In this document: positions 1 through 64,000 of the stretch, one piece after another
Numbering within the stretch: the stretch's first letter is position 1
Layout: each line of letters starts with the position of its first letter
Virus record (IMG/VR): IMGVR_UViG_3300028888_000073
Location: 32,001-96,000 of that record
Reading direction: 5' to 3' (one strand)
Length of the DNA: 64,000 nt
Source of the DNA: a virus
Lineage: Duplodnaviria > Caudoviricetes
Notes under the pieces: generated by a model
Told to the model about the DNA's origin: nothing
The model's database searches: none
What the model saw: the letters and a program-made list of their open reading frames with translations, nothing else
Made by a program: the position numbers and the translations under genes

Positions 1-308
1 ACATCCTCAGATGCTAAACTATAAAACGCTTTCTTTCCCTCATCTGTAGGTAAACATCCGCCTACAAATATCTTTCTTCCGCCGCTCTTTCGTTTGTATA
101 ACTGAACCGCCAAAACCCTCTTATTCTTTGTCACAAGTTTCCAAATAAAGTCTGGATCAAGAAGTTCCTCTTTTTCGTCAATATTTGCAATTCCGCCAAT
201 TGCGGCATATGCGTTTTGTAAAATATTCCAAACTTGATCTAAATATTCTTCCTTCTTTGTCATATCAGAATCACTATCAAATAGTGTAACGTAATGCTCC
301 AAAAGCAC
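1..308 (-). CDS. Hypothetical protein, runs off window edge (MLLEHYVTLFDSDSDMTKKEEYLDQVWNILQNAYAAIGG...)
   Basis: Open frame read manually from GTG at about 308 to the window start, directly after the stop of the esterase gene. Confidence 0.7.
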   Translation of the reverse strand, partial: MLLEHYVTLFDSDSDMTKKEEYLDQVWNILQNAYAAIGGIANIDEKEELLDPDFIWKLVTKNKRVLAVQLYKRKSGGRKIFVGGCLPTDEGKKAFYSLASED

Positions 309-310
309 AT

Positions 311-910
311 TTACCACTTCCTATTATTAAAATCATTTTCCGCTTTTCTGAAAATAGTTGTAAATGCCGTATCAAACACATCTCTAGTCATTCTGTGTCC
401 AAATTCAGCAGTAATCATGTGAGATTTACGGTATGTAGTTTCAAAATCGGCGCTAAAGTTACAAACGTCATCATTCGTTCCGAAGATAGCATATGTTTCA
501 CAAATCATCTCGTCATCAACATTCTTCATGTGTGTATCATAAATATCTTTCAGCTTATTAACAAAATCATCATTGATTTCGTATGTCTGAATTCCGTCAT
601 CTCGCTTGCAAAAATACTCATGTGTACCATATCCGATTATCGTTGCCGTTTCATAAGCCTTAATTGCAGGATTAATCAGAATTTTCTGAACACCACTAAT
701 TGTCATCGCATAAAATCCGCCAAGACTTGCTCCAATAATCATGTTAATATCAAATTTATCACATGCATCCTCAATAAACTTAATTGCTTCTTTCGGGTCA
801 AACGGAATATCAAAGCTAAACACTTCATGGTTTTTGAAAGTTTCTCTAATCCAATTAACAGTGTTGCCATCTTTTCCACTTCCGATTCCATGAACATACA
901 TAATTCTCAT
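311..910 (-). CDS. YqiA/YcfP-like alpha/beta hydrolase (esterase)
   Basis: YVHGIGS N-terminus, GASLGG nucleophile elbow, LINPA, GTNDDV, GHR; GAGGAGG RBS before ATG 910. Confidence 0.85.
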   Translation of the reverse strand: MRIMYVHGIGSGKDGNTVNWIRETFKNHEVFSFDIPFDPKEAIKFIEDACDKFDINMIIGASLGGFYAMTISGVQKILINPAIKAYETATIIGYGTHEYFCKRDDGIQTYEINDDFVNKLKDIYDTHMKNVDDEMICETYAIFGTNDDVCNFSADFETTYRKSHMITAEFGHRMTRDVFDTAFTTIFRKAENDFNNRKW

Positions 911-952
911 AATGTACCTCCTCGACAAGTATCATACCTCGATTACAAATAT

Positions 953-981
953 AGTATAACATATTTTAAGTTACTTGTCAA
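953..981 (-). promoter_or_regulatory. sigma-A-type early promoter
   Basis: TTGACA-17-TATACT with extended TG. Confidence 0.85.
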
Positions 982-990
982 GATATTTTC

Positions 991-1030
991 CATAAAAATC
1001 TCTAACAAACATTTGCTAGAGATTTTTATG
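991..1030. terminator. Stem-loop, probable intrinsic terminator
   Basis: cataaaaatctcta...tagagatttttatg inverted repeat after the 1057 stop. Confidence 0.65.
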
Positions 1031-1056
1031 ATATTTGTGAATAATGCATAACATCT

Positions 1057-2673
1057 TTAATCCTGACCAAAGTCAGTATCAAGAATCCACTTAAATAGAT
1101 CATCCTTTGTTCTGAATGAGTCAATTGTAACTTTTCCTGCCCTTACAACATGATTAATTACTCTTGCGCCGTATTTTAGTGTTCTCAGTCCGCTCACAAC
1201 CTCAATTGAAGAACTTCTACCATTCATACGCATAAACAGTTCAAGACCATCTTCTGTCTGCGCAGGATACCATGTATCATACTGCTTGTCACTAAAGAAA
1301 TTCTCTAACGGCTGTCTAGTTGAGTTGTTATAATCATCTGTGACAGTAACTAGGTCAGCTTTAGTAAATCCTGCGTCATACCACTTCAAATCAAGTAATT
1401 TCTCCGCAGACATTTCTTTTAGTTCTCTGGTAGTATATGTATTTCTCCAATCATAATCAAGATAACTTTCACATAACTCTAGGGATTCAGACATCGGCGG
1501 ATCAAGATACCCACGCTTAACATTCACATCGGTTCCAGTATCATCTATCCAATTTCTTATAAATTCAAGTATTCTTACGTACTGATCCCATGTTCCAAAA
1601 AAGTATAATCTTGCAAAATTGTCCTGAACATCTAACTCATACTCGGCGCTATCATATCCGTAACTCTTTGCTAAATTATCATCATCAAACATAAAATCAC
1701 TATCATCTAAGTATTGTTGTAAATCTGATAATAATTGTTCATTTGGCGGGTATATTGTAATTCCATAATTATCTGCTCGACTATTGAATGATTCATCTTT
1801 CTTTAACTTCTTATTCAGCTTATCAATCATATTTCCTGCCCATTTAGATAGTTCTGGATCATCATTTTTATTCCATACTTGTAAATTGTTTAATGCCTTA
1901 GTAATCTTTCCAAGACCTTTTTTCTTTGCAAGTTTTTCAAAATGAGACATAGGAAGATCATTTACACTCTTACCTTCTGGAACTTCAAGAATTCCGGGAT
2001 TCTTAACTTCAATTTCAGTGTCACCCTCACAAACTATCTTTGAAGTGTATTTTGTTTTAGACTCTGTAATATATGATTTTATGTTTAATTCATCTAATGC
2101 GGCTTTAATCGGGTCTGTCGGAGTAAAAAACGGAAAATCAAATTCACTATTATGGTAGTCCTTTAGTTCATACCCGTCTGAACCATCGAAAATTCCACAA
2201 ATACTATATGTTCCATAAGGCTCATAATATTCCAGAGTTGCAACAAGATCATAACCGCCTTTTTGTACAACCCAATTACCTACCTTATATTTGTTACGAT
2301 CACCAGAAAAGAACTTCTTTACCACAGATTTAATCTTGGAGTATGCTGACCTGTCAATAATATAATCAGAATCATTAACAGACTCTACCTTTGTTTGCTT
2401 ATCAGCAACACTTAATTTGGTGTTCTCACTCATACTGTTTATATAATCCAATTCATCATCAATGGATTCGTCTAGTTCATAATCTTCTTCATCTTCATAG
2501 CGTTCTGAAATTCCGTCTAAAACGGCATCAATAAAATCATCACTATGTCCTAATTTTTTAAGTTGTGTTGAAATAGAATTAAATGTTAAACTGTCATACT
2601 TCCATCTACTGTAGAAATAATTTACAGCTTTTTCAATATTATCAAAATTGCTCTTCTCTATCAGCTTAATCAT
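1057..2673 (-). CDS. Acidic multi-domain hypothetical protein, candidate head-internal polyprotein
   Basis: Start MIKLIE after GGGAGTG RBS; several internal xxES motifs separate apparent domains. Confidence 0.6.
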   Translation of the reverse strand: MIKLIEKSNFDNIEKAVNYFYSRWKYDSLTFNSISTQLKKLGHSDDFIDAVLDGISERYEDEEDYELDESIDDELDYINSMSENTKLSVADKQTKVESVNDSDYIIDRSAYSKIKSVVKKFFSGDRNKYKVGNWVVQKGGYDLVATLEYYEPYGTYSICGIFDGSDGYELKDYHNSEFDFPFFTPTDPIKAALDELNIKSYITESKTKYTSKIVCEGDTEIEVKNPGILEVPEGKSVNDLPMSHFEKLAKKKGLGKITKALNNLQVWNKNDDPELSKWAGNMIDKLNKKLKKDESFNSRADNYGITIYPPNEQLLSDLQQYLDDSDFMFDDDNLAKSYGYDSAEYELDVQDNFARLYFFGTWDQYVRILEFIRNWIDDTGTDVNVKRGYLDPPMSESLELCESYLDYDWRNTYTTRELKEMSAEKLLDLKWYDAGFTKADLVTVTDDYNNSTRQPLENFFSDKQYDTWYPAQTEDGLELFMRMNGRSSSIEVVSGLRTLKYGARVINHVVRAGKVTIDSFRTKDDLFKWILDTDFGQD

Positions 2674-2846
2674 ACAAACACTCCCATAGTACAAATTATC
2701 AATATCTTCTATATTTGTCCATATAAAAAGGACTCGGTAGTTTTACGTGATCCATACCATAACCGGATACTACAAAATAGAAAATCAACTATTCTGTTTT
2801 GTAGTATTACTTAGCGTCACACTTATATATCATGTGTAACTAGCAG

Positions 2847-3290
2847 TCAGTATTTCATCCAATACTGCTGTTTACCATCGCCGTAAAAATCTCCAGTTTC
2901 GTAAACTTCAAAACCATAGTTTTTATACATATTTACAGCGCGTGTGTTGTCAACGTCTACAGTTAGATCACGCCCGCCAAACTTACGAACACAATCATCT
3001 AGCAATATTTTGCCGAAACCCATACCACGATATTCCGGCTGAACCTGAACATTAAATATAAATCCTTTATTTTCACCAGAATGATAAACAAATGCATGAC
3101 CTATCTGATCATCTGTTTCGGGATCAACAAGAACCTCTCCAACTGTCTCACGATTTAATTGTTTATAATACTTACGACATTCATTATCAGTTTTTAGGTA
3201 TTCTGTTGCTTCCTTAGATGGGACAAAATATCTAATAAAATCACGATTATTGCTATTTCTGATATCAGATTCATTGATCATAAGTTTCAC
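2847..3290 (-). CDS. GNAT family acetyltransferase
   Basis: VQPEYRGMGFGKILL (motif A), DNTRAVNMYKNYGF (motif B); GTG start MKLMINES after GAGGTG. Confidence 0.9.
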   Translation of the reverse strand: MKLMINESDIRNSNNRDFIRYFVPSKEATEYLKTDNECRKYYKQLNRETVGEVLVDPETDDQIGHAFVYHSGENKGFIFNVQVQPEYRGMGFGKILLDDCVRKFGGRDLTVDVDNTRAVNMYKNYGFEVYETGDFYGDGKQQYWMKY

Positions 3291-3367
3291 AATAACACAC
3301 CTCAATCTATAACAAAACACATGCACCTAATGTCTATGCATTAAGTGCATGTGTTTAATGCATTTAA

Positions 3368-3676
3368 TTATCTTCTTCTAAATTTTCTATTTCTTCTGAC
3401 AGATTCGGTGCGACCATTAGAACGTCTACGTCTTCTGTCTACAGATTCATCAAATTCATCTTCAGTGTCTCTGTTTTCCCATTCATCAAATTCATTCATT
3501 CTGAAGATAAAAGCTAGGCATTTTGCAAGTTCTTCATCGCCAAGACATCTAACAATTTGAGAATCAAGTTCTTCCTTACCAAAGTAGTCACATGCAAAAT
3601 CATATGCTTCTCTAGCTTCCCAATCGTTTACTACCCAACCATAACTTTCAGCTTCGTTAAATTCTCTCTTTACCAT
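3368..3676 (-). CDS. Hypothetical protein, acidic with Arg-rich tail
   Basis: ORF with GAGGTG RBS. Confidence 0.7.
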   Translation of the reverse strand: MVKREFNEAESYGWVVNDWEAREAYDFACDYFGKEELDSQIVRCLGDEELAKCLAFIFRMNEFDEWENRDTEDEFDESVDRRRRRSNGRTESVRRNRKFRRR

Positions 3677-3803
3677 AATTAATTCACCTCAAAATAAATT
3701 TATAATTTACATAAATTTCGCATATAATCACTATCATTATAGTGATCTGATATATTATAATGTTAGTTATTCCATATGTTTAATGAAATATGTGTAAATA
3801 TTA

Positions 3804-4859
3804 TTAAAGACCTAATTCTTCAAGCGTCTTATTTCCACCCTGTCTTTCAGGCACATCACCGCCAAGAATCTCAGCGACTTCAAAATCATCAAGCAATCTA
3901 TCGACTTTTATATGTCCAGTAATGACCCACGGAACAGTATCAGGTCTTGGATTTGTGCGATACTTATAATAACCTCTTGTCGGAAGTTTCGGAAGTCCTG
4001 CAAGTGAGTGCTGATATTTATCAGAACGGTACGTTGTTCCATCTGCTCTAGTTCTCATATATCCCTGATCATCTGCTTCTGACTGATAATCAATATCCAT
4101 TACGTAATCACACAGTCCCCAAACAAAGTCATACGGAAAATAAACCTCTCCGGTATTAGCAAGAACTTTGTAGTATGTATCTTCGTCCTGTACGTAAAAC
4201 ACCTTATCATTATTTGCTTGTTTAGCATAATTACTAATAAATGTTTTCATTGTTTTTACTGATTTTGCATCTTCCGTTGGCTCAGTTGAAACCCAAGTAA
4301 CCGATCTATCAAACTGTGGCGCTCTTGGTAGATCGCCTAAATGAAAACCCGGTCGATACGAAAGTTGAGAAGACCCTATACTTTTCACCTGCGGTCTACC
4401 AGTCTTAGAAAGTCCTGCAAATTCTCCCTCTTCTGCGTCAAGCCAAACACCAATAGGAGTATCTTCTCCACCTGCGTTTGCAACCATTGGTGGATACAGC
4501 TTACCATTCTTTACACGGAACACTTTGTACGCTTTGCCAGTTTTAGATTCAGAAAAGTCCATTTCAGAAATTTTTTCGTTAATACGTAGCTTGATCGGTG
4601 TTCTAACACGTTCAAACATATCATAATCAATTACCGCAGAACATTTGTTTTGAATATGCTTTGCAATGGCGTAAACTGTTTTAGATTCACTTCCTGATCC
4701 TGTAATATCAAACTCGCGCTCAATGTCCTCACACAACTCTTCAAGTGTCGGAATAAAACCTCTTACGGCGTGATAAGAAACCTGCTCATCAATATAATTA
4801 TTTATATCTGTAGAATGAGCAATAATATAATCATGCTTATATTGTCCAAGTCTATCCAT
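3804..4859 (-). CDS. Hypothetical protein; C-terminal domain (YKVF..KNGKLYP...YRPGFH) recalled from large polyvalent phage proteins
   Basis: Long ORF with GGAG RBS; the domain similarity is from memory only. Confidence 0.55.
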   Translation of the reverse strand: MDRLGQYKHDYIIAHSTDINNYIDEQVSYHAVRGFIPTLEELCEDIEREFDITGSGSESKTVYAIAKHIQNKCSAVIDYDMFERVRTPIKLRINEKISEMDFSESKTGKAYKVFRVKNGKLYPPMVANAGGEDTPIGVWLDAEEGEFAGLSKTGRPQVKSIGSSQLSYRPGFHLGDLPRAPQFDRSVTWVSTEPTEDAKSVKTMKTFISNYAKQANNDKVFYVQDEDTYYKVLANTGEVYFPYDFVWGLCDYVMDIDYQSEADDQGYMRTRADGTTYRSDKYQHSLAGLPKLPTRGYYKYRTNPRPDTVPWVITGHIKVDRLLDDFEVAEILGGDVPERQGGNKTLEELGL

Positions 4860-4874
4860 TCTATAAAAACTCCT

Positions 4875-5714
4875 TTACGCATATTCTTCATTATCTACAT
4901 AGTCAAGATTTCTTGCATACTTCTTGTCATATTTAATCTCAGTATCCTCAGATCCACATTCAGGACAGTACGCATACCCCTGTAATAGATCATCAAATAA
5001 TCTGCTACTTCTTCTGCTATGAATCGGATCAAACTTTTCAACATATCCACAATCATTACATTTGAAATAGTTTCCGGTTGCTTGTGCTATTGCGGCTTCA
5101 TCATCATGCATAATATAAGGCTCATACGTTTCTCCATCACTAGACAGCTTGTATGAATCAATGTCGCCGCCGCAAATACCGCATTTGTATAACGATGGAT
5201 CGGCTATCTTTTTACAGAACTTTGCAAATGATGCAACATTCTTATCACACTTCGGGCAATATAAAACATATGGTTTCTTTGCAAGTAAACTTCTGAACAG
5301 TTTCGACTCACCATCATCAGCATGTGTATCAATAACTACACCTAAAACGTCACCGATGATTTTTCCCCACTTGTGGAACTCTCTGCCATGATTGAAACAT
5401 CCGTTTATTGTGTGACAAAATTCATGTGCCAACACAGAAAGAACTATTTTATCATCTCTGTCTTCAATCTTAGATAGATTTGGATTTAGTGATATTGTAT
5501 AATCATATACATCGCCATCCGATCCTGTATAGTCATACTTCCTAGAACAACGCCCTAACACCTTTCTATTACTCATTCTTATGTCATTTCCAAGTGTTTT
5601 GCGAATGTGATCAAAAGGAATCGGAATTTCTGGATGTTGTTCTAACTGATCCCACGCAAATTCAAATACAAATTGCATATCATCCTTTGTGTATTCTTCC
5701 AGTATCATTAACAT
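4875..5714 (-). CDS. SprT-like zinc metalloprotease with Zn ribbons
   Basis: LGRC, HEFCH (HExxH), HGREF, four CxxC pairs. Confidence 0.85.
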   Translation of the reverse strand: MLMILEEYTKDDMQFVFEFAWDQLEQHPEIPIPFDHIRKTLGNDIRMSNRKVLGRCSRKYDYTGSDGDVYDYTISLNPNLSKIEDRDDKIVLSVLAHEFCHTINGCFNHGREFHKWGKIIGDVLGVVIDTHADDGESKLFRSLLAKKPYVLYCPKCDKNVASFAKFCKKIADPSLYKCGICGGDIDSYKLSSDGETYEPYIMHDDEAAIAQATGNYFKCNDCGYVEKFDPIHSRRSSRLFDDLLQGYAYCPECGSEDTEIKYDKKYARNLDYVDNEEYA

Positions 5715-5722
5715 ATCACCAC

Positions 5723-5908
5723 TCAATCACCTGAACCATCTGAAAAGTAAATGAAATCATCATCGTCATCATCTTCACAGTCATCATACACAGGTTCTTT
5801 TGTAAAATCATCTACTACATCATGATATTTATTATACCAATAACAATTTATACCACAATGCTCACAGATAACAGATGATGTTTCTTCACCACAATGTTTA
5901 CAAATCAT
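5723..5908 (-). CDS. Small Zn-ribbon protein with acidic tail
   Basis: CKHC...CEHC. Confidence 0.6.
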   Translation of the reverse strand: MICKHCGEETSSVICEHCGINCYWYNKYHDVVDDFTKEPVYDDCEDDDDDDFIYFSDGSGD

Positions 5909-5926
5909 TATGAATCATCGTCCTCA

Positions 5927-6529
5927 TTAAACATAATCTGTTCCTACACGATCAATCCACTCTGTAATATATCCAAATAGATCATCAAGATATGTAGCAG
6001 ATGCATCATCGTACTCTCCATCGTAGTCAAACGTGGCTGTCCACGCATCGTGAATATTTGTATTTGAATGTTCAAGCATTATAGTTGTCAGTTCCTTGTG
6101 TTCATAAGAAGAATATAGAATTACTTCAAATGAATCATAATGACCTCCAGCCATATGAGTACCTTTAACATCAATTGTGTATCCGTTATCATCGACATAT
6201 TCTTGAAGCCTATCTGTAAATTCCTGAAAATCAAGAATTGCAGAAGAACTAGCCTGAGATTCAGCAAATAATTCATTTTTTACGTTTGAGAACTTCAAAG
6301 ATTCACTTACTTCTCCATTATCAGTGCCAAAAGTCTTTACATAAGTATAACATGAAACGGATGGATTCTTTCCAGATTTTATGGCATTTTTAATATACTG
6401 CTTGGCTCCAATTTCAATAACAGCTTGGTTGACACCAAAATCTACTATTTTATTATCGCTATCATCTACAAGTATATATCGTTTAACTTCTTTTTCATTA
6501 TTAGATTTTTCATTAATGTTCAATTTCAT
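5927..6529 (-). CDS. Hypothetical protein (MKLNINE tag)
   Basis: ORF with AAGGTG RBS. Confidence 0.7.
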   Translation of the reverse strand: MKLNINEKSNNEKEVKRYILVDDSDNKIVDFGVNQAVIEIGAKQYIKNAIKSGKNPSVSCYTYVKTFGTDNGEVSESLKFSNVKNELFAESQASSSAILDFQEFTDRLQEYVDDNGYTIDVKGTHMAGGHYDSFEVILYSSYEHKELTTIMLEHSNTNIHDAWTATFDYDGEYDDASATYLDDLFGYITEWIDRVGTDYV

Positions 6530-6701
6530 TAGTAATCACCTTCCATAGATTTTTCAAATCTGTTTTTATATTCCAGACATTCAATATATGTTTCAAGTGC
6601 AACTTGCTTTGCTTCCTGAACAGTATATGCAGAAGTTGTGACAATTATAATGCGCACAAATCATTGTAAGTCACTCTTTTCCGAAAAAGTTGCACAAATA
6701 A

Positions 6702-7313
6702 TCACCAATTTCTTGAAATTAGTCTGTGTTCAGAAGCATAATCATATATCATATCAAAAATGTCTTTTGATGTATTAATTACCATTTTTCCAAAGTCCTT
6801 ATTTACTTTTTTCCAACGACAATCGTAAATTTCATCTCCAAAATAAGCGGCATAATTTGATATTGCATAAGAATCTTCCTTAGTAACATACGGGATTTCT
6901 CGTTCTTCAATATCTTCACTATCAGAATAATAGGACTCAGTAAATGATTTTCCAACCTCTCTATCGAGAAATTTCTTAAAAGAATGTTTCCATGTTTTTC
7001 CATATCCCCCGCTGAAAAATTCTTTTCCGTAGTATGTTCCGCGATTACCATTAAATCTGTCATAAACAGTAAATTCTGCGGAAACTCTTGTATCTCTGTC
7101 TGCTTTAGGATCAATATAAATTGTATATGTCCACAATTCATAATTGTTTCCATCGCCAACCATAACACCACCATTTGTTACTCTAGCACTAAGTTTGTCA
7201 GCATTGCTAGCATCAGCAACAATATGTCTAATTGCTTCTTTTTGATCTAAATATGCACCACCAGATTTCTTATTATATCTATCAATAACATCTGATTCAT
7301 AAATCAACTTCAT
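6702..7313 (-). CDS. Hypothetical protein (MKLIYES tag)
   Basis: ORF with AGGAGTG RBS. Confidence 0.7.
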   Translation of the reverse strand: MKLIYESDVIDRYNKKSGGAYLDQKEAIRHIVADASNADKLSARVTNGGVMVGDGNNYELWTYTIYIDPKADRDTRVSAEFTVYDRFNGNRGTYYGKEFFSGGYGKTWKHSFKKFLDREVGKSFTESYYSDSEDIEEREIPYVTKEDSYAISNYAAYFGDEIYDCRWKKVNKDFGKMVINTSKDIFDMIYDYASEHRLISRNW

Positions 7314-7326
7314 TATATTCACTCCT

Positions 7327-7749
7327 TTATTTTCTACAATTATGACAAGTATAATGATCTATTCCGGCACGTTCTCCAAGCATAGTCCAAGTTATGTGAG
7401 GAATAGTCGGAAGATCAAGATTATAGTAATCTACTATCTTTTGCTTACATTCTTTATTGTTTATACACTTATCTAAAAATACTATGCATGTATACTCTTC
7501 AAACTTTCCATCAAAATCATATTCAGGGTCAATCATTATCCGACCTCTAGGAAAATAATCCCATGACATGCGCTTGTCGCCAACTGTATAATCATCAGAA
7601 AACGTATTCCAAGTATTCTTATGTGTTTTACCGTTCAAGTCATATCCATAATTATATTGCGGAACTTCTGACGTAATCCCTACGACATCACCGTCAATTA
7701 TCCAGAAAAATCCCTCATAAGGATAATTTCTATTTTCGGTAAGTTTCAT
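7327..7749 (-). CDS. Hypothetical protein (MKLTE tag; GFFW...DYFPRGR...HYTC)
   Basis: ORF with GAGGGTG RBS. Confidence 0.7.
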   Translation of the reverse strand: MKLTENRNYPYEGFFWIIDGDVVGITSEVPQYNYGYDLNGKTHKNTWNTFSDDYTVGDKRMSWDYFPRGRIMIDPEYDFDGKFEEYTCIVFLDKCINNKECKQKIVDYYNLDLPTIPHITWTMLGERAGIDHYTCHNCRK

Positions 7750-7753
7750 TACA

Positions 7754-8674
7754 TTAGTCACCCTCTACAACTGAACTCTTTTTCAGCTTATGGAACAGAC
7801 CGTTAAATCTATCGTTATAGCAGTCAATATAGAAATCTTCATATCCATCAAATAGGTGTAAACGCTTTCTCTTATCATGGTATCCGCTAATGTCATCATC
7901 TCTGTCATACTCAATCTCAACTACCTTATATGGAATGTATCCTTTATTTCCACCATTCGGAAGATGTCCGAACTGGAAATCTCTTATAATATAGTCACCT
8001 TTTTTTAGCGTAAGCGGATCACAGTTATAGTCATCAATATGATCTTCAACCTGACAGAAGAGTGTGTATGGTTGACCTAGTTTCAAATGGTCTAAATGTT
8101 CACAAATCGGTGTACGCTTTCTACGAACACTAGCAGACATGATACTCTCTGTGTATCCCTGTGCGCCGCATTGTGTGATTCTTGATATGAAATACTTCAT
8201 CTGAGATGTGAAGAATCTTGTCCACTCATCTAGTGTAGATTGAATGTCGGAAGAAAAGTTATTGTAAATAGATGAAATATATTCAATTACAGTATTTACT
8301 ACAAGAGATATTGCCTGTACGCCTGTTTCAAGTGTAAACGAACCGCCGCCAATATCAACTGTCCATAGATCACCGACAATATCACTTGCATTGTTAATGT
8401 TGCGAATATATGAACCATCTTCACAATACATCTCAAACGCCGCATCTGCACAATCCCACAGCTTATAATAAATCTCATACGCCTTTTCATGAAGTTCCTT
8501 GAAGTTTTCGCCGCAAGCGTTAATGTGAATTGTGTGAACATCATTAGACGCAAGTGTTAGAATATATCCAAGTGTTTCAAGTGAATTATTGCTCTGCTCT
8601 GAATCAACACCTACCACAGTATCAGGAATCGGAGCGAATTCAGAATTATAGTCCTCATTTCTAATCTCGATCAT
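7754..8674 (-). CDS. Dps/ferritin-like domain protein with C-terminal extension
   Basis: HINACGENFKELHEKAYEIY..L.DCADAAFE resembles Dps HWNVxGxxFxxLHxxFEExY...DxxAE. Confidence 0.65.
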   Translation of the reverse strand: MIEIRNEDYNSEFAPIPDTVVGVDSEQSNNSLETLGYILTLASNDVHTIHINACGENFKELHEKAYEIYYKLWDCADAAFEMYCEDGSYIRNINNASDIVGDLWTVDIGGGSFTLETGVQAISLVVNTVIEYISSIYNNFSSDIQSTLDEWTRFFTSQMKYFISRITQCGAQGYTESIMSASVRRKRTPICEHLDHLKLGQPYTLFCQVEDHIDDYNCDPLTLKKGDYIIRDFQFGHLPNGGNKGYIPYKVVEIEYDRDDDISGYHDKRKRLHLFDGYEDFYIDCYNDRFNGLFHKLKKSSVVEGD

Positions 8675-8680
8675 AGCACA

Positions 8681-9040
8681 TTATCCCACCTTGTTCTTTA
8701 TATCTTTTACAATTAAAATTGCTGTTTGAATATCAACTGATATTGAATCAGCACGTTTCGTATTTCGTGTACAATCAATACGCACATCACGCTTACCGTC
8801 ATTCAGAACCTCTATATACATTCTTGTCATGCGATCTCTTGTATACCTAACACGAATGTTAACATCATCTGATACAATTATTCTAAAGTTTCCGTCATTG
8901 TTGTCAATATATCTTACGCCCATATTATCTGCAACGGATATTAGCTTATCCTTTAGAGATTCACCTTTATCTGAATCCGCGTTCATATCGAATTCAAAAT
9001 CATCCGCATCTTCATAAATACGTTTATATCTCGGATACAC
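8681..9040 (-). CDS. Hypothetical protein
   Basis: ORF in operon. Confidence 0.65.
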   Translation of the reverse strand: MYPRYKRIYEDADDFEFDMNADSDKGESLKDKLISVADNMGVRYIDNNDGNFRIIVSDDVNIRVRYTRDRMTRMYIEVLNDGKRDVRIDCTRNTKRADSISVDIQTAILIVKDIKNKVG

Positions 9041-9055
9041 TAATCATCCCACCAA

Positions 9056-9274
9056 TCAATTATAGTTTAGTTTATCGAATAAACTTTCTGTAATATCTGC
9101 ATTCGGCATCATGCCGTGATCTCTCTGAAAGTTACACAGTGCTTTGATATATTTCTTATCCCGTTTATATGGAGTAGATTCATTTTCACTTAGATACCCT
9201 AATTTAATCAGCTTTTCCTGTATCCAGTTGATTCTAACTTTCATTGGCATATTTGAAAAACTTGTGTATTTCAT
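9056..9274 (-). CDS. Peptidoglycan-binding (PG_binding_1-like) domain protein
   Basis: WIQEKLIKLGYL...KALCNFQRDHGM. Confidence 0.7.
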   Translation of the reverse strand: MKYTSFSNMPMKVRINWIQEKLIKLGYLSENESTPYKRDKKYIKALCNFQRDHGMMPNADITESLFDKLNYN

Positions 9275-9675
9275 TCTTCATCCTCCACATCAAAACAATA
9301 ATTACATGAAATATACACGATCTTATCTATAACCTTTTTAAGATTTTCAATGCACTTACAAACAAAGTCGTAAGACCTTTCAGAGATAATTGATTCGCAC
9401 TGCTTGATAAAAGATGTACACGCTTTATAAAATTCTTCACTAATCGCTCTGAGGTCGGATTCAGTTTCGCATGTACCATCAAGCAACTGCTCAATAACAG
9501 CATAGAATGTATTACACAGATTTTGATAATACTCATAAATCTTGTAATACACTGGTTGCTTTGTCAATTCACGCTTAATATCAATGAGGTAAACATCACT
9601 TCGTTTTTTGTATTTAATAACTAAATCTTCATCAACAAATAGATGCTTTACTTCCGGAGCATTAAGAAAAATCAT
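9271..9675 (-). CDS. Hypothetical protein
   Basis: ORF, ATGA overlap with the next gene. Confidence 0.65.
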   Translation of the reverse strand: MIFLNAPEVKHLFVDEDLVIKYKKRSDVYLIDIKRELTKQPVYYKIYEYYQNLCNTFYAVIEQLLDGTCETESDLRAISEEFYKACTSFIKQCESIISERSYDFVCKCIENLKKVIDKIVYISCNYCFDVEDEE

Positions 9676-9676
9676 A

Positions 9677-10384
9677 TTAATATCCCCTAACGATTAACTC
9701 TGATTTAATATCTCTCACCGCTGTAAGAATATCAGACAGATTTTTATCACCTCTTAGAAGATTCTCAACAATTGCGAGCGACTTCACAGCATTAGATCCG
9801 TTACGCTTACTAGATTTTCTGCTTAAACTTTCATCCATTTCTTCATCTTCATCATCCGGAAGCAGGTCATCCTTAAATTCATCAACATCAATTGCAACAT
9901 CATACAGTGATCCAGTAATGCCGATAATATTATTGAGTGTTTCTGCATCCTCTTCGTCAACAACTGCGGTCAGTGCTTCTGCGGAGTCAGCTACATCAAG
10001 AATATCATTGTACAGCTTATCAAGACCGTCTACTAGATTATCAGGTTCATCAGCGTAATCTTCTTCCGGATCAACAGTATCAAATTCTTCATCCTCTTCT
10101 ACAAGTCGCTTATCGTCATATACGTTTGACAGCATATTCAGAGTATTGATAGATTCATTGATTCTATTAACAACATCGTTTGTATTATCAACGCTGACCT
10201 TAATGCTATCAATTGTCTTACCCTTTTTGTCTGTAATAGACATCTGATACTTTGTAGCAGTGACAACGCCCTCTAGTGTCAGCATACCGCTAACAACACG
10301 GAATCTGTGATCTTTCGGATTCTTTGAAACCTTTGCAGTCACATTAGCTTTCTTAAAAACTTTAGCAAGAAACTCATTTGTCAT
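9677..10384 (-). CDS. Acidic hypothetical protein
   Basis: ORF with GAGGT RBS. Confidence 0.7.
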   Translation of the reverse strand: MTNEFLAKVFKKANVTAKVSKNPKDHRFRVVSGMLTLEGVVTATKYQMSITDKKGKTIDSIKVSVDNTNDVVNRINESINTLNMLSNVYDDKRLVEEDEEFDTVDPEEDYADEPDNLVDGLDKLYNDILDVADSAEALTAVVDEEDAETLNNIIGITGSLYDVAIDVDEFKDDLLPDDEDEEMDESLSRKSSKRNGSNAVKSLAIVENLLRGDKNLSDILTAVRDIKSELIVRGY

Positions 10385-10393
10385 ATTATTACC

Positions 10394-10699
10394 TCATTTC
10401 ATTTTTCTAAACTTATTCATCCAATACCATATGAAATACGACATAATATTCAATGAGAACTTCTTAGCTTCAATTCGCCGGAGTTCTCTATTGAATGTGT
10501 TATCATATGTGTAATTGGAAGAAATCTGAATTGTATAATCTCTGTTGAAACAAACAGATATATAATACTTATTTGTATAGAACTTTGCATATCTTCGTTT
10601 ATTAAACGCTTTCAAGATTGCGTAGTCTATTGTTGACCGTTTCAACTCTTTATCAGCACTCACATGAATCTGCTGATCGAATTCAAGTAGCGGTATCAT
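10394..10699 (-). CDS. Hypothetical protein
   Basis: ORF with AGGTG RBS. Confidence 0.6.
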   Translation of the reverse strand: MIPLLEFDQQIHVSADKELKRSTIDYAILKAFNKRRYAKFYTNKYYISVCFNRDYTIQISSNYTYDNTFNRELRRIEAKKFSLNIMSYFIWYWMNKFRKMK

Positions 10700-10708
10700 A
10701 ACATCACC

Positions 10709-11071
10709 TTAAACATGAAACATATCAGGAAGAATTTGAGACAGAATGTATACAACTATACCTAGAACAACTAATTCAACAACTCGTTTCACAATATCAT
10801 TTACGTTCCTTGCTGTGTTTTTATCGCGTGAATTTTTTTCTTCCATTATTTTTGCGTCTAAATCTTCTTGCTTTTTCTTCATATCCTTTTGATCTGACTT
10901 CATATCTGCCATATCATCTTTCATAGTAGTGATATCTCGTGACATGATCTGAATGGACGTTGCGATAGTGTGAATATCCTCAACCTGATTTTCAACCTTA
11001 TCAAGTCTTGTTTCATAGGTGTTTAATCTTACCTCATGTTCGGCAAGTTTTTCATTCACTGTAGTATCCAT
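10709..11071 (-). CDS. XhlA-like coiled-coil holin-associated membrane protein
   Basis: Coiled coil (RLDKVE...IATSIQIM) plus a C-terminal TM helix. Confidence 0.65.
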   Translation of the reverse strand: MDTTVNEKLAEHEVRLNTYETRLDKVENQVEDIHTIATSIQIMSRDITTMKDDMADMKSDQKDMKKKQEDLDAKIMEEKNSRDKNTARNVNDIVKRVVELVVLGIVVYILSQILPDMFHV

Positions 11072-11112
11072 ATCAAGTTCTCCTTATTTATAATATTTTT
11101 TAGTAAAACGCA

Positions 11113-11505
11113 TTACGGTGTCTCTTTTGAATTCTTAATGTAATTCTCTATCGCCATTTTTACAAATGTGTCAACATCTCCGAATGACTCAACGATCTTC
11201 TTCCGATCATCATCTGTCAGCATATTTTCAATCGCAGTTGTCGTGTACTTAAATGCTTCTTCTTGTTTTGTCTTATCAAAGTTGTCAGAAAGTTTCAGGT
11301 CATCTACAAATGTTTGGTTTGTTGCTTCAACGCACAATTTCACAATATAATCAAGTTTATCAATTATAAGTTTCATTGTATCGTTATTCGTTTTTTGCTT
11401 CAACCGTTCAAGGAACACATGAAGCATTTGATATGCGAATACTAGCAACGCCGATACTAAGAGACAGCCAAAAACAGTAAGTACATTCATGACTATATCT
11501 TTCAT
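11113..11505 (-). CDS. Holin-like protein (LL-H-like)
   Basis: N-terminal TM, VEATNQTFVDDLK...EAF...IENYI pattern. Confidence 0.6.
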   Translation of the reverse strand: MKDIVMNVLTVFGCLLVSALLVFAYQMLHVFLERLKQKTNNDTMKLIIDKLDYIVKLCVEATNQTFVDDLKLSDNFDKTKQEEAFKYTTTAIENMLTDDDRKKIVESFGDVDTFVKMAIENYIKNSKETP

Positions 11506-11520
11506 AGTAAACTTCCTTTC

Positions 11521-11961
11521 TTATTTTAACATATCAGAAACTTCATCATTTATAGACTGAACGTAAATAGTTGTTTGGAATGATACAGTACAGTTTTCAC
11601 AACCACATCTAACTGTCAGCGTGTTCAGTCCGGTCATTGTAAAATCCTTAAAAACAGGAACACATAGAATCTGCCCTCTGCTAGCATTGAGTATTTCAAG
11701 TGTTCCTGTGAATTTTATTGTCTGTAAATCAGTGTTTGTTATACAAGCAGTCAGTTGACAATTTTCACCTAAATCAAAATAAGAGTGTCGTATCCGACTT
11801 GTATCATCACTGTTAGCATTTGCAATAAATTTCGGAGATTCATGCAACTCAAATATAATATCCGGAAAATTATTCGTCAATCCCTTTTGAACAGTTATTG
11901 ATCTTCCGACTGCAATTGGAGAATTATTAATATTGATTGGAATGTAAATCACTTCAATCAC
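11521..11961 (-). CDS. Hypothetical beta-rich protein, possibly BppU-like baseplate N-terminal domain
   Basis: Beta-strand pattern, ILNASRGQI; weak. Confidence 0.4.
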   Translation of the reverse strand: MIEVIYIPININNSPIAVGRSITVQKGLTNNFPDIIFELHESPKFIANANSDDTSRIRHSYFDLGENCQLTACITNTDLQTIKFTGTLEILNASRGQILCVPVFKDFTMTGLNTLTVRCGCENCTVSFQTTIYVQSINDEVSDMLK

Positions 11962-12016
11962 CTCTATCTGAAAACATCTTCATAAATAAATGTCTAACAA
12001 AATAGGATTTTTTGTG

Positions 12017-12256
12017 TTATTTATAACTTTTTTGAGTATCCTTATCAGTTGAATTCATAATTGATTTTCTCTTACCGCCAATATGCTCAAATAAAATAAC
12101 AAGCGCATACTTATTACAAAGTTTTTCATAAAAAGCTACTGCGTCATCGTAAATGTCAAACTTCTTTTTCTTCTTTGGTTGATTTGTTTTATCTACATCA
12201 TCCCACGCCATTACATAGAAATAATGAGTATTTTTATCATCGTGTAGTACAATCAT
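12017..12256 (-). CDS. Hypothetical protein
   Basis: ORF with GGAGAGTG RBS. Confidence 0.6.
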   Translation of the reverse strand: MIVLHDDKNTHYFYVMAWDDVDKTNQPKKKKKFDIYDDAVAFYEKLCNKYALVILFEHIGGKRKSIMNSTDKDTQKSYK

Positions 12257-12288
12257 TACATCACTCTCCCTTATATGGTTTCATATCA

Positions 12289-13137
12289 TCACATTATAAC
12301 ATCTCTCCAACTGTCCGCCCAATCCGGAATCTGAATATATGTGCCTTTTATATTCTTCCACCGATAATCATCAAAACTGCCGTCAAGATAATCTGTTGCA
12401 TCAACTGAATCTCTCCAACCCTCAATGGAGTCATCATACACAATATAAGCATTATATACAATATATTCATAAGCATCTGAATAGATTAGCTCTGTTATGT
12501 TTCTTAACTTAATTGCTTCGATTGCGTCTGCATACATTCCATCAAAAACATATGCCTTTCCATCAGACTCAGCAAATAATGCTTCACCCTCATTATCGTC
12601 AAGCCATGACATATTGTAGTAGAATTCTTCCATGTCATCTTCATAGTATTCTGGATGTTCGTTATATGTCTGAATAGTTGTTGCAGATGCCGCCATTGGA
12701 AACTGTTTGTTATATAGTAAATCTATAATAAACTGTTTTGCTTCATTCTTTGATCCTAGAATTGTAACATCTGTTTTTACGTTTGATTCTGGACTTCTAA
12801 GTGAAATATACGGCATACTGACAGCGGACTTTCTCGATAATGGCTTCTTTGGGCATCTCGGAATAAAAATACCGTTTTTTACCATTTCATTCATCTTATA
12901 CTTTCTAACATCATCTTTTTTAATATCTTTCCAATTTATAGGCTTTTTAGGCTTCTTACCAAAATAGTAAATACCGTTATCATCTAATCCTGTATCACTA
13001 TATGCTGTTTTAGATGCAACACATGCGGTATCTTCTGCTATAGACAGGATAAGTCGTTCAGTCGGTTCTAACTTTCCGTTTCTGTATTTCTTCGAGTCGT
13101 TTCTAAACGACTTAGTTATTTTAACATTACGTGCCAC
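12289..13137 (-). CDS. Hypothetical protein with YafQ/RelE-like N-terminal about 36 aa
   Basis: GTG start; RNVKITKSFRNDSKKY resembles the YafQ N-terminus, remainder unrelated. Confidence 0.5.
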   Translation of the reverse strand: MARNVKITKSFRNDSKKYRNGKLEPTERLILSIAEDTACVASKTAYSDTGLDDNGIYYFGKKPKKPINWKDIKKDDVRKYKMNEMVKNGIFIPRCPKKPLSRKSAVSMPYISLRSPESNVKTDVTILGSKNEAKQFIIDLLYNKQFPMAASATTIQTYNEHPEYYEDDMEEFYYNMSWLDDNEGEALFAESDGKAYVFDGMYADAIEAIKLRNITELIYSDAYEYIVYNAYIVYDDSIEGWRDSVDATDYLDGSFDDYRWKNIKGTYIQIPDWADSWRDVIM

Positions 13138-13351
13138 AAATATCACTCCACATATCATCAAATGTTTTATATGTTTTTGTTTTTATTTTTCCGGATGCAA
13201 TGTCTCTCGCTTCTTTCATTGCATCCAATATTTCTTGATTTGGAATAAACTCTGATCCGTAATTATCATCATTTTCGGAATCTCTGATCTTAACTGCTAC
13301 TCTTTCCTCCTCTATAATTTCAGAGGAAGGATTTTAATTAAATATCTTCAT
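13127..13351 (-). pseudogene. DinJ/RelB C-terminus-like antitoxin with in-frame TAA at codon 6
   Basis: MKIFN*NPSS...IPNQEILDAMKEARDIASGKIKTKTYKTFDDMWSDI; overlaps the start of the next gene. Confidence 0.5.
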
Positions 13352-13390
13352 AAAACACATCCTACGTAAATTTATATAAATACCCGTATA

Positions 13391-14704
13391 TTATATGATT
13401 GTGCAATTTATCTGCACTAAACCTAAATTCTTATCATAGAGGAATGAATATGATCGTTTCACTGCGCCGACATACCCACAATCGCTGTGCCATGAATCCG
13501 CACATGTAACACTAGGTAGCCATCTGAAAATAACTCCGCCGTTTTCCTCTACTTTTTCAGAATGATAATGTGCTAGATGATATTCTCTGTAGGTAGATTC
13601 TCCCCACTCTTTAGAGCATTCAACACTCATTAGGTGCGGAAGATTCTGTTTCTTTTCGTAATAGCTATGAGCAAAACCTAGAAGATTTGTACCGTAATGC
13701 AGATAATATCTAGGTTTCAGATTAACATCAATTTCCACATTCTTGTTATTTCTAAACCATGCTTCAAGATAGCACGTTGCATAGAAATCAACTTGTCTGC
13801 TATGGTTAGATGCAATATAGAATGTCTTTACGGGTGCGTACTGACTTAATATATCAAGTGCTGTTACAAGAATCTCACATCCGGTAAGAAACAGCTTTGT
13901 CCACTTCGTATCATTGTCTTGAGGTGTTCCGCCTGTAGTTGATCCGGAAATACCATCAGAATTAAAGAAATCATTTGTCCATACAAAAATGATCTGGTCA
14001 ATCTCATCCTTAATCTTATCAAGTCTTTCACATTCATCATCAATTACTTTGAAGAACCTCTCTTTTGCTATCTCAGTGTTATATGCTTCACCCGTTTCTT
14101 CCTCAAAAGCCAGTTTACCCAAATGTAAGTCAGCGATATTAACCTCATACAGATAATGTCTATTCTTAGACTTTGTGTACTTAGAAACTCTCGGTGTGTA
14201 TTTGCATTGCAGTTCATTGAAGTGCTTCTTAATATCTTCAATGCTGACAGCATCCTTAATAGGCTTTGCTGTGATCTTACTCTGATACAGCGTTAAAAGC
14301 TGACCGCCCTTTTTCTGCTGTTGCCAGTAATTGTTTTTACAACTGATTATTTCCCACTTACTAGGATCAAGCCCATGTGCAGTGAGAATATTGACCGGAG
14401 TTAAATCCTGACCTTTTTGTAGTGCAATGATTCTATCAAACGCAACACTTCCGTCAGACTTATACTCAACATAATTTGCATTTGTTGGAGTATCACTATT
14501 TTGAACATCTTCCTCAGTTACATCAAGAATACCGCCGTTTCTCTTAATATATCTATCAACTCTTGACCGGATACATGTATATGTCAAATCATTGTACTTT
14601 TCATAGAGTTCTTTCTTGGCTGTCAATGGGGATTTACCATCCTTCAGCTTTTCTTCAAGATCATGGAAAAAATCGGATTCACTGTAAATTGTCTCAGTGT
14701 TCAA
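13391..14704 (-). CDS. Calcineurin-like metallophosphoesterase with N-terminal extension
   Basis: DLHLG, NDFFN, SNH, AH, AHYH metal-binding motifs. Confidence 0.8.
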   Translation of the reverse strand: MNTETIYSESDFFHDLEEKLKDGKSPLTAKKELYEKYNDLTYTCIRSRVDRYIKRNGGILDVTEEDVQNSDTPTNANYVEYKSDGSVAFDRIIALQKGQDLTPVNILTAHGLDPSKWEIISCKNNYWQQQKKGGQLLTLYQSKITAKPIKDAVSIEDIKKHFNELQCKYTPRVSKYTKSKNRHYLYEVNIADLHLGKLAFEEETGEAYNTEIAKERFFKVIDDECERLDKIKDEIDQIIFVWTNDFFNSDGISGSTTGGTPQDNDTKWTKLFLTGCEILVTALDILSQYAPVKTFYIASNHSRQVDFYATCYLEAWFRNNKNVEIDVNLKPRYYLHYGTNLLGFAHSYYEKKQNLPHLMSVECSKEWGESTYREYHLAHYHSEKVEENGGVIFRWLPSVTCADSWHSDCGYVGAVKRSYSFLYDKNLGLVQINCTII

Positions 14705-14813
14705 AATAATCAACCTCCATACCAAGTTCTTATATTTATAATGTGATTTGCATAAATTATTTTATTTGGAAAACCAATATAAAATTGGTTAGTGCCTATA
14801 ACTACTCATTTAT

Positions 14814-14842
14814 AGTATATCATATTTTTATGAAAAAGTCAA
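14814..14842 (-). promoter_or_regulatory. sigma-A-type promoter
   Basis: TTGACT-17-TATACT. Confidence 0.8.
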
Positions 14843-14860
14843 GTGTTTTCGTAAAAAAAA

Positions 14861-14894
14861 TATGTGCCAGTGTATAAAAACACACTGGCACATA
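14861..14894. terminator. Intrinsic terminator
   Basis: tatgtgccagtgt...acactggcacata followed by a T-run on the minus strand. Confidence 0.8.
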
Positions 14895-14907
14895 ACATAA
14901 TGCATAA

Positions 14908-16098
14908 TCACTTAACGGATTCTTTCATATTGAACTTTTTACGATTGCGTGTAATAAAGTTATAAACCTGTTTTGATGTCTTAAAGCCATACTTCTTGTA
15001 CTTCTTGATGAATTCGGTAGCACTATGAGCATCATAATAAGAAATTGCCTGTCTGATCATAGAATCATTATTCGGAAACTTCACGCACATATTATGCTTC
15101 TTCTTCTCAGGCTTTGGAGTCTGTGTGGAAGTCTTATCCGTACTTTCCGACTTAGACTTTGTTTCAACTTTCTTGTTTTCCATGATTGCATACTTGTATC
15201 TAGCGTCACAAGCCTTTTTTGGTGTATCAATACCGTACTTAGAATACTTCTCAACAAGTTCAGCAGTTTTCATTGTCTCACAATCTTTCAGGAATACAAG
15301 TCTCTCGTTGTGAGTAAAAGGTGTACGGCGATTGAACTTCTTAGGCTTGTCTGTTTTTTGAACATCAGAAACATCAGTTTCAGGCTCATTCTTAACATCT
15401 TCAACATTTGTCGTGGACGGTTCTTTGTTCTGATTACCTACATACTGTGCAAGTGCCTGTGAAATTACAGCAAAAGATTTAACAAGTTCTTCCATTCCAT
15501 CAATCTTAATTGTTTGTGTAGTCGGTGCAATTGTTGCAGTCGGTGCTTTGACTTCTTCCACGACCTCCGGAACAGTTGTAACTGTTTCAGAATCTTCCAC
15601 ATCATCATACACGTTTTCAATGTTTTCAACTTTGTTGTACTCAGCCACAGGTTTTACTTCAACCGTTTGTGTGCCGACCTTCTGATACTTTTTTTCAAGT
15701 TCAAACTGCCGAATAATTCCGGCATCAACCTTATCCATAATATCATCTGTAATGTTTCTTGTGTTAGATTCGCTATAAGATGAAGAATTACAGTAAATCT
15801 TATCCACAAGCATGATTGAACTGATATCAATGATGTAATCGTTTCCGTACTTTCCCTTGTACTGAATGAAATACCACTTCTCAGAGTTCTTCTGAACATC
15901 ATGGTCAGTTTTCAGTGGAGCAACATGAATAAGCTGACTATAGGTATTGCAAAGATTGTTTGAGATCACAATATAAGGTCTTGATTTCTTGATTCCATTA
16001 TTGCACGGGACTCCTTGCTTTGAGGAAGGTTCATCAATAAAAAAGACCATTCCACGCTTTACCTGAAACACAGGCTCTTTTGATTTTTGCAGTTGCAT
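14908..16098 (-). CDS. PemK/MazF-like domain fused to two C-terminal helical repeats
   Basis: VKRGMVF...KSRPYIVISNN..N...IHVAPL; repeats KYSKYGIDT / KYKKYGFKT. Confidence 0.75.
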   Translation of the reverse strand: MQLQKSKEPVFQVKRGMVFFIDEPSSKQGVPCNNGIKKSRPYIVISNNLCNTYSQLIHVAPLKTDHDVQKNSEKWYFIQYKGKYGNDYIIDISSIMLVDKIYCNSSSYSESNTRNITDDIMDKVDAGIIRQFELEKKYQKVGTQTVEVKPVAEYNKVENIENVYDDVEDSETVTTVPEVVEEVKAPTATIAPTTQTIKIDGMEELVKSFAVISQALAQYVGNQNKEPSTTNVEDVKNEPETDVSDVQKTDKPKKFNRRTPFTHNERLVFLKDCETMKTAELVEKYSKYGIDTPKKACDARYKYAIMENKKVETKSKSESTDKTSTQTPKPEKKKHNMCVKFPNNDSMIRQAISYYDAHSATEFIKKYKKYGFKTSKQVYNFITRNRKKFNMKESVK

Positions 16099-16290
16099 AC
16101 TATTTTCCTCCTTAATTGTTAAATGTTTTAACGTGCCAATAATTTTTGTTTTATATCCTGCTCTCCTAAACATGCCTATGTGCTTATGAAGAACTTGATA
16201 TACAAATAATAGTAATACTTATTATTTTACTATACATATATCTTTTTTATTTATTGCTTATTATGTATTGCGTATATATAATATATAATA

Positions 16291-16572
16291 AGGGAAAATT
16301 TTATTACCTTTGCTTTAGTAAACTAAAGTGATGTTTTTGTATAGTAAAATACTAGCAGATGCTTTATTTTCGATATAAATTGTTGAAAACTTTTTTAGTT
16401 TTATATTGTAGCAATAATCTTACACTGATTTCAGAAAATTTGCTCCATAGTGTAAAATTTTGTTACACTTGTGGTATCACGTATTTACGTGAATTTTGAT
16501 ATGTTAGCTATATCTCACCAGTGTAACATTATTTTACCTTATAGACTGCCACAGTGTAAAATAAAGTTACAT
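16291..16572. repeat. Array of GTGTAA-N7-TTACAC-like palindromes in AT-rich non-coding DNA
   Basis: Copies at 16450-16468, 16521-16539 and 16554-16572; degenerate copy at 16291-16309. Confidence 0.7.
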
Positions 16573-16605
16573 TGAGTATAGACAAAAGTTTATCAGTAAT
16601 GTTTA

Positions 16606-16926
16606 TTATCTTTTGTCATTTATACGATTTACTCTGTTCACTTCTTTTGTCACGATTGCGGTCATTCTTCTGATTCTTTCCTCTTCAATTGGCGGGATGT
16701 ATGGCGATCTTACCTGCGGAGGCGTATACTCATTAAATGTGTTACCATTTCTTCTAATGATTCTGGGCTTACATGTGGTTGCTAAAAATGCAAACACACA
16801 GCACAGACCAATACAGCCGATAGATTTAATATCACCATCTGTAGTACCTCTCGTATAGTATACAAACACTCCCACAAGGCTTGCAAAGAATCCAATGGTG
16901 AATATTGTTTCTAAAAGTCTATACAT
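16606..16926 (-). CDS. Membrane protein (2 TM)
   Basis: Two hydrophobic helices; GGAGGT RBS. Confidence 0.65.
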   Translation of the reverse strand: MYRLLETIFTIGFFASLVGVFVYYTRGTTDGDIKSIGCIGLCCVFAFLATTCKPRIIRRNGNTFNEYTPPQVRSPYIPPIEEERIRRMTAIVTKEVNRVNRINDKR

Positions 16927-16927
16927 G

Positions 16928-17128
16928 TCATCTACCTCCCGTTCTATAGTTTCCATATCGGATAAGTCCAATAGATACAATCAATACAAGCAGTTCCGGC
17001 TTTGTTATAGTTATATCTGTTTTTCCGCCGAAATACATTGCATATATGATCAGCGACAATGCACCGATTCCTGTACAGAATTCACCGAAACGATACCCTA
17101 AATATTGGACTTTGTTCTTAAATTTCAT
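16928..17128 (-). CDS. Small membrane protein
   Basis: Two hydrophobic segments downstream of a promoter. Confidence 0.6.
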   Translation of the reverse strand: MKFKNKVQYLGYRFGEFCTGIGALSLIIYAMYFGGKTDITITKPELLVLIVSIGLIRYGNYRTGGR

Positions 17129-17157
17129 TTTTATCGCCTTTCTTTCTGTACAAACAT

Positions 17158-17186
17158 AGTATAACATATTTCAATCTTTATGTCAA
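17158..17186 (-). promoter_or_regulatory. sigma-A-type promoter
   Basis: TTGACA-17-TATACT. Confidence 0.85.
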
Positions 17187-17234
17187 TACGTTATACCATA
17201 TTTTGTTTAACTACACATATTTTCGTGCTACTTT

Positions 17235-17444
17235 TTATCTCTTTTTGTACATATATAATGCCTTTGCATCATTGGCATAGATGTTTACATTCGATACAGT
17301 CTTTGAGAACGTAGCACATCTAATGAAGTCTCTAGTCTGTTCGCTCATTTCTGTTTCTGTCGTAAAATCTCCGTCTTCAAACTTAACGAAAAGAACTCCG
17401 CAATCATTTTCTCTTATCACAAGAGAGATATCAGAATCGTACAT
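17235..17444 (-). CDS. Hypothetical early protein
   Basis: ORF after promoter and AGGGGGG RBS. Confidence 0.6.
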   Translation of the reverse strand: MYDSDISLVIRENDCGVLFVKFEDGDFTTETEMSEQTRDFIRCATFSKTVSNVNIYANDAKALYMYKKR

Positions 17445-17470
17445 CGGAATTAACCCCCCTTTCTAAATAT

Positions 17471-17499
17471 AGTATATCATATTTTCAATGAAATGTCAA
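17471..17499 (-). promoter_or_regulatory. sigma-A-type promoter
   Basis: TTGACA-17-TATACT. Confidence 0.85.
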
Positions 17500-17530
17500 G
17501 TAGTTTGCAGAAAATTTTTTGAATTTACTA

Positions 17531-17559
17531 TTGACTTTTTTAGTAAGATGTGATATAAT
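17531..17559 (+). promoter_or_regulatory. Divergent sigma-A-type promoter
   Basis: TTGACT-17-TATAAT with TG. Confidence 0.8.
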
Positions 17560-17579
17560 ATACACAAAGAGGTGATCAT

Positions 17580-17864
17580 ATGATAGATAAGTATTCTGAA
17601 CTTAGGTTATTTCTGACTTCAATTGGAATGTTGCAAACATCTTACTATTCATATGCCGCAACAATTCCATCTGATAAGTATAGAACCGTTGATGTAACAT
17701 TTGATATTGTAAGCGGCACGTTACACATTATTTACCCTGATATTGAATATAATAAGCAGAATCCGTATAGTCCTAAAAAGAATAATGTCAAGGTTATCAC
17801 AAATCCGGAAGATTTTGAAGTATGCAAGCATACGATCTTGAAAGCAATAAATAACTTTGTGTGA
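17580..17864 (+). CDS. Hypothetical protein
   Basis: GAGGTG RBS downstream of a promoter. Confidence 0.7.
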   Translation: MIDKYSELRLFLTSIGMLQTSYYSYAATIPSDKYRTVDVTFDIVSGTLHIIYPDIEYNKQNPYSPKKNNVKVITNPEDFEVCKHTILKAINNFV

Positions 17865-17873
17865 GGAATTATT

Positions 17874-18227
17874 ATGCTAGTTAAATATATTGAGAATAGA
17901 GATATTGTCGTGGCACATATTGTAAGATGTGATGTTGTACGGTCACTTGATGATGAAGATAATGTATATTTGTTGAGATTGTTCACGCAGGACTTCGGAG
18001 ATGTTGTTCTGTGTAAGTCAACATATAATAATTGCTTGGATGCATTGACTGAGTTATATGATCATGAAAAACTTGATCTATCATGCAATGCTAACTTTGA
18101 AGTAGAAGTTATGAATGTATTCAGTCCAGAGATGCTGTTTTCGCTAGATGATGATGTAACTGATATTGATATTGAAAGTCTGTATCCGGATTTTGATGAC
18201 GATGATGACTACGATGATGAATATTAA
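17874..18227 (+). CDS. Acidic hypothetical protein
   Basis: GAGGA RBS. Confidence 0.7.
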   Translation: MLVKYIENRDIVVAHIVRCDVVRSLDDEDNVYLLRLFTQDFGDVVLCKSTYNNCLDALTELYDHEKLDLSCNANFEVEVMNVFSPEMLFSLDDDVTDIDIESLYPDFDDDDDYDDEY

Positions 18228-18239
18228 TTTAATTAAAAT

Positions 18240-18271
18240 AAAGGCATTCTACTATTACATAGAATGCCTTT
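18240..18271. terminator. Bidirectional terminator
   Basis: aaaggcattcta...tagaatgccttt between convergent genes. Confidence 0.8.
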
Positions 18272-18276
18272 ACTAT

Positions 18277-19701
18277 TTACAGATTATTTATAAGTGCTGT
18301 TTGTGTTGCATTTCCGGCAACTCCATCAACTTGTAATCCATGCTCTAGTTGGAATGCAAGCAACGCACCTAATGTGATCTTGCCAAAGTCACCATCAATA
18401 TCTCCCGTAAAATATCCTAGTTGTTTCAGATACCATTGCAACCATTTAACGCTTTCTCCGTTATCTCCTTTTTTGATTACAGTTGTCGGGGTATGATACG
18501 GAGAAGCAACGCTAGGTCTTTTAACAACCGCCGGATTCTCAATAAATCCTAAGAATTTATAATTTTGTCCCCCGCCCCAATTACCATCATTTCTTCTAGT
18601 AGTTGTCCAGAAAGACCTAGATGATTTATATCCGGATTCACTTGTAACAATACTTCCGTCAGCATTGATCTTTTCAACTATAGCAACATGACCTGCTCCA
18701 TCAGCACTATTTCCTACTTGACCTTTTGCAAAAACAAGACACGCTCCGAGTGATGGTGTATGAGAAACTTTAAGACCTTGTGCGTTTGCGAATTGGTTTA
18801 TAAAATTCTCAGCGTTCGTAGAGCCTAGATATTTACACCTACCGTAACCGCCTATCTCATTAAATCTTCCTACGGCGTGTCCAACGCAATTATTATAAAC
18901 ATTTAATCCCTCTTGTGCAGGATTTCCGACAATACATGGATTATACCCGCCAGATGCGATTGTGTTGTAATATGGGTTTCCTCTTTCAGGAATCGTCAGT
19001 CTTGGCACGAAGTTTACTGCATTGTCAGTGCTATTGTTCAATTGTGTTGTTTGTGGTGTATGTGGTTGTGACTGTGTATTTGAAGAAAAGCCGTTTAGTC
19101 CCTTATTTTTAATTTTAGTAGGATAATCTGTATAGCAGACATCAAGATCAACATTTCCAGTTATACCAATAACCTTTCCAGTTTCACTTTTCTGCCAAAT
19201 TCCAACATCACCGTCATATCTTAGCTTGCTACTCCATTCCGCAAGCCACAGTGCATAGCGTTTCTTAATATCGTCCTCAATATAAGATTGTAGATGTCCA
19301 CGAGAGATATAAAGACCTACCCAATAACCTTTGGACTCAACTCTTGATAGAAACGCTCTGACAATAGAAGACAGCTTAGATTTTCCTAATGCTAGTTGTG
19401 AATCAAGTTCAATATCTACGAATACCGGATATTCAAATTGCTTACCTTTGATGATCGACAAGAAAATATCCGCTTCCTCTACTGCTTCTGTCTCTGTCAA
19501 CGCTTTACAAAACCAGTATGTTCCGACTGGAATTCCTTTTGCCTTTGCGTTTGAATAATGTGCTTCAAACATAGTATCTTTTTTACGTTTTACTTTGCCA
19601 CCACCCGCTTGAATGATCACAAAATCAGTCACAACTTTGCTCCAATCAACCTGAGTTTGACACCATGAAATATCAATTCCTCTAGCAATAACTGTTCTCA
19701 T
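18277..19701 (-). CDS. Endolysin: GH25 muramidase + CHAP + PG-binding domain
   Basis: GIDISWCQ, DIE, VDLD (GH25); NCVG, GHVAIVE, SES (CHAP); VKWLQWYL...DGDFG...FQ..HGLQVDG. Confidence 0.92.
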   Translation of the reverse strand: MRTVIARGIDISWCQTQVDWSKVVTDFVIIQAGGGKVKRKKDTMFEAHYSNAKAKGIPVGTYWFCKALTETEAVEEADIFLSIIKGKQFEYPVFVDIELDSQLALGKSKLSSIVRAFLSRVESKGYWVGLYISRGHLQSYIEDDIKKRYALWLAEWSSKLRYDGDVGIWQKSETGKVIGITGNVDLDVCYTDYPTKIKNKGLNGFSSNTQSQPHTPQTTQLNNSTDNAVNFVPRLTIPERGNPYYNTIASGGYNPCIVGNPAQEGLNVYNNCVGHAVGRFNEIGGYGRCKYLGSTNAENFINQFANAQGLKVSHTPSLGACLVFAKGQVGNSADGAGHVAIVEKINADGSIVTSESGYKSSRSFWTTTRRNDGNWGGGQNYKFLGFIENPAVVKRPSVASPYHTPTTVIKKGDNGESVKWLQWYLKQLGYFTGDIDGDFGKITLGALLAFQLEHGLQVDGVAGNATQTALINNL

Positions 19702-19855
19702 ACTATACACATCCTTTCAATAAATAGCATAGTCACGTATCTGCTATTATATATAATGTTTGTAATAGAACATATCATATAATTTATTGCAACATATAGC
19801 TAGTACCTACAGAATTTCACATTATTCATTAAAACAAAAATATTTTATAAAACGC

Positions 19856-19884
19856 TTGACAAATGACAGATTATATGATATACT
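19856..19884 (+). promoter_or_regulatory. sigma-A-type promoter
   Basis: TTGACA-17-TATACT. Confidence 0.85.
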
Positions 19885-19911
19885 ATGTTTAATGATAGTG
19901 AGGTGTCTATT

Positions 19912-20088
19912 ATGGATACAGATGGAATGCTTGAAAGACTTTCCGCAGAATATGTAGGTAAGTGTAATTGCTGTGATGAATGCTTTGCAGAGTTTTACTG
20001 TATTGAAAATGATCTACGGGTAAGCAGATGCCCGAATGATGATTGTCATAAAAATGTTATAGAATACTTAAAGGAGATTTTTTCATGA
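19912..20088 (+). CDS. Small Cys-rich protein
   Basis: GAGGTG RBS. Confidence 0.6.
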   Translation: MDTDGMLERLSAEYVGKCNCCDECFAEFYCIENDLRVSRCPNDDCHKNVIEYLKEIFS

Positions 20089-20603
20089 ATATTACAGTTA
20101 GACATGGTGTTTTTGAGACAAATTCAAGTAGTACACATAGTATCGTGATTCCAAAGAAAGATGTTACAGAATTCCCAAAATCCATCGAATTCTGTCAAGG
20201 CGAATATGGGTGGGAATTTGAACAATACAGTCTACCGAATTATCTATACACTGCTATTCGCAACAGTCGGCATGTGGATGAATATATTGAAAAACTGAAA
20301 AGTGTACTTGATAAACATAATATTGAATATACGTTCGATGATTCATATGAAGGATACATTGATCATGAATATGAACTTGAAGATTTCCTAGAAGCTGTGT
20401 TCTCGGATGAAGATTTACTGCTTAGATGTCTTTTTGGAGATAGTGCTGTCTACACAGGAAATGATAATAGTGGATATACAGAGGAAGATACAGACGGTTG
20501 CATGATCGCAAGAGAAGAATATTATGATTCTGATAAAAATGAATATGTTGGGAATCCATACCACGATGAAGCAAGCTATGACTATTTCTTTAAGGGTAAT
20601 TGA
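20085..20603 (+). CDS. FETNSSSxHS-motif protein
   Basis: VRHGVFETNSSSTHS N-terminus; YIDH; GNDN. Confidence 0.75.
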   Translation: MNITVRHGVFETNSSSTHSIVIPKKDVTEFPKSIEFCQGEYGWEFEQYSLPNYLYTAIRNSRHVDEYIEKLKSVLDKHNIEYTFDDSYEGYIDHEYELEDFLEAVFSDEDLLLRCLFGDSAVYTGNDNSGYTEEDTDGCMIAREEYYDSDKNEYVGNPYHDEASYDYFFKGN

Positions 20604-21025
20604 TCATGACATTTGAAGAAGCTGTAAAGTTTTTAGAGGAAGTAGAAGAAACAAACCTTAATCTTTATGTGATTAACGGAAGATGTTCAGGAAAACTTCA
20701 AAAAGCCAGACTTCTTGAAGCCATTCACGTTATTAAAGAATGTGCTGTTAATGATTATGTGAGAGATAAAAGATTGATTCCTGTAACGCCACACCATACA
20801 AAGATGGAATTCCGTAGTGAAACAACCCCATATGTAATTACAGATAATTGTCCGGTATGCTTCTATAAAAATGGTTTAGGTTTATTTGATAGTATGTTAC
20901 CGAAGAAAGCTAAATTTTGTCAGCGTTGTGGTCAAGCTATTGATTGGTCTGAATACGATGAAGATGGAAAAATGGATTGGGATGCTTATATGAATAGAGG
21001 TGAAAAACATGCTGAACAGTTTTGA
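20600..21025 (+). CDS. Zn-ribbon hypothetical protein
   Basis: CPVC...FCQRCGQAIDW. Confidence 0.7.
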   Translation: MIMTFEEAVKFLEEVEETNLNLYVINGRCSGKLQKARLLEAIHVIKECAVNDYVRDKRLIPVTPHHTKMEFRSETTPYVITDNCPVCFYKNGLGLFDSMLPKKAKFCQRCGQAIDWSEYDEDGKMDWDAYMNRGEKHAEQF

Positions 21026-22034
21026 AAAATTTACTGACTACTTATCCAAATCACTTGCTAATATTGGTATTCCAGTAGATATTGAACGGTATAAGTTTTT
21101 AGATAACTATGATGCTGACAGATTTATTATTATCGGATTGGGTGGATCACACGCATATGGAACAAATGTACCTACGTCTGATCTTGACATTAGAGGTATT
21201 GCGCTAAATAGTGTTGAAGATATTCTTACAGGAAGTGATTTTGAACAGATTGTGAATAATGTAACAGATACTACTATTTATTCTCTGAATAAGATTGTAC
21301 ATCTTCTTTCTAACTGCAATCCGAACACAATTGAGATTTTAGGACTTAAGCCTGAACATTATCTGTATGTGTCCGGTTGTGGAAAGAGACTGCTTAAGTC
21401 GAAGGATATGTTTCTATCTAAAAGGGCTATTAAGTCTTTCGGCGGATATGCAACATCACAACTGTACCGACTTAGACAGAAAACAAAAGATGCACTCACT
21501 GAAGAAGAATTAAATGCACACATTGTAAAAGTATTAAACAATGTAAAAGATACTATCTATGATGGATACGATGTTTCCGTATTTGATATCTACTACAAAG
21601 ATGGAGAAATTAAAATTGATATCAATGTCAGTGATTATAAACTGGATGATTTCGTGACAATTCTTGAAACATTCAATAAAACGCTTAGAGATTACAGACA
21701 ACGCTCTGTGCGAAATGATAAAGCTATTGAACACGATAAGATTTCTAAGCACGCCATGCACCTTCTTAGATTGTATATGATGCTTGAAGATATTCTTCTG
21801 TATGGTGAGATTAATACCTACCGTGAAAAGGAACATGATCTTCTTATGGCTATTCGCAATAATGAATTTCTTGATGAGCGTGGAATGATGAATGCTGAAT
21901 TCTTTAAGCTAGTAGATGACTACAAAAACAGATGTGAAATTGCAGAGAAGAAATCTGATCTTCCTGATGAACCGGATAAGGAAAGAATTAAAGATTTTCT
22001 TATTGATGAAAATTACATATATTTAACTTACTGA
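21009..22034 (+). CDS. Nucleotidyltransferase, Pol-beta superfamily (RlaP/YcgL-like)
   Basis: GGSHAYGTNVPTSDLDIRG, NPNTIE, KHAMHLLRL. Confidence 0.85.
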   Translation: MLNSFEKFTDYLSKSLANIGIPVDIERYKFLDNYDADRFIIIGLGGSHAYGTNVPTSDLDIRGIALNSVEDILTGSDFEQIVNNVTDTTIYSLNKIVHLLSNCNPNTIEILGLKPEHYLYVSGCGKRLLKSKDMFLSKRAIKSFGGYATSQLYRLRQKTKDALTEEELNAHIVKVLNNVKDTIYDGYDVSVFDIYYKDGEIKIDINVSDYKLDDFVTILETFNKTLRDYRQRSVRNDKAIEHDKISKHAMHLLRLYMMLEDILLYGEINTYREKEHDLLMAIRNNEFLDERGMMNAEFFKLVDDYKNRCEIAEKKSDLPDEPDKERIKDFLIDENYIYLTY

Positions 22035-22060
22035 ATATATTGAAAATACTAATAATTAAA

Positions 22061-22092
22061 AACCCCTTGTGATAATTTCAACACAAGGGGTT
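22061..22092. terminator. Bidirectional terminator
   Basis: aaccccttgtg...cacaaggggtt between convergent genes. Confidence 0.8.
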
Positions 22093-22108
22093 AGATTTTA
22101 TTGCTAAT

Positions 22109-22600
22109 TTATGATAAGATATCAATATTTTCCAGTTTAGCTTCAATGAGTTCTCTGATCTTTTCATTAAGCGCGTACATAAACTCTCCGTCATCGAACA
22201 TCTGATTAACGTCATAATCTGATCCTGAGATGTCTGTAACATTTACAGAAACAGAATACGATCCAATGAATTTTACATGTGCTTCACACTCAAGTTCACG
22301 TTCTTCCTCGAACGGAAACCACTCAATAGAACTCTTTCTAAAAAGTTCATTTTTGTACTTATTAAAGACTTCCGTTGCAAACTGATCAATGTACATATCA
22401 AATTCACAACAGAGTCCCACATACCCGCCAGAATCCCACATGGAGAATGAGTCCTCATTGATAGATGCATAGTCACCAAACAGGTTTCTTACGTTATCCT
22501 CTGCAATTCTGTAGTATGCTTCCTGAGTTGATTCATCATCATAGTCAATGTAGTCATCATTTTCGTAATCTTTATAATCCTCATTAATTCGTAATACCAT
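22109..22600 (-). CDS. Acidic hypothetical protein (MVLRINED tag)
   Basis: GAGGA RBS. Confidence 0.7.
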   Translation of the reverse strand: MVLRINEDYKDYENDDYIDYDDESTQEAYYRIAEDNVRNLFGDYASINEDSFSMWDSGGYVGLCCEFDMYIDQFATEVFNKYKNELFRKSSIEWFPFEEERELECEAHVKFIGSYSVSVNVTDISGSDYDVNQMFDDGEFMYALNEKIRELIEAKLENIDILS

Positions 22601-22647
22601 TTCAAATCATCCTCTCTAAACAATTAAACGGCTTCACCTACAAATAT

Positions 22648-22676
22648 AGTATAACATATTATGAATAAAAAGTCAA
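22648..22676 (-). promoter_or_regulatory. sigma-A-type promoter
   Basis: TTGACT-17-TATACT. Confidence 0.8.
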
Positions 22677-22707
22677 TAGATTTTGAAAATGTTTATTCAT
22701 TAACTAT

Positions 22708-25467
22708 TTATTTTCTTTCTAGGAAGCTATTATATGTCATATTAACTGTAGGATTTACATAGACATCGAATCTATATCTTGAAACCTCTGCATGATATTT
22801 ATTATTCATACTAAATAGTGTTTTTAGTTGTGGTGTGTTTGTAGGAACAACGTAGTTATTTTTCCTTATCATATAGATTGTCAACGGTTTCTGGTTATTA
22901 TAGCATTCCTTTATCCAATTGATGAAATCTGCCTTTGTCTTTCCGGCAAAATAGTGTGAGTAAATATAAATGTCCTGCTGATCACTTGACTGCTCATTAA
23001 AACAAATATATTCAAACACAGATGATAGAAATTCTACAGAGATCGCGCTAGGCTCATTCTCTGTTAAAACCTCTAAGTAATTAGGACTGTTTTTAGTTAC
23101 GTCAATATGAGGAACTATTGCAATATCGACAACGGAAGAAACATCGTTCGCAGTCTGCATAACCGCACTGTTTTTATAATTAACAAACATATCATCTTCC
23201 AGTTCGCGGCGAGTAAACACGTAATATGTTTCATCAGTTACGTTATAATGAATTGGAATTTCAAACCCGTGCGGCTTGTATTCTCTTGTATGATAATCCT
23301 GAATCGTGTTACCTTCATCAGGCGCATCTGTAGATATATTTGTTGTCATTACTTTGATATTAAAATCTACGCTATTTCCGACTTCTCCTGATACATTAAA
23401 TGTGATAGAATTAACTGTCTTTCCGCCTATACCTGTTTCATCTGAATTATAATCATCATAAATATCGGAAGAACTTTGACTGTCTATATTTATAAAATCT
23501 AGGTCTGCTCCGAATTTAAGTGATACAGAAACAGTAGAATCCGGATCAATGTCGTTAATAATATATAGGCATCCGTGTCCGTTATTTTGTATAGAATCTG
23601 GAATAGTCATTGAATCCATAAGCTGTAAGCTAAGTTCTGAATCCGTTCCTGTAAGTGTTCCGCTGATATGATAATTTCCAAAACCATCACACGTTATAGA
23701 TAGTCCATTATCAGTAATTGCGTGGTCAGTATCAACCACATCACTTGACGGTAGGATGTTGTATGTTGCATCACCAACTCCGTGAAGTCCTGTAGTTTTT
23801 CCAAATACTGTATAATCAAGTATCGGTGTTTCTACGTTATTAACCCCTGTTGGTTGGTTTAATGAAACAGAGTTACCAAGTCCGGTAATAGTAACTTCTT
23901 GTGATGGTTCTCCGGATATTGTTGAATCGCTGATCTCAATTGACGTGCTAGGTTTGAAATAATTACATAGAACAGAATCATCAGTATTTATATATTTTCC
24001 ATGAGTGCTGTCTTTAATGCCGATAACCGTAACTCCTGAAGATGTAGTGTATTCAACAAAATCATCTGGAAAACAATTATACAGGATTCCGTCCTCTTTT
24101 CTCATTATGCCACCGGTTTCATCTACAACATATTCAACCTTTGCAACCTTATAGATTGCTTCACCATTCGCACTACTTAGTGAATCAACATAATCACCTA
24201 TCTTTGCAAGTGGTTCTTCTAGTTCTATATCATTGAAGATAGGCGCAATCATATTGTATTTATTGAGAATTGAATCTGTCGGGTTGAATTTCATAACGAT
24301 AGGACGTACTACAATATCACCGACATTCTTATAAGCAGTATTAAATTCTATAACAATATCTATTTCAGAATTATTAACCATTTGTAATAGATATGATGGT
24401 TTACTAGGAGTAGGTAAAAATGTGCCGATATTGTTTGAATCTTTATCAAAAATGTGCATCTTGTAGAAATAGTTTGTTACAGTGTTATTCGCCGTAGGTC
24501 CGCATGGTAATGCATATATGAAATAATTACCTTTATTCAGTTTCAGTTTATTCTGATTAAGCCTGTATAGTGTCGGAATGCTAAATTGTAATGATGTAAG
24601 ATCATCACCGTTACCAGTCCTGTGTATAACAATATCACCATTTAATTTAGTAATACAGTTGTAGTTATCTGATAGAGTTGTAGTAGTCTCAGATACTATC
24701 TTTGGCTTGATAAGATTATTATATTCTGTGCTGATCTGAATATATGATTTATCAGCTTCACGATAGAACATATCCCTCATACCATGTGAAATCTCAATAT
24801 CACAAGTTCCGCCAGAGTTTGTTATAATGTCATCTCCTAGCATGAATTCTATCTTCTTGATCGTTTCATCAACATATACACTGTAATCAAGATTAAATCT
24901 TTTAGATCGAACATTGGGGAAATAATATCTGTCAGATTGATATCCTCCGCATAAACCGCAAGATATTCCATAATTTGAATCATTTTCCCACATCTTTATT
25001 ATGTGATCATCTCTCAGGTCAGCATTAGTATGTAGTGCATCGCCGCTGTCAGGATTCTGATAGCTTCCGCATACAATATTGCGTAATTTAATCCTTATAG
25101 TTATTCCAGAACACTCTTTATTTAATATCGTAAGTGGCTCACTCATTGGTAAACTTATACGATAATTAACAATCGCTTTTGATCTGTTCCCAACTGAATT
25201 TATCGGATTTTCAAGTAATGGTTGTGTTGCATAATCATATGTTTGTAGAGTATTACCAATGATAGTATATGATTCTACTGGATCGCCTATTGTTTCTAAT
25301 CTCATACCATCATTCACGTTGTTTCCATTTATACACTTAACAACAACTGAACCAGTAGATACTTTCCAACCTCTAATAAAGAACAGTCTATTTTTATTGT
25401 ACTTATATTTCACACTTCGGTCATTGTGAAATACAAATCCAACCTTTTTATCATTTTTAATTATCAT
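22708..25467 (-). CDS. Large tail/baseplate-associated structural protein
   Basis: Beta-rich; shares EPLAKIGDYxD and YxPxGxxI modules with the neighbouring RBP-like gene. Confidence 0.65.
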   Translation of the reverse strand: MIIKNDKKVGFVFHNDRSVKYKYNKNRLFFIRGWKVSTGSVVVKCINGNNVNDGMRLETIGDPVESYTIIGNTLQTYDYATQPLLENPINSVGNRSKAIVNYRISLPMSEPLTILNKECSGITIRIKLRNIVCGSYQNPDSGDALHTNADLRDDHIIKMWENDSNYGISCGLCGGYQSDRYYFPNVRSKRFNLDYSVYVDETIKKIEFMLGDDIITNSGGTCDIEISHGMRDMFYREADKSYIQISTEYNNLIKPKIVSETTTTLSDNYNCITKLNGDIVIHRTGNGDDLTSLQFSIPTLYRLNQNKLKLNKGNYFIYALPCGPTANNTVTNYFYKMHIFDKDSNNIGTFLPTPSKPSYLLQMVNNSEIDIVIEFNTAYKNVGDIVVRPIVMKFNPTDSILNKYNMIAPIFNDIELEEPLAKIGDYVDSLSSANGEAIYKVAKVEYVVDETGGIMRKEDGILYNCFPDDFVEYTTSSGVTVIGIKDSTHGKYINTDDSVLCNYFKPSTSIEISDSTISGEPSQEVTITGLGNSVSLNQPTGVNNVETPILDYTVFGKTTGLHGVGDATYNILPSSDVVDTDHAITDNGLSITCDGFGNYHISGTLTGTDSELSLQLMDSMTIPDSIQNNGHGCLYIINDIDPDSTVSVSLKFGADLDFINIDSQSSSDIYDDYNSDETGIGGKTVNSITFNVSGEVGNSVDFNIKVMTTNISTDAPDEGNTIQDYHTREYKPHGFEIPIHYNVTDETYYVFTRRELEDDMFVNYKNSAVMQTANDVSSVVDIAIVPHIDVTKNSPNYLEVLTENEPSAISVEFLSSVFEYICFNEQSSDQQDIYIYSHYFAGKTKADFINWIKECYNNQKPLTIYMIRKNNYVVPTNTPQLKTLFSMNNKYHAEVSRYRFDVYVNPTVNMTYNSFLERK

Positions 25468-25617
25468 TAGTATCACCACTATGTAAGTTTCAAATCTTCC
25501 AAAGTAGCAATTTAATACTACTGTGGATAAAATAATCTTCCATCATATTTTTAATTATTCATTTTTTTTATAATCTGAGAATTGTTCCACTCTTATTATT
25601 TTTTGTAATGTACGCTT

Positions 25618-25652
25618 CGCGTAAGCCGCCCTAACGGACGGCGATTACGCGA
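25618..25652 (-). other. GC-rich hairpin immediately after the stop of the putative DGR target
   Basis: CGCGTAA-tc-GCCGTCC-GTTA-GGGCGGC-TTACGCG on the minus strand, no U-tract. Confidence 0.7.
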
Positions 25653-28600
25653 TCACTGGATGATGTGAGCGGGGGCGACTCCTAGGTTACGGTCAGCATT
25701 GTTGTTGCTCAAAGCACCAGAAGCGTTACAATTTCGGAAATAGTGAGCGTAAGTCGGGTACGGAGTTCTAAGCCACCAAGAATAAGCAACTCCATTATCA
25801 ATTCTATGTTTTATTCTATCATCATTTGTATTATGTGTATTATAATAATCTAATAATGTTCCAATATTAGGTGTTGCAGATAGACCAACTTCTGTATGTG
25901 ATAGTAAAAATACTTTATCTGTGTTTATCTTATATTCTGTATTTAGTGTAAATGTTCTTCCGTCTAATGAAGGATATTCAAATATATTATTTGTTATATG
26001 AGTAATTTCAGGTGTTGCTAGTACATTTACAAAATCTTCATTTAATGATCTTAAATAACCGTTTATTGATCTGCTTCCATAAGGTCTATCGAATATAGTA
26101 GTTGGATGCCACCAGTTATTTTCCGCAAGGTCTGTATTTAGTAATTGTCTAAGACCGGATTGATAATAATTGTTTGAACCATATCTTGCACGATGAATAT
26201 GATTTAGTTTACCATATGCACTGTCAGGATCATTATTTGATAGTTTTATTGTTCCTAAATCAATTGCTTCCGGTGATTCACCTTCAACCCATTCTGATAA
26301 CTGTAATGCATTAAATCCAGTTATTGCTGTTGTTTTTGTTTGCGGATTCGGACCAGCATATGCTGTAACAGTGCTTGGTAGTTGTTGATATGCCCATGAC
26401 AATGTTATTTGACTATCAACTGGAACGCTTGCAGTTGATGTAAAATAATATGTTTTATTACCGCCATATGCTGTATCATAGTTAGGTATTTTGAATTTAT
26501 ATGTTCCGGGTTGCATTTCAACAGTTGTATATAAAAATGCTTCTGTTGCGTCAAATTGCCACGGTCCGGATAGATTTAACTGACAAAGCGTCATGCTGTG
26601 CGTGTATCCTCGCGCCGTCAGTGATGGATCAAAATGTTTATCATACCCTACAACTTGGAATGCTCTTCCTGTTGTTTCATCTTCATTGTCATATAAGATT
26701 GTTCCAACTGGGAATTTTGTTTGAGCCAATCCACTTCTAACATCTTCTCTGATTTTACCCCAATATGTGTACCTTATATGTCCATCAATAGTTACATCGT
26801 ATGGTGCAAGATCAGTATCAACTGTTATCTTATTCTGTCCTACAGTTGTTGGAATTTCCGGTGGAGTATAAACTGTAACTGCATATGTACCACCAGTTTC
26901 TTCTTTTCCATTCCATTTTGGTATACTTGGATGTTCAGGAGTTGGAGTGCTAATTTGTGTTAAATATCCTTCTATTTCTCCTGTCATTCCTGTTGGAATT
27001 GAGACTGTTTCTGTTTCCGGTTCGGAAAGAACATACCAGACTGTTATCGGTGTTCCTGCGGCGTATTGAGCGGCAAGGTATTGCCTGAAAGCCGCCACGT
27101 CTGTGCAGTCGTCAAGTCGGAATGAAAATGCCGTCGAGCCGACGTAAAACTCCCCGTCGATGAGAGTTGCAACGGTTCCGTTTCGCACAAAATGCGATGA
27201 CGTTCCGTATCCGACCGTTGAGCTGGGCCAACCGTTTCCGCCAATTGAGAAAGAATAGCTATTTTCCGGAGATGTACGCTTGTTGATACTTATTTCCTCC
27301 CCCGTCAATACCAATTTCTTAATCTTCCTAGTAATAACACCAGTAGAAAGATTCAAAATATCTTTATAATCTCCAATACCGTATAGTGGAGCAGATAAGC
27401 CATTAACTTTAATTGTTGTTAGTTCATCTGCATAGTCTCCTATTTTTGCTAATGGTTCGTTGACGATACCTGTCTGCTCTATATTAAGTGCATACCACAA
27501 TAGAACACCTGACATTGCAGACTTAAACTCTTCGGCTGTCATTTCTTCAAATCCTGTTTTGTTAATTGAGATATATGATTGATTGTTGATTGACGCGCAC
27601 AAAGAGTATGGTGTAGAATTATAATTGTTTGCCGAAACAACTTTGAAATGCGAGCAAATAGCCGGTGCGATTTGTGAATTATTGACAACTTTTCCGTTAC
27701 CTAAATTTGCACCGAAATTACCAGAATTTGTTTTTGTGTAAGTAAGCGTACCTAGATCGACACATTTAATTCTTCTTATAGTAGGAACTTCACCTAGATA
27801 TATAGGAGTTGTTTTATTTAGATATGGAGAATATGGTAATGCTGTACTTCCGGAATTTAGCATTAAATACGTGCCTAAATTATCAGAAACCACAAAAGTT
27901 AAAATGTAATCAGATAGTAATGTTATAGTTATTGTATGAAAAACACCTGATTGTGGTCCGATTGCCAATCCATCCCATAATGTATAATAACCTGACGTGT
28001 ATGTGATTGTATCATCTACGTTTAATTGTATATGGTTCATATCGAATACTTGTATAATTGGAAGTTTACCATCAGAAGAAATTGTATATGTTCCCGCTTT
28101 CAAAACTATCGCATTGTCTGGATTATATTTTTTATAATCATTTGCATAAACATATTTAGGAACACCCTTATCCCACAAATTCTTTCCATTATTATCAAAA
28201 GATATTTTATATCCATATGGTTCAAATGGAAGAAGTGACTGCCCTGTATTACACATAGCATTTTGAATGGTATCAGGATTTCTAACAGCAACAAAACCGT
28301 TAATTGGTGATGCAATATCCCTAAAAGAATCTACAACACGGCTACTATCGAACGAAATTGAACCGATCACAGGCTCATCTTCAAAGAATGCATATACATA
28401 ACCATTACCAGTATATTGTATTCCTTGTTCTACTTTTGCTATGTATAAATCGAATCCTGATAACGCAGTAATTACACCACTATCAGATATATTAGCACCT
28501 TCGATTTTTTTGAAATACAAATTTTCTGTTCTAACACCACAAAATTCCGGAACAATCGGCGCGTCAGGTGTAGGTGTTCCATTTTGAACGCCATTACCTA

Positions 28601-29162
28601 AAAGTGATTTTACTTTGACAGGAAGACCATAACCTTTGAATGGTAGAGTTCCTGTAGTTGTTTGTAGTTCATCTTCTCTTCCCCATATAAGTCTATCTTG
28701 ATTATCTCTTACTTCCCATCCATTTTGATATCCGTAGGGTTCGTAGGGGAGAGCTTTTGAACCGAGGTTGATCATGATACTGTCTTTAATTTCGTTTTCA
28801 GTCAATGAGTCATAGCTTGCATGATAGTAGAAAATTACCAAATATGATGCATCATTTCCTGTTGTTATTGTAATTTTTGTTGCTTCATTGTTTGTTATAA
28901 CGCCGTAAAAATCCTCACCGATTGCAGGAATAGTTTTCGTGTAAGCAACTATAAATCGTTCGCTTTGAATTTTCGATATAGTATATGTAGTGTTTGGCAT
29001 ACACGGTGCATATGTCGTTCTTGTATTAGGACTTGGTGATATTATATTACTCACTGATGGATATGCGTTCAAAGATATAATACTTTTGTCAAACAAATTC
29101 TTCCCTTTCATAGGAATACTTACAATATCATGTTCAGCACCATTAACAATGCTTTTAAGCAT
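25653..29162 (-). CDS. Tail/receptor-binding protein with C-terminal DUF6273-like (CLec) domain; putative DGR target
   Basis: Repeated GKNL...PYEPY modules; DKVFLLS..EV, WWLRTP...GVAP C-terminus. Confidence 0.8.
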   Translation of the reverse strand: MLKSIVNGAEHDIVSIPMKGKNLFDKSIISLNAYPSVSNIISPSPNTRTTYAPCMPNTTYTISKIQSERFIVAYTKTIPAIGEDFYGVITNNEATKITITTGNDASYLVIFYYHASYDSLTENEIKDSIMINLGSKALPYEPYGYQNGWEVRDNQDRLIWGREDELQTTTGTLPFKGYGLPVKVKSLLGNGVQNGTPTPDAPIVPEFCGVRTENLYFKKIEGANISDSGVITALSGFDLYIAKVEQGIQYTGNGYVYAFFEDEPVIGSISFDSSRVVDSFRDIASPINGFVAVRNPDTIQNAMCNTGQSLLPFEPYGYKISFDNNGKNLWDKGVPKYVYANDYKKYNPDNAIVLKAGTYTISSDGKLPIIQVFDMNHIQLNVDDTITYTSGYYTLWDGLAIGPQSGVFHTITITLLSDYILTFVVSDNLGTYLMLNSGSTALPYSPYLNKTTPIYLGEVPTIRRIKCVDLGTLTYTKTNSGNFGANLGNGKVVNNSQIAPAICSHFKVVSANNYNSTPYSLCASINNQSYISINKTGFEEMTAEEFKSAMSGVLLWYALNIEQTGIVNEPLAKIGDYADELTTIKVNGLSAPLYGIGDYKDILNLSTGVITRKIKKLVLTGEEISINKRTSPENSYSFSIGGNGWPSSTVGYGTSSHFVRNGTVATLIDGEFYVGSTAFSFRLDDCTDVAAFRQYLAAQYAAGTPITVWYVLSEPETETVSIPTGMTGEIEGYLTQISTPTPEHPSIPKWNGKEETGGTYAVTVYTPPEIPTTVGQNKITVDTDLAPYDVTIDGHIRYTYWGKIREDVRSGLAQTKFPVGTILYDNEDETTGRAFQVVGYDKHFDPSLTARGYTHSMTLCQLNLSGPWQFDATEAFLYTTVEMQPGTYKFKIPNYDTAYGGNKTYYFTSTASVPVDSQITLSWAYQQLPSTVTAYAGPNPQTKTTAITGFNALQLSEWVEGESPEAIDLGTIKLSNNDPDSAYGKLNHIHRARYGSNNYYQSGLRQLLNTDLAENNWWHPTTIFDRPYGSRSINGYLRSLNEDFVNVLATPEITHITNNIFEYPSLDGRTFTLNTEYKINTDKVFLLSHTEVGLSATPNIGTLLDYYNTHNTNDDRIKHRIDNGVAYSWWLRTPYPTYAHYFRNCNASGALSNNNADRNLGVAPAHIIQ

Positions 29163-29180
29163 TATATATTCACCTCTCTT

Positions 29181-30215
29181 TTAATCATATATAAAATATA
29201 AAGGTAAATCTTTATTTGTTATTGCATCATACTCAGCTTGTGTTAGTGGAGTAAATAATCTTGATAATAATGCATTTTGTACAGGTTTTGTAGAATTTGT
29301 ATCTAATGCTGAATCTGTAACAACTGAAATATCAATAGTTCCACTTGATGTTATTGGAGAACCTGTTATTGTAACTGATCCATCTGTACTTGTTACTGCA
29401 ACATTAGTTACTGTTCCACTTGGTTCATCGCCGGACGGAATTAAAACCCAAGTTGTGCCATCAGAAATAAAAGTATCTCCGATCTTAGCAGTTTGTTCCG
29501 CGTATGTTCCGTCAGTAATTACTTTATAAGTAAATCCTTTATTCTCATTAGAAGCTGTTGGAAGTGTTGTAATAGTTCCGCCAGTACCAAGACTGCCCTT
29601 AAATATCATAGGCTTTGGAAGATTATCTATTTTTGTATTAACTGTATTTACATTTCCTTGTACTTCATCAATAGCACTTTGAACATTTGTTGCAGAAATA
29701 CCAGAAGATGTTCCATCATAAGAAACGTCAGATGCAGTAGGTGTACTTCCGCCACCACCGCCAGATGTTCCACTACTACTTACGTTAGAATCATCAAACA
29801 ATATCTTGATTGGAAATGTATCAGTGCTAGACCACAACGCACCGTCTTCAATTCCATTAGCAATCAATCCATTGTGAGCATCAACAGCATTACGGTCAAA
29901 CATAGGAGTAACTACTAATTCAAAACTACTAGGAATATTGTATATTGCTAGACTATATGGTTCAATATTCAAATCTGAATCAGTTTCTTTATTAGTTTCT
30001 CTATCAATTGTTTCCATATTTACATTAAAATCCGCATAAACTGTTCCATTATATAGGATTGTAAAATTGATGTTTGGAAGTTCAAATAGCATTTGTTTTG
30101 TCCAAATTTGTGTAAGAATTAATGACAGCGTTCCACAGTTATTACTTGCTGTAATATTTGATGTGATCATGCTGTCTGTCTTACTAATAGATGATAGAAT
30201 TGTTGTCTGTGCCAC
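29181..30215 (-). CDS. Fibre-like structural protein
   Basis: ASDVSYD...ATNVQSAIDEV, FKGS..TLPTAS..GFTYKV, STKPVQN, LTQAEYDA motifs typical of phage fibres. Confidence 0.7.
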   Translation of the reverse strand: MAQTTILSSISKTDSMITSNITASNNCGTLSLILTQIWTKQMLFELPNINFTILYNGTVYADFNVNMETIDRETNKETDSDLNIEPYSLAIYNIPSSFELVVTPMFDRNAVDAHNGLIANGIEDGALWSSTDTFPIKILFDDSNVSSSGTSGGGGGSTPTASDVSYDGTSSGISATNVQSAIDEVQGNVNTVNTKIDNLPKPMIFKGSLGTGGTITTLPTASNENKGFTYKVITDGTYAEQTAKIGDTFISDGTTWVLIPSGDEPSGTVTNVAVTSTDGSVTITGSPITSSGTIDISVVTDSALDTNSTKPVQNALLSRLFTPLTQAEYDAITNKDLPLYFIYD

Positions 30216-30228
30216 AAAAATCAACTCC

Positions 30229-30849
30229 TTATAATCTTATATGTAGTTTTCTATAGGATTCTGATTTTTCGGGTGATCCGTCATTTTCGGCTTTTCTAAC
30301 ACCGCGCTTTTCCTGCTTATATAAATCCTCTTGATAATCTTGAATCCTGTGCATCATTTCATTTGCACAAACAATGAACGTCTTACCAACCATATCAACT
30401 GTACGTTCTTTCGGTGTCGGATTTGTCTTGTTTGCATCAATTTCAGGATGATCAGTGAATCTGAATTTTACAGCTTTATACAAATCTTCATGCTGTTTAT
30501 AAAATTCAATACCTTGCCTACTAGACGGTTCAAATGTAACGTATATATACATAGACAGCCCGAAGTATGGTGATGGATCAATCTGTATCTCTTTTACGCC
30601 GTTAAGTGCAAGAACCTTACTTCTCCAAGCCTTTACAAACTCTTTAATATCATTCTTGATTTCTATGATTTTAGGATTCTTAGCATACTCTTTTCTCTTT
30701 TCCTTAGTATCTACATACGGTTCTATAAACTGTGTAACATAATTTTTACACTTCTTGATCTTGTCAGTTTTCTTTAGATATTCTAGTAGTGCTTCTGCGA
30801 AACATCTTCCACTAAGTTCATATAGCATATCTTCTCTTATCAGTTTCAA
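30229..30849 (-). CDS. Hypothetical protein (MKLIRED tag; FRFTDH)
   Basis: GAGGTG RBS. Confidence 0.65.
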   Translation of the reverse strand: MKLIREDMLYELSGRCFAEALLEYLKKTDKIKKCKNYVTQFIEPYVDTKEKRKEYAKNPKIIEIKNDIKEFVKAWRSKVLALNGVKEIQIDPSPYFGLSMYIYVTFEPSSRQGIEFYKQHEDLYKAVKFRFTDHPEIDANKTNPTPKERTVDMVGKTFIVCANEMMHRIQDYQEDLYKQEKRGVRKAENDGSPEKSESYRKLHIRL

Positions 30850-30854
30850 TATAA

Positions 30855-31280
30855 TCACACCTCTTCAAAACTAATTGTAATCGGGAAAATCTGTGTTTTA
30901 GTATCCCAAATACTTCCTTCCTCAATCCCATTTTCAATTAGAGTATTCCTTGCCGGAACAGCGTTGTTATCAAAAATAGGAGCGACAACAACTGTACATG
31001 ATGTTGGTATGTTTTTTACAGATGTACATATCTTGACAGTATCTTGTAGTAGGTACTCATCACCATAAGTTTTAATTAAATACTCAAACACTTTGTATTT
31101 ACAGTTTGTTCCGTCTTGATCTGTATAAATATTTATTTTGACTGCCGGAAGTTCGTAAAACATCTGAGATGTCCAGTTTGATATCTCAACAATAAAATAT
31201 CCAGAACATGATTGAGTTGTTATATCTGCTGATAATTGAGTAGTGTCATTTCTATCAATTTCAGTTATAATGGTAGTCAT
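30855..31280 (-). CDS. Paralogue of the N-terminal domain of 29181..30215
   Basis: WTSQMFYELP / NIPTS...PIFDNNAV...IENGIEEG matches the neighbour. Confidence 0.7.
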   Translation of the reverse strand: MTTIITEIDRNDTTQLSADITTQSCSGYFIVEISNWTSQMFYELPAVKINIYTDQDGTNCKYKVFEYLIKTYGDEYLLQDTVKICTSVKNIPTSCTVVVAPIFDNNAVPARNTLIENGIEEGSIWDTKTQIFPITISFEEV

Positions 31281-31299
31281 TTTTATCACCTCTAAAGAA

Positions 31300-31593
31300 T
31301 CACATATCTAATTCTTTTCGTATTTTTGCTGTTAAGTTATATAAATAGGTAAGACATTTATCTTCTGTTGAAAAAATTTGTCTAGGCTCTCGGAAAATAA
31401 AATAATTGTCAGCACAGTCCACTACCATCTTTCTAGCAACAATGCAGACAGATATAGATATAATCCTTTTTCCGGAAGTGATTGACACAGAAACACATGT
31501 ATTGTAATCCTCCGTCAATATTATTGATCTATCAAATGCAGAAAGAAGATAGTTCCTTACATTGATAACTGTATTACACCTATTAAAAAACAT
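31300..31593 (-). CDS. Hypothetical protein
   Basis: ORF in operon. Confidence 0.55.
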   Translation of the reverse strand: MFFNRCNTVINVRNYLLSAFDRSIILTEDYNTCVSVSITSGKRIISISVCIVARKMVVDCADNYFIFREPRQIFSTEDKCLTYLYNLTAKIRKELDM

Positions 31594-31621
31594 AATACAT
31601 CACATCTTCACATAAGTATGA

Positions 31622-32002
31622 TTAGTTTGGGGGAGTATCATCATTTTGTTCAAGATCACCAGTTCCATATATATTTAAGAAATGTGCAAACGGTAGCGGA
31701 TCATCTACAACATGCTGAAGGAAATACTGTAATACCCACTGCGCTTGCAATGCACCACCAATATCACCCTCACAGTCAATGTCACCTCTAAAGAACCAAC
31801 CGTCATCTGTTGTTTTGTATTCTGTTGATGATCTTACAAAATCTATCAATTCATCAATGTTATCGTATCCACCAATAACAATAGCTTCTAGGAATACGGA
31901 AAGTAGAATCTGACCATCAAGTGCCTTAATTTCTCCATCACCATCAACGTCACCTAAAATGCTATACCCGTTGACAACATCAAATCTATATTCACTGCTC
32001 AT
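31622..32002 (-). CDS. Stand-alone dockerin-like protein
   Basis: GDVDGDGEIKALDGQILL and GDIDCEGDIGGALQAQWVLQYF, duplicated Ca-binding loop-helix. Confidence 0.75.
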   Translation of the reverse strand: MSSEYRFDVVNGYSILGDVDGDGEIKALDGQILLSVFLEAIVIGGYDNIDELIDFVRSSTEYKTTDDGWFFRGDIDCEGDIGGALQAQWVLQYFLQHVVDDPLPFAHFLNIYGTGDLEQNDDTPPN

Positions 32003-32167
32003 ACATAACACCTCAATCTTTATATATTGTATAGTATAATGTAGTCAAGTTTTACTGTTTTTGAGATAAAAAATCTTTTCTTATCACATATCATCATTCG
32101 CACATATAGCAAAAAAATACACACGCCGAATAATAGCGTGTGCATCTTGATATTTATTTTGTTAAAT

Positions 32168-32536
32168 TTATTCTTCTTCGTCATAGCATCCGGTGTTAAA
32201 TTCATTCATTGCTTTGAAATACGCAATAGGGAGTTGATCATAATACAATGTGCCGGAAGCACACTTGAATTCTCCCATCATCGTGTCACAGTCCACTTCA
32301 TAGTCATCATCATCTCCGATCTTTTTCCGAATATATGCAATATCATTTTCAGTAAATTCAGGAAGTTTGTCAGATTGATATGCAAGATAAAAATATGTGC
32401 CGTTCTTTAGAATTACAAAGTATAACTGCCCAAGATCCATGTCAGTGTCATCACACTCACCAATATACACGTAGTTAGGATTTTCATCCATCTTATTCTT
32501 GATATACATTACTTCTTTCACAAGTGTATCAAACAT
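32168..32536 (-). CDS. Acidic hypothetical early protein
   Basis: ORF downstream of a promoter. Confidence 0.65.
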   Translation of the reverse strand: MFDTLVKEVMYIKNKMDENPNYVYIGECDDTDMDLGQLYFVILKNGTYFYLAYQSDKLPEFTENDIAYIRKKIGDDDDYEVDCDTMMGEFKCASGTLYYDQLPIAYFKAMNEFNTGCYDEEE

Positions 32537-32554
32537 GTAAGACCATCCCTTCAA

Positions 32555-32719
32555 TCAATTCTTCTCAGTTGCAACACAGTTTGCAATTGCATATTCACTT
32601 TTCATTAGAATAACTTTGCCGATAGCATCTCGCTCATTTTCGGCTTCAACCTCAACCTTAAATCTGTGATTTCCAAACAGGATACAACAGTTATCATACT
32701 CAACAATATAAGTTTTCAT
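32555..32719 (-). CDS. Small hypothetical protein (MKTYIVEY...VEAENERDAI)
   Basis: 54-aa ORF read manually, AGGAG RBS after a promoter. Confidence 0.7.
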   Translation of the reverse strand: MKTYIVEYDNCCILFGNHRFKVEVEAENERDAIGKVILMKSEYAIANCVATEKN

Positions 32720-32761
32720 AATTAACTCCTTTCAGCATCGACATCACCATCTCACAAATAT

Positions 32762-32790
32762 AGTATAACATATTTATGCAGAAATGTCAA
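32762..32790 (-). promoter_or_regulatory. sigma-A-type promoter
   Basis: TTGACA-17-TATACT. Confidence 0.85.
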
Positions 32791-32858
32791 GTAGTTTCCG
32801 GAAAGTTATTGTAGAAGTATTCACATTATCGCATAGATATTTTGTACAAGATATATAA

Positions 32859-32890
32859 AAGCCGCTAATCATTATATCGACTAGCGGCTT
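32859..32890. terminator. Intrinsic terminator
   Basis: aagccgcta...tagcggctt. Confidence 0.7.
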
Positions 32891-32901
32891 CTGATCAAAA
32901 C

Positions 32902-33291
32902 TTATTCATCATCGCCGTCAAAGTATCCGGATTCTTCCATTTCATCAAGAACTTCTGATACTGCCTGTCCAACCAGATAGCATCTGATTGTACAATCCGC
33001 GTATTCAGGATCAGTAAGTGCCTTTTTGTAGCTTTCAAGTTCGTCACCAAAACATTCAAGTGCGTCAACAAGAATGTCAGAATTCATTGCAAGTGCTTCC
33101 CGTGCCTTGTATGCATTACAGTAATAAGAACCACTTGCGTTTCCTGTAACACTGTCCTCAGTGAAACAATCATCATTCAGTCGTTCTTCCAGACCATCAC
33201 GATCATCAATCCAATCCTCACGGTCAATGTTGTCCTCGATATACTCCTTAACGTCAGCTTTAACAGCTTCAAGATAATCATACTTCTGCAT
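32902..33291 (-). CDS. Very acidic early protein (DSVTGNASGSY motif)
   Basis: Monocistronic, with its own promoter and terminator; GGAGG RBS. Confidence 0.75.
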   Translation of the reverse strand: MQKYDYLEAVKADVKEYIEDNIDREDWIDDRDGLEERLNDDCFTEDSVTGNASGSYYCNAYKAREALAMNSDILVDALECFGDELESYKKALTDPEYADCTIRCYLVGQAVSEVLDEMEESGYFDGDDE

Positions 33292-33347
33292 AATAATTTC
33301 CTCCTTTAGTTACGTTTTCACGCTTTTGGAATCTCTCTTACAAATAT

Positions 33348-33376
33348 AGTATACCATATTTCAAGGCAAATGTCAA
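33348..33376 (-). promoter_or_regulatory. sigma-A-type promoter
   Basis: TTGACA-17-TATACT. Confidence 0.85.
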
Positions 33377-33469
33377 GTAGTTTGTAGGAAAATAAAAAAG
33401 AAAATCCTACCAAATAATTGATAGGATTTTTGTATATAGTGACAACATGTTCTTTTTTGAAATGTTTTA

Positions 33470-34414
33470 TTATTTATTCTCTGTATTTTTCTGTGTAAAT
33501 TTTGGAGTAAATAACTTTTTACCAATATAGATACCATTCATGAAATCATTAACAACTTCATCTGTGCATTCAATACCGTCAATAGAACAGAGTGATGTCA
33601 GATATTCACCACACGCTTCATTGTATTTAATCTCATTGATAAAATCACAGAATGCCTGACATTCTTCTCTTGATCTAAATATAATATGCATAAACTTAGG
33701 TGTCTTTCTTCCGGAGTAGTATGTTCCGGGTTTAGTTTCAAGTTGAATTAACTCATTGAAATCTTCTCCGGAGTAATATGTGTGATCAGTAAGTTCGACT
33801 CTATCTCCATCTGAACTTGTATCTGTAAAGATTCTTACACCATCACCAAAGCGATCAACTACCTCATATGTTCCAATCTTTGTTGGTTTATATTGACATA
33901 CACATTGTTTACATGGGCAGGACTCAGTTAGATGTTTACCTGTAGGGCTTGTAAATTCGATCTGCCTGTTATTATTACATCTATCACATTTATCAAACAT
34001 ATCGTATACATATTCATTTGTTACAATATAGCCATCTTCAAAGAAGTCTTTCACAAATCTCTTGAAACTCTTATTCTTTAATGTTTCCATGTTTTCCTTA
34101 AACTTTCTTTCAAGGTCTGCAAGCGCGGTCTGATAAGTGTCATACTCAGCACGGAATTCGCTCAGTTTTCTATTCTCATCCTCTAAGAATTCGACCTTAT
34201 TTCTGTACTCAGCACGGATGCACTTTTTAAGTGTTTCAACTAATGGCTTCAATTCTTTTGATCTTAGATACGATGGGTAACAATCCTCATCAAAGAAATC
34301 ATCAGAATCTTCATCATCATAATCATAGTTATCATCTTCAGGAGTACCTAATTTATCATAGTCATTTTCAAGCATATGAAACGCCCATGCATCAGCAAGT
34401 TCAAAATTATCCAT
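33470..34414 (-). CDS. Hypothetical protein with coiled coil and Zn finger
   Basis: CDRC...CPC; GGAGGG RBS. Confidence 0.7.
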   Translation of the reverse strand: MDNFELADAWAFHMLENDYDKLGTPEDDNYDYDDEDSDDFFDEDCYPSYLRSKELKPLVETLKKCIRAEYRNKVEFLEDENRKLSEFRAEYDTYQTALADLERKFKENMETLKNKSFKRFVKDFFEDGYIVTNEYVYDMFDKCDRCNNNRQIEFTSPTGKHLTESCPCKQCVCQYKPTKIGTYEVVDRFGDGVRIFTDTSSDGDRVELTDHTYYSGEDFNELIQLETKPGTYYSGRKTPKFMHIIFRSREECQAFCDFINEIKYNEACGEYLTSLCSIDGIECTDEVVNDFMNGIYIGKKLFTPKFTQKNTENK

Positions 34415-34677
34415 TAGTCGCCCCTCCGAACAAAACAGTATACAGGAACAGATGTAATATTCTTTGTTTCCGGCGTAATCCACCATGTAGCCAAACTATT
34501 ACTGCCCTCACAGAATCCAAAATGTGCGAATCTATATTCAGTACAATATTCAATATTATCTGTGTTAAGTTCTTTCTTTGCAATCTCCCGTGCTTGCACA
34601 TTATCAAACTTTCTTGCGTTTACAGCAACAATATCTCTACCTGTTTCATCTTCAAACATATCATAAATAAAAGCCAT
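34414..34677 (-). CDS. Hypothetical protein
   Basis: GGAGG RBS. Confidence 0.65.
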   Translation of the reverse strand: MAFIYDMFEDETGRDIVAVNARKFDNVQAREIAKKELNTDNIEYCTEYRFAHFGFCEGSNSLATWWITPETKNITSVPVYCFVRRGD

Positions 34678-34694
34678 AGTTATTCTTCCTCCAA

Positions 34695-34970
34695 TTAACA
34701 ATAAAATTCTTCTTCACGGTCAAACTCAGACTTTTCAGTTTTCATGCAGTTTGGCATGAAGTCTGTAAGTTCTGTCTCAATAGTTCTACCATCTTGCTTT
34801 GCAATTCTTTCATTTTCTTTCCATTCACTCTCAGTGTACTGAAACGCCCACTCTCTGCCGAATAGCTTAAACATCTTACTACGTGCATCATCATAATCTG
34901 TTCCCTCGATAACAACGTAATGACCACCATACTTGTGCGCAACGCCAAATGTAAAATAATAACGCTCCAT
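34695..34970 (-). CDS. Conserved-looking phage hypothetical protein (YYFTFG...WAFQY)
   Basis: GGAGG RBS; motif common in phages (from memory). Confidence 0.7.
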   Translation of the reverse strand: MERYYFTFGVAHKYGGHYVVIEGTDYDDARSKMFKLFGREWAFQYTESEWKENERIAKQDGRTIETELTDFMPNCMKTEKSEFDREEEFYC

Positions 34971-34988
34971 TTATAATTTCCTCCAAGT

Positions 34989-35411
34989 TTATTTTTTATA
35001 TTTTTTACAATCCTTACATCTAGGAAAGTTATCTGGACAAGCCTGTAAATCTGAACAAAGTTTTCTGTAATATATAAATCCATTCTTATGTTTCATAACA
35101 CTGACAATCCACGGATCATCACTGCACAACCCACCATACGAACTAAGATATCCTCTAGCAATACGCTTATCCCCGATATCTACACAGAATTCATATGGAG
35201 TATCAGGTGTCAATGACTTGTAAAAATTTTCAAGTTTATGCCATCCGGCAGTATTAGACTTAGTAGTGATCTTCTTTGTACTAACTGTAGTATTATGTTT
35301 ACTTACTTTACTGTTAGTTGATTTCTTTTGTGATTGTGCTGTTTGTTTATTTAGTTTCTTTGTGGTATCTGAATTCTTGTTTGAACTTCCAACATCAAAT
35401 AAAGGTTTCAT
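34989..35411 (-). CDS. Hypothetical protein
   Basis: ORF, ATGA coupling. Confidence 0.6.
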   Translation of the reverse strand: MKPLFDVGSSNKNSDTTKKLNKQTAQSQKKSTNSKVSKHNTTVSTKKITTKSNTAGWHKLENFYKSLTPDTPYEFCVDIGDKRIARGYLSSYGGLCSDDPWIVSVMKHKNGFIYYRKLCSDLQACPDNFPRCKDCKKYKK

Positions 35412-35644
35412 TTCATAATACCTCTCCGTCCGTGTCGTTTATCCTTCTGCCGCTTTGCGTGAAATTTAGAAATCACATCACTTCTATAGTTGTCATATAG
35501 TTGAAAAGTATCCACAACATCATATGATCTATTTCGTTCCTCTACATACTTAGCCCATTTCTCACATGATGTAGCACATCCTGCACAACGATCAGCGCAT
35601 CCAATACCAGTTGACTTGTCAAAGCAAGGAGTTTTCCTATCCAT
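35408..35644 (-). CDS. Small Cys-rich protein
   Basis: C..R..GC..SC..W pattern. Confidence 0.65.
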   Translation of the reverse strand: MDRKTPCFDKSTGIGCADRCAGCATSCEKWAKYVEERNRSYDVVDTFQLYDNYRSDVISKFHAKRQKDKRHGRRGIMK

Positions 35645-35653
35645 ATAAGCACC

Positions 35654-37696
35654 TCAGAACAGAGACTTTCTAGTTTTAGTCTTACTCGGATTTTGTTTTG
35701 GTTGTTTATCAATGTCAAGCAAATTAACTAATGATCTAGTTTTTAACATATTCATAAACATTTCCTCAGTTATAATCCTAACATTCAACTCTTTTGCCTT
35801 TTTGTTTTTAGCTGAATTACTATTAATGTCATTGTTAATTAAATGTGTTGTTTCAGAAGAAACAGAACTGCTAACCGTTCCGCCGTTACGTTTGATTGTG
35901 TCAATGATTTCATCACGGCTACAAGAAAGTTTACCAGTTATTACAAACTTCATTCCAGTAAGCAATGAACTCTCTTTCACTGTTTCACTGAAATCAAGAA
36001 TGTCACACAGTTTCATATATTCTGCTACATTGTCAGCATCAGAAAACCAATCATCAAGTGATTTTGCAACGGCATCTCCTAGTCCTTTTATCGTAGAACA
36101 AAGAAGATAAAAGTCTACTCCAAGAAGATTATTAGGATTGTTGTCAAGATTATTAGCTATGATCTCAGCAACAGACTTACCAATTCCGTCAATATTCAAA
36201 GCACCTAGCAATCTACTTAGTGTTGTGTGTTTCGATCTTTCAATAGATTCTTTAAGTACATCAACAGATTTCTTACCAAATCCGGAAAGACTGCAAAGAC
36301 TGTCGTAATGTGTGTCAACAAATTTATAGATATCAGAATATTTTTTAATATAATTAAGTCTTACCAATTTATCAATCGTTTTCTCAGATAGACCATCAAT
36401 ATTCATTCCGTGCTTTGATGTAAATGAAGCAAACTTCTTGATCATCTTTCCAACGCAATGTTCGTTTGTACATTTAAGAACAACAACACCGTCATTTGTA
36501 ACTAATTCAGTCTCAGATGAACAGTATGGACATTGCTTCGGAACAAACTGCATATATTCATCTGCATTGGAATGCTTTGTAAGATTATAACGTACCTGCG
36601 GAATGATCTCATTCGCTTTATACACTTCAATATAATCATCCTTTGCAAGATTAAGCTGTGCAAGAATTGAGATATTATGAACACTTGCTCGTGTAACAGT
36701 AGTTCCGTCAATGTCAACCGCATCAAATACTGCCGTAGGAGTAAGTACACCAGTTTTACCAATTGTAAAATCAATATCATTTAGTGTTGTATTGTATCCG
36801 TCATCATAAAACTTATAGGCAAGTCCATTTCTATAATGATGTGCTGTACTTCCTAAAGATTCACCATAAGCAATATCATCATACATTGCAACAATTCCAT
36901 CAATAGGAACATAATCATTATCAGCTTTCACCTTTAGCATTTGAATAGCATCTTTAATACTTTTTAATGCATTTGTTAAATATGGAATATATGTCACAAC
37001 ATTAAATCCGAGTTCTCTTGCGGCTTCAAGACCGGAAGTCATACAACCATTAGTCGATATATCGTTTGCATTCCATACAACAAATCTAACAAACCGCTTC
37101 GCACATATTCCGCTATTCAACTGTCTAACTGATCCGCTTGCAAGATTTCTAGGATTCTTATAAGGTTCTTCCAGTGTTGAATTGATGTATACAAAATCAT
37201 CCTTATGAATAATAGCTTCTCCGGTAATACGTATTGTTCCTTTAACACGTATCTTAGATGGAACACCTATGAAAGTTCTAGCGTTGTGTGTAATATCTTC
37301 TCCAGTATATCCATCGCCGCGAGTCTCCGCACGTACCAGTCTACCATCTACATATGTCAACTGACATGTAAGACCGTCTAGCTTGTGCATCAGTACAATG
37401 TCTTTACCACGTCTAAACTTTTCAACCGCTTCAATATCCTTTGCTTTATCAAGTGAAAGTAACGGTTTATAGTGTTCAACTTTTTCCAAATTACTAAGTA
37501 CAGTATAACCAACATTCTGTGTCGGAGAATTTGAAAGTATAATTCCTGTTTCATCTTCAAGACGTTTCAGGTCATCAAATAGCTTATCATACTTTTCATC
37601 CGGAATAGGTGAATTGTTTTCAACATAGTAAAAATATCTGCATTTATTCAGATATTCTACAAGATCATTAATTTGTTGTTGCTTTGTCATATTCAT
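35654..37696 (-). CDS. ligA: NAD-dependent DNA ligase
   Basis: YY...SPIPDEKYD, LSLDKA, KLDG, TRGDG, GEA, NPRN, DGIV, Zn finger, HhH repeats, BRCT (FVITG...SSVS). Confidence 0.96.
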   Translation of the reverse strand: MNMTKQQQINDLVEYLNKCRYFYYVENNSPIPDEKYDKLFDDLKRLEDETGIILSNSPTQNVGYTVLSNLEKVEHYKPLLSLDKAKDIEAVEKFRRGKDIVLMHKLDGLTCQLTYVDGRLVRAETRGDGYTGEDITHNARTFIGVPSKIRVKGTIRITGEAIIHKDDFVYINSTLEEPYKNPRNLASGSVRQLNSGICAKRFVRFVVWNANDISTNGCMTSGLEAARELGFNVVTYIPYLTNALKSIKDAIQMLKVKADNDYVPIDGIVAMYDDIAYGESLGSTAHHYRNGLAYKFYDDGYNTTLNDIDFTIGKTGVLTPTAVFDAVDIDGTTVTRASVHNISILAQLNLAKDDYIEVYKANEIIPQVRYNLTKHSNADEYMQFVPKQCPYCSSETELVTNDGVVVLKCTNEHCVGKMIKKFASFTSKHGMNIDGLSEKTIDKLVRLNYIKKYSDIYKFVDTHYDSLCSLSGFGKKSVDVLKESIERSKHTTLSRLLGALNIDGIGKSVAEIIANNLDNNPNNLLGVDFYLLCSTIKGLGDAVAKSLDDWFSDADNVAEYMKLCDILDFSETVKESSLLTGMKFVITGKLSCSRDEIIDTIKRNGGTVSSSVSSETTHLINNDINSNSAKNKKAKELNVRIITEEMFMNMLKTRSLVNLLDIDKQPKQNPSKTKTRKSLF

Positions 37697-38105
37697 GCTC
37701 TCTTTCAAATAATTTCTTATAACATTTAGGTCCGAATCCAACCTCAATAGAAGTTTCATCAATAAGCTGTCTGCCGCAGTGAGCACAGCGCCCAGTATGC
37801 ATAATACGATACTCGTCACTGTCTCTGTTGCGGATAGCATCTAATATTGTCTGAATCTGAATATCAGTTTCATTGATGCCGTACTTATCATTATGCTTGT
37901 ATGTAAGAACATTACCACGAATCTTAAAGTATCCACAGTAAATATTCTTATTCTCTTTCTTGATGTAAAGCTGATATATTTTGTTATTATCAACTCCGTT
38001 ATCTTTCCTGAAAATCTTGTATGCAAATCTTACAAAGTCAGTTTCAATTATGAACGTGCAATTTCCGGCAAACATAAATCTGATTTTATTCCTAATGATC
38101 CCCAA
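37668..38105 (-). CDS. DUF6011-like Zn-finger protein
   Basis: HTGRCAHCGRQLIDETSIEVGFGPKC. Confidence 0.8.
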   Translation of the reverse strand: MGIIRNKIRFMFAGNCTFIIETDFVRFAYKIFRKDNGVDNNKIYQLYIKKENKNIYCGYFKIRGNVLTYKHNDKYGINETDIQIQTILDAIRNRDSDEYRIMHTGRCAHCGRQLIDETSIEVGFGPKCYKKLFEREHEYDKATTN

Positions 38106-38141
38106 ATAAAACACCTCCTGACAATGCAATCTTACAATTAT

Positions 38142-38170
38142 AGTATAACATATTTGTAAGAAATTGTCAA
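38142..38170 (-). promoter_or_regulatory. sigma-A-type promoter
   Basis: TTGACA-17-TATACT. Confidence 0.85.
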
Positions 38171-38193
38171 GAGGGTTTTCAAATTTTCATATT

Positions 38194-38469
38194 TTAACTA
38201 TTTGTATTATCTTCATATGTTCCGTCAAGCTGTGCCTTAATTCCATTCACAATATCGTCAGTGTCATAATTATCAAAATCACTCTTATCAATTGTTGCGT
38301 ATGAATCATCACCGTCTGTAATAAAAACAGTTTTATCTGAATCATCATCACACCAATACTTAATACCATCTTCACTGCCGCTAAACTTATAGTTTCCGTT
38401 ATCAAATTGATCTTTGCAGTATGCAACTATATTGTTTATATTATCACCAATAGATTCAAACAGTCTCAT
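38194..38469 (-). CDS. Acidic hypothetical protein (MRLFES tag)
   Basis: AGGTGG RBS. Confidence 0.65.
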   Translation of the reverse strand: MRLFESIGDNINNIVAYCKDQFDNGNYKFSGSEDGIKYWCDDDSDKTVFITDGDDSYATIDKSDFDNYDTDDIVNGIKAQLDGTYEDNTNS

Positions 38470-38482
38470 ATTAACCACCTTT

Positions 38483-38812
38483 TCAATAATCTTCTTCACC
38501 GTAATCACAAATCGGACAGCTTCCAGAATCATCTAGCGTAGTGTCACACTCCGGACACGTATCAATTTCTGTACGCTCAATATCATCAAAATCCTGTTCC
38601 CCATCCATATCAATTATAAAATCATCAAATATAAGTATATCACTTCTATTCATATTGAGGTCGTTTGCGATCCGGTGTCGGAAGTTGTTACGCGCCTGAC
38701 TTAAAGATACTGCAAGTGTTTCATATGGTGGGTTCAAATCTCTAAGTAAACCGTTATCAATACCGAACTTATCAAGTCTGTATCTATGTCTGTTATCCTC
38801 TAGTATGATCAT
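38483..38812 (-). CDS. Hypothetical protein with C-terminal Zn ribbon (MIILE tag)
   Basis: CPEC...CPICDYGEED. Confidence 0.7.
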   Translation of the reverse strand: MIILEDNRHRYRLDKFGIDNGLLRDLNPPYETLAVSLSQARNNFRHRIANDLNMNRSDILIFDDFIIDMDGEQDFDDIERTEIDTCPECDTTLDDSGSCPICDYGEEDY

Positions 38813-38824
38813 ATGAAGCACCTC

Positions 38825-39373
38825 TTAGAATTTCAGATATGTAAGTGTCGGAGGAATTGAATCAAGTTCATCTTCTAATTCTCGTTTCTTAGACTCTAGT
38901 CTATCTTGCTTGATCTGAACCTTGTCAGCATCAGCTAATAGTCGTTCACGTTCTTCTTCTGTAATGTCATCAAATTTTGTATTAAAATCTTCCCAATATG
39001 CATCAATTTTTAATAGCATGTCATCTATGGTATCAATTTCTGACTTCTTGCGAGAATACTCAGGATTGTCAATAGTATATGTTATTCTGTCGTAAAACTT
39101 AGTTCCCTCATCTGTAGTATATCCAACATGTATGGGAGTATTCGGAAAATCTTTGTCAAGAGATTTAAGCAATTCCGTTGCTATGCCTTGTCTTTTATAT
39201 TCCGGAAGAACCGTTGTCATTTGAATATATGGTTCATCTTCGTAAATAGAATATTCTAACTTTCCAACAACCTTATCATCAACAATATAATCTTTGTTCA
39301 TATCGACCTGACCGCTGTAAGCACCTACAGAGTATGTTGATATTCTTCCATCAAGTTCTTCTAATATGATCAT
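38825..39373 (-). CDS. GNAT family acetyltransferase with coiled coil (MIILE tag)
   Basis: VLPEYKRQGIATELL, TDEGTKFY. Confidence 0.85.
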   Translation of the reverse strand: MIILEELDGRISTYSVGAYSGQVDMNKDYIVDDKVVGKLEYSIYEDEPYIQMTTVLPEYKRQGIATELLKSLDKDFPNTPIHVGYTTDEGTKFYDRITYTIDNPEYSRKKSEIDTIDDMLLKIDAYWEDFNTKFDDITEEERERLLADADKVQIKQDRLESKKRELEDELDSIPPTLTYLKF

Positions 39374-39383
39374 ATACAAAACC

Positions 39384-39887
39384 TCACTGTCTACCTGCAA
39401 CATCTAATAGCTTATCAATATCATAAAAAGATTCAACGCCGCGATCTAAATATTTCTGGATAACTTTTCTATTCTTTTCAATGCCGAACTTCTTTATCAG
39501 TCTAGGCATATCAGAAAGCCTGTAATGAAAACTTTCATCATTTAGAATCCATGTATCAATAAACACAATATCATTTGCTTTTACATCTTCATAAACACCG
39601 TATTCAGTATCATTTAATTCTACATAGTTGTCATTGTGTTTATTCTTAAATGCAACCGTACAGCCACCATAGCCGCTTCCTCCGCCGTTTGTAACACACC
39701 ATATGAAGTTACCCTCATACTCCAATTGACGCGCCTTGTCAATACGTAGACCGTGCTTAGAAATAGAATCTACATTTTCATATTGAGTATTATGGTATAG
39801 CATATCAGGAGTATTGTATTGTGGATATTCGTACTTATCAAGAAGATATGTAAAATCATATATTCCAACATTTTCTAGTATGATCAT
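39384..39887 (-). CDS. Putative ADP-ribosyltransferase-fold protein (MIILE tag)
   Basis: LYHNT..NVDSISKHGL resembles the H-class ART N-terminal motif; later YG and EY. Confidence 0.6.
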   Translation of the reverse strand: MIILENVGIYDFTYLLDKYEYPQYNTPDMLYHNTQYENVDSISKHGLRIDKARQLEYEGNFIWCVTNGGGSGYGGCTVAFKNKHNDNYVELNDTEYGVYEDVKANDIVFIDTWILNDESFHYRLSDMPRLIKKFGIEKNRKVIQKYLDRGVESFYDIDKLLDVAGRQ

Positions 39888-39902
39888 TTTACAACACCTA
39901 CA

Positions 39903-40694
39903 TCATTTCTCAATCTTTACAGGCTCTAACCACTTACGAGGTTTACCTTTGAAAGACCGTTCTTTGCGCTCTTGTGCTAAGAATTTATTAGCATCTGACG
40001 TAACACGTTTTACCGCATTAACACGTTTTACTAATTCATCTGCAACATCTACAGTATACATATAGTTGTTCCGAACCTGCACCATAGTTTGTTCAAGACT
40101 TCTTAATTTATTTAACAAAGCAGTAATATGTTTATTATATTGATCTTTCTTTCCCGGATTGGTTGCCCAATCTCCCATTTCATCAATCAGAGTTTTAATT
40201 GTGTCGTACCCATTCTGAACATCCTTAATATATTCAGGAAGTTTATTCTGCTGTAATACTTTCACATAATAATCTCTGTTTACTTGTGGATCATAGTTTT
40301 TGCTATAAACATAATTTGTTGATGCCGGAAGATTCTCTTTGTCCTTTGTTGATATCATTCCTGTAAGATCATCCATTCGCTGTCTACGTCTACTTGTAAC
40401 GCTAACACCACCCGATTCTATTTCATACACATCATACATTTCAAAGTCTTTAAGTTTCAGCTTCTTTGGGTTGTATTCAAACTTTCCTCGTGTGTAATAT
40501 GCAATAACATCTGAACCGTCAGCAACAAGAAAACTACTATCTCTAGCTGTTCTTGGATTGAACGTGTCAATCTTGTGTAATTCAGAATCTTGAAGATTGA
40601 TTGTTTTGTTTATTTTATCTATAACATCCCGTGAAACACTAAGACCAATCTTTCTGATATCAGAAATAACATTTTCATTAACTAAGCTAATCAT
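39903..40694 (-). CDS. Hypothetical protein (MISLVNE tag)
   Basis: GAGGTG RBS. Confidence 0.7.
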   Translation of the reverse strand: MISLVNENVISDIRKIGLSVSRDVIDKINKTINLQDSELHKIDTFNPRTARDSSFLVADGSDVIAYYTRGKFEYNPKKLKLKDFEMYDVYEIESGGVSVTSRRRQRMDDLTGMISTKDKENLPASTNYVYSKNYDPQVNRDYYVKVLQQNKLPEYIKDVQNGYDTIKTLIDEMGDWATNPGKKDQYNKHITALLNKLRSLEQTMVQVRNNYMYTVDVADELVKRVNAVKRVTSDANKFLAQERKERSFKGKPRKWLEPVKIEK

Positions 40695-40790
40695 ATAAAA
40701 ATTCACCTCTACAAAATATAAAAGTTACAACATATAATGTCTATTTTACTATATTTTGTAAAAGGTGAATTTTTTAGTTTTTGTGAGTGT

Positions 40791-41069
40791 TTAATAGTAT
40801 TGTGATTCAGCAACGCGCTTCGATTCTTCGTAGATTTCTTCAACTATATGTTTATTATCTATGTAGTAACTCTCAGTATGTGTCGGCTGATCAAACCAAC
40901 TCATATAATATTTAATCGCTCTGCTCTGCTTATTTGATTTATTTATCCTGCCGCTTTGAAAGATTGAAGTATATGTTCTGCTTATAATATTCTTACCAGA
41001 TATATCATATTCCGTTCTAACTACAAGTTTAATTAACTCTCTGTGTACATTGTTAATAAGTATCACCAT
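40791..41069 (-). CDS. Hypothetical protein
   Basis: ORF in operon. Confidence 0.55.
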   Translation of the reverse strand: MVILINNVHRELIKLVVRTEYDISGKNIISRTYTSIFQSGRINKSNKQSRAIKYYMSWFDQPTHTESYYIDNKHIVEEIYEESKRVAESQYY

Positions 41070-41256
41070 CTGATCTGTATTTAATTAGAATATTATAAAA
41101 GCAGTTCAAATAATTGTAGATTTCTTCATCATCTGTTGCTATATACTTTTCCATAAGTTTATTAAACGTCTTTGCATCATTATTATCTGCGGTATATTTA
41201 TTGATAATATCCCGATAGTTGTCTGCAAGCTGTTTAACCTTGTCTACTCTTTCCAT
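41053..41256 (-). CDS. Hypothetical protein
   Basis: GAGGT RBS. Confidence 0.55.
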   Translation of the reverse strand: MERVDKVKQLADNYRDIINKYTADNNDAKTFNKLMEKYIATDDEEIYNYLNCFYNILIKYRSDGDTY

Positions 41257-41434
41257 AATTATAACCTCTCTCGACAAAGGAATTAGGATCAAGTATGATG
41301 CTCTGTCTCCTTAGTGCATATCTGCAAATTCTATAGATTCCAGACTGTTCGATATTGTCTTTGCATTCATCACAAATATATCCGACATCAATACATTTAG
41401 CACAATAGATACAAAACTTAGTCACACAAATCAC
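41234..41434 (-). CDS. Small Cys-rich protein
   Basis: ORF overlapping its neighbours. Confidence 0.5.
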   Translation of the reverse strand: MICVTKFCIYCAKCIDVGYICDECKDNIEQSGIYRICRYALRRQSIILDPNSFVERGYNYGKSRQG

Positions 41435-41790
41435 TCCTTTTGTGTAGGTTTAATTTCTTTTCTTTTTACAATTTTACAGCCACTCCAATTAAACGTCATA
41501 CCCTGTTCAAGATTCAACTTGACATCGGAATTATTGTCTTTATAGTTGCTCAGTGTGAATCTATCATTTTCAAATACGACTTCTGCCGTATTCTTAAACT
41601 CAACCGGATCTGAAAGACCATAAACTGAACAACTGTAGTCAGTAAATTCAACCGTGTCACCTGTGTAGATTGCGCTACCGTCCTTATCACTTCTGCCAAA
41701 GTAGACTCCGCAAGCGGGATCATACTTAGAAATAAAATGCCAGAATCCGAGTTCATCAATCACTCTAAAGCAAAACAATTCACCGCTCAT
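41431..41790 (-). CDS. YopX-like protein
   Basis: DKDGSAIYTGDTV...VVFENDRF. Confidence 0.7.
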   Translation of the reverse strand: MSGELFCFRVIDELGFWHFISKYDPACGVYFGRSDKDGSAIYTGDTVEFTDYSCSVYGLSDPVEFKNTAEVVFENDRFTLSNYKDNNSDVKLNLEQGMTFNWSGCKIVKRKEIKPTQKE

Positions 41791-42317
41791 CAGTAATATA
41801 CCTCTTTCCCGTTAATAATTCCAAACTTCCACATATCTGTAAAGATATTATATTCATCTCCATCACAAACAACAAACATATCATCGTTTGTAAGAAAATC
41901 TCTGATTTTGTCTTTATCTGTGAGATTGATTATGCATTCATCAACACCGCCGATGCCATAATCATATCTTTCATCTTTATGATCAACTGTGAACCCGTTA
42001 AAGTTCGGATAAAACTCTCTGATAATTTCAGCAACGGGTTCAAGTTCCTCATAAAAATCTTCCTTAGTTGTACCATACCCGCACTTAATTGCAACATAAT
42101 ACAGAATCTTTTCAGTAAATGTTGTAAGGACTGTAAACGGTGATCTTCCGTAACAAGTACGCTCATTAGAAAGATTCCATCTGTCCGTATTATCCAGTCT
42201 TGCTTTGATATCTTCTGTAATGGCTTCGCGGTCAATATGCGGAGTTCCGGTCTTTACGCAAATAGAATGCGAACTAGAACTATTCGTTTCAAATACACTA
42301 CTTCTAATAGAAATCAT
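41790..42317 (-). CDS. FETNSSSxHS-motif protein
   Basis: IRSSVFETNSSSSHS N-terminus. Confidence 0.75.
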   Translation of the reverse strand: MISIRSSVFETNSSSSHSICVKTGTPHIDREAITEDIKARLDNTDRWNLSNERTCYGRSPFTVLTTFTEKILYYVAIKCGYGTTKEDFYEELEPVAEIIREFYPNFNGFTVDHKDERYDYGIGGVDECIINLTDKDKIRDFLTNDDMFVVCDGDEYNIFTDMWKFGIINGKEVYY

Positions 42318-42326
42318 AATATCACC

Positions 42327-43004
42327 TCATTCTTTACATTCAGAAAGAATCCGTTCAATCATATCAATATTTGCAATTGCATCTCTATTGATAATACCTT
42401 CTCTCAGCATCTTACTGAAAATATTATCCTGCCCATTTCTACCTTCGATATACATAATTCCGTAGTTTGGATTGAACATGAATTCGCCGATAGAAATTCC
42501 AAGTTCCGAAATCTGATCTGTAATTCCGCCAAGTAATCCGGTTGCAGGTGCGCTGTAATATTTCTTAGATTCATCTGTCTTTTCCGGATATTCGCGCTTG
42601 ATACCTCTATCTGTCCATTCATCAAACGGATCATATTTAACAGTATCACAGCCAATATAATCTTTGATCTCACGCTCCATGACTTCAATCACCGGAAGAA
42701 CATCTTCCTCAGTTGCAAACTGTACAAACTTTTTAATATGAGCACTAAGCAGTGTATTGTATACGATTGACATCTTATGTCCGGTAGTATACTTACTGTA
42801 ATAGCAGAACGGGATAGCCGGATTCGGTTGCAAGAAAACACAAAGCGGACCTCTTACAAATGAATTATAATTATCCTTAATTAAATTCTTAGTTGTTTTC
42901 CATTCTCCGTCTTTTATCCACTCATTATAAAACATATCCTCATAAAGTTTCTGCTTGTCAAACTCTGTCTTATCTTTACGCTCGATAACTATAAACTTCC
43001 GCAT
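42327..43004 (-). CDS. Hypothetical protein
   Basis: ORF translationally coupled to the radical SAM C-half. Confidence 0.7.
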   Translation of the reverse strand: MRKFIVIERKDKTEFDKQKLYEDMFYNEWIKDGEWKTTKNLIKDNYNSFVRGPLCVFLQPNPAIPFCYYSKYTTGHKMSIVYNTLLSAHIKKFVQFATEEDVLPVIEVMEREIKDYIGCDTVKYDPFDEWTDRGIKREYPEKTDESKKYYSAPATGLLGGITDQISELGISIGEFMFNPNYGIMYIEGRNGQDNIFSKMLREGIINRDAIANIDMIERILSECKE

Positions 43005-43843
43005 TAAGCATTCCTCCTAACCTTTGCAAACATTTCTTCAATGGTTTCATCCGTATAACTGTATCGCTCTGTAGATACTGAACTAACAGCGTATTCCTGT
43101 TTTACTGTATCAACATACATTGTGAACTGTCCGTCATCACCCATATAGAAGTGATTGAAATCTTCCGCAGACATGATGTTTCTAACTTCAAGCTGTTTAA
43201 TTGCAAGATTGTCAAATGATACTGTATCAAAGTGATTGATGATATCACCGATATTATCATGCATCCAATTCTTTCTTGCATCAATAAGAGTTCCTGTATC
43301 ACCAGTGTGATATGTATTACCTCTTCGGAATTCCTTGTATCCAAGAATCAAGATTTTAAGACCTTTATCGTACAGTGATTGAAGTGTATTTCTATCAACA
43401 ATTCCATTGATGATATGAATAACAGCATTTGGAATCTCTCTGATCATATTAATGAATTCCGAAGTAGGATTAACAAGCGATACGCCCAGACCATAGATGA
43501 ATTTATTACTCACAAGATTCTTAATACGCGCAAACTCTTTTTCAAAGTGAACCTGATTTACTGTCATGTTCACAATAAGTTTACGATCTTTACAATACGC
43601 AAGAAAATCTTCAAGTTGCGGATGCTCAAGAGGATTTCCGCCGCCAATTGCAAGTTCTGTATACGGATGCAGACTTTCAATGAACGGGACATTCATAATA
43701 TTACCGTGCTTGCCATCCGGCTTAGAATTCTCGTGGCAATTATGGACTAGCACACCATTTGCAAAATAGTTATGATATTCAGCAACCTCTATATTATACA
43801 CATATCCGTCATATTGTGTTTTTTCAATTTTTGAAATCCTCAT
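43004..43843 (-). CDS. Split intein C-fragment (35 aa) + radical SAM C-extein (244 aa)
   Basis: MRISKIEK..VYNIEVAEYHNYFANGVLVHN|C, then ELAIGGGNPLEHP, NMTVN. Confidence 0.92.
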   Translation of the reverse strand: MRISKIEKTQYDGYVYNIEVAEYHNYFANGVLVHNCHENSKPDGKHGNIMNVPFIESLHPYTELAIGGGNPLEHPQLEDFLAYCKDRKLIVNMTVNQVHFEKEFARIKNLVSNKFIYGLGVSLVNPTSEFINMIREIPNAVIHIINGIVDRNTLQSLYDKGLKILILGYKEFRRGNTYHTGDTGTLIDARKNWMHDNIGDIINHFDTVSFDNLAIKQLEVRNIMSAEDFNHFYMGDDGQFTMYVDTVKQEYAVSSVSTERYSYTDETIEEMFAKVRRNA

Positions 43844-44868
43844 TTCTTCTCTCCCTTTTTCAAAGATTCTTTGTGGAAATGTATGTCAACCTCATCATGA
43901 CAATCTGTACATAATACAATACCTATATCATTATTGTTATGATACTCAACTACACGCTCTTCTAATATGTTGTACTCATCTGATCTAAATTGTAAGTTAT
44001 GTATGTCAATGTTTAATTCATGTGCAATGTTTTCAACTATCTCCGAAAATGACTCTTTGTGGTGAATATGAAGAGTTCCGCCAATTTTACCACACCTAGT
44101 ACACGTATAATTTGCATCAGATAGCATTTTCTTTCTCCACGGCTTCAAAGAAATCCTAATATAATTTTTTATTGATCTGGATGTACCGCCCTTCCAGTTT
44201 TTTCTATCACTTCCTCTTTTGTAGGTAAGTTCACCGGACGCTACACGGGCTTTTATTGTTTCTTTCATTTTCTTAACAGTTTCACTATTTCGCATTGGGT
44301 TATTTGCTTTCATCCTCTCGGATGTCGCCGTTCTAAATTCAGCCATTCGTTCTTCTCTGTGTGAATCTTTATATAACTTATCTTCTTGTTCAATTCTCTT
44401 TTTCTCCGTGTATTCTTCATCAGTTAGTGATACACCAAAATAAGAAGGATTATTTAATTTCATCCTGTGCGAGAACTCTAACCATGTATTGCGCTTACAA
44501 TCCTCACATGTCGTTTCCTTAGATTCGTATAATGGCGACTTGCTTATATTTTTTATACGTGTGCCTAAAACTTTACCACACTTCCTACACACTATCTTCT
44601 GCTCGAATTTCTTAAAGTTATAGTGTTTAGGTCTTACACAATCCGGACACTTTTCCTTACTTTGTTTATCAGTTGCATAGTATGTTTTTCCACATTCTAT
44701 ACAAACACACTCTTTACGTCTTACAGAATATCTGTATTTATTGTACTTATCTCTGCACTCTTTTTCATTACAAACTATTACTCTATGATCTCTTGGAATA
44801 AAATCTTTTCCACAAAATTTACATTTTATTGGAAACTTTTCTTTAGGCTTTGTCATATAGGTCATCAT
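43840..44868 (-). CDS. Free-standing HNH homing endonuclease with Zn fingers and NUMOD-like segments
   Basis: CTRCG..LHIHH...GIVLCTDCH; SERMKANNPM; NWKGG; likely start 44856. Confidence 0.88.
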   Translation of the reverse strand: MMTYMTKPKEKFPIKCKFCGKDFIPRDHRVIVCNEKECRDKYNKYRYSVRRKECVCIECGKTYYATDKQSKEKCPDCVRPKHYNFKKFEQKIVCRKCGKVLGTRIKNISKSPLYESKETTCEDCKRNTWLEFSHRMKLNNPSYFGVSLTDEEYTEKKRIEQEDKLYKDSHREERMAEFRTATSERMKANNPMRNSETVKKMKETIKARVASGELTYKRGSDRKNWKGGTSRSIKNYIRISLKPWRKKMLSDANYTCTRCGKIGGTLHIHHKESFSEIVENIAHELNIDIHNLQFRSDEYNILEERVVEYHNNNDIGIVLCTDCHDEVDIHFHKESLKKGEKK

Positions 44869-45292
44869 CTTCTTTCAGGTCACATGCGCTTACCCAACCA
44901 CGATTTGTTGTATAAAATTTATGGTTCGGTGTGCAATTAATTATTTTTCCGTTTTCAAGCGTTATGTGAATAATTTCTCCGGTATGCCAGTGTTTATACA
45001 TATTAGTAACAGTAGAATTTGTGATTGTGTTCGATTTGTCATCAAACGCTATCACATTATCTCCAATAGAAATTTTTTCAATTGCGGTTTCTCCGTTATT
45101 TGTAGAAACCATAGTTCCGTCAACAAAACAAAATTTACAGTTCATATCGCATTTGTTAGTTACCTTAACGTCTATGCTCTCTGCAAAAGCCGGAATCATC
45201 TTACCATCTTTGCATGACCTGATCTTAGTTCCATCACTAAGCATAGCAACATTATAATTTCCGTTTGTATATACACCAATTACTGATCTCAT
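44843..45292 (-). CDS. Radical SAM N-extein (54 aa) + split intein N-fragment (95 aa)
   Basis: TNKCDMNCKF|CFVDGTMV (block A)...CTPNHKF (block B TxxH)...GWVSACDL. Confidence 0.92.
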   Translation of the reverse strand: MRSVIGVYTNGNYNVAMLSDGTKIRSCKDGKMIPAFAESIDVKVTNKCDMNCKFCFVDGTMVSTNNGETAIEKISIGDNVIAFDDKSNTITNSTVTNMYKHWHTGEIIHITLENGKIINCTPNHKFYTTNRGWVSACDLKEDDDLYDKA

Positions 45293-45316
45293 TTTTTTTT
45301 ATCCTCCAGTTATATG

Positions 45317-45769
45317 TTAATCTATGTAAACACACTCATGATAATATTTTCTAGGTATGTCAACATCATCATGATATCTGTGTAGTGGCGGTTCATCAGA
45401 TTCTTCATCAAATGTAAATGTTCCGTTTCTATCATCAACAGCATAATCGAATTCCATTGTTACAAGAGATACATCAGTACATCTTGATTTTACTTCAATT
45501 CTTGCATTAGTTGACACATTAAATGATACTTCGTCTGTTCCATGATACATATCACCATCATGTTCAATGTTACGACCAATATGTTCATCAAGATTGTCTA
45601 ACAGTTTCTTTTCATAATGTCCCGTGTGAAGTGACGGATCAATGATTGCAAAGTCAAACGGCGATTCTGCACGGCTAGTATCTTCAACAACTACAGTAAT
45701 ATCCCTCATACAAACTGGTAAATCTTTATCATAATACTTTAATCGCTCCATAAGTTCACCTACAGTCAT
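45317..45769 (-). CDS. Hypothetical protein (MTVGELMERLK N-terminus)
   Basis: AGGAG RBS. Confidence 0.65.
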   Translation of the reverse strand: MTVGELMERLKYYDKDLPVCMRDITVVVEDTSRAESPFDFAIIDPSLHTGHYEKKLLDNLDEHIGRNIEHDGDMYHGTDEVSFNVSTNARIEVKSRCTDVSLVTMEFDYAVDDRNGTFTFDEESDEPPLHRYHDDVDIPRKYYHECVYID

Positions 45770-45775
45770 TATATA

Positions 45776-45994
45776 TTACTCCTTACTGTCAAAGAATGTA
45801 TGTGTATATGCGCTGACGGCTCTAGGATTCAAACATCTGTTTTCCATAAAATCCTTAAAGTCATCATCATCAATTACCCATCCTACTGAACCACCTACAT
45901 TTGTAGCTTTCAAATCTCCGCTTTTAATCCACTTTGTAATAGTTGCTCCACACACATCAACGGCTCTTGCATAATAAGACTTTTTGTGAATCAT
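45776..45994 (-). CDS. Excisionase-like winged HTH protein
   Basis: TITKWIKSGDLKA...WVIDDDDF. Confidence 0.75.
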   Translation of the reverse strand: MIHKKSYYARAVDVCGATITKWIKSGDLKATNVGGSVGWVIDDDDFKDFMENRCLNPRAVSAYTHTFFDSKE

Positions 45995-46011
45995 ATAATT
46001 TTAACCCCCTA

Positions 46012-46641
46012 TCAAACTTCTCCGACAATATTAAATCCAAAATACCTTGTAAGAATCGGACGCATCCATTCCCACATATCAGGATATAATACAGAAGATA
46101 TAGGTTTCACAAAGCGAGAAAATTTTCCACGATTATGTGTATAGTAAAACTCAACACCATTATCATCAGTAACGTATCCTAGATAAATAGCATCATTTGA
46201 TTGATCATACTCAGGAACATGATCACGATAATAACATTTCAATCTATAGATTGTCATATCAATATTGATATGCTTTGCGTACTGTTCCGCATCGAACCTA
46301 TTCTCAAAGATTGAAATATTGTGCGCAATATCGTATATGTCGCTTCCGTCAATATATGACGTATCGACATCATCATCACATACAATGATAGGATTCTTGT
46401 ATGATGTTTTATCATCTGTAATCCAAATACTGTAAAACTTGTCTAAATCTTTCGGTATCCATAACGTGAAATCCCTATCTTCTGTATCTTCATTAGCTGT
46501 CTGCTCAATAGTGTCCGTGTCACAATCAGTCTGCGAATTCTTACTGATTGTCTTTTTAATGTCAATGAGTTCATTTTGCAGATTATTCAGCAACTCTGTC
46601 TGCTGTGCAAGAATTTTAGTAATCTCATCCATACGTTCCAT
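46012..46641 (-). CDS. Hypothetical protein
   Basis: GAGGT RBS. Confidence 0.65.
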   Translation of the reverse strand: MERMDEITKILAQQTELLNNLQNELIDIKKTISKNSQTDCDTDTIEQTANEDTEDRDFTLWIPKDLDKFYSIWITDDKTSYKNPIIVCDDDVDTSYIDGSDIYDIAHNISIFENRFDAEQYAKHINIDMTIYRLKCYYRDHVPEYDQSNDAIYLGYVTDDNGVEFYYTHNRGKFSRFVKPISSVLYPDMWEWMRPILTRYFGFNIVGEV

Positions 46642-46649
46642 AATAAAGT

Positions 46650-47039
46650 TTACCTCGCTTTAATAATAATTTTATTAATGATCTTCGATTGCAGGACATC
46701 TCTAATAGCATCTTCACACTCATATGTTTCATGTGTCAGCATAATTTTATATACTTCTAATGCAATGTCAACTACGTAACCAATAGTAGTTATATTCATT
46801 TCAGTGTCGAAAACAACCTCTGCATCATCGCCGCTATCAACAACGATAAGTTTTCCGTTAAGAGTAGAGTCGTTCGGATGCATCAAACTTTTCAGCGTAA
46901 TAGTATAGTCATTCTTGTTAATAGATTCAACAATGATATCTGCAATGTCATTTTTAATAGTCGTGATTTTGGATTTAAGGTTATCCATTCTCTGATCCAT
47001 GATCATAAGTTTTGTATTCAGCGAACTATTCATAATCAT
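46650..47039 (-). CDS. Hypothetical protein
   Basis: GAGGT RBS. Confidence 0.6.
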   Translation of the reverse strand: MIMNSSLNTKLMIMDQRMDNLKSKITTIKNDIADIIVESINKNDYTITLKSLMHPNDSTLNGKLIVVDSGDDAEVVFDTEMNITTIGYVVDIALEVYKIMLTHETYECEDAIRDVLQSKIINKIIIKAR

Positions 47040-47042
47040 ACC

Positions 47043-47315
47043 TCACATTCTAAAACGTGGTCGGAAGTATTCGATAATGTCAATCTCTTTACCGTCTTTA
47101 TAGAATGTAAAATTTACAGAGTTGAAAGTACGATTTTCATCTTCAAGGTAAATTTCAGTGCTGAATCCACCGATCTCAATCTTCGTCACACGGTATTCAT
47201 GTTCACTGTCAACTTCCAGACCGATTGAATTTGTAAATTTCTTCAAACCATTATCCGGATTAGTCATCTTAGCAGTAATGTTCTCATCTGTAATATCGCC
47301 ATAAAACAGAGTCAT
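47043..47315 (-). CDS. Hypothetical early protein
   Basis: GAGGTG RBS after a promoter. Confidence 0.65.
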   Translation of the reverse strand: MTLFYGDITDENITAKMTNPDNGLKKFTNSIGLEVDSEHEYRVTKIEIGGFSTEIYLEDENRTFNSVNFTFYKDGKEIDIIEYFRPRFRM

Positions 47316-47369
47316 TAATAAACACCTCACTTCATATTGGAAACATTATGCCGTTCCCTTTGTAAATAT

Positions 47370-47398
47370 AGTATAGCACATTTCAAGGAAATTGTCAA
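47370..47398 (-). promoter_or_regulatory. sigma-A-type promoter
   Basis: TTGACA-17-TATACT. Confidence 0.85.
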
Positions 47399-47482
47399 GT
47401 AGTTTTTAGAAAAATATGCACAGAAATATTAACAACATTTTACGTTAATTTCTGTGCATATTTACTTATTGTAATCAATTAT

Positions 47483-47788
47483 TTAAGTTTCTTTATTGGA
47501 AATAAAGTCCTTATATCCGGATACATCATTGCTGTTATTCTCTACAAGAGATTCAGCATAATATGATAGAAGCATCTGAGCATCAAGTGCTGTAATTTTT
47601 CCGTCACTGTCATGATCAAGTGCTTGATACGTTTCAAGTTCACCATGTAGATTGTTAATCTGTCCTTCAAGGTCGTGGATATACTGCCATATTTCTGGTT
47701 CAAGTGCGGTAACAGTTTCAGTATTAAAAGTTAGACAATTAACACTAATAATAGCAGAGCATACAAAAGCGAAAAACTTCTTTTTCAT
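47483..47788 (-). CDS. Secreted protein with coiled coil and a single dockerin repeat
   Basis: MKKKFF signal peptide ending VTA; DHDSDGKITALDAQMLLSYYA. Confidence 0.75.
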   Translation of the reverse strand: MKKKFFAFVCSAIISVNCLTFNTETVTALEPEIWQYIHDLEGQINNLHGELETYQALDHDSDGKITALDAQMLLSYYAESLVENNSNDVSGYKDFISNKET

Positions 47789-47805
47789 TTTGTTACACCT
47801 CTATG

Positions 47806-48693
47806 TTAAAATGTAAAATTAACTGCATCATCTCTGTTAATGAAGAAGTGAATACCTCTTGCACATTCTTCAAATCTATTCTCACAGAAATTAGGTTCAG
47901 TTACGATCTGCCATTTCCGATATTTGAATTTAGAATCCCACATACTTTCAACAACCTTATCAACAGAGTTCCCGTCAAGGTCTTGAATATCTTCAACATA
48001 TGCCTTGTCAGCGCGACACTTACTCCTACCTGCATTTGACCGCCGTGCATCTTCCGGAATCCTAAGTTTTACAATATAATACTCATCATCATCACATTTA
48101 TCATGACTGATCTTAGCTTTTTTCCATCCAATAAAACTACCTGTATCCGGAACATGGCTTGAAACATTTAGATTTGTCTCAACAAAAGCGGCTCTTGTAA
48201 AATCACAATTTTCTTGACAATCTATATCAAACTCACAGTTTGAAAATGTGGAAGACTGGAATGTTGAATTATAGAGTCTGAAATATTCAAAATTCGTATA
48301 TGCACAGTTAATGTTGTTCAAATTTACAAAATCAAACCAACCACAATCAAATTGACAGTATGCAAAATTACTATTATGTAAATCAGTATACGTGAAACTA
48401 GGACTTGTAAATTTACAGTTAGTGAACATCATATAAGACATTCCACACATAATGAATTCACAAGTGTAGAACTCGATGTCCTCAAATTCACGGCTTTCAA
48501 ATACACAGCCCTTGAATGAAATATATTTAAGTTCTTCCGGAAAGACAATATCCGATGGAATGAAATAACCACAAATATAAATTAGTGAATCATTTAATGC
48601 ACCTTCATTATCTTTTATAAGATTATCAAACTCATCCTGTGTTATAGTCTTATATTTTAAGCTAGTTGTGTACTTAGCGTCATCATTGATCAT
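47806..48693 (-). CDS. Pentapeptide-repeat protein with DUF5758-like C-terminal domain
   Basis: xFxxC repeats; GSFIGWKK, IVKLRIPEDA, KCRADKA, CARGIHFF. Confidence 0.85.
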   Translation of the reverse strand: MINDDAKYTTSLKYKTITQDEFDNLIKDNEGALNDSLIYICGYFIPSDIVFPEELKYISFKGCVFESREFEDIEFYTCEFIMCGMSYMMFTNCKFTSPSFTYTDLHNSNFAYCQFDCGWFDFVNLNNINCAYTNFEYFRLYNSTFQSSTFSNCEFDIDCQENCDFTRAAFVETNLNVSSHVPDTGSFIGWKKAKISHDKCDDDEYYIVKLRIPEDARRSNAGRSKCRADKAYVEDIQDLDGNSVDKVVESMWDSKFKYRKWQIVTEPNFCENRFEECARGIHFFINRDDAVNFTF

Positions 48694-48720
48694 ATACAAT
48701 ACCTCCAATTAAAATATAGT

Positions 48721-49746
48721 TCAATATGTCGGTCTAAAAGTCGGCTCGATATCATGAATCGTATCATCATCTTTATATCTACTATTCTTCACTTCATAGC
48801 TATCCAAAATAAACGCTTTTCTGCATCTGATCTTGCCATATCCAACCATAATAATATCATCAAGACAGATTTTTGCAGTTAAGAAAACAGAACTTGCGGC
48901 AGATTCATTTCTTATCCAATAATTAGCGTGTGAGAAATGAAGTCCGCTCGCACACGGCTTATCAGATTCATCACAATCATTAACAACTGCATACTCACCA
49001 ACACAATACTTGAAATTTTTATCATAGAAAGAGGTCATGTCTTTTTGTACTTGTTTATATGCAATTACATAATACTTTCCGTCAGCTTCTTTGAACGGGA
49101 TTAGTCCAGTTTGAAGTCTAATTGATTCAAGAATATCTTTAGACATATCGGTACAGGATAGAACAACTGTTTTTTCTAGTTTTACACATCCTTTAACAAC
49201 GCCGTAAACATCAGATTGGCATATACGGATACAGTCATCACAGTTTCCATCTACCGAAGCATCTTTAATGTCAGAACGAGTAATATACGCATTTGATACA
49301 TCAGACCTAATAATATCAGATGTGTCTATCATACATGTATTTCGTAGATCACTATTACAAATAGCTGAATCTGAAATCGTACCATGACAAATAATTAATG
49401 ATTCTTTTATTGCAGTATCACCTCTAATTGATAGATATCTGTCAAGTTCTGGTGCATCTGTATTGTCAATAGTTGATGATAGTACAACTGCATTACCTAA
49501 AATTACAACTCTTCCAAGTACAACAGAATTTTTATCAATCCAACACCCTTTACCGTCACCAGAATCATGAAGAATATTACCATATTCTACATACCCACCA
49601 AGATCACCCTCATCAACAATTCCTACTCTGGTTGCAAAAGTTTTCTTTGCACGGATTCTGTATACCCGAACACCATGAATAACTTTACTGTCATCCGGAA
49701 GAATCTCATACTTGCTACCATTATAAACAGGAACATTATCACTCAT
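48721..49746 (-). CDS. Beta-helix repeat protein with a related C-terminal CxxGLHF domain
   Basis: YRIRA..GDLGGYVE...CWI; AYKQV...SFYD..FKY; CASGLHF; KIRC. Confidence 0.7.
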   Translation of the reverse strand: MSDNVPVYNGSKYEILPDDSKVIHGVRVYRIRAKKTFATRVGIVDEGDLGGYVEYGNILHDSGDGKGCWIDKNSVVLGRVVILGNAVVLSSTIDNTDAPELDRYLSIRGDTAIKESLIICHGTISDSAICNSDLRNTCMIDTSDIIRSDVSNAYITRSDIKDASVDGNCDDCIRICQSDVYGVVKGCVKLEKTVVLSCTDMSKDILESIRLQTGLIPFKEADGKYYVIAYKQVQKDMTSFYDKNFKYCVGEYAVVNDCDESDKPCASGLHFSHANYWIRNESAASSVFLTAKICLDDIIMVGYGKIRCRKAFILDSYEVKNSRYKDDDTIHDIEPTFRPTY

Positions 49747-49749
49747 AAA

Positions 49750-49911
49750 TCAATCCTCCTTATTCAAATCAACTTTCTTATCGTCATCATCATCTTTATT
49801 CTCAGGCATACTGCGTGTATTACTATCATACCTAAGTGCTACAAAAAGTGATATAGTTACTACAGCACATACAACACAAATACCAATTGCAATCAAACTA
49901 AAATCAATCAT
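49750..49911 (-). CDS. Small membrane protein
   Basis: Single TM; AGGTGG RBS. Confidence 0.6.
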   Translation of the reverse strand: MIDFSLIAIGICVVCAVVTISLFVALRYDSNTRSMPENKDDDDDKKVDLNKED

Positions 49912-49921
49912 AATAAACCAC

Positions 49922-50074
49922 CTACATATTGATATAATTATCTTGATCACGTCTATTCTTTCTACGCATATTCCATGTACATATGTTACATCGTCCGGAA
50001 GTGATTAGAAACACATATACGATCACTCCGATATTTATTCCAACATATACTAGAACTGTTTTAATGTCAAGCAT
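49922..50074 (-). CDS. Small membrane protein (50 aa, TAG stop)
   Basis: Read manually: MLDIKTVLVYVGINIGVIVYVFLI... Confidence 0.55.
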   Translation of the reverse strand: MLDIKTVLVYVGINIGVIVYVFLITSGRCNICTWNMRRKNRRDQDNYINM

Positions 50075-50082
50075 ACCGTGTA

Positions 50083-50796
50083 TTACCTTTTCATATATAA
50101 CGGTTCTTTAAGTCCTGTAGCATATTCATTGAATGAATTACAGATTTCAAGTGCTAGTGGTTTAAGTTCCGGATACCTTGAAGTTCCGACTGATTCTGCA
50201 AGATAACCAAGTTTATTTTCTTCAATGAGTAGAATTGTACAGTCAGCATAGTCATATTGAGAAAAATAAATTTTTCTATATTCATCATATTCCCACTTTA
50301 CTACAAAATATTTATCTTTATATGTAACACGTACACCAACACTTAGAAGATTGTTTGCATCAAATTCGTACTTGAATTCAACCAAAGATGCATCAAATTC
50401 TACATCTCCGTTTTTATACTTCGGGATCATTCCAAATTCATACAACATTTCAGGATATTTTAACGCCGCAGACTTAACTGCATGTGAAACAATATTACAG
50501 AATTGGCTATCAACAATTCGTAAATATTTAGGTTTCTTACTGCACTCGGACTGTTCTACAAGTGGCGTGATCTTCAAATCCCATTCATTGATATATTCCG
50601 GTGTAACTTCCAATATCATGTCAATGCATTGATGAAAATCGTTTTCGCAACAAACGAAAAATCTAGCTTTACCACCCACATAACCAACGAAAATACCATT
50701 AACACCTTCTTGAATAATCCTATCTTTGATAATCTCTCCGCGACAACGCTTATCTGTTTTTATGTAATAGGCATTACCGATCTTATAATCATTCAT
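50083..50796 (-). CDS. Hypothetical protein
   Basis: GAGGTG RBS. Confidence 0.65.
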   Translation of the reverse strand: MNDYKIGNAYYIKTDKRCRGEIIKDRIIQEGVNGIFVGYVGGKARFFVCCENDFHQCIDMILEVTPEYINEWDLKITPLVEQSECSKKPKYLRIVDSQFCNIVSHAVKSAALKYPEMLYEFGMIPKYKNGDVEFDASLVEFKYEFDANNLLSVGVRVTYKDKYFVVKWEYDEYRKIYFSQYDYADCTILLIEENKLGYLAESVGTSRYPELKPLALEICNSFNEYATGLKEPLYMKR

Positions 50797-50805
50797 ATAA
50801 ACACC

Positions 50806-51270
50806 TCACTCATTATTACATTTGATTTCTGTTTTCTGGACTATTACAAAACAAAGTAAATTAACAATCTCACGATCTTTGTCAACTGCCAGACATGGTT
50901 TCAACACATAGTTGTCTAATTCACTTATACTGTAATATAAATCTGAATACCATGTATGTACTGGATAGAATGAGCACTGATCATATGCATTACCACCGGG
51001 AAAATCACTCATTGAAATCTTAGTAACAATTCCAAGCCAGTGGTGCGGTTGTGCCATAGCATCTATACGTGTATAGCTATTATGCGGCATGTCATGTGCC
51101 AAGATGATTGGATACCCAGTGCTTTTCAATGTAGTGTTTAATAAAGATTCAGGATCATTGAACTGATCTACATACCATTTGAAAAACTTCTCTCGCAGTT
51201 CCGGAGACATTTCAAGATGAATATTTTCAAGAGTGTTTAATCCGTTGTGGTTTATTGAACACATAGACAA
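50806..51270 (-). CDS. Hypothetical protein
   Basis: GGAG RBS. Confidence 0.6.
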   Translation of the reverse strand: MSMCSINHNGLNTLENIHLEMSPELREKFFKWYVDQFNDPESLLNTTLKSTGYPIILAHDMPHNSYTRIDAMAQPHHWLGIVTKISMSDFPGGNAYDQCSFYPVHTWYSDLYYSISELDNYVLKPCLAVDKDREIVNLLCFVIVQKTEIKCNNE

Positions 51271-51443
51271 CCGCTCCCACCGAAATCTGCAATAATGTAA
51301 AATTCATCATAGTAGTCTGTCCTGTATACAGTACCGTAGTCATATCCTGTCTTGTCATTATTAGTTTTGACAATAGAGATTTCGGCATCTCCGTATTTAT
51401 CAAGATAGTATTCAAGTTCATCACGCAACTCTGAAACAGTCAT
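51252..51443 (-). CDS. Hypothetical protein (MTVSEL...YGD)
   Basis: GGAG RBS. Confidence 0.6.
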   Translation of the reverse strand: MTVSELRDELEYYLDKYGDAEISIVKTNNDKTGYDYGTVYRTDYYDEFYIIADFGGSGCLCVQ

Positions 51444-51466
51444 TTACTCATCTCCCGCATATAACA

Positions 51467-51709
51467 TTAGGTACAATGATTCTTTATGCACTCAATACAG
51501 TCAAGACAGCATCCGTCATCATCCCATTCCATTAAACTCTGAATGCAAAGATTTGAATCATTACATTCTTCTTTGTACCATTTTGCAATAGCTATCAGTG
51601 CGTCACATTCTCCATGTTTATATCCTTTTTTGTATTCAGTTGTTGCAAACTTTTCTAAGAACGCTAGCACATCATCTTTACAAGTATCCATAATAGTATT
51701 TCCTTTCAT
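51467..51709 (-). CDS. Hypothetical protein
   Basis: ORF in operon. Confidence 0.55.
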   Translation of the reverse strand: MKGNTIMDTCKDDVLAFLEKFATTEYKKGYKHGECDALIAIAKWYKEECNDSNLCIQSLMEWDDDGCCLDCIECIKNHCT

Positions 51710-51897
51710 TCAGTGTCATCATACTGTCTTTCGCAGTGTGCCGTTACCCAACAAGTAGTAAGACCGCAACCGTTCCCGTTAATGTTTTCAGGACATCCAG
51801 AACAGTTGTGCTCATTGTCAGTATTATACATGAAGTCAATGTACTTGTTTCTGTATTCAGCGTATTCCTCATTTGTCATATCATGAACACTTTTCAT
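51706..51897 (-). CDS. Small Cys-rich early protein
   Basis: GGAGG RBS after a promoter; NCSGCPEN. Confidence 0.65.
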   Translation of the reverse strand: MKSVHDMTNEEYAEYRNKYIDFMYNTDNEHNCSGCPENINGNGCGLTTCWVTAHCERQYDDTE

Positions 51898-51950
51898 TTA
51901 ATCTTCCTCCATATACATCATAGCACATATAACACGTTCTTTACAAATAT

Positions 51951-51979
51951 AGTATAGCATATTCATTGAAAAATGTCAA
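51951..51979 (-). promoter_or_regulatory. sigma-A-type promoter
   Basis: TTGACA-17-TATACT. Confidence 0.85.
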
Positions 51980-52056
51980 GTAGTTTCTTGAAAATAAAAA
52001 GAAAAACCTTACCCAAATATGAGTAAGGTTTTTGTATATATTGCATAAGTAATAAA

Positions 52057-52707
52057 TCAGCATTCAAATTCATCAAGGTCAGTTGCTTCTAGTGCGTTGT
52101 ACTGATCAAGCAAGTCTTTTCTCCATGTTCCCTTTTTAATTACCTTATCACAAATACCATATTTCTTACACTCTTTCGCAGTAAGATAAACATCTTCACC
52201 GCTATTGATAGCCTTAATAACAGACTTCGGTAGCGTCGTATTCTTCTTGATGTATTTAATGACACGCTCATTCATTATGTCAAATCTAGTTGCATCTGTC
52301 TTAATATCATTCAGTTTTCCGAATGATCCGGCAGATAGTTGATGTAGCATAATCTGTGAGTGCTTATACATATATCTGATATGACCGGACATAAAGATTA
52401 CAGCGGCGGCAGACATACAATAACCAGAACAGTATGTAATGATTGGTGTAACACTTGCTTCGATGATATCAACCAATGACCACATATCAACAATAACTCC
52501 GCCAAAGGATTGAATGTGAAGTTGAATCGGTTTGATTTCATAACTTCTAAACTTTTCAAGACATTGACGGTCAAACTCATTAATCTGTAAAATCTGTTTA
52601 CAGACATCTGAGATATTGTTACCCTCTACGTCACCGGAAAGATACAGAATACGATCTCCGGTTGCAGATGTGTCAGAACCATTCCCAAGTAATAATTCCA
52701 TGCTCAT
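52057..52707 (-). CDS. clpP: ClpP-like serine protease
   Basis: LHIQSFGG, CMSAA (catalytic Ser), IMLHQ, DVYLTAKECKKYGICD. Confidence 0.88.
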   Translation of the reverse strand: MSMELLLGNGSDTSATGDRILYLSGDVEGNNISDVCKQILQINEFDRQCLEKFRSYEIKPIQLHIQSFGGVIVDMWSLVDIIEASVTPIITYCSGYCMSAAAVIFMSGHIRYMYKHSQIMLHQLSAGSFGKLNDIKTDATRFDIMNERVIKYIKKNTTLPKSVIKAINSGEDVYLTAKECKKYGICDKVIKKGTWRKDLLDQYNALEATDLDEFEC

Positions 52708-52726
52708 AGTATTTGCCCTCCATTAG

Positions 52727-52984
52727 TTAGAATATTTTTTCAACTGTTTCCGGTATTACTACAGAAACAACATTTGAATTTGTAAATGTTGTTGACTCTA
52801 ATACCGTAACAGGCTGTAAACCTGATTCAATCCTAAGTGCTGTAGGAACTTTAGTGTTTATCTTTTTACCGACATATTTATATACACTAACAGATAGTAA
52901 ATCTTCACTACCATACCATAAATAGTCAATTGGAGTAGATAGAAAGTTATAATATCTTCTAATTAGTTCTATTCTAGGATTCAT
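52727..52984 (-). CDS. BspA/TpLRR N-cap plus a single repeat
   Basis: YVG...VP...G.QPVTVLESTTF...SVVIPETVEKI. Confidence 0.6.
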   Translation of the reverse strand: MNPRIELIRRYYNFLSTPIDYLWYGSEDLLSVSVYKYVGKKINTKVPTALRIESGLQPVTVLESTTFTNSNVVSVVIPETVEKIF

Positions 52985-52987
52985 ATA

Positions 52988-54172
52988 TTATTCACCGCCT
53001 AGTGACAATGCATACCCCGCAACAATAGCACATACAGAAAATCCATCATGGAAAAATAGAATATGGATAATATTCTTATCTGAAATATCATAATCCGGAT
53101 TAAGAATATTTATTTTTGTACTTCCGCTTGCAGTGAAGTTTGTACAAAGTGCGGTTGCAGAATCTACAGTGCTATCCTTAATCATCTTAACTAATGAATG
53201 ATATCCACTACCACTTTGATCAAGATTAACCGGAGTGCTTGCAACTGCGCCGCTAGCATCAATACAATGTGTTTTAGTTATATCAGTTATAGTAATGGAT
53301 GATATCGGTGTAGTCTTACTGATTATTGTTTCAGCACCATTAGGGAATAACACAGATGCAGTATATGTAGATGTTGAAACATTAAGATCATAATTGATCG
53401 TATCTAGCGGAACACCTAGCGGAGATACAAAATTACCAGAACCATATAAACCGAAATTTCCTGCCATATTGATTCCATTATTATATGTCTTAAATGCATC
53501 AGATTGCGTTGTAACGCCACCTGATTCCTGCCCGTTACCTATGACCACTACAGCATCAGTCGGGCTTGTGGGTGAAGCAGGTACGCTCGTAGCGTTGTTT
53601 TCACCGAGTATTCCAGATGCAGTATACTTATTATTTCTTACTACAATAGTTCTGTTATCTTCACTATTTACAGTAGACCATACATTGTTATTACTTACAA
53701 TTGTAGTTCCGTCAGGTTGAATATTTACTTTTAGTTTTCCATCATCAATTATGATTGTATTTCCATCAGGCGGAATAGCTTCTTGTCCACCGTTTCCACC
53801 ACACGTAACAAATGAATTACTTGATACATCATAACATACAATACTATATGAATTAATCCATGAACCTTCTTTTCTATTTTTATAAATGTATAACTTATTA
53901 GGAACTTTGAACTTTTCCGGAATTGTGAAACCGGGATCAGAAATATCATAATCATTTCCTAGTTCAGAAGTAATGTCAAGAAGATCAGTAACTTTACCGT
54001 CACCCATATACATAGAAATAAGTTTAGATTGTTCATATGTTTGTTCTTTAACAAAATATATATTATTTGATACGTGAGACATATCATCATATGTACTGCG
54101 GTCAGTTAGAAAAATAGATGATTGTACATCATCATTCGCATCAACTGTATTCGTGATAAGTTCATCAGACAT
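52988..54172 (-). CDS. Probable structural (fibre-like) protein
   Basis: PDGNTI/PDGTTI repeats, VIGNG...SDAF; Ser/Thr/Gly rich. Confidence 0.55.
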   Translation of the reverse strand: MSDELITNTVDANDDVQSSIFLTDRSTYDDMSHVSNNIYFVKEQTYEQSKLISMYMGDGKVTDLLDITSELGNDYDISDPGFTIPEKFKVPNKLYIYKNRKEGSWINSYSIVCYDVSSNSFVTCGGNGGQEAIPPDGNTIIIDDGKLKVNIQPDGTTIVSNNNVWSTVNSEDNRTIVVRNNKYTASGILGENNATSVPASPTSPTDAVVVIGNGQESGGVTTQSDAFKTYNNGINMAGNFGLYGSGNFVSPLGVPLDTINYDLNVSTSTYTASVLFPNGAETIISKTTPISSITITDITKTHCIDASGAVASTPVNLDQSGSGYHSLVKMIKDSTVDSATALCTNFTASGSTKINILNPDYDISDKNIIHILFFHDGFSVCAIVAGYALSLGGE

Positions 54173-54269
54173 AGTTTTCAACTCCCTCGCTATAAACAAA
54201 AAATCTACTGAAACTATATACTATATTGTATCGGTATCAGTAGATTTTTAATTTATTATATTGTAAGTT

Positions 54270-54698
54270 TTATATTTCATAAGAGATCGACATGCACTTC
54301 CAACCTAACACACCTAGTACAATCATGCCGATTATGGAAAATATTCCTGTCGGAAGTGCGTATGTATCTTGTACAAACTCTGCTCCTAACTCTTTTTCCA
54401 TACTATCTAACCATAATATAGCACCAACATAAACAACAAATATCGCGCAGAAAAACAGTATTGATAGTACAAACATGAATGCCTGTAGAAACTTTCCTTT
54501 TTTAGTTAATCTAGTATTCATGTCCATAAAGAATTTACAGTTGCAGTCGTTGCAAGTATATAGAGATTTCGTCAAATGTCTTTCAACATTTGTACTATAA
54601 CATTCCGGGCACACAGCAACGATATTTGAAATAGGTTCAACATACGACTGTCCATGCTTATAAACATCATACTTAGGTACGGTTTCACGAAGTTTCAT
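54270..54698 (-). CDS. Zn-ribbon membrane protein
   Basis: CPEC...CNDC plus two TM helices. Confidence 0.7.
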   Translation of the reverse strand: MKLRETVPKYDVYKHGQSYVEPISNIVAVCPECYSTNVERHLTKSLYTCNDCNCKFFMDMNTRLTKKGKFLQAFMFVLSILFFCAIFVVYVGAILWLDSMEKELGAEFVQDTYALPTGIFSIIGMIVLGVLGWKCMSISYEI

Positions 54699-54716
54699 TT
54701 GTAATTAACACCTCTT

Positions 54717-55019
54717 TTAACCTACAGGCGGATTTGGAAGCGGCATCCAGTGTGTAACATCTTTCATAGCGGGATAGAATTCACCATCACTAAATTCCCA
54801 ACAAAGACCGTCACCTTGTATATGTGCTACCTGAATAGGATTATCTTCCCACCGAGCATAATAAATCAAAACATTTTTATATACTTCCGGAATACGCTCA
54901 CTGCACGGAATCCAATTACCACTAATTGATTTATCTGGTTTCCAATAACCGCAATTAACTTCTCCAACAGGCGGCATAAACCTACAAACTTCCCTCGCAC
55001 AATTCTCACAGTTTTTCAT
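54717..55019 (-). CDS. DUF551-like protein
   Basis: WIPCSERIPE...VTHWMPLP. Confidence 0.8.
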   Translation of the reverse strand: MKNCENCAREVCRFMPPVGEVNCGYWKPDKSISGNWIPCSERIPEVYKNVLIYYARWEDNPIQVAHIQGDGLCWEFSDGEFYPAMKDVTHWMPLPNPPVG

Positions 55020-55113
55020 TCAGATCATCCCGTTCATATAGTTCATCAATACTGCTAAACATTGCATCACGGAATACAATGTCTCTATGATCCATTATAT
55101 CAGTTTCCTCACT

Positions 55114-55407
55114 TCAAAGGTCTTCACATTTAATCATCAATTCGTTAATACATTCATTAATATATGCTCGATCATCGTATGTAAGATTTCCGTCACGCAC
55201 AGTTATACGACACCTAATCTCACATATAAGTCCAATGGCACATCGTAAGCATTTTTCCAAATTATCTTTACAGTGAAGAATTGTAGGTTGCTGATCAATC
55301 ATTTCCATAACCTTACAACCATCCTAATAACTAATTGTAGGCTTTCCGTATTGGTTACACTCTGCCTTTATTTCAGCCTTAAATTTATCTGCATCAATTG
55401 GACGCAT
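55114..55407 (-). pseudogene. MRxIDAD...IDQQPT family gene interrupted by an in-frame TAG (55324-55326)
   Basis: MRPIDADKFK...ISY*DGCKVMEMIDQQPT continuous frame; GGAGTG RBS. Confidence 0.6.
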
Positions 55408-55430
55408 AATTAATCACTCCTTATAACATA

Positions 55431-56264
55431 TCACACAATGGTTTTTGAAAAGTTTATTTTTTTTTTACAATATGCTTCTTTTATTGCAAGACTATAGATC
55501 GGCATCTCTTTTATGAATTTTTTAATAGCCGCATCCTTACGTTGTTCAAGTCTTTCAATTGACGGATCATGTCTTTTATCGGTGACGTTATACGCATAGA
55601 ATGGATCGTTTTCAATAAACTTATCAAACTGTTCAACTAACCAATAATCAATATATTCACCCTCAACACATGCAATATCACCAACAAGGCGAACTTTAGG
55701 ATACATACAATCAGATAGATCGGTTGTTACATAACAATATTTAGAATCGTAGTTGTATTTTCCAGTTATCATAAATTCAATTGAATCTCTAACAACTCTA
55801 CGTGACCTTAGTTCCTCAAGTGTATCATTAAACTCCTTGCTTGTATATGGATAATCATAATATACCATAGATGCAATTACATTACAATAAAGTTTAGCAT
55901 CCGGATTTGTTGGATGTGGTTTAGGAATATACTGCTTCATAAGGTCTGCAAGTTCATCAAATTTCTTTTGGTATAACAGTCTTTGAACATCAGGTATCAT
56001 ATCACGAACATTTTCATCACAGTTAGCACGGGCAACTACTTTAATAATATGTGCTCTCTTTCTATGCTTACTGATACTATCAAAGAATCTTTGAAGAAAT
56101 CTCTCATTATCAAATACGATCTTCCTAGAACCGTACTTACCAAATGAATACACTGCTTCATATGATCCTGCATTAGCGCACACTCCGCCGCTACTCTGTT
56201 TGAAACTGTGCAGAGGATATCCGGGAATTTCCTTGAACTTTTCTTCCCACTCTTTAGCTGTCAT
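55431..56264 (-). CDS. Hypothetical protein
   Basis: AGGTG RBS. Confidence 0.65.
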   Translation of the reverse strand: MTAKEWEEKFKEIPGYPLHSFKQSSGGVCANAGSYEAVYSFGKYGSRKIVFDNERFLQRFFDSISKHRKRAHIIKVVARANCDENVRDMIPDVQRLLYQKKFDELADLMKQYIPKPHPTNPDAKLYCNVIASMVYYDYPYTSKEFNDTLEELRSRRVVRDSIEFMITGKYNYDSKYCYVTTDLSDCMYPKVRLVGDIACVEGEYIDYWLVEQFDKFIENDPFYAYNVTDKRHDPSIERLEQRKDAAIKKFIKEMPIYSLAIKEAYCKKKINFSKTIV

Positions 56265-56508
56265 CTTTACACCTATCCTTAATCACATCAAGTTTAATAG
56301 TGTCCGAATCCGCTTTAGACACATGTGACGATGGAATAACACTTGAAATACTGTGATTAATTAAATCGGATACTGTGACATCATCAAATTTACTAATATC
56401 ACAATATTGAATTGCATCCGGCTTACGTGGTATCTCAAAATGAATATTTTTCGCAAGTTCAATAAGTTCATCACAAATGGAACTCATCGTATCAGTTTCG
56501 TTAATCAT
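56254..56508 (-). CDS. Hypothetical protein
   Basis: AGGAG RBS. Confidence 0.55.
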   Translation of the reverse strand: MINETDTMSSICDELIELAKNIHFEIPRKPDAIQYCDISKFDDVTVSDLINHSISSVIPSSHVSKADSDTIKLDVIKDRCKDDS

Positions 56509-56510
56509 AC

Positions 56511-56822
56511 TTAATTACTCCTTTCATGCTCGATCATAAGAGATTCATAATCCATATCAAGAGTATCATCAGATTCCGGAATAAGTCTGTGAATTGTATA
56601 CCTATGAATGTGCTCTATCTTAATCGTGCCTTGCCGTCCATCTCTAGTATTTACAAACATAGTCGTACCGTCATCTGAATAATCATGCACACATCCATAT
56701 ACTGTGGTAACTTCATCTGGATTCTTTACATCGAATCTTATGAACGTGCCGCGAGGTGCCCAACTCTCATCGAAGTATTTAACGGTTACAGTCTTTTCTT
56801 TTGTGATCGGCATTATAAACAA
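56511..56822 (-). CDS. Hypothetical early protein
   Basis: Downstream of a promoter. Confidence 0.6.
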   Translation of the reverse strand: MFIMPITKEKTVTVKYFDESWAPRGTFIRFDVKNPDEVTTVYGCVHDYSDDGTTMFVNTRDGRQGTIKIEHIHRYTIHRLIPESDDTLDMDYESLMIEHERSN

Positions 56823-56838
56823 CTCACTTCATAAACAT

Positions 56839-56867
56839 AGTATAACACATTTCATAATGTTTGTCAA
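56839..56867 (-). promoter_or_regulatory. sigma-A-type promoter
   Basis: TTGACA-17-TATACT. Confidence 0.85.
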
Positions 56868-56901
56868 TAGGTTTTTGAAAATTTCAAAGTGTAAACTTTT
56901 A

Positions 56902-57738
56902 TTACTCAAATACAATTCTCTGGTTGACGTATTCACGATCCTGAGTAAAGATTGGAATTTCTGTATCAATCTTAAAACCTCTAGCATCTTCAACATCAAG
57001 CGGCTTTACAGAACAAGAACCTCTCTTTACAACAGTCGGAAGATCATTCCAGTTAATACCTTTATCAGTAAACAGCATATCCTCTGCTTCTTTATACTTC
57101 ACACCATTGAGTGCGCTCTGAGAATAATACTGCTGTGCAAGTGTCATTACAGAGTTCTTAGTTGCGTCCTGCTGTCTCCAAACGAAATAGTTATTGACTT
57201 CCTCTTTTGGGATTGAAAACGCTCTAGCATCAAAGAATGCGCCGCCCATAAGTTTCCGGTAAATCTTTTCTGACTTGTTGATCGCCTGTTCCTCTGTAAG
57301 TGACTGAGACTCTACGTTGTAATCCGGAATGTTATTATACTTTTCAAGTCTCTCTGTAAGCATTGCATAGAAGTCTCTCATAGAATCCAGAAACTTAAAT
57401 GTCGCCATTGCCGCAGAAACAGAAACCATCTTCTGAATATTATAATCAAACCATGCGGCAGTATCAAGTTTCTGATAGTCACACAGAAGTAAAGAAATTT
57501 CATCAGACTGAGTATAACCAAGAACACAACCCTGAATATTATTACAGAGATAATTCATAGTTTCCTGCATTGATCGAACAATACACTTATCAAACGGTTT
57601 ATCAAAACCTCTTGTAAATGTGTGAAACGCCTTACCGTCAAGTCTAATGATGACGGGAGTTCTTCTTGTAAGTTTATTGCGAGTAATATTCTCATAATAC
57701 TCTTTCATACGATCACCGAGCGTGATATTAGTTGACAT
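56902..57738 (-). CDS. tRNA(His) guanylyltransferase Thg1-like protein
   Basis: LGDRMKEY, RLDGKAFHTFT, YTQSDEIS, FDAR, WRQQDA.KNS. Confidence 0.92.
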   Translation of the reverse strand: MSTNITLGDRMKEYYENITRNKLTRRTPVIIRLDGKAFHTFTRGFDKPFDKCIVRSMQETMNYLCNNIQGCVLGYTQSDEISLLLCDYQKLDTAAWFDYNIQKMVSVSAAMATFKFLDSMRDFYAMLTERLEKYNNIPDYNVESQSLTEEQAINKSEKIYRKLMGGAFFDARAFSIPKEEVNNYFVWRQQDATKNSVMTLAQQYYSQSALNGVKYKEAEDMLFTDKGINWNDLPTVVKRGSCSVKPLDVEDARGFKIDTEIPIFTQDREYVNQRIVFE

Positions 57739-57763
57739 ATACAAACATCTCCTTTATATTTAA

Positions 57764-58573
57764 TTAGAAAACGTAATTGACTGCATCATCACGGCTGAGA
57801 AAGAAATGAATTCCTTTTCCGCATTCTACTTGAGGATTATCGTCAAAGTTATATACTTCAATAAATCCAGTATGATACTTGAACAGCGGGTCCCAAAAAC
57901 TGTGTACAATTGTATCGTCTGGAAGTTTTTCACCACCAAGCGTTTCAAACCCTAACACTTCAACTTTGTCTGCTCTGCACTTGTTGTTTGCACAGAATCG
58001 CTTTGCATCTTCCGGAATACGTAGCTTAATGATAACAGCTTCATCAACCGAGTCTGCCTTTTTCCATGCAATGAATGAACCATCTGACGGAACATGACGC
58101 GGAAAGATAATATTAGAATTAATAGCAGAACATTTATCCATTTCACACGAATAGAACTGAGTGTATCTTCCGTCTACATCGTCAAACACAGTGAAAGAGA
58201 GGTCTGAGCACATAAAGTTTACATCAGACATAGAACATTTAATAATAGCAGAACCACTAATGTCACATAAATTAAAGTCTGTTCCGACAAATTTACAACC
58301 TATAAAAGACTTGATCTTCAGTTTACAGCAGTTAAAACTGCAATAACGCAATGTGCAATTTGTAAGATTAAATAAGCTATAATCAACATAGATAAATTTA
58401 ACACTTATAAAATTGATACCGTTGAGTGGACGTTCAAATCTACAATGAATAAATACTTGATTTGAAATCTCTTCAGGAAATGTGATGCCTTTACCGATAA
58501 TATATCCGTCAAAGTTTTTATCCGGATCATTAAGTATAGAATTGAATACCTCTTGCGTAATCTTTTCAAGCAT
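57764..58573 (-). CDS. Pentapeptide-repeat + DUF5758-like protein
   Basis: Same architecture as 47806; CGKGIHFF. Confidence 0.85.
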   Translation of the reverse strand: MLEKITQEVFNSILNDPDKNFDGYIIGKGITFPEEISNQVFIHCRFERPLNGINFISVKFIYVDYSLFNLTNCTLRYCSFNCCKLKIKSFIGCKFVGTDFNLCDISGSAIIKCSMSDVNFMCSDLSFTVFDDVDGRYTQFYSCEMDKCSAINSNIIFPRHVPSDGSFIAWKKADSVDEAVIIKLRIPEDAKRFCANNKCRADKVEVLGFETLGGEKLPDDTIVHSFWDPLFKYHTGFIEVYNFDDNPQVECGKGIHFFLSRDDAVNYVF

Positions 58574-58587
58574 ATATGTATCCTCCC

Positions 58588-59427
58588 TCACGTAAACTTA
58601 TAATTAATAGCGTCTGTTTTATTTAGAAAGAAGTGAATACCCTCACCGCATACTATAGTTGGTTTATCACAAAACGAGTCAGACTTAACAACTCCGATTT
58701 TATAATGAAAATCTTTATCATACCAACTACGAACATCAGTATCGTCCGGAAGTTTCTCACCAGACAGTGTTTCAAATCCCAAAACCTCTACTCTGTCCGC
58801 ACGGCATTTATTAGTAATACCGACACGCTGTGCATCTTCTGGAATACGCAACTTAACAATTACATTTGGTGTATAATATCCGTCATAATTGTAATTAACT
58901 GCCTTTTTCCAAGCGATGAACGATCCTTCAGCCGGAACAGTTTGTGGAATGTCAATATTTGAATCAAAGATAGTACATCTACTCAGATCACAATAATCAA
59001 ATAATAAACCATTAGATGTCATGTCATCAATTTTTATACCTCTAAGATCACTACATCTAATACGCAAATTATTAATGTCACATTTAATAAATTCTGAGTC
59101 AGTGAATGAACAAAAATAAAAATGTGAATTAATAAACGAGCAATTGTGAAACGACCCTGACTGTGTGTCACAGTGCGTGAACTCTGTTTCATAAAACTTA
59201 CAACTGCTGAAAATTGTTTTGTTCTTAATATAAAGAGTGTTATATGCTAGCCATTCAACTTTGTCAAAATAACAAAAACGGAATTCGACATTTTCTATTG
59301 ATGTTTCAAATAAACAGTTTGAAAATTTAACGTCAACAAGTTTCTTTGGAAACGATAATTCATTTCCGATAATACAATTCTCTATAATTTCAGCATTATC
59401 CAGTTCACTCTGAGTGAGTCTACGCAT
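58588..59427 (-). CDS. Pentapeptide-repeat + DUF5758-like protein
   Basis: Same architecture; CGEGIHFF. Confidence 0.85.
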   Translation of the reverse strand: MRRLTQSELDNAEIIENCIIGNELSFPKKLVDVKFSNCLFETSIENVEFRFCYFDKVEWLAYNTLYIKNKTIFSSCKFYETEFTHCDTQSGSFHNCSFINSHFYFCSFTDSEFIKCDINNLRIRCSDLRGIKIDDMTSNGLLFDYCDLSRCTIFDSNIDIPQTVPAEGSFIAWKKAVNYNYDGYYTPNVIVKLRIPEDAQRVGITNKCRADRVEVLGFETLSGEKLPDDTDVRSWYDKDFHYKIGVVKSDSFCDKPTIVCGEGIHFFLNKTDAINYKFT

Positions 59428-59448
59428 CGTTTATCATCCAATCATTTC

Positions 59449-60213
59449 TTAAAATACATAATTTACGGCATCATCCCGATTAAGGAAGAAATGAATTCCT
59501 TCACTGCACTCACACTGCGGATCATGGTCATATTCACCACTATCAATCATTCCAGTATGATACACAAATTCTGAATTGAAGAAACTGTGTACATAGATAT
59601 TATCGGGAAGTTTTTCACCATCTAAAGTCTCATACTGAATAACTTCAACCTTATCAGCACGGCATTTGTGATTTGCACCGCATCGTTCAGCATCGTCCGG
59701 GATTCTGAGTTTTACGATTACCTCATGATCTCCATCATGTTTAAGCATGAGTGCTTTCTTCCACGCAATAAATGAGCCTTCTGATGGAACATGTTGTGGA
59801 AATACAATGTTAGAATTTGTTTTTTCACAATTATCCATATCACAGCTTAGGAAAGTTACTCTATGTGCATTAGCATTATTGAAACTAGCCCATCGAACAT
59901 CGGAACACCAGAAACCAGTATCTGAGATATTACAATTACTGAATATTGCAGAACCAAGTTGGCAAAATGAAAATTTCGTATGACCGAAAGTACATCCACT
60001 AAAATCACGATTATAAAATTCACAATTCTTAAAACGAACCAATAAAAACTCAATATTGGTAACTGCTGTATCAAACTTACAATGATCAAATACAATACGT
60101 TTAATTTGTTTTGGAAGTACAATATCATCACCAATAACACAATCGTATAGTACATTTCTAATTCTGTTATTGGTGCATACTTCATCAAATTCTTCCTGAG
60201 TAATTTTTCTCAT
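59449..60213 (-). CDS. Pentapeptide-repeat + DUF5758-like protein
   Basis: Same architecture; CSEGIHFF. Confidence 0.85.
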   Translation of the reverse strand: MRKITQEEFDEVCTNNRIRNVLYDCVIGDDIVLPKQIKRIVFDHCKFDTAVTNIEFLLVRFKNCEFYNRDFSGCTFGHTKFSFCQLGSAIFSNCNISDTGFWCSDVRWASFNNANAHRVTFLSCDMDNCEKTNSNIVFPQHVPSEGSFIAWKKALMLKHDGDHEVIVKLRIPDDAERCGANHKCRADKVEVIQYETLDGEKLPDNIYVHSFFNSEFVYHTGMIDSGEYDHDPQCECSEGIHFFLNRDDAVNYVF

Positions 60214-60261
60214 TACTGATCATCCTTTCATTCATAATAACTGCGGTTACTCTACAAACAT

Positions 60262-60290
60262 AGTATAACATATTCTGAGAATAAAGTCAA
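60262..60290 (-). promoter_or_regulatory. sigma-A-type promoter
   Basis: TTGACT-17-TATACT. Confidence 0.8.
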
Positions 60291-60363
60291 GCACTTCTTG
60301 TAATTGTTTGTAGAGAACCACGCCAAAAATTTTATGTTGTTTTTGTATATAATGCATACACAA

Positions 60364-61014
60364 TTATTTGTCAAGTCTTCCGTCATGTCCGACAATTGAT
60401 ACCGGAAGATCAGTACCATCTTTATCAAATCGGAGAATAGTGACATCGTTAAACTTAGTCTCATGGTATGCAGATGTTGATACCGTATACAGCATATCAG
60501 AAGTGACGAACATCTTATTTTCAAAAGTTTCAATACAGAGATATTTTACATCGTTTCCTGCTACATCTTTAGTAATGAAGATATCTCCTGCTCGAACTTG
60601 TGAAAGTGTTGTATGACCAATTTCATTAGCCGCGAGATAATCACTAAGACATTTCGGAATACGTGAATTCTTGCCAGAAACATACTTATAGAATGCAATC
60701 GCAATACCAAAATACGGAATGAACTCCTTATCAGTTTCACGATTGAATCTAGCAATGCCACTCTTGCCGTTCTTTGTATTAGTGACAGTTACAGTCTTAT
60801 TCTTTGCATCAATATATCCGATGAATGTTACATTCTCGTATGTGACGAATTGAATGACAGCACTCTTTTTACAGTTCGTTGCTGAGTTAGCTGTATAGAT
60901 CATACCCAATGACGCGATTGCATTCCCTGTAAAGAATCCAGTCTGTTTCAGAATACGGTCACATGCAGTCTTTGCCAATCCCATATTTTTGTTTTCAAAA
61001 CGCTTTCTAGCCAT
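60364..61014 (-). CDS. Hypothetical protein
   Basis: AGGAG RBS. Confidence 0.7.
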   Translation of the reverse strand: MARKRFENKNMGLAKTACDRILKQTGFFTGNAIASLGMIYTANSATNCKKSAVIQFVTYENVTFIGYIDAKNKTVTVTNTKNGKSGIARFNRETDKEFIPYFGIAIAFYKYVSGKNSRIPKCLSDYLAANEIGHTTLSQVRAGDIFITKDVAGNDVKYLCIETFENKMFVTSDMLYTVSTSAYHETKFNDVTILRFDKDGTDLPVSIVGHDGRLDK

Positions 61015-61034
61015 TTGTAAAACTCCTTTACATA

Positions 61035-61343
61035 TTATCTTTCATGTGCTTCAATGCATCCTTTTTTAATGATTGATGAAACCATCCAATCATAGCCGCA
61101 GAAACCTTTTGATGCTTTACGGCATTTGTTTGCAGTGTTTGAATCTACCTTGCGTACTGAAACACATGCAGTCCAACCATCATTCCACCTATAGAAAAAG
61201 TTCTCTGTTTCCAGAATCTCTTTGAGCATCTGTTTATCTTTGATAGTGCTGTTAGGTCTTACAATATAATGTTTAACATCTTCTTGTGACCATGCATTGT
61301 TCCATGATCCTCTGTTTGGCATTGTTAGTTCAAATACAAGCAT
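61035..61343 (-). CDS. Conserved-looking phage hypothetical protein (MPNRGSWN...GFCGYDWM)
   Basis: GAGGTG RBS. Confidence 0.7.
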   Translation of the reverse strand: MLVFELTMPNRGSWNNAWSQEDVKHYIVRPNSTIKDKQMLKEILETENFFYRWNDGWTACVSVRKVDSNTANKCRKASKGFCGYDWMVSSIIKKGCIEAHER

Positions 61344-61405
61344 TTATATATTACACCTCTTTCTCGAAATCAATATATGCAATGTAAAATAGTTTTAATT
61401 TATAC

Positions 61406-61723
61406 TTAATACCACACGCGCCCAATCTCTTTGATATACTCGTGACCATTTACTGTGTTCATAATATTATATCTTATATCGTCAGGAATTTCAATAACTT
61501 TTAGATTTGATAATTCTCCACTACACCACTTTGACCCATATCTCTCAATAAGGTCGATCAGTTCTGGGCTTGTTCGGAAATATTCTTCCGTCCTGCCGTC
61601 ATCCCAATAATAATCACGATTACCTTTTACAGTATCAGTGTCACATATAATAGCACCTAGTTCCCTTGCACATTGAATAGAAAACTCAAATGCATTTGAC
61701 TTTGAATCAATAACTACTTTCAT
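61406..61723 (-). CDS. Conserved-looking phage hypothetical protein (R..PEL...LKVIEIP)
   Basis: GGAGG RBS. Confidence 0.7.
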   Translation of the reverse strand: MKVVIDSKSNAFEFSIQCARELGAIICDTDTVKGNRDYYWDDGRTEEYFRTSPELIDLIERYGSKWCSGELSNLKVIEIPDDIRYNIMNTVNGHEYIKEIGRVWY

Positions 61724-61782
61724 TTTATATATCCTCCAGTATAGTCTAAATGCAAATACACATCTTGTGAGACACCGGAAAC

Positions 61783-62982
61783 TTATGCAGTTTCCAGTGC
61801 CTTTACCTTTACTCTAGTAAGTTCAGTCTGCTTAACTCCGTTAAATTCAGTGTGTCCCTTAATTGTGCCAGTGATCTCAAACCTGTCAGTGACATAATCG
61901 CTAGTGTAAAAGTTACCAGATGTCTTCCAAGTGAAGATGTTTCCGTCAGCATCAGTAAACTTATACATTCTAACAAATGCGCCGTAGTCATTAGTCCAAG
62001 ATGTAATCAGTTCACATACAGCATTTACTGTGATCTTCTGTCCGACAGTTCCTACGAACTTTGTCTTTTCAGCTTCTTCATTTTTCTTGTTGTCAGCGTC
62101 AATGCGTTCATTGATCTTCTTATAGAGAACATAAGCATAAGCAACGATTCCATCAGCATAGGTAATTACCTGTGCGCCTTCAAGTCTCAGCTTTGTGTTC
62201 CATACGAAGTTGTCAACATACTTGTCATCCAGTTCCTTGAAGAACTTGATTACTGTCTTAGCAGTCTCAATGTACTTATCTTCAATAGGAGCGTTTTTGC
62301 GATAACCATTGTCAGCAACTTCCTTTGTCGGGTTCTTTCCGTCAGCCTTTGCATATCCATAAGTCTCAATAGCCTTAATGCAGTATGCCAGATACTTTTC
62401 AACGTCATAGCAAGCAGTGTACTTACCGAAATCAGCTTCCATGATGAACGGTTCTTTGTTGTCAATCAGAATGTCATAAACATCCTTGTATCCGGCAATC
62501 GTGGTTGCCAGTTCATATCCGATATAATCTTTCAGGCAAGTAGTTCCTACCATCTTTTCTTCACCAGTGACATTATCCGTAAGGACAACACACTTTGCTC
62601 TGCGATGCTTAGTTCCGCAGTGGTCACACCGCAGGTCAGCATGACGATACTTAGCAAGGAGTTCTTCATCAATCTTGTCACAGAACGGATAAACGCTGTT
62701 GACAGGTTCACCCTTTTCATTGGTAGCCGCTTTGAGAACAGCGGTCAGACGGAAGTCGCCAACCTTGTAGTCATCAAAGTCAATGTCATACTCTACACAT
62801 TCAACTCTCTCAGTTCCGATCTTGACCTGACACTTGTTAATCTCATCAACGCCGTACACGTTGACTTCCTGAACGAACTCACGAACAACTTCAAATTTCT
62901 TATTACCAGTGATCTTCTTGAACAGTCTCTTGATCTTCTTTTCCAGTTCTTCAAACTTGACCTTCGTTGTTGTGTATCTCAT
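61783..62982 (-). CDS. Early protein with Zn finger and C-terminal OB-fold-like domain
   Basis: CDHCGTKHRR...VGTTCL; FVGTVGQK...TIKGHTEFNGVKQTELTR; biased codon usage. Confidence 0.75.
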   Translation of the reverse strand: MRYTTTKVKFEELEKKIKRLFKKITGNKKFEVVREFVQEVNVYGVDEINKCQVKIGTERVECVEYDIDFDDYKVGDFRLTAVLKAATNEKGEPVNSVYPFCDKIDEELLAKYRHADLRCDHCGTKHRRAKCVVLTDNVTGEEKMVGTTCLKDYIGYELATTIAGYKDVYDILIDNKEPFIMEADFGKYTACYDVEKYLAYCIKAIETYGYAKADGKNPTKEVADNGYRKNAPIEDKYIETAKTVIKFFKELDDKYVDNFVWNTKLRLEGAQVITYADGIVAYAYVLYKKINERIDADNKKNEEAEKTKFVGTVGQKITVNAVCELITSWTNDYGAFVRMYKFTDADGNIFTWKTSGNFYTSDYVTDRFEITGTIKGHTEFNGVKQTELTRVKVKALETA

Positions 62983-63027
62983 ATTGTACCTCACTTTCGT
63001 ACATACCATACTCTCCCTTACAAATAT

Positions 63028-63056
63028 AGTATAGCATATTTTGAGGAAAATGTCAA
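63028..63056 (-). promoter_or_regulatory. sigma-A-type promoter
   Basis: TTGACA-17-TATACT. Confidence 0.85.
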
Positions 63057-63081
63057 GTAGTTTCTGGAAAATTGTTTAGAA

Positions 63082-63121
63082 AAAGTTGCACAAACTATGC
63101 AGTGATAATCTGTGCAACTTT
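63082..63121. terminator. Stem-loop upstream of promoter
   Basis: aaagttgcaca...tgtgcaacttt. Confidence 0.6.
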
Positions 63122-63131
63122 GTGTACTGTA

Positions 63132-63674
63132 TTACTTAACCTTTTCAATGATTTTTGTTCTCAACATAAACCGGAATACATCCTTACGAATTGTTTCAGT
63201 CTTATTAATGTCTTTTTCGGAGATATAATAACCGTAAATAAGTTCAGTGAGTGGATTTTTAACACTGTACGGTTTAACTTTAACGTAATTTTCGGATACC
63301 TCAATAATCTCAAGTGAGATGTAGTTATAGTCACCGCATTTATACAGATCACCGACTTTGAATTCTTCCTCATTGTAAGATTTACTGTATTTAGTGTCAG
63401 ATGTATCTTTCGGTGTTTCAGGTGTTTTGGTTGTTTCCGGCTCACGCACACTCTCTGAATACTCAGGTTTACTGTCACCGATAAATCTTCGATACTCATT
63501 CATATCAGTGCTTGCAAGGTCAGACAGAAAGTGTGAAGCAATCTCTGATCTAACTTCTCTAGGAATTCCGTTATATGTTGTCATGATTTCATCATAGGTT
63601 GCTTCCTTAAAGAATTCAATAACAATCTCCGGTGTAACTTCCATCTTAATATTCATGTTCTTCTCAATAATCAT
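63132..63674 (-). CDS. Hypothetical protein
   Basis: GGAGG RBS. Confidence 0.65.
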   Translation of the reverse strand: MIIEKNMNIKMEVTPEIVIEFFKEATYDEIMTTYNGIPREVRSEIASHFLSDLASTDMNEYRRFIGDSKPEYSESVREPETTKTPETPKDTSDTKYSKSYNEEEFKVGDLYKCGDYNYISLEIIEVSENYVKVKPYSVKNPLTELIYGYYISEKDINKTETIRKDVFRFMLRTKIIEKVK

Positions 63675-63927
63675 ATTCGCGTTCCTCCGAATTATCTGAA
63701 ATATTATATAATTTATCAAACAGGCTTTGATCAATCATGAAATCATCACTATCAACATTTTTCATATCAGGAGCATCTTCATCATGAATGTTCAAGCATT
63801 GTCTGTATAGACTAAGTTCTAATAGCCACATAAGTAACTGTTCGTGATCATTCCGGCATTCCTCACATCCAAAGTTATCTTTGGCAAGTAGTTCCTTTAG
63901 ATGATCAATGCCATCTTGAAGTTTCAA
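63664..63927 (-). CDS. Hypothetical protein (C...HEQL..WL.EL motif)
   Basis: GAGGTG RBS, TTG start. Confidence 0.6.
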   Translation of the reverse strand: MKLQDGIDHLKELLAKDNFGCEECRNDHEQLLMWLLELSLYRQCLNIHDEDAPDMKNVDSDDFMIDQSLFDKLYNISDNSEEREYDY

Positions 63928-64000
63928 AATAAACCACCTCAATCATTCAAATATAACGAAGCCATAAACATACATGAAGCCGCACACACTGCATTGAATC

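Follow-up and report, generated by a model that had tools for sequence, protein, structure and literature searches.

The window analyzed here is a 64,000-nucleotide stretch of a record from an uncultured rumen phage; the record spans 118 kb and encodes 181 proteins, only some half of a genome estimated at roughly 217 kb. Using our own gene call, with starts guided by ribosome-binding sites (RBS), we found that approximately one in seven proteins (about 15% of the genes) begins with a tag of 5–10 residues ending in hydrophobic-x-Glu. The tagged genes of the window, together with one internal copy of the motif, are the following (window coordinates):

1–308, minus strand: g040, 216 residues, tag MLLE, GTG start; the gene extends beyond the window start
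1057–2673, minus strand: g042, 538 residues, tag MIKLIE (MIKLFME in the G001 ortholog)
2847–3290, minus strand: g043, GNAT acetyltransferase, tag MKLMINE
3368–3676, minus strand: g044, 102 residues, tag MVKREFNE (MIKLIKE in the L042 ortholog)
4575–4592, minus strand: internal perfect tag KLRINE, residues 90–95 of g045 (gene 3804–4859)
4875–5714, minus strand: g046, SprT-like metalloprotease with zinc ribbons, tag MLMILE
5927–6529, minus strand: g048, 200 residues, tag MKLNINE
6702–7313, minus strand: g050, 203 residues, tag MKLIYE
7327–7749, minus strand: g051, 140 residues, tag MKLTE
7754–8674, minus strand: g052, 306 residues, tag MIEIRNE
8681–9040, minus strand: g053, 119 residues, GTG start, tag of 10 residues ending IYE
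10394–10699, minus strand: g057, 101 residues, tag MIPLLE (MVRLLE in the G001 ortholog)
22109–22600, minus strand: g075, 163 residues, tag MVLRINE
30229–30849, minus strand: g079, 206 residues, TTG start, tag MKLIRE (MITLMNE in the G001 ortholog)
38194–38469, minus strand: g092, 91 residues, tag MRLFE (MIILE in the G001 ortholog)
38483–38812, minus strand: g093, 109 residues, tag MIILE
38825–39373, minus strand: g094, short GNAT-like protein of 182 residues, tag MIILE
39384–39887, minus strand: g095, 167 residues, tag MIILE (MNILIE in the L013 ortholog)
39903–40694, minus strand: g096, 263 residues, tag MISLVNE (MVLYYE in the G001 ortholog)
54698: a further, weak tag

The RBS-guided call reproduced, at identical window coordinates, all 17 tagged starts that a first-pass annotation had put forward, and added g057, the weak tag at 54698 and tagged genes just outside the window. 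Tagged starts beyond the window lie at genome positions 23112, 24273, 24480, 25152, 29450, 30450, 97469 and 104255. Along the genome the tagged genes are dense at 20–50 kb and 60–80 kb and scarce at 80–118 kb, in agreement with the uneven clustering noted earlier. The bodies are, as also claimed, unrelated: g038 and g144 are the only clear paralogs among 28 tagged proteins, which rules out paralogy. A PDB fold search with g051 gave no significant match. For g052, previously described as Dps-like, the match obtained was to a PHROG of a Dps-like or DNA-binding family, albeit a weak one. The proposed ART-like cargo found no such backing, as Pfam searches with g042 and g045 returned no hit and PF12120 is absent from the genome, leaving an ESM-atlas score of 0.77 as the sole lead.

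To count tags strictly, we required the first acidic residue at positions 4–11 to be Glu, with a hydrophobic P3 and a hydrophobic P4 or P5. Compared with shuffled controls, as had been suggested, 30 of the 181 proteins carry the tag versus 10.2 ± 2.9 after shuffling of residues 2–12 (maximum 21 in 1000 shuffles), an excess of about 7 standard deviations. Internal-Met pseudo-starts of the same phage satisfy this definition in 4.4% of cases. The relative G001 yielded a similar picture (43/313 tagged, 16.1 ± 3.7 shuffled); for Bacillus phage HSE3, whose head is of the same type, 5/120 against 6.1 ± 2.2 indicates no enrichment. Synonymous codons vary between tags, including both TCN and AGY serines, so that the signal resides at the protein rather than the DNA level and selection acts on the amino acids of the tag. 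A DNA-level cassette was ruled out on the same grounds, the upstream regions having only the ribosome-binding site in common.

When 40 kb of the window were compared with the phage collection by megablast, no match emerged; an IMG/VR search with the terminase as a single protein was likewise negative, and relatives were reached via a portal alignment. In the related, 200-kb phages G001, L013, L015, L042, L044, L045 and L048, runs of tagged genes are located immediately upstream of the gene for the large terminase. The outgroup G005 encodes three tagged proteins between its portal and its S77 protease, and the prohead-core genes of T4 are likewise located between the portal and protease genes. 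Between orthologs the tag varies in length and sequence, with insertions and deletions falling within it, whereas the boundary Glu is kept and the bodies align from the following residue. Of the g051 homologs with the core motif intact, 84 of 94 carry the tag, 82 with Leu or Ile at P3, and about 10 lack it; homologs of the g043 GNAT show the tag followed by a linker of variable length. In both proteins modelled with AlphaFold2 (g051 and g037), the tag exhibited pLDDT values below 50 and the bodies were confident. The disordered models, untagged homologs, variable linkers and ortholog indels together indicate that the leader is a separable module outside the fold. The motif also occurs away from the amino terminus: KLRINE in g045 is the top internal match in the genome to a tag matrix derived from 111 tags, an L045 protein carries the motif far from its start codon, and in the g037 kinase family an invariant Glu column is internal in about a dozen homologs, behind extensions of 20–130 residues. 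In this family the invariant Glu could belong to the kinase domain instead of a cleavage site.

We searched the head genes for two features that the first-pass annotation had singled out, a gp21-like protease and an xE site in the capsid protein, and found both. Outside the window, g017 is a Peptidase_S77 (37.7 bits, Pfam cut-off 27) whose residues 30–166 match T4 gp21 (PDB 5JBL). Aligned with T4-type gp21, its catalytic His75 (HP motif) and Ser131/132 (SSRG motif) are invariant, and it retains both amino-terminal x-Glu sites of these proteases (LIE and h-x-ES). The portal (gp20) matches Portal_T4 at 3e-51 and the capsid protein (gp23) matches Gp23 at 8e-54, with 26% identity to T-even capsid proteins. 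Glu63 of the capsid protein is invariant in alignment A1, with Met, Leu or Ile at P3, and aligns with T4 gp23 Glu65, at the T4 cleavage position. This hydrophobic-x-Glu, invariant in the phage and eight relatives (including HSE3, LIS04, GXN1 and four closer ones), is the predicted T4-type maturation site; the sequence after the aligned Glu is strongly conserved and that before it variable. As a blind predictor the tag matrix was modest, ranking the aligned site 2, 1, 1, 6 and 6 in five capsid proteins. The P1' residue of the tags is frequently Asp, Asn, Glu or Lys, that of the head-protein sites Ala, Ser or Thr. As HSE3 has the same protease family and no tag enrichment, the protease alone fails to predict tags.

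The motif at the end of the tag is the expected target of a T4-type head protease, so that some 25 unrelated proteins are probably loaded into the capsid and injected. We infer, with a probability of about 0.6, that the tag is a propeptide for capsid targeting and cleavage in the style of T4, used on an expanded scale, and that it mediates docking, cleavage, virion retention and injection. During prohead assembly the tag would dock its protein onto the scaffold core, the gp21-family protease of the phage would then cut behind the terminal Glu, and the cleaved protein would remain inside the head until it passes into the host along with the DNA. The putative cargo would comprise about 25–30 unrelated proteins from this record, among them a zeta-toxin-like kinase, a SAM lyase, two GNATs and the SprT-like protease, and at least 40 in a 202-kb relative. 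Conservation across the clade, orthologs sharing only the boundary Glu, untagged homologs and disordered tags fit such a cleavable address tag. A look-up of virion proteomes for the phage and its relatives returned none, and the SP-15 genome paper reports no virion proteomics. The packaging and injection reading already advanced from the window is partly supported: it gains the protease, the capsid site and the enrichment, and it loses the ART-like cargo and faces a broader promoter caveat.

With somewhat less than even odds, this reading may extend to a clade of uncultured phages from rumen and gut, ~200 kb in size and with Gram-positive hosts, in which a T4-type tag of 5–10 residues would load and inject 25–45 proteins, including kinases, a SAM lyase, acetyltransferases, a metalloprotease and leucine-rich-repeat proteins. 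A pre-made takeover and anti-defence arsenal would then be readable straight from genome sequence. If the tags act like the T4 capsid targeting sequence (CTS), proteins brought in before gene expression, a class that normally needs virion proteomics of cultured phages, could be listed without it. Head-addressed genes would make up about 15% of the total, well above the handful of T4, and the cargo would go beyond small basic proteins to enzymes, for instance an anti-restriction SAM lyase and a zeta-like kinase. Engineered phages of Gram-positive hosts could, moreover, use the tag as a packaging handle.

The genome contains ~24 near-identical consensus sigma-A-type promoters, presumably early, which are interleaved with the tagged genes. 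Two of them are located as follows:

951–981, minus strand: consensus sigma-A-type promoter, driving g041 and then the tagged g040, g039 and g038
14812–14842, minus strand: consensus early-type promoter

The stretch from the promoter at 14812 to the tagged run g057–g042 showed no strong terminator, and g075 is preceded, at a distance of 46 nt, by a promoter of the early-type consensus. The earlier caveat that two tagged genes (starting at 308 and 22600) lie behind early-type promoters is therefore real, but concerns far more than two. A motif search defined no late promoter: a CATTATAT-like candidate, found ahead of a few tagged genes and the lysin-like g070, was rejected as rare and not conserved in G001.

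Early-type promoters serving the operons of many tagged genes count against prohead loading, as do the differing P1' residues of tags and head-protein sites. Such promoters would suit a tag serving as a docking or recognition peptide for a partner other than the prohead, such as a chaperone, an adaptor or protease for timed degradation (an N-terminal degron on early proteins) or a localisation factor, its likeness to the gp21 motif being partly coincidence. The modest match of the capsid site to the tag matrix and the tagless HSE3 with its protease point the same way, as does a cargo resembling host-takeover enzymes, which would be made early in any case. Nevertheless, we consider this explanation unlikely: no candidate partner was found, the invariant part is exactly the terminal hydrophobic-x-Glu, as in the capsid and protease sites, tagged runs adjoin the head module in every relative, and those of G005 are encoded within it.

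Selection for efficient initiation of translation or early elongation, whether because the first codons are A/T-rich and unstructured or because the nascent peptide is favorable, is very improbable. The tag residues Lys, Ile, Asn, Leu and Glu do use A/T-rich codons, and Lys at position 2 is frequent in Firmicutes genes; yet the shuffle of residues 2–12, which keeps composition, brings the count down to a third of that observed, codon choice within the tag is free to vary, HSE3 is not enriched, and the motif is found distant from start codons in g045, the L045 protein and the dozen g037 homologs. Least probable of all, with hardly any weight, is an ordinary first β-strand of α/β folds, a remnant of common descent or chance: the hydrophobic/polar alternation resembles an amphipathic strand of the kind that often opens GNATs, and loose matches in the sheath, a neck protein and g080 are clearly fold parts, but the tag is disordered in both models, ortholog indels fall inside it, untagged homologs and variable-length linkers exist, the bodies are unrelated and the enrichment far exceeds the shuffles.

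The closest known parallel is T4, where gp21 cuts the CTS off IPI, IPII, IPIII, Alt and gp24 (Mullaney and Black 1996; reviews PMC9026906, PMC3012670). T4 propeptides span 7–65 residues, the first 10 residues of IPIII being enough for packaging, and are cut after Glu (PMC9026906, PMC5694885). Common to both systems are a short amino-terminal leader (7–10 residues in Alt, the internal proteins and gp24) with a Met-Lys or Met-Ala start, two hydrophobic positions and a Leu/Ile-x-Glu end on otherwise unrelated bodies, as well as a homologous S77 protease, portal and capsid protein with an aligned maturation site. T4 differs in having ~8 such proteins, mostly small and basic, compared with 25–45 per genome here, reaching 538 residues and including several enzymes, which are known from sequence alone. 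Furthermore, the protease here carries a fused tail, a long coiled coil resembling a scaffold, unlike T4 gp21, and the host is a Gram-positive rumen bacterium.

MuF-fused polymorphic toxins, P22 ejection proteins and the N4 virion RNA polymerase are capsid-borne cargo delivered with the DNA. They resemble the present case in combining varied capsid cargo with a common address element, but their address is an entire domain or structural role and not a cleavable peptide of 5–10 residues. In phiKZ, 201phi2-1 and SPN3US, head and ejection proteins are processed (PMC5694885, PMC10052503). These phages share a related Glu-cutting protease, many head-protein propeptides and many packaged proteins ejected into the host; however, their P3 is Ala, Ser or Gly and their propeptides are mostly 20–127 residues long with no single shared short tag, and they were characterized by mass spectrometry, in contrast to tags read from genome data only.

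The polymorphic internal-protein (ip) loci of T-even phages encode diverse proteins with only the CTS in common (PMC3012670, PMC9026906). They likewise consist of clustered, fast-changing, unrelated genes that retain the leader only, and are read as anti-defence cargo. Their genes are few, whereas the runs here extend over 10–20 kb beside the terminase gene. A further difference is that the tags come in lineage-specific flavors, with INE in this phage, LKE or IKE in L015 and L048, and YI-x-E in L042.

The window covers bases 32,001–96,000 of a virus record of 117,949 bp. The record, with a G+C content of 34% and almost all genes on the minus strand, yielded 181 genes when called with codon bias and RBS-guided starts, and no DNA-level match was found in the phage collection. 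CheckV gave a completeness of 52% and a contig of 216,752 bp encodes a protein identical to one of the record; therefore the true genome is probably about 217 kb, the window thus being part of a fragment of a jumbo phage. With our own gene call we recovered all 17 tagged starts that the first-pass annotation had proposed as capsid-packaged cargo, each at the stated coordinate, and found further tagged genes within the window and just outside it. The tag was scored strictly, requiring Glu as the first acidic residue in positions 4–11, a hydrophobic P3 and another hydrophobic residue at P4 or P5, and the null was a shuffle of residues 2–12.

Tagged genes, observed and after shuffling
This phage: 30 of 181; shuffled 10.2 ± 2.9, maximum 21 in 1000
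G001, a relative of 202 kb: 43 of 313; shuffled 16.1 ± 3.7
G005, an outgroup of 217 kb: 19 of 247; shuffled 13.0 ± 3.4
Bacillus phage vB_BceM-HSE3: 5 of 120; shuffled 6.1 ± 2.2

The motif is thus enriched over shuffled controls in this phage, where only 4.4% of the internal-Met pseudo-starts fit the strict tag. The enrichment is real and confined to a narrow clade, and is not a feature of A/T-rich phage N-termini or S77-bearing phages in general. Synonymous codons vary among the tags, with serine at P1' drawn from both of its codon families, and the DNA upstream of tagged genes shares only the ribosome-binding site, indicating selection on the peptide. The bodies are unrelated, as first suggested, with one clearly paralogous pair among 28 tagged proteins, single copies of which sum to 5354 residues or ~0.6 MDa.

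Tagged proteins with family assignments
g037, outside the window: zeta-toxin-like P-loop kinase
g039, outside the window: SAM lyase
g043 and g094, within the window: GNATs
g046, within the window: SprT-like protease

The Dps-like assignment of g052 holds weakly, as a match to a Dps-like or DNA-binding family; the ART-like cargo was unsupported, and most of the remaining tagged proteins gave no family match.

Comparison with orthologs showed tags varying in length and sequence, with the Glu kept and the alignment starting at the residue after it.

Ortholog tags
g051: MKLTE; orthologs MILKE and MVILKE
g026: 9 residues; orthologs 6 and 10 residues
g079: MKLIRE; ortholog MITLMNE
g096: MISLVNE; ortholog MVLYYE

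For g051 (7327–7749), a family of at least 97 metagenome homologs with invariant Cys and His positions, the core motif is kept in 94 of the 97 homologs found and the tag in 84 of these 94, with Leu or Ile at P3 in 82 of the 84 and tag lengths of 5 to 15 residues; about ten homologs without the tag start a few residues ahead of the conserved core. In the GNAT family of g043, 0 to 15 linker residues separate tag and conserved body, and in the kinase family of g037 the tag Glu is an invariant column directly ahead of the domain, lying internally in about 12 homologs behind extensions of 20–130 residues that are often acidic. A perfect internal tag, KLRINE, occurs at residues 89–95 of g045 (3804–4859; tag at 4575–4592) behind a separate N-terminal segment, and the protein at the syntenic position of the related contig L045 (8755–9987) has a similar one at about residue 65; each of the two may represent a long propeptide or a gene fusion. 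Copies at internal positions favour a cleavage site over a translation-start signal. AlphaFold2 models on family alignments were confident for the bodies (mean pLDDT 86 for g051, 82 for g037), with the first strand from residue 11 and residue 23, respectively, and the tag region below 50 and without secondary structure. The g051 model gave no significant fold match in the PDB, which leaves this abundant phage protein without an assigned fold.

Relatives were retrieved from IMG/VR by portal and g051-family alignments, and G001 (201,895 bp) was analysed whole. Runs of tagged genes lie immediately upstream of the large terminase gene in G001, L013, L015, L042, L044, L045 and L048, and the tag flavour is lineage-specific (INE in this phage, LKE or IKE in L015 and L048, YI-x-E in L042). 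In the outgroup G005, three genes occupy the position of prohead-core genes in T4, between portal and S77 protease, and each of their products (237, 431 and 1161 aa) has an N-terminal tag with Ala as the next residue. The 1161-aa product belongs to the BspA-type leucine-rich-repeat proteins, and the pre-terminase run of L048 also includes a tagged protein with such repeats.

The gp21-like protease sought elsewhere in the genome was found in the head module.

Head module, genome 12.6–23 kb, just outside the window
Large terminase
Portal: T4-type, Portal_T4 match 3e-51
Protease: 560 aa, residues 1–170 a Peptidase_S77 (T4 gp21) domain (37.7 bits, cut-off 27), coiled coil behind
Major capsid protein: gp23-type, 8e-54

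The protease matches PDB 5JBL, and its alignment with T4-type gp21 keeps the catalytic His and Ser as well as both N-terminal x-Glu sites; according to a T4 review, the cleavage logo is matched by the LIE site close to the N-terminus of gp21. The capsid protein is ~40% identical to its closest named phages, Bacillus vB_BceM-HSE3 and SP-15, Listeria LIS04 and Streptococcus GXN1, and 26% identical to T-even phages. Its putative maturation site, which the first-pass annotation had also proposed to look for, emerged from the alignment: the T4-type site (Glu, then Ala-Glu-Ile-Gly-Gly) aligns with a Glu invariant in this phage, HSE3, LIS04, GXN1 and four closer relatives, with Met, Leu or Ile at P3. 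Conservation is high after this Glu and the residues before it are variable, as expected at a propeptide boundary. With a matrix from 111 tags, the aligned capsid-protein site ranks 2/18, 1/14, 1/23, 6/18 and 6/13, which lends modest support to the link with the head protease. The family of g012, a head-module protein, retains an internal basic-hydrophobic-basic-hydrophobic-Glu-Ser site. High matrix scores were also obtained for an internal KLRIPED motif, probably belonging to the fold of four paralogs (254–295 aa, 32–45% identical) that all carry it.

KLRIPED paralogs
47806–48693
57764–58573
58588–59427
59449–60213

The tag-like leader of g061 (12017–12256) has Asp as its last residue, where the leaders of the G001, L042 and L045 orthologs have Glu; in T4, an Asp there stops cleavage but leaves targeting possible (PMC9026906).

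Taken together, the tag is real, peptide-level, modular and conserved across the clade, and fits the rule predicted for the phage's own T4-type protease. It is best read, with a probability of roughly 0.6, as a T4-style propeptide for targeting and cleavage in an expanded form. The mechanism proposed is that of T4, about five times larger in scale, with enzymes among the cargo and in a Gram-positive host. The main rival, that the tag serves some other common partner, we consider unlikely; a translation start, a fold element or chance is largely excluded.

The main caveat to packaging is the presence of early-type promoters among the tagged genes. About 24 strong consensus promoters of the sigma-A type, almost identical to one another, are interleaved with these genes across the genome, each with TTGACA, 17 nt, an extended -10 TG-n-TATACTAT and a conserved ATTTGTAAGAG start region. 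A hairpin terminator precedes most of them, and the promoters divide the genome into short early-type operons.

Promoters
Minus strand: 951–981
Minus strand: 14812–14842
Minus strand: 17156–17186
Minus strand: 17469–17499
Minus strand: 22646–22676
Minus strand: 32760, 33346, 38140, 47368, 51949, 56837, 60260 and 63026
Plus strand: 17531–17561
Plus strand: 19856–19886

The tagged gene g075 has a consensus promoter 46 nt upstream, the run g040–g038 lies downstream of another, and no strong terminator was found between promoter 14812 and the tagged run g057–g042. No late promoter could be defined in the genome. Early synthesis would be compatible with packaging if the proteins last until prohead assembly. 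The internal-protein genes of T4 are transcribed early as well as late.

The major capsid gene is split in several relatives, where a GIY-YIG-like endonuclease ORF (start MYGYIY) separates its parts.

Split capsid genes
L012: 12873–15128
L011: 4573–6219
L026: 4527–6972
L019: 15788–19289

The terminase gene of these relatives is 130–420 codons longer than in this phage (intein-sized inserts), in which capsid and terminase genes are both uninterrupted.

Follow-up and report, generated by a model that had tools for sequence, protein, structure and literature searches.

Genes broken in two by a split intein have been known since 2009, when the fractured layout was described for gp41-1 to gp41-8, NrdJ-1, NrdA-2, IMPDH-1 and others (Dassa et al., PMC2677866). 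The nucleases at the published loci are of the GIY-YIG or Vsr-like type, and the eight host genes function in DNA synthesis and repair. HNH genes were also predicted to be able to fracture genes, but no case was shown (PMC2677866). Another relevant system is the MoaA intein of Pyrococcus abyssi, which sits in a radical SAM enzyme (Callahan et al. 2011). A native disulfide between Cys-3 and Cys1 stops the splicing of this intein until it is reduced (PMC3922620, PMC10663303). The position of Cys-3 places its insertion site apparently at CxxxCxx/C, where the slash marks the point of insertion.

The stretch of phage DNA analysed here (64,000 nucleotides, hereafter the window) contains a fractured gene with a different host and a different nuclease. 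Similar to the loci of Dassa et al., the split-intein halves of a single conserved gene flank a free-standing endonuclease gene, and the break falls at the endonuclease-insertion point. In contrast to those loci, a radical SAM gene is the host here, and the nuclease is an HNH protein that has both zinc ribbons and NUMOD-like repeats; neither a GIY-YIG or Vsr-like nuclease nor a DNA synthesis or repair host is present. The fractured layout was known already, while the radical SAM host and the HNH nuclease are new to it. Literature searches retrieved no paper on radical SAM enzymes that contain a split intein, nor one on an HNH gene inside such an intein. The phage carrying the locus is a rumen jumbo phage, and a megablast search of the locus against GenBank phages gave no match.

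The locus is a single row of genes on the minus strand, made up of three open reading frames, each with its own ribosome-binding site (Table 1): the N-half (44843-45292), the HNH ORF (43840-44868) and the C-half (43004-43843). Their stop codons are TAA, TGA and TAA, respectively. The HNH ORF overlaps both halves. The overlap with the N-half is 26 nt, or 14 nt should the HNH gene begin at the ATG at 44856, while the stop of the HNH ORF and the start of the C-half share an ATGA at 43840-43843. [quoted passage not shown] A promoter and terminator scan returned fewer promoter-like sites than shuffled sequences and no terminator. No tRNA, and hence no suppressor tRNA, was detected by a scan that covered the window as well as the remainder of the 118-kb record.

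Table 1. Features of the fractured radical SAM locus, in window coordinates.
Feature	Position	Strand	Remarks
GGAGG ribosome-binding site of N-half	45303..45307	(-)	10 nt 5' of ATG at 45292
N-extein, 54 aa, ends CDMNCKF	45131..45292	(-)	aligns with N-termini of uninterrupted homologues
IntN, 95 aa	44846..45130	(-)	Cys1 (C55), block B TPNH (121-124), acidic tail
N-half TAA stop	44843-44845	(-)	
Free-standing HNH gene (putative homing endonuclease), 342 aa	43840..44868	(-)	338 aa if ATG at 44856 is the start
GGGAG ribosome-binding site of C-half	43851..43855	(-)	within 3' end of HNH ORF
IntC, 35 aa, C-terminal LVHN	43739..43843	(-)	TIGR01443 and catalytic-residue alignment
C-extein, 244 aa	43007..43738	(-)	first residue is +1 Cys (third cluster ligand); GGGNP SAM-motif region
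C-half TAA stop	43004-43006	(-)	
Conserved partner gene	41790..42317	(-)	N-terminal FETNSSSxH motif

The reading that best accounts for the locus, with a probability of about 85%, is that a composite mobile element, consisting of a split intein and an HNH gene, has inserted at the third-Cys codon of the CxxxCxxC motif of a phage radical SAM gene. In this element the IntN and IntC parts of the two half-proteins would dock and then trans-splice, so that the intein Cys1 would depart and the +1 Cys would remain. The departure of the one and the retention of the other would leave the cluster motif of the resulting 298-aa enzyme intact.

Both intein parts are recognised by profile searches: IntN as the N-part of a Hint domain (Pfam PF07591 1.6e-13 and PF14890 4e-11; TIGR01445 4e-10) and IntC as the C-part (TIGR01443 5e-9). 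The residues expected of a splicing intein do not vary. C48 and C52 of the N-extein, Cys1 and T121-P-N-H124 are invariant across 34 N-half clusters, and the terminal Asn of IntC (N35) and the +1 Cys (C36) are invariant across 8 C-halves. The split point corresponds to a 6-residue linker in a related mini-intein (P0067; 40% identical to IntN and 49% to IntC) and to the LAGLIDADG insert in another contiguous intein (P0173). These alignments support the assignment of the intein as a putative class-1 naturally split intein broken at the usual endonuclease-insertion point.

The fragment sizes had been likened to those of fast gp41-type split inteins, but the closest characterised split intein by sequence is NrdJ-1 rather than gp41-1. 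Among solved structures, NrdJ-1 (PDB 8ubs) matches the IntN family profile best (E 3e-14; 2e-7 with the single sequence), and the two are alike in block B and in the acidic end. However, their overall identity is low, the host and the insertion site differ, and the +1 residue here is Cys. NrdJ-1 has Ser at +1. A model of the IntN and IntC complex reached an ipSAE of 0.76 against 0.00 for the best control, a pass that may reflect likeness alone, because solved split-intein complexes exist. Of 80 solved complexes, 58 reach the same mark, as do 2 of 110 mismatched pairs; between model runs the contact agreement was at least 93%, with a partner pLDDT of at least 73.

The host gene is, by its matches, a predicted phage-specific radical SAM gene of the phrog_16999 family, which the body of the C-half matches at 2e-39. 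The N-extein bears the first two Cys of the CxxxCxxC motif (C48 and C52), and the +1 Cys aligns with the third, so that the motif is whole only in the spliced product. The earlier proposal that the +1 nucleophile doubles as the third [4Fe-4S] ligand agrees with this alignment. Joining the exteins in silico (54 + 244 aa) gives the 298-aa enzyme that had been foreseen; it aligns end-to-end with 17 uninterrupted phage homologues (Lak, Ma-LMM01 and 15 IMG/VR loci), the junction being spanned by a single HSP. In uninterrupted homologues the cluster cysteines C54, C58 and C61 are invariant. Each half alone scores under the cut-off of the Pfam Radical_SAM model. The uninterrupted homologue L006 is predicted to have the partial TIM-barrel core fold; its model (pLDDT 87.6) matched SuiB, SkfB, CteB, GDGT-MAS and BlsE at probability 1.0. 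As to enzyme function, NCBIfam, PDB profile, Foldseek and ESM Atlas searches returned the generic radical SAM core only, with no SPASM domain. In relatives, the partner gene with the FETNSSSxH motif lies beside the radical SAM gene, and in some proteins the two are fused. The partner protein matched neither a Pfam nor a PHROG family, nor any named Atlas cluster.

Trans-splicing of the two halves is what we infer. Alternatively, the halves may no longer splice, with the intein parts merely holding the enzyme pieces together non-covalently. There is precedent for such assembly in fragmented ribonucleotide reductases joined by domains derived from a mobile element (PMC3045599). The penultimate residue of IntC is His or Ser, with Ser in three loci (L022, L023 and L035), and either Cys1 or the +1 Cys might supply a cluster ligand without ligation. 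However, the 34 N-halves and 8 C-halves, at 36-54% identity, all retain Cys1 and TxxH or the terminal Asn and +1 Cys, respectively, which would be unexpected were binding alone important. Non-covalent assembly is therefore unlikely.

The ORF in the gap is an HNH gene by motif, PHROG and fold, but not by Pfam. Its product has zinc ribbons with four CxxC pairs, two NUMOD-like RMKxNNP motifs and a C-terminal HNH motif (CxxC..HH..N..CxxCH) of the beta-beta-alpha-Me type, with His..Asn..His and two CxxC zinc pairs. Its catalytic and zinc residues do not vary among 11 homologues (C252, C255, H265, H266, H306, C316, C319, H320 and D324). It matches phrog_589 at 1.6e-4, while every Pfam HNH model stays under threshold; HNH_2 comes closest, reaching 0.074 in 2 of the 11 members. 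The fold of the C-terminal domain matches T5 SciA (Z 7.2, rmsd 3.3, 96 residues aligned; Foldseek probability 1.0, TM 0.62), followed by GVE2 HNH (Z 5.9) and McrA (Z 5.1), although these Z values are moderate. These lines of evidence back the identification of a free-standing HNH endonuclease made in the first-pass annotation. With the HNH protein alone as query, an IMG/VR search found no relatives; they emerged only with an alignment query.

[quoted passage not shown] An Rfam search of 42000-46500 at E<=1 gave no match and thus no intron, and RNA folding of the two ORF junctions was not unusual (z -0.48 and +0.88). An intron would also leave unexplained why Hint halves are fused in frame to both exteins. 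RNA splicing, which had been raised earlier as an alternative, has a negligible probability given these results. The same folding values indicate that there is no hairpin of the kind found upstream of the nuclease genes in the loci of Dassa et al.

Another explanation is an assembly or frameshift artefact, in which case the intein would really be contiguous and carry its HNH domain in frame. In the window the N and C ORFs do share a frame, 1449 nt apart, but the HNH ORF between them is in a different frame and has its own start and stop. An independent contig (X2), about 6% diverged, has the same layout with 159 substitutions and no coding indel; its sole indel lies in the 5' spacer, with 2 A fewer between the ribosome-binding site and the ATG of the N-half. 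Pieces of two further contigs (X3 and X5) span both junctions without a gap, and the coding part is free of indels in contigs from four runs of four studies. The break point is identical in at least 34 protein clusters that are N-halves, and is common to five diverged loci. A frameshift, which the first-pass annotation had named as grounds for abandoning its interpretation, is thus extremely improbable.

Relatives also bear on whether the insertion killed the radical SAM gene and left the halves as decaying relics. The gene is absent from many phages, a point in favour of decay. Yet the motifs are all intact and the frames all open across diverged loci, and in two independent pairs the substitutions in the halves are mostly synonymous. 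Among the listed changes between the C-halves of the window and X2, 26 are synonymous and 5 nonsynonymous, with 24 of the 31 at third positions (p=6e-7). The halves are under purifying selection, and decay is very unlikely.

The composite element is found beyond this phage. The same cassette occurs in four other IMG/VR phages (L021, L022, L023 and L035), and in L024 it occupies a second radical SAM family. Another locus, L104, has an HNH gene and an IntC half, and the N-half was not found in the 2.5 kb upstream. A search of species-representative genomes of bacteria and archaea yielded mostly RecA inteins and no fractured radical SAM gene.

Comparisons between phages reveal both presence/absence polymorphism of the cassette and near-identical cassettes in diverged phages. 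Between L022 and L023 the intein and HNH cassette (5166-6523) has 4 differences in 1358 nt, while the N-extein has 13 differences in 162 nt and the C-extein differs by about 9%. Fractured alleles are scattered in the extein tree, where L021 is sister to the uninterrupted Lak-B6 allele. The fractured L022 and the uninterrupted P0060 are 96.6% identical, with the differences concentrated at the insertion site. Judging from these alignments, the cassette is mobile and still moves between phages. The target of the HNH nuclease is presumably the intein-less allele: the enzyme would cut such alleles in co-infecting relatives, and repair of the cut would copy the entire cassette in (homing).

The first-pass annotation had regarded a radical SAM host interrupted within its Fe-S motif as unfamiliar, but this site is not unprecedented. 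Contiguous inteins lie at exactly the same site in the same phage family, either with LAGLIDADG (P0054, P0111 and P0173) or as mini-inteins (P0053, P0067 and P0129), in an archaeal AmmeMemoRadiSam-type gene (L135), and in the intein-containing Rv2578c-family radical SAM proteins of NCBIfam NF038136. Similar to the split intein, all are inserted directly before the third Cys of CxxxCxxC. In contrast to it, each is a single polypeptide that either contains LAGLIDADG or lacks a nuclease, and none is accompanied by a separate HNH gene.

Some regulation by splicing may be envisaged, and the earlier suggestion of a splicing-dependent switch on enzyme activity can be put as a hypothesis. A more specific form of it, which is tentative and rather doubtful, is that of a natural conditional split intein with Fe-S- or redox-gated trans-splicing, and with a recoding layer in putatively TAG-recoded relatives. 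The Cys-3/Cys1 geometry of the MoaA intein is matched here by C52-x-x-Cys1, although that intein is contiguous and archaeal and this one is split and phage-borne. In the unspliced N-half, Cys1 completes a formal CxxxCxxC and forms a CxxC pair with Cys-3. By analogy with MoaA, a Cys-3/Cys1 disulfide or [4Fe-4S] binding might hold Cys1 and block the first splicing step, and ligation of the oxygen-labile enzyme may then depend on reducing conditions or on Fe-S status. In the putatively TAG-recoded relatives the nuclease gene has 6-9 in-frame TAG codons and may be translatable only once recoding is on.

The element widens the fractured-gene class past DNA-metabolism hosts and past GIY-YIG or Vsr-like nucleases, and the presence of an HNH gene in a fractured gene confirms the 2009 prediction (PMC2677866). 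Candidate orthogonal protein-ligation tools are also available in this family: a diverged set of at least 34 natural IntN/IntC pairs, related to NrdJ-1, in which both nucleophiles are Cys. The Cys-3/Cys1 geometry within an Fe-S motif makes redox- or cluster-gated trans-splicing directly testable. Finally, one gene family spans the whole proposed series, from the empty site through the mini-intein and the LAGLIDADG intein to the split intein with HNH, and population comparisons give direct evidence that transfer has been recent. How split inteins arose can therefore be tested in this family.

Three minus-strand ORFs lie exactly where the first-pass annotation had placed them (table). The 95-residue part of the N ORF matches Hint and intein N-terminal models (PF07591, 1.6e-13; PF14890, 4e-11; TIGR01445, 4e-10). 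The first 35 residues of the C ORF match an intein C-terminal model (TIGR01443, 5e-9), and its body after the Cys matches phrog_16999 ‘Fe-S oxidoreductase’ (2e-39). As had also been reported, the HNH ORF overlaps both halves: the N ORF by 26 nt, or 14 nt with the ATG at 44856 as start, and the C ORF by ATGA. Ribosome-binding sites are found at the N-half (GGAGG) and the C-half (GGGAG), and the stop codons are TAA, TGA and TAA.

Coordinates of the fractured gene, its neighbours and related loci (window positions unless prefixed)
Feature	Location	Strand	Description
N ORF	44843-45292	minus	149 aa: 54 aa ending CDMNCKF, then 95 aa with Cys first
Middle HNH ORF	43840-44868	minus	342 aa; frame differs from N and C ORFs
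C ORF	43004-43843	minus	279 aa: 35 aa ending LVHN, then Cys and radical SAM body
225-aa ORF	42327-43004	minus	between C-half and FETNSSSxH-motif gene; no family match
FETNSSSxH-motif gene	41790-42317	minus	motif N-terminal; constant neighbour of radical SAM gene
FETNSSSxH-motif gene in relatives	L021:7525-8696; L022:7290-7889; L035:4574-4969; L002:3759-4259		L002 Lak-like
HNH genes broken by TAG alone	L021:5515-6677; L022:5446-6426; L023:5446-6426		6, 9 and 9 TAG codons
ORFs gaining internal TAGs on read-through	4802-5389; 57760-58185; 59034-59441		few ORFs, several TAGs
Fractured third radical SAM family	L130:1873-4664		
Archaeal radical SAM protein	L135:2764-5172		802 aa
NrdD, same phage, outside window	G000:C1:~108004-110898 (L005:73-2967)	minus	964 aa; PF13597, 4e-81
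ORFs with contiguous intein	L026:4299-7244; L054; L060:4221-7085		~950-980 aa

Splicing in silico gives a product of 298 aa (54 + 244), which aligns as one unbroken segment over the junction with Ma-LMM01 gp128, a Lak megaphage homologue and 15 IMG/VR loci. All of these uninterrupted homologues have a contiguous CxxxCxxC followed by H/Y and then E. The split might instead be an assembly or frameshift artefact. However, all 2501 bases of the locus are spanned by a contig from a 2025 run of another study, with 159 substitutions and a single indel (two A missing in the spacer ahead of the N-half start codon), and contig pieces from two other studies also run gap-free across each of the two ORF junctions. 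The C-half substitutions listed comprise 26 synonymous and 5 nonsynonymous changes, with 24 of the 31 at third codon positions (p=6e-7). A protein search returned 34 clusters of ~148-aa N-extein plus IntN proteins with the same junction and end point as the N-half, in which C48, C52, Cys1 and TPNH are invariant. Contigs free of coding indels, together with 34 clusters broken alike, therefore exclude the artefact. Rfam found no intron at the locus, and neither ORF junction has an unusual RNA fold.

Against solved structures, the intein family profile matches the NrdJ-1 split intein best (3e-14), followed by a bacterial intein-like domain. By sequence, gp41-1, to whose type the fragment sizes had been likened, reaches only 1e-4. 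The split point maps to the six-residue linker of a contiguous mini-intein (P0067; 40% identical to IntN, 49% to IntC) and to the LAGLIDADG insert of P0173; by alignment, it is the canonical endonuclease-insertion point. A model of the IntN and IntC complex scores ipSAE 0.76, versus 0.00 for the best control, although this may show mere likeness to split-intein complexes, because such complexes are already solved. Contacts agree between runs at 93% or more, with a partner pLDDT of at least 73. Among solved complexes, 58 of 80 attain the mark used, compared with 2 of 110 mismatched pairs.

In the proposed mechanism, the three genes would be transcribed jointly, and docking of IntN and IntC would bring the half-proteins together for trans-splicing. 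The intein would depart with Cys1, leaving the +1 Cys as the third cluster ligand of the 298-aa enzyme. Each half should be inactive on its own, because the cluster loop lies in the 54-aa piece and the barrel in the other. A point given no emphasis in the first-pass annotation is that the unspliced N-half also reads CxxxCxxC, Cys1 of the intein filling the third position, and that C52 and Cys1 make up a CxxC pair (C52-x-x-Cys1). In the MoaA intein of Pyrococcus abyssi, also in a radical SAM host, a native Cys-3/Cys1 disulfide is a redox trap (PMC3922620, PMC10663303). By analogy, the same redox control might operate here.

Four CxxC pairs at the N-terminus, two RMKxNNP motifs and, at the C-terminus, a CxxC..HH..N..CxxCH..D block are common to eleven homologues of the middle gene, with all metal and catalytic residues invariant. 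Pfam recognises no family in this gene; PHROG 589 ‘HNH endonuclease’ matches at 1.6e-4. In its model (pLDDT 81), residues 214-330 superpose on T5 SciA (Z 7.2, rmsd 3.3, 96 aligned), the GVE2 HNH enzyme (Z 5.9) and McrA (Z 5.1), and Foldseek gives SciA a probability of 1.0. We regard the product as an HNH homing endonuclease of divergent sequence, with putative cleavage activity. Such an enzyme would carry the cassette into empty alleles during co-infection.

As for the host enzyme, the model of an uninterrupted homologue (pLDDT 87.6) shows a generic radical SAM core that lacks a SPASM domain, and matching Atlas clusters are viral, with ‘radical SAM protein’ as their sole name. The FETNSSSxH-motif protein has no Pfam or PHROG family. 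Its gene accompanies that of the enzyme in the window, in Lak phage and in L021 (where it occurs twice), L022 and L035, and the two are joined in the fusion proteins P0094 and P0102. Given this constant association and the fusions, the two proteins probably work together, the FETNSSSxH-motif protein probably as partner or substrate of the enzyme. The two genes directly adjoin in Lak-like loci (L002, L021) and in L022.

The complete arrangement was found in four IMG/VR contigs, namely L021 (553,716 bp, 25% GC, Lak-like), L022, L023 and L035 (180,800 bp), with middle genes of 30-43% identity. An exhaustive C-half search returned 1965 cluster representatives (454 at E<=1e-30), the bulk being uninterrupted proteins of ~300 aa. 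Among the top 150 matches, LAGLIDADG inteins (P0054, P0084, P0111, P0173) and mini-inteins (P0053, P0067, P0129) occupy the same site. P0197 (694 aa) reveals a second insertion site in the family, its LAGLIDADG intein lying directly before the GGGN SAM-binding motif, and P0194 has an intact CxxxCxxC with a Hint-like N-part downstream.

The five fractured alleles do not form a single group on the extein tree. L021 pairs with the uninterrupted Lak-B6 allele as its sister (80% identity; support 100/100), and the uninterrupted P0060 shares 96.6% identity with L022, most differences being crowded in the eight residues ahead of the insertion point. The clearest sign of mobility comes from the phages L022 and L023: 13 of 162 N-extein bases and about 9% of the C-extein differ between them, against only 4 of the 1358 bases that run from the Cys1 codon through IntC. 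This near-identity amid diverged exteins shows that split intein and HNH gene recently moved, or were homogenised, as a single unit; at the sequence level, it is the expected homing footprint.

The HNH genes of L021, L022 and L023 contain no TAA or TGA, and with TAG read as Q they align at full length with all invariant residues; both radical SAM halves lack TAG. This pattern is consistent with TAG recoding in these phages, whereby the nuclease would be translatable only after recoding starts. On the window's minus strand, none of 61 ORFs of at least 120 aa ends in TAG (41 TAA, 20 TGA), and no tRNA genes were found in the 118-kb record. A contiguous intein (PF14890, 3e-7) also lies within this phage's anaerobic ribonucleotide reductase NrdD. 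Inside the inteins of L026, L054 and L060, a 268-272-aa ORF in another frame has a zinc-ribbon and NUMOD-like N-terminus as in the middle gene, and a C-terminus that by eye resembles the Vsr/EDxHD type.

The fractured-gene layout is, as the first-pass annotation held, a known one (Dassa et al. 2009, PMC2677866). The nucleases there are of GIY-YIG or Vsr-like type and the hosts are DNA-metabolism genes, whereas the window has an HNH gene and a radical SAM host; HNH-fractured genes were predicted there without an example. Insertion into the Fe-S motif of a radical SAM host, which the first-pass annotation did not recognise from known cases, has precedents: contiguous inteins sit at CxxxCxx/C (slash, insertion point) in the same phage family, in an archaeal protein (L135) and in NCBIfam NF038136. 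L135, from a Woesearchaeota MAG, looks AmmeMemoRadiSam-type; its LAGLIDADG intein, at GCNLHCEF/C ... SN/CQNW, has the window's insertion position. The MoaA intein probably shares this site, judging from its published Cys-3 position. We found no paper that describes either a radical SAM enzyme interrupted by a split intein or split-intein halves separated by an HNH gene, and a 2025 preprint on actinophage inteins describes other non-canonical nuclease layouts, this one being absent. What appears new is the split intein in a radical SAM host with an HNH gene between the halves; the fractured layout and contiguous inteins at the site were known.

Other radical SAM genes are also affected. In L024, the same intein and its HNH gene recur at the identical CxxxCxx/C position of another radical SAM gene (~28% identity over one 60-residue stretch), and L104 appears to be another such case. 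In L130, the break falls in a third radical SAM family, directly ahead of the first Cys of CxxxCxxC, making the +1 Cys the first ligand; its split intein is related, and its middle gene shares the NUMOD-like repeats but carries a different nuclease domain. Judging from these sequences, insertions of this kind have repeatedly targeted the cluster motif of radical SAM genes.

Follow-up and report, generated by a model that had tools for sequence, protein, structure and literature searches.

A 101-Residue Single-Repeat Dockerin-Like Protein with a Predicted Coiled Coil from a Rumen Jumbo Phage, and the Mostly Phage-Borne Family from Which It Derives

Introduction

Dockerins attach proteins to the machinery with which Ruminococcus degrades cellulose. 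The group-2 dockerins of Ruminococcus flavefaciens (RfDoc2), for which Rincon et al. 2010 (PMC2930009) gave the first list, were described by Duarte et al. 2025 (PMC12270676) as consisting of a single Ca loop, a helix that binds the cohesin and an additional helix at the C-terminus. It was not until 2025 that single-repeat dockerins of this kind were shown to function. The same authors regard the group-2 dockerins, to which five sequences are assigned, all from one bacterium, as the only functional truncations known in nature; some engineered half-dockerins from other species bind too (PMC12270676). In the crystal deposited as PDB 9GVB, two RfDoc2 copies occupy one ScaE cohesin in an antiparallel arrangement, contact each other extensively and imitate a full dockerin, the affinity of RfDoc2 for the cell-anchoring ScaE cohesin corresponding to a Ka of 6.9e7 M-1 (PMC12270676). 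Complexes with the ScaE cohesin have been reported for DocScaH, for the group-2 Doc and for the CttA XDoc (PMC12270676).

The gene described here, P0002, was found in a window of 64,000 nucleotides, i.e., the whole stretch of phage DNA that was analysed, and encodes a protein of 101 residues which belongs, through its C-terminal module, to a family of longer and mostly phage-borne proteins. Similarly to RfDoc2, P0002 possesses a single Ca loop, a helix (in P0002 presumed to contact the cohesin), a loop and an extra C-terminal helix, and is devoid of a second repeat. Some members of the family are very close to RfDoc2 across the 41 aligned residues, including the Gly-Arg pair at loop positions 10/11. 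In contrast, P0002 carries no cargo and exhibits Ala67-Leu68 at positions 10/11 instead of the Gly-Arg of the ScaE binders, and the Phe clasp which precedes the loop in RfDoc2 is replaced by Ala56-Leu57. The segment and the carrier in front of the module differ as well: in R. flavefaciens FD-1, RfDoc2 is preceded by a Thr-rich linker within an open frame of about 1000 aa, whereas in the phage family it is preceded by a heptad helix within carriers of about 300-400 aa, mostly encoded by phage-like contigs.

The group-4 dockerins, e.g., DocScaH (8AJY) and the CttA X-dockerin (4IU2), include the protein best matched by the family profile (E 3.9e-11 and 5e-7, respectively), and their C-terminal half, helix 4 included, can be aligned to the part of P0002 formed by loop, helix and tail. 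However, they contain two repeats per chain, whereas the phage module associates one repeat with a zipper. With respect to the canonical type I dockerin (PF00404), P0002 shares the pattern of Ca ligands and passes the cut-off, but it matches the second-repeat half alone and the tandem duplication that defines the group is absent. Finally, the heptad a/d core is shared with the parallel dimeric zippers of the bZIP/GCN4 type, an Asn occurring in the core of 94 of the 121 family members considered; unlike these zippers, the helix of P0002 is predicted to be extracellular, is short (three heptads) and has Ile in place of this Asn. An Asn at a central a/d core position favours parallel dimers.

The Gene and Its Conservation

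P0002 is carried by an IMG/VR virus record of 117,949 bp from a sheep gut metagenome, with a CheckV completeness of 52%. A full phage genome of about 225 kb would fit this estimate, and contigs of 218-228 kb carry relatives of the P0002 family; the phage is a rumen jumbo phage. Metagenome runs covering small shares of the stretch were not counted as evidence of habitat unless their contigs had been placed on it. The gene and its expression signals, all on the minus strand, are the following:

47483..47788, minus strand: gene P0002 (101 codons and a stop), encoding a predicted secreted coiled coil and single-repeat dockerin (ORF list, translation, homologues)
47796..47802, minus strand: Shine-Dalgarno AGAGGTG, 7 nt 5' of the ATG (read from the sequence)
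47412..47463, minus strand: terminator-like hairpin 3' of the stop codon, with a U-rich stretch after it (folding)

The hairpin has a dG of -22.6 and a z of -5.2, and none of the shuffled sequences folded as well. The open frame of P0002 is separated by 17 nt from the stop of the upstream gene (47806-47808) and, owing to this proximity, both genes are probably co-transcribed. In the RNA run X18, exact contigs occur at 46947-47192 and 48030-48180 and none lies over P0002, from which neither expression nor silence follows.

Five further clusters of proteins, each of 101 aa, are 79-96% identical to P0002, and syntenic relatives with about 90% identity are found in contigs from three other gut metagenome runs (X2, X3 and X8). 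Since the short form recurs in these five clusters and in syntenic copies from three runs, the open frame cannot be ascribed to chance, and P0002 is confirmed as a real, conserved gene. Depending on the region, the mean pairwise identity of the six short forms amounts to 97% for the loop and the helix that follows it, 88% for the signal peptide and 73% for the heptad helix, which is the most variable part. The 14.4-kb syntenic contig of run X3 agrees with this pattern, the only diverged stretch (47641-47722) corresponding to residues 23-50. Among GenBank phages, no DNA or protein match to P0002 was found; three scans of IMG/VR gave no relative apart from the phage's own record, and a search of genome contigs using the short forms gave no match.

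Structural Organization of the 101-Residue Protein

Five segments succeed each other along the polypeptide chain, the mature form of which is predicted to comprise 73 aa:

47705..47788, minus strand: signal peptide, residues 1-28, with MKKK, a hydrophobic core and V-T-A (composition and alignment to the long relatives)
47618..47689, minus strand: heptad helix, residues 34-57 (a/d pattern, AlphaFold helix, alignment of the short forms)
47582..47617, minus strand: Ca loop, residues 58-69, with Ala-Leu at positions 10/11 (Pfam, alignment of the short forms)
47540..47581, minus strand: dockerin-type helix after the loop, residues 70-83, presumed to contact the cohesin (Pfam, AlphaFold, structure comparison)
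47501..47521, minus strand: short C-terminal helix, residues 90-96, comparable to "helix 4" of the R. flavefaciens group-2/4 dockerins (AlphaFold, profiles, PMC12270676)

A preliminary description of this DNA had proposed a Sec signal peptide, a short heptad segment and a single dockerin repeat for this protein, and all three are recovered by the present analysis. Judged from its composition, the N-terminus has the features expected from a Sec/SPase I signal peptide, i.e., a basic n-region, a hydrophobic core of about 15 residues (F5-L19, with Kyte-Doolittle values up to 2.5 in 11-aa windows) and small residues at -3 and -1, the V-T-A triplet occupying positions -3 to -1 before L29. In the alignment with the longer relatives, the predicted cleavage site coincides with their conserved "A|KVIEPE" position. 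A lipoprotein signal was considered and rejected, no lipobox occurring before Cys10 or Cys18.

Within the heptad helix, six of the seven a/d positions are hydrophobic (I37, L40, I44, L47, L51 and Y54), and the heptad score was matched by 288 of 10,000 shuffled sequences. Read from the sequence, the a/d core extends over three heptads, which is the minimum for a dimeric coiled coil (at least three) and makes a short zipper. The AlphaFold model of P0002, run on the six short forms alone, contains helices 31-54, 67-83 and 90-96 with a low-confidence pLDDT of 45, and was accordingly used for secondary structure alone. In the Ca loop, which follows the pattern D58-x-D60-x-D62-G63-x-I65-T66-x-x-D69, the ligands at N, N+2, N+4, N+6 and N+11 are provided by D58, D60, D62, the backbone of K64 and D69, and they are invariant across all six short forms.

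Origin by In-Frame Deletion

In an exhaustive profile-free search, several larger proteins matched the whole mature P0002 at their C-terminus. A further search, directed at longer proteins, gave five of 396-406 aa, which match P0002 by both their first 33 and their last ~67 residues with 64-79% identity, the signal peptides taken separately being 73-79% identical. Residues 1-33 of P0002 correspond to residues 1-33 of the long forms P0008 and P0084-P0087, and residues 35-101 to about residues 330-400, the two segments meeting at the following position:

47687..47689, minus strand: deletion junction, codon W34 (tblastn: aa 1-33 and aa 35-101 adjoin it in frame on either side)

Because both segments are contiguous and in frame, with one codon (W34) between them, P0002 equals the long form minus about 300 codons. 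On these alignments, the deletion has removed the whole N-terminal beta-rich domain and has spared the putative export signal and the docking module. As the long architecture is both the more widespread and the more diverse, a deletion is the parsimonious direction of the change. In a tree of the module, short and long forms are gathered in one clade (support 95/96), and a single change of form is compatible with 97% of the bootstrap trees; the grouping of the short forms fits one old event followed by retention. This origin, which the preliminary description had missed, shifts the question to the role of a copy deprived of its cargo.

The Parent Family

A profile built from the long forms retrieved at least 171 clusters at a threshold of E<=1e-3. 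They come from ruminant-gut metagenomes, many of them from contigs of 110-228 kb, and from a few Ruminococcus genomes; most of the clusters are nameless, and a few correspond to hypothetical proteins of Ruminococcus sp. XPD3002, of a Ruminococcus MAG and of Oscillospiraceae MAGs. Two metagenome contigs bearing a member resemble phage DNA and have 3-5 genes in common with the present phage. A full-length member occurs in two of the 101 genomes sampled from the genus Ruminococcus. Taken together, the sequences point to a large, undescribed and mostly phage-borne family in which a predicted coiled coil is combined with a single-repeat dockerin.

The plan common to the 125 aligned members consists of a signal peptide, a beta-rich frame, a heptad stretch, a Ca loop, a dockerin-type helix and a short tail helix. 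Exactly one Ca-loop pattern, located at the C-terminal end and preceded by heptad sequence, is found in 118 of the 125 members. A conserved stretch, "LLSGNIVAEP.LTEQEKYIK.LE.EN..LK", leads into the heptad sequence, which varies in length; over the 24 residues before the loop, hydrophobic residues fill on average 70% of the a/d positions. The Asn of the LE.xN motif (94/121 members) is the central heptad core residue which is replaced in P0002, and the weak PDB matches of the helix are to dimeric coiled coils. Positions 10/11 of the loop vary widely, Gly-Arg being found in 14 of the 121 members.

The N-terminal domain is made of a conserved beta frame (residues ~30-90 and ~260-315) surrounding a hypervariable middle of 100-200 residues, and in the model of P0084 these regions display pLDDT values of 70-89 and below 50, respectively. 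A comparison by VIA matched this domain to no known fold and gave weak beta-sandwich, adhesin and pore-toxin-like rows with Z below 4.1. The alternation of a constant frame and a hypervariable middle recalls proteins under diversifying selection.

The genome of Ruminococcus sp. XPD3002 contains both a family member and seven cohesin matches above the Pfam cut-off. At L006:1607-2973, the member directly follows an open frame with a canonical two-repeat dockerin at its end; the repeats of this dockerin resemble in sequence the single repeat of the member, and both genes adjoin a transposase gene and small regulator-type genes (XRE-like and nucleotidyltransferase/HEPN-like). On a related phage-like contig, the family gene is immediately preceded by an ORF (L005:9138-9998) that resembles GIY-YIG nucleases and combines a hydrophobic segment at its N-terminus with a long helical region.

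Relationship with Dockerins and EF-Hands

The Pfam model Dockerin_1 (PF00404) recognizes P0002 with 30.4 bits for a cut-off of 22.9 (E 4.4e-7), the best stretch being the second repeat of the model and comprising a canonical Ca loop and its helix, whereas the EF-hand models PF13405 and PF13202 reach 13.6 and 11.6 bits, below their cut-offs of 25 and 25.9. No second Ca loop was found in P0002, and the tandem repeat of the type I dockerins is accordingly lacking. The heptad segment was examined as a degenerate first Ca loop and this candidate was rejected, as three of the six short forms have Arg instead of Gly42 and no pattern of ligands occurs.

Compared with solved dockerins, neither P0002 alone nor the profile of the six short forms gave a significant match (E 0.12 or worse), and among all solved structures the calmodulin EF-hands rank first for both queries, likewise without significance (E above 0.1). 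No PHROGs family was found for P0002, and the ESM Atlas gave no more than leads to dockerin clusters, all of them below 0.9. Since P0002 alone gives no significant match, its link to the group-2/4 dockerins runs via the family profile, which in the PDB retrieves DocScaH (8AJY) and the CttA XDoc (4IU2) with the E-values given above and the group-2 Doc (9GVB) with E 4.7e-8. In addition, the second half of a two-repeat bacterial dockerin with a C-terminal helix aligns to the loop, helix and tail of P0002.

At the structural level, the AlphaFold module of the long form consists of a helix, the loop and two further helices (H362-376 and H384-394), with pLDDT values of 71-83. Its superposition by VIA on chain 9gvb_C covers 43 of 45 residues (2.4 A, 30% identity, Z 4.0); this Z falls inside the noise range stated by the tool for small helical pieces and is not decisive. 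Foldseek, run with the long-form model against PDB and BFVD, gave nothing at E<=0.001.

Other Dockerin-Like Genes of the Phage

Three dockerin-like genes are present in the 118-kb record, in agreement with the set of such genes that the preliminary description had supposed. Apart from P0002, these are:

31622..32011, minus strand: second dockerin-like gene, 129 aa, without signal peptide, beside tail genes (BLASTP, module HMM)
G000 112234-112992 = L002:1438-2196, minus strand: third dockerin-like gene, encoding a predicted secreted 252-aa paralogue, located outside the window (homology)

The likeness of the A-L-D residues of P0002 to those of the 31622 protein, already pointed out in that description, is part of a BLASTP match of 38% identity over 42 aa (E 3e-8). 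The 31622 protein contains two half-dockerin-like units in one chain, the second with a degenerate loop; the module HMM matches aa 16-64 with E 4.6e-7 and aa 64-103 weakly. It could represent a virion-associated dockerin-like protein. The heptad helix of the 252-aa paralogue is short; it is associated with an unrelated N-domain and with a single Ca loop, which has Ser-Val at positions 10/11. The paralogue is 34% identical to P0002 over 61 aa, the heptad helices being weakly alike.

A cohesin encoded by the phage itself was considered as a partner and rejected, the search of the record, about 52% complete, having given no match to the cohesin model PF00963.

Possible Mode of Action

P0002 may be regarded as a Ruminococcus single-repeat dockerin of the group-2/4 type with a zipper placed in front of it, so that two pre-paired halves would fill one host cohesin, a reading which, from the sequences compared here, is about evenly balanced between true and false. 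The mechanism would proceed as follows. P0002 would be exported by Sec from an infected Ruminococcus-like cell, cleaved after Ala28 and loaded with Ca2+. The heptad helices would then pair two chains, the partner being either a second copy of P0002 or a full-length member of the family, e.g., the 252-aa paralogue. The two half-dockerins would finally lie next to each other on the face with which a single host cohesin receives dockerins, like RfDoc2 on CohScaE in 9GVB. By analogy, the likely target would be a cell-surface anchoring cohesin of the ScaE type, this class being put forward because all three dockerins matched by the family profile have been reported in ScaE complexes. However, Ala-Leu stands in P0002 where these binders carry Gly-Arg, and with positions 10/11 so variable in the family its specificity may differ.

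The idea that two single-repeat units mimic a two-repeat dockerin on a cohesin had been advanced in the preliminary description. It is supported by the RfDoc2/9GVB precedent and by the architecture of the family, which is homologous to the group-2 dockerins and in which one loop preceded by heptad-like sequence is the rule (118/125). The symmetry axis of a zipper would run along its helices and, if the zipper stood at approximately a right angle to the post-loop helices, as in an EF-hand, this axis would relate two antiparallel post-loop helices to each other; such a geometry, which we infer by reasoning and not by computation, would agree with the arrangement of the two RfDoc2 copies. Depending on the chains that associate, a pair of full-length members would bring two cargo domains to one cohesin, a pair of P0002 would bring none and act as a plug, and a mixed pair would act as a cap. 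Since P0002 is devoid of cargo, its net effect would therefore be either the occupation of cohesin sites or the capping of a cargo-bearing partner. Several observations speak against the reading as a whole: P0002 alone matches no solved dockerin significantly, its recognition and clasp residues differ from those of RfDoc2, its zipper is short and devoid of the core Asn of most family members, the Z of the superposition lies within noise, no cohesin was found in the record, about 52% complete, and no transcript contig of X18 covers the gene.

A more complete scenario, which we consider improbable as a whole, can be built upon this. The phage would secrete a cargo-less and pre-paired half-dockerin that competes for the ScaE-type cohesin of Ruminococcus, thereby displacing a cellulosomal or cellulose-binding protein, so that the cells are loosened from the fibre, or masking a phage receptor and resulting in superinfection exclusion. 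Full-length members, with their hypervariable middle, would rely on this anchor as well to present phage proteins on the surface of the host, and both together would rewire the assembly of the cellulosome.

Three other explanations have to be weighed against the pre-paired half-dockerin. P0002 might never act alone and might always cap a full-length partner, such as the 252-aa paralogue or a form of about 400 aa encoded by the missing half of the genome; each cohesin would then receive one cargo domain and one blank, which would set the valency or stabilize the half-dockerin of the partner. The phage does encode a second putatively secreted protein with the same association of helix and single-repeat module, the two dockerin copies of 9GVB are in extensive contact, and the helices of the short and ~400-aa forms could pair because their signal peptides and modules are near-identical. 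The weak likeness of the heptad helices of P0002 and the 252-aa paralogue (34% over 61 aa) speaks against this particular pair, and obligate hetero-pairing appears rather unlikely. The dockerin likeness might otherwise be a matter of ancestry, P0002 having lost cohesin binding and become a Ca2+-dependent module that associates with itself or with another partner from the cell surface or the phage. The entering helix, the loop and the exiting helix compose a complete EF-hand layout, calmodulin EF-hands rank as high as dockerins among the non-significant matches of P0002 and of the short-form profile, the recognition positions differ from those of the known ScaE binders, and no cohesin occurs in the phage record, about 52% complete. 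However, Dockerin_1 scores above its cut-off and the EF-hand models below theirs, the family profile reaches Ruminococcus dockerins with E 1e-8 to 1e-11, and the helix that succeeds the loop, like the additional one at the C-terminus, is typical of dockerins; moreover, the variation at positions 10/11 resembles that of dockerin specificity groups, Gly-Arg included in 14 members. A loss of cohesin binding is judged improbable.

Another explanation holds that the in-frame deletion wrecked the parent gene and that P0002 is a functionless remnant whose open frame has yet to decay. The only large domain of the parent is indeed missing from P0002, and no transcript contig covers the gene in the one RNA run. 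Nevertheless, six variants diverging down to 79% identity have all retained the length of 101 codons and the signal peptide, with a Ca loop and a helix that do not vary, the gene retains an intact ribosome-binding site and terminator of its own, syntenic copies exist in other metagenome runs, and the clustering of the short forms fits one old event followed by retention. A remnant is accordingly improbable, and the pre-paired half-dockerin is preferred.

Significance

A half-module so far assigned to a handful of sequences from one bacterium now extends to at least 171 protein clusters, mostly from phage-like contigs of the ruminant gut, together with a heptad helix that could potentially join the halves. 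Should both pairing and cohesin binding prove true, the coiled coil would represent a natural solution to the stability of a half-dockerin, of use for designer cellulosomes, and rumen jumbo phages would place their own proteins on the fibre-degrading scaffold of their host, or block it. In the literature, no paper was found on rumen jumbo phages loading or blocking this scaffold. Under the same proviso, both the zipper and the scaffold ideas could be tested most simply with the 101-aa form, deprived as it is of cargo.

Neighbouring Genes

The window is densely packed with ORFs of the minus strand, among which an endolysin, a NAD-dependent DNA ligase, an exonuclease and a Hoc-like large protein are annotated. 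Two genes located 5' of P0002 and belonging to the same probable operon, 47806-48708 and 48721-49746 (minus strand), both encode DUF5758 proteins without signal peptides, the nearer one (47806-48708) also containing pentapeptide repeats (E 2.4e-26 and 2.5e-11). On the other side, just past the terminator hairpin, a near-consensus promoter of the sigma-70 type (TTGACA, 17 nt, TG-TATACT) is found at 47370-47398 on the minus strand and is predicted to drive the 95-aa gene at 47043-47330, homologues of which adjoin members of the P0002 family in contigs L004 and L005. Further along, a 149-aa ORF of the minus strand (44843-45292) ends with a Hint/intein domain (PT-HINT, E 1.6e-13).
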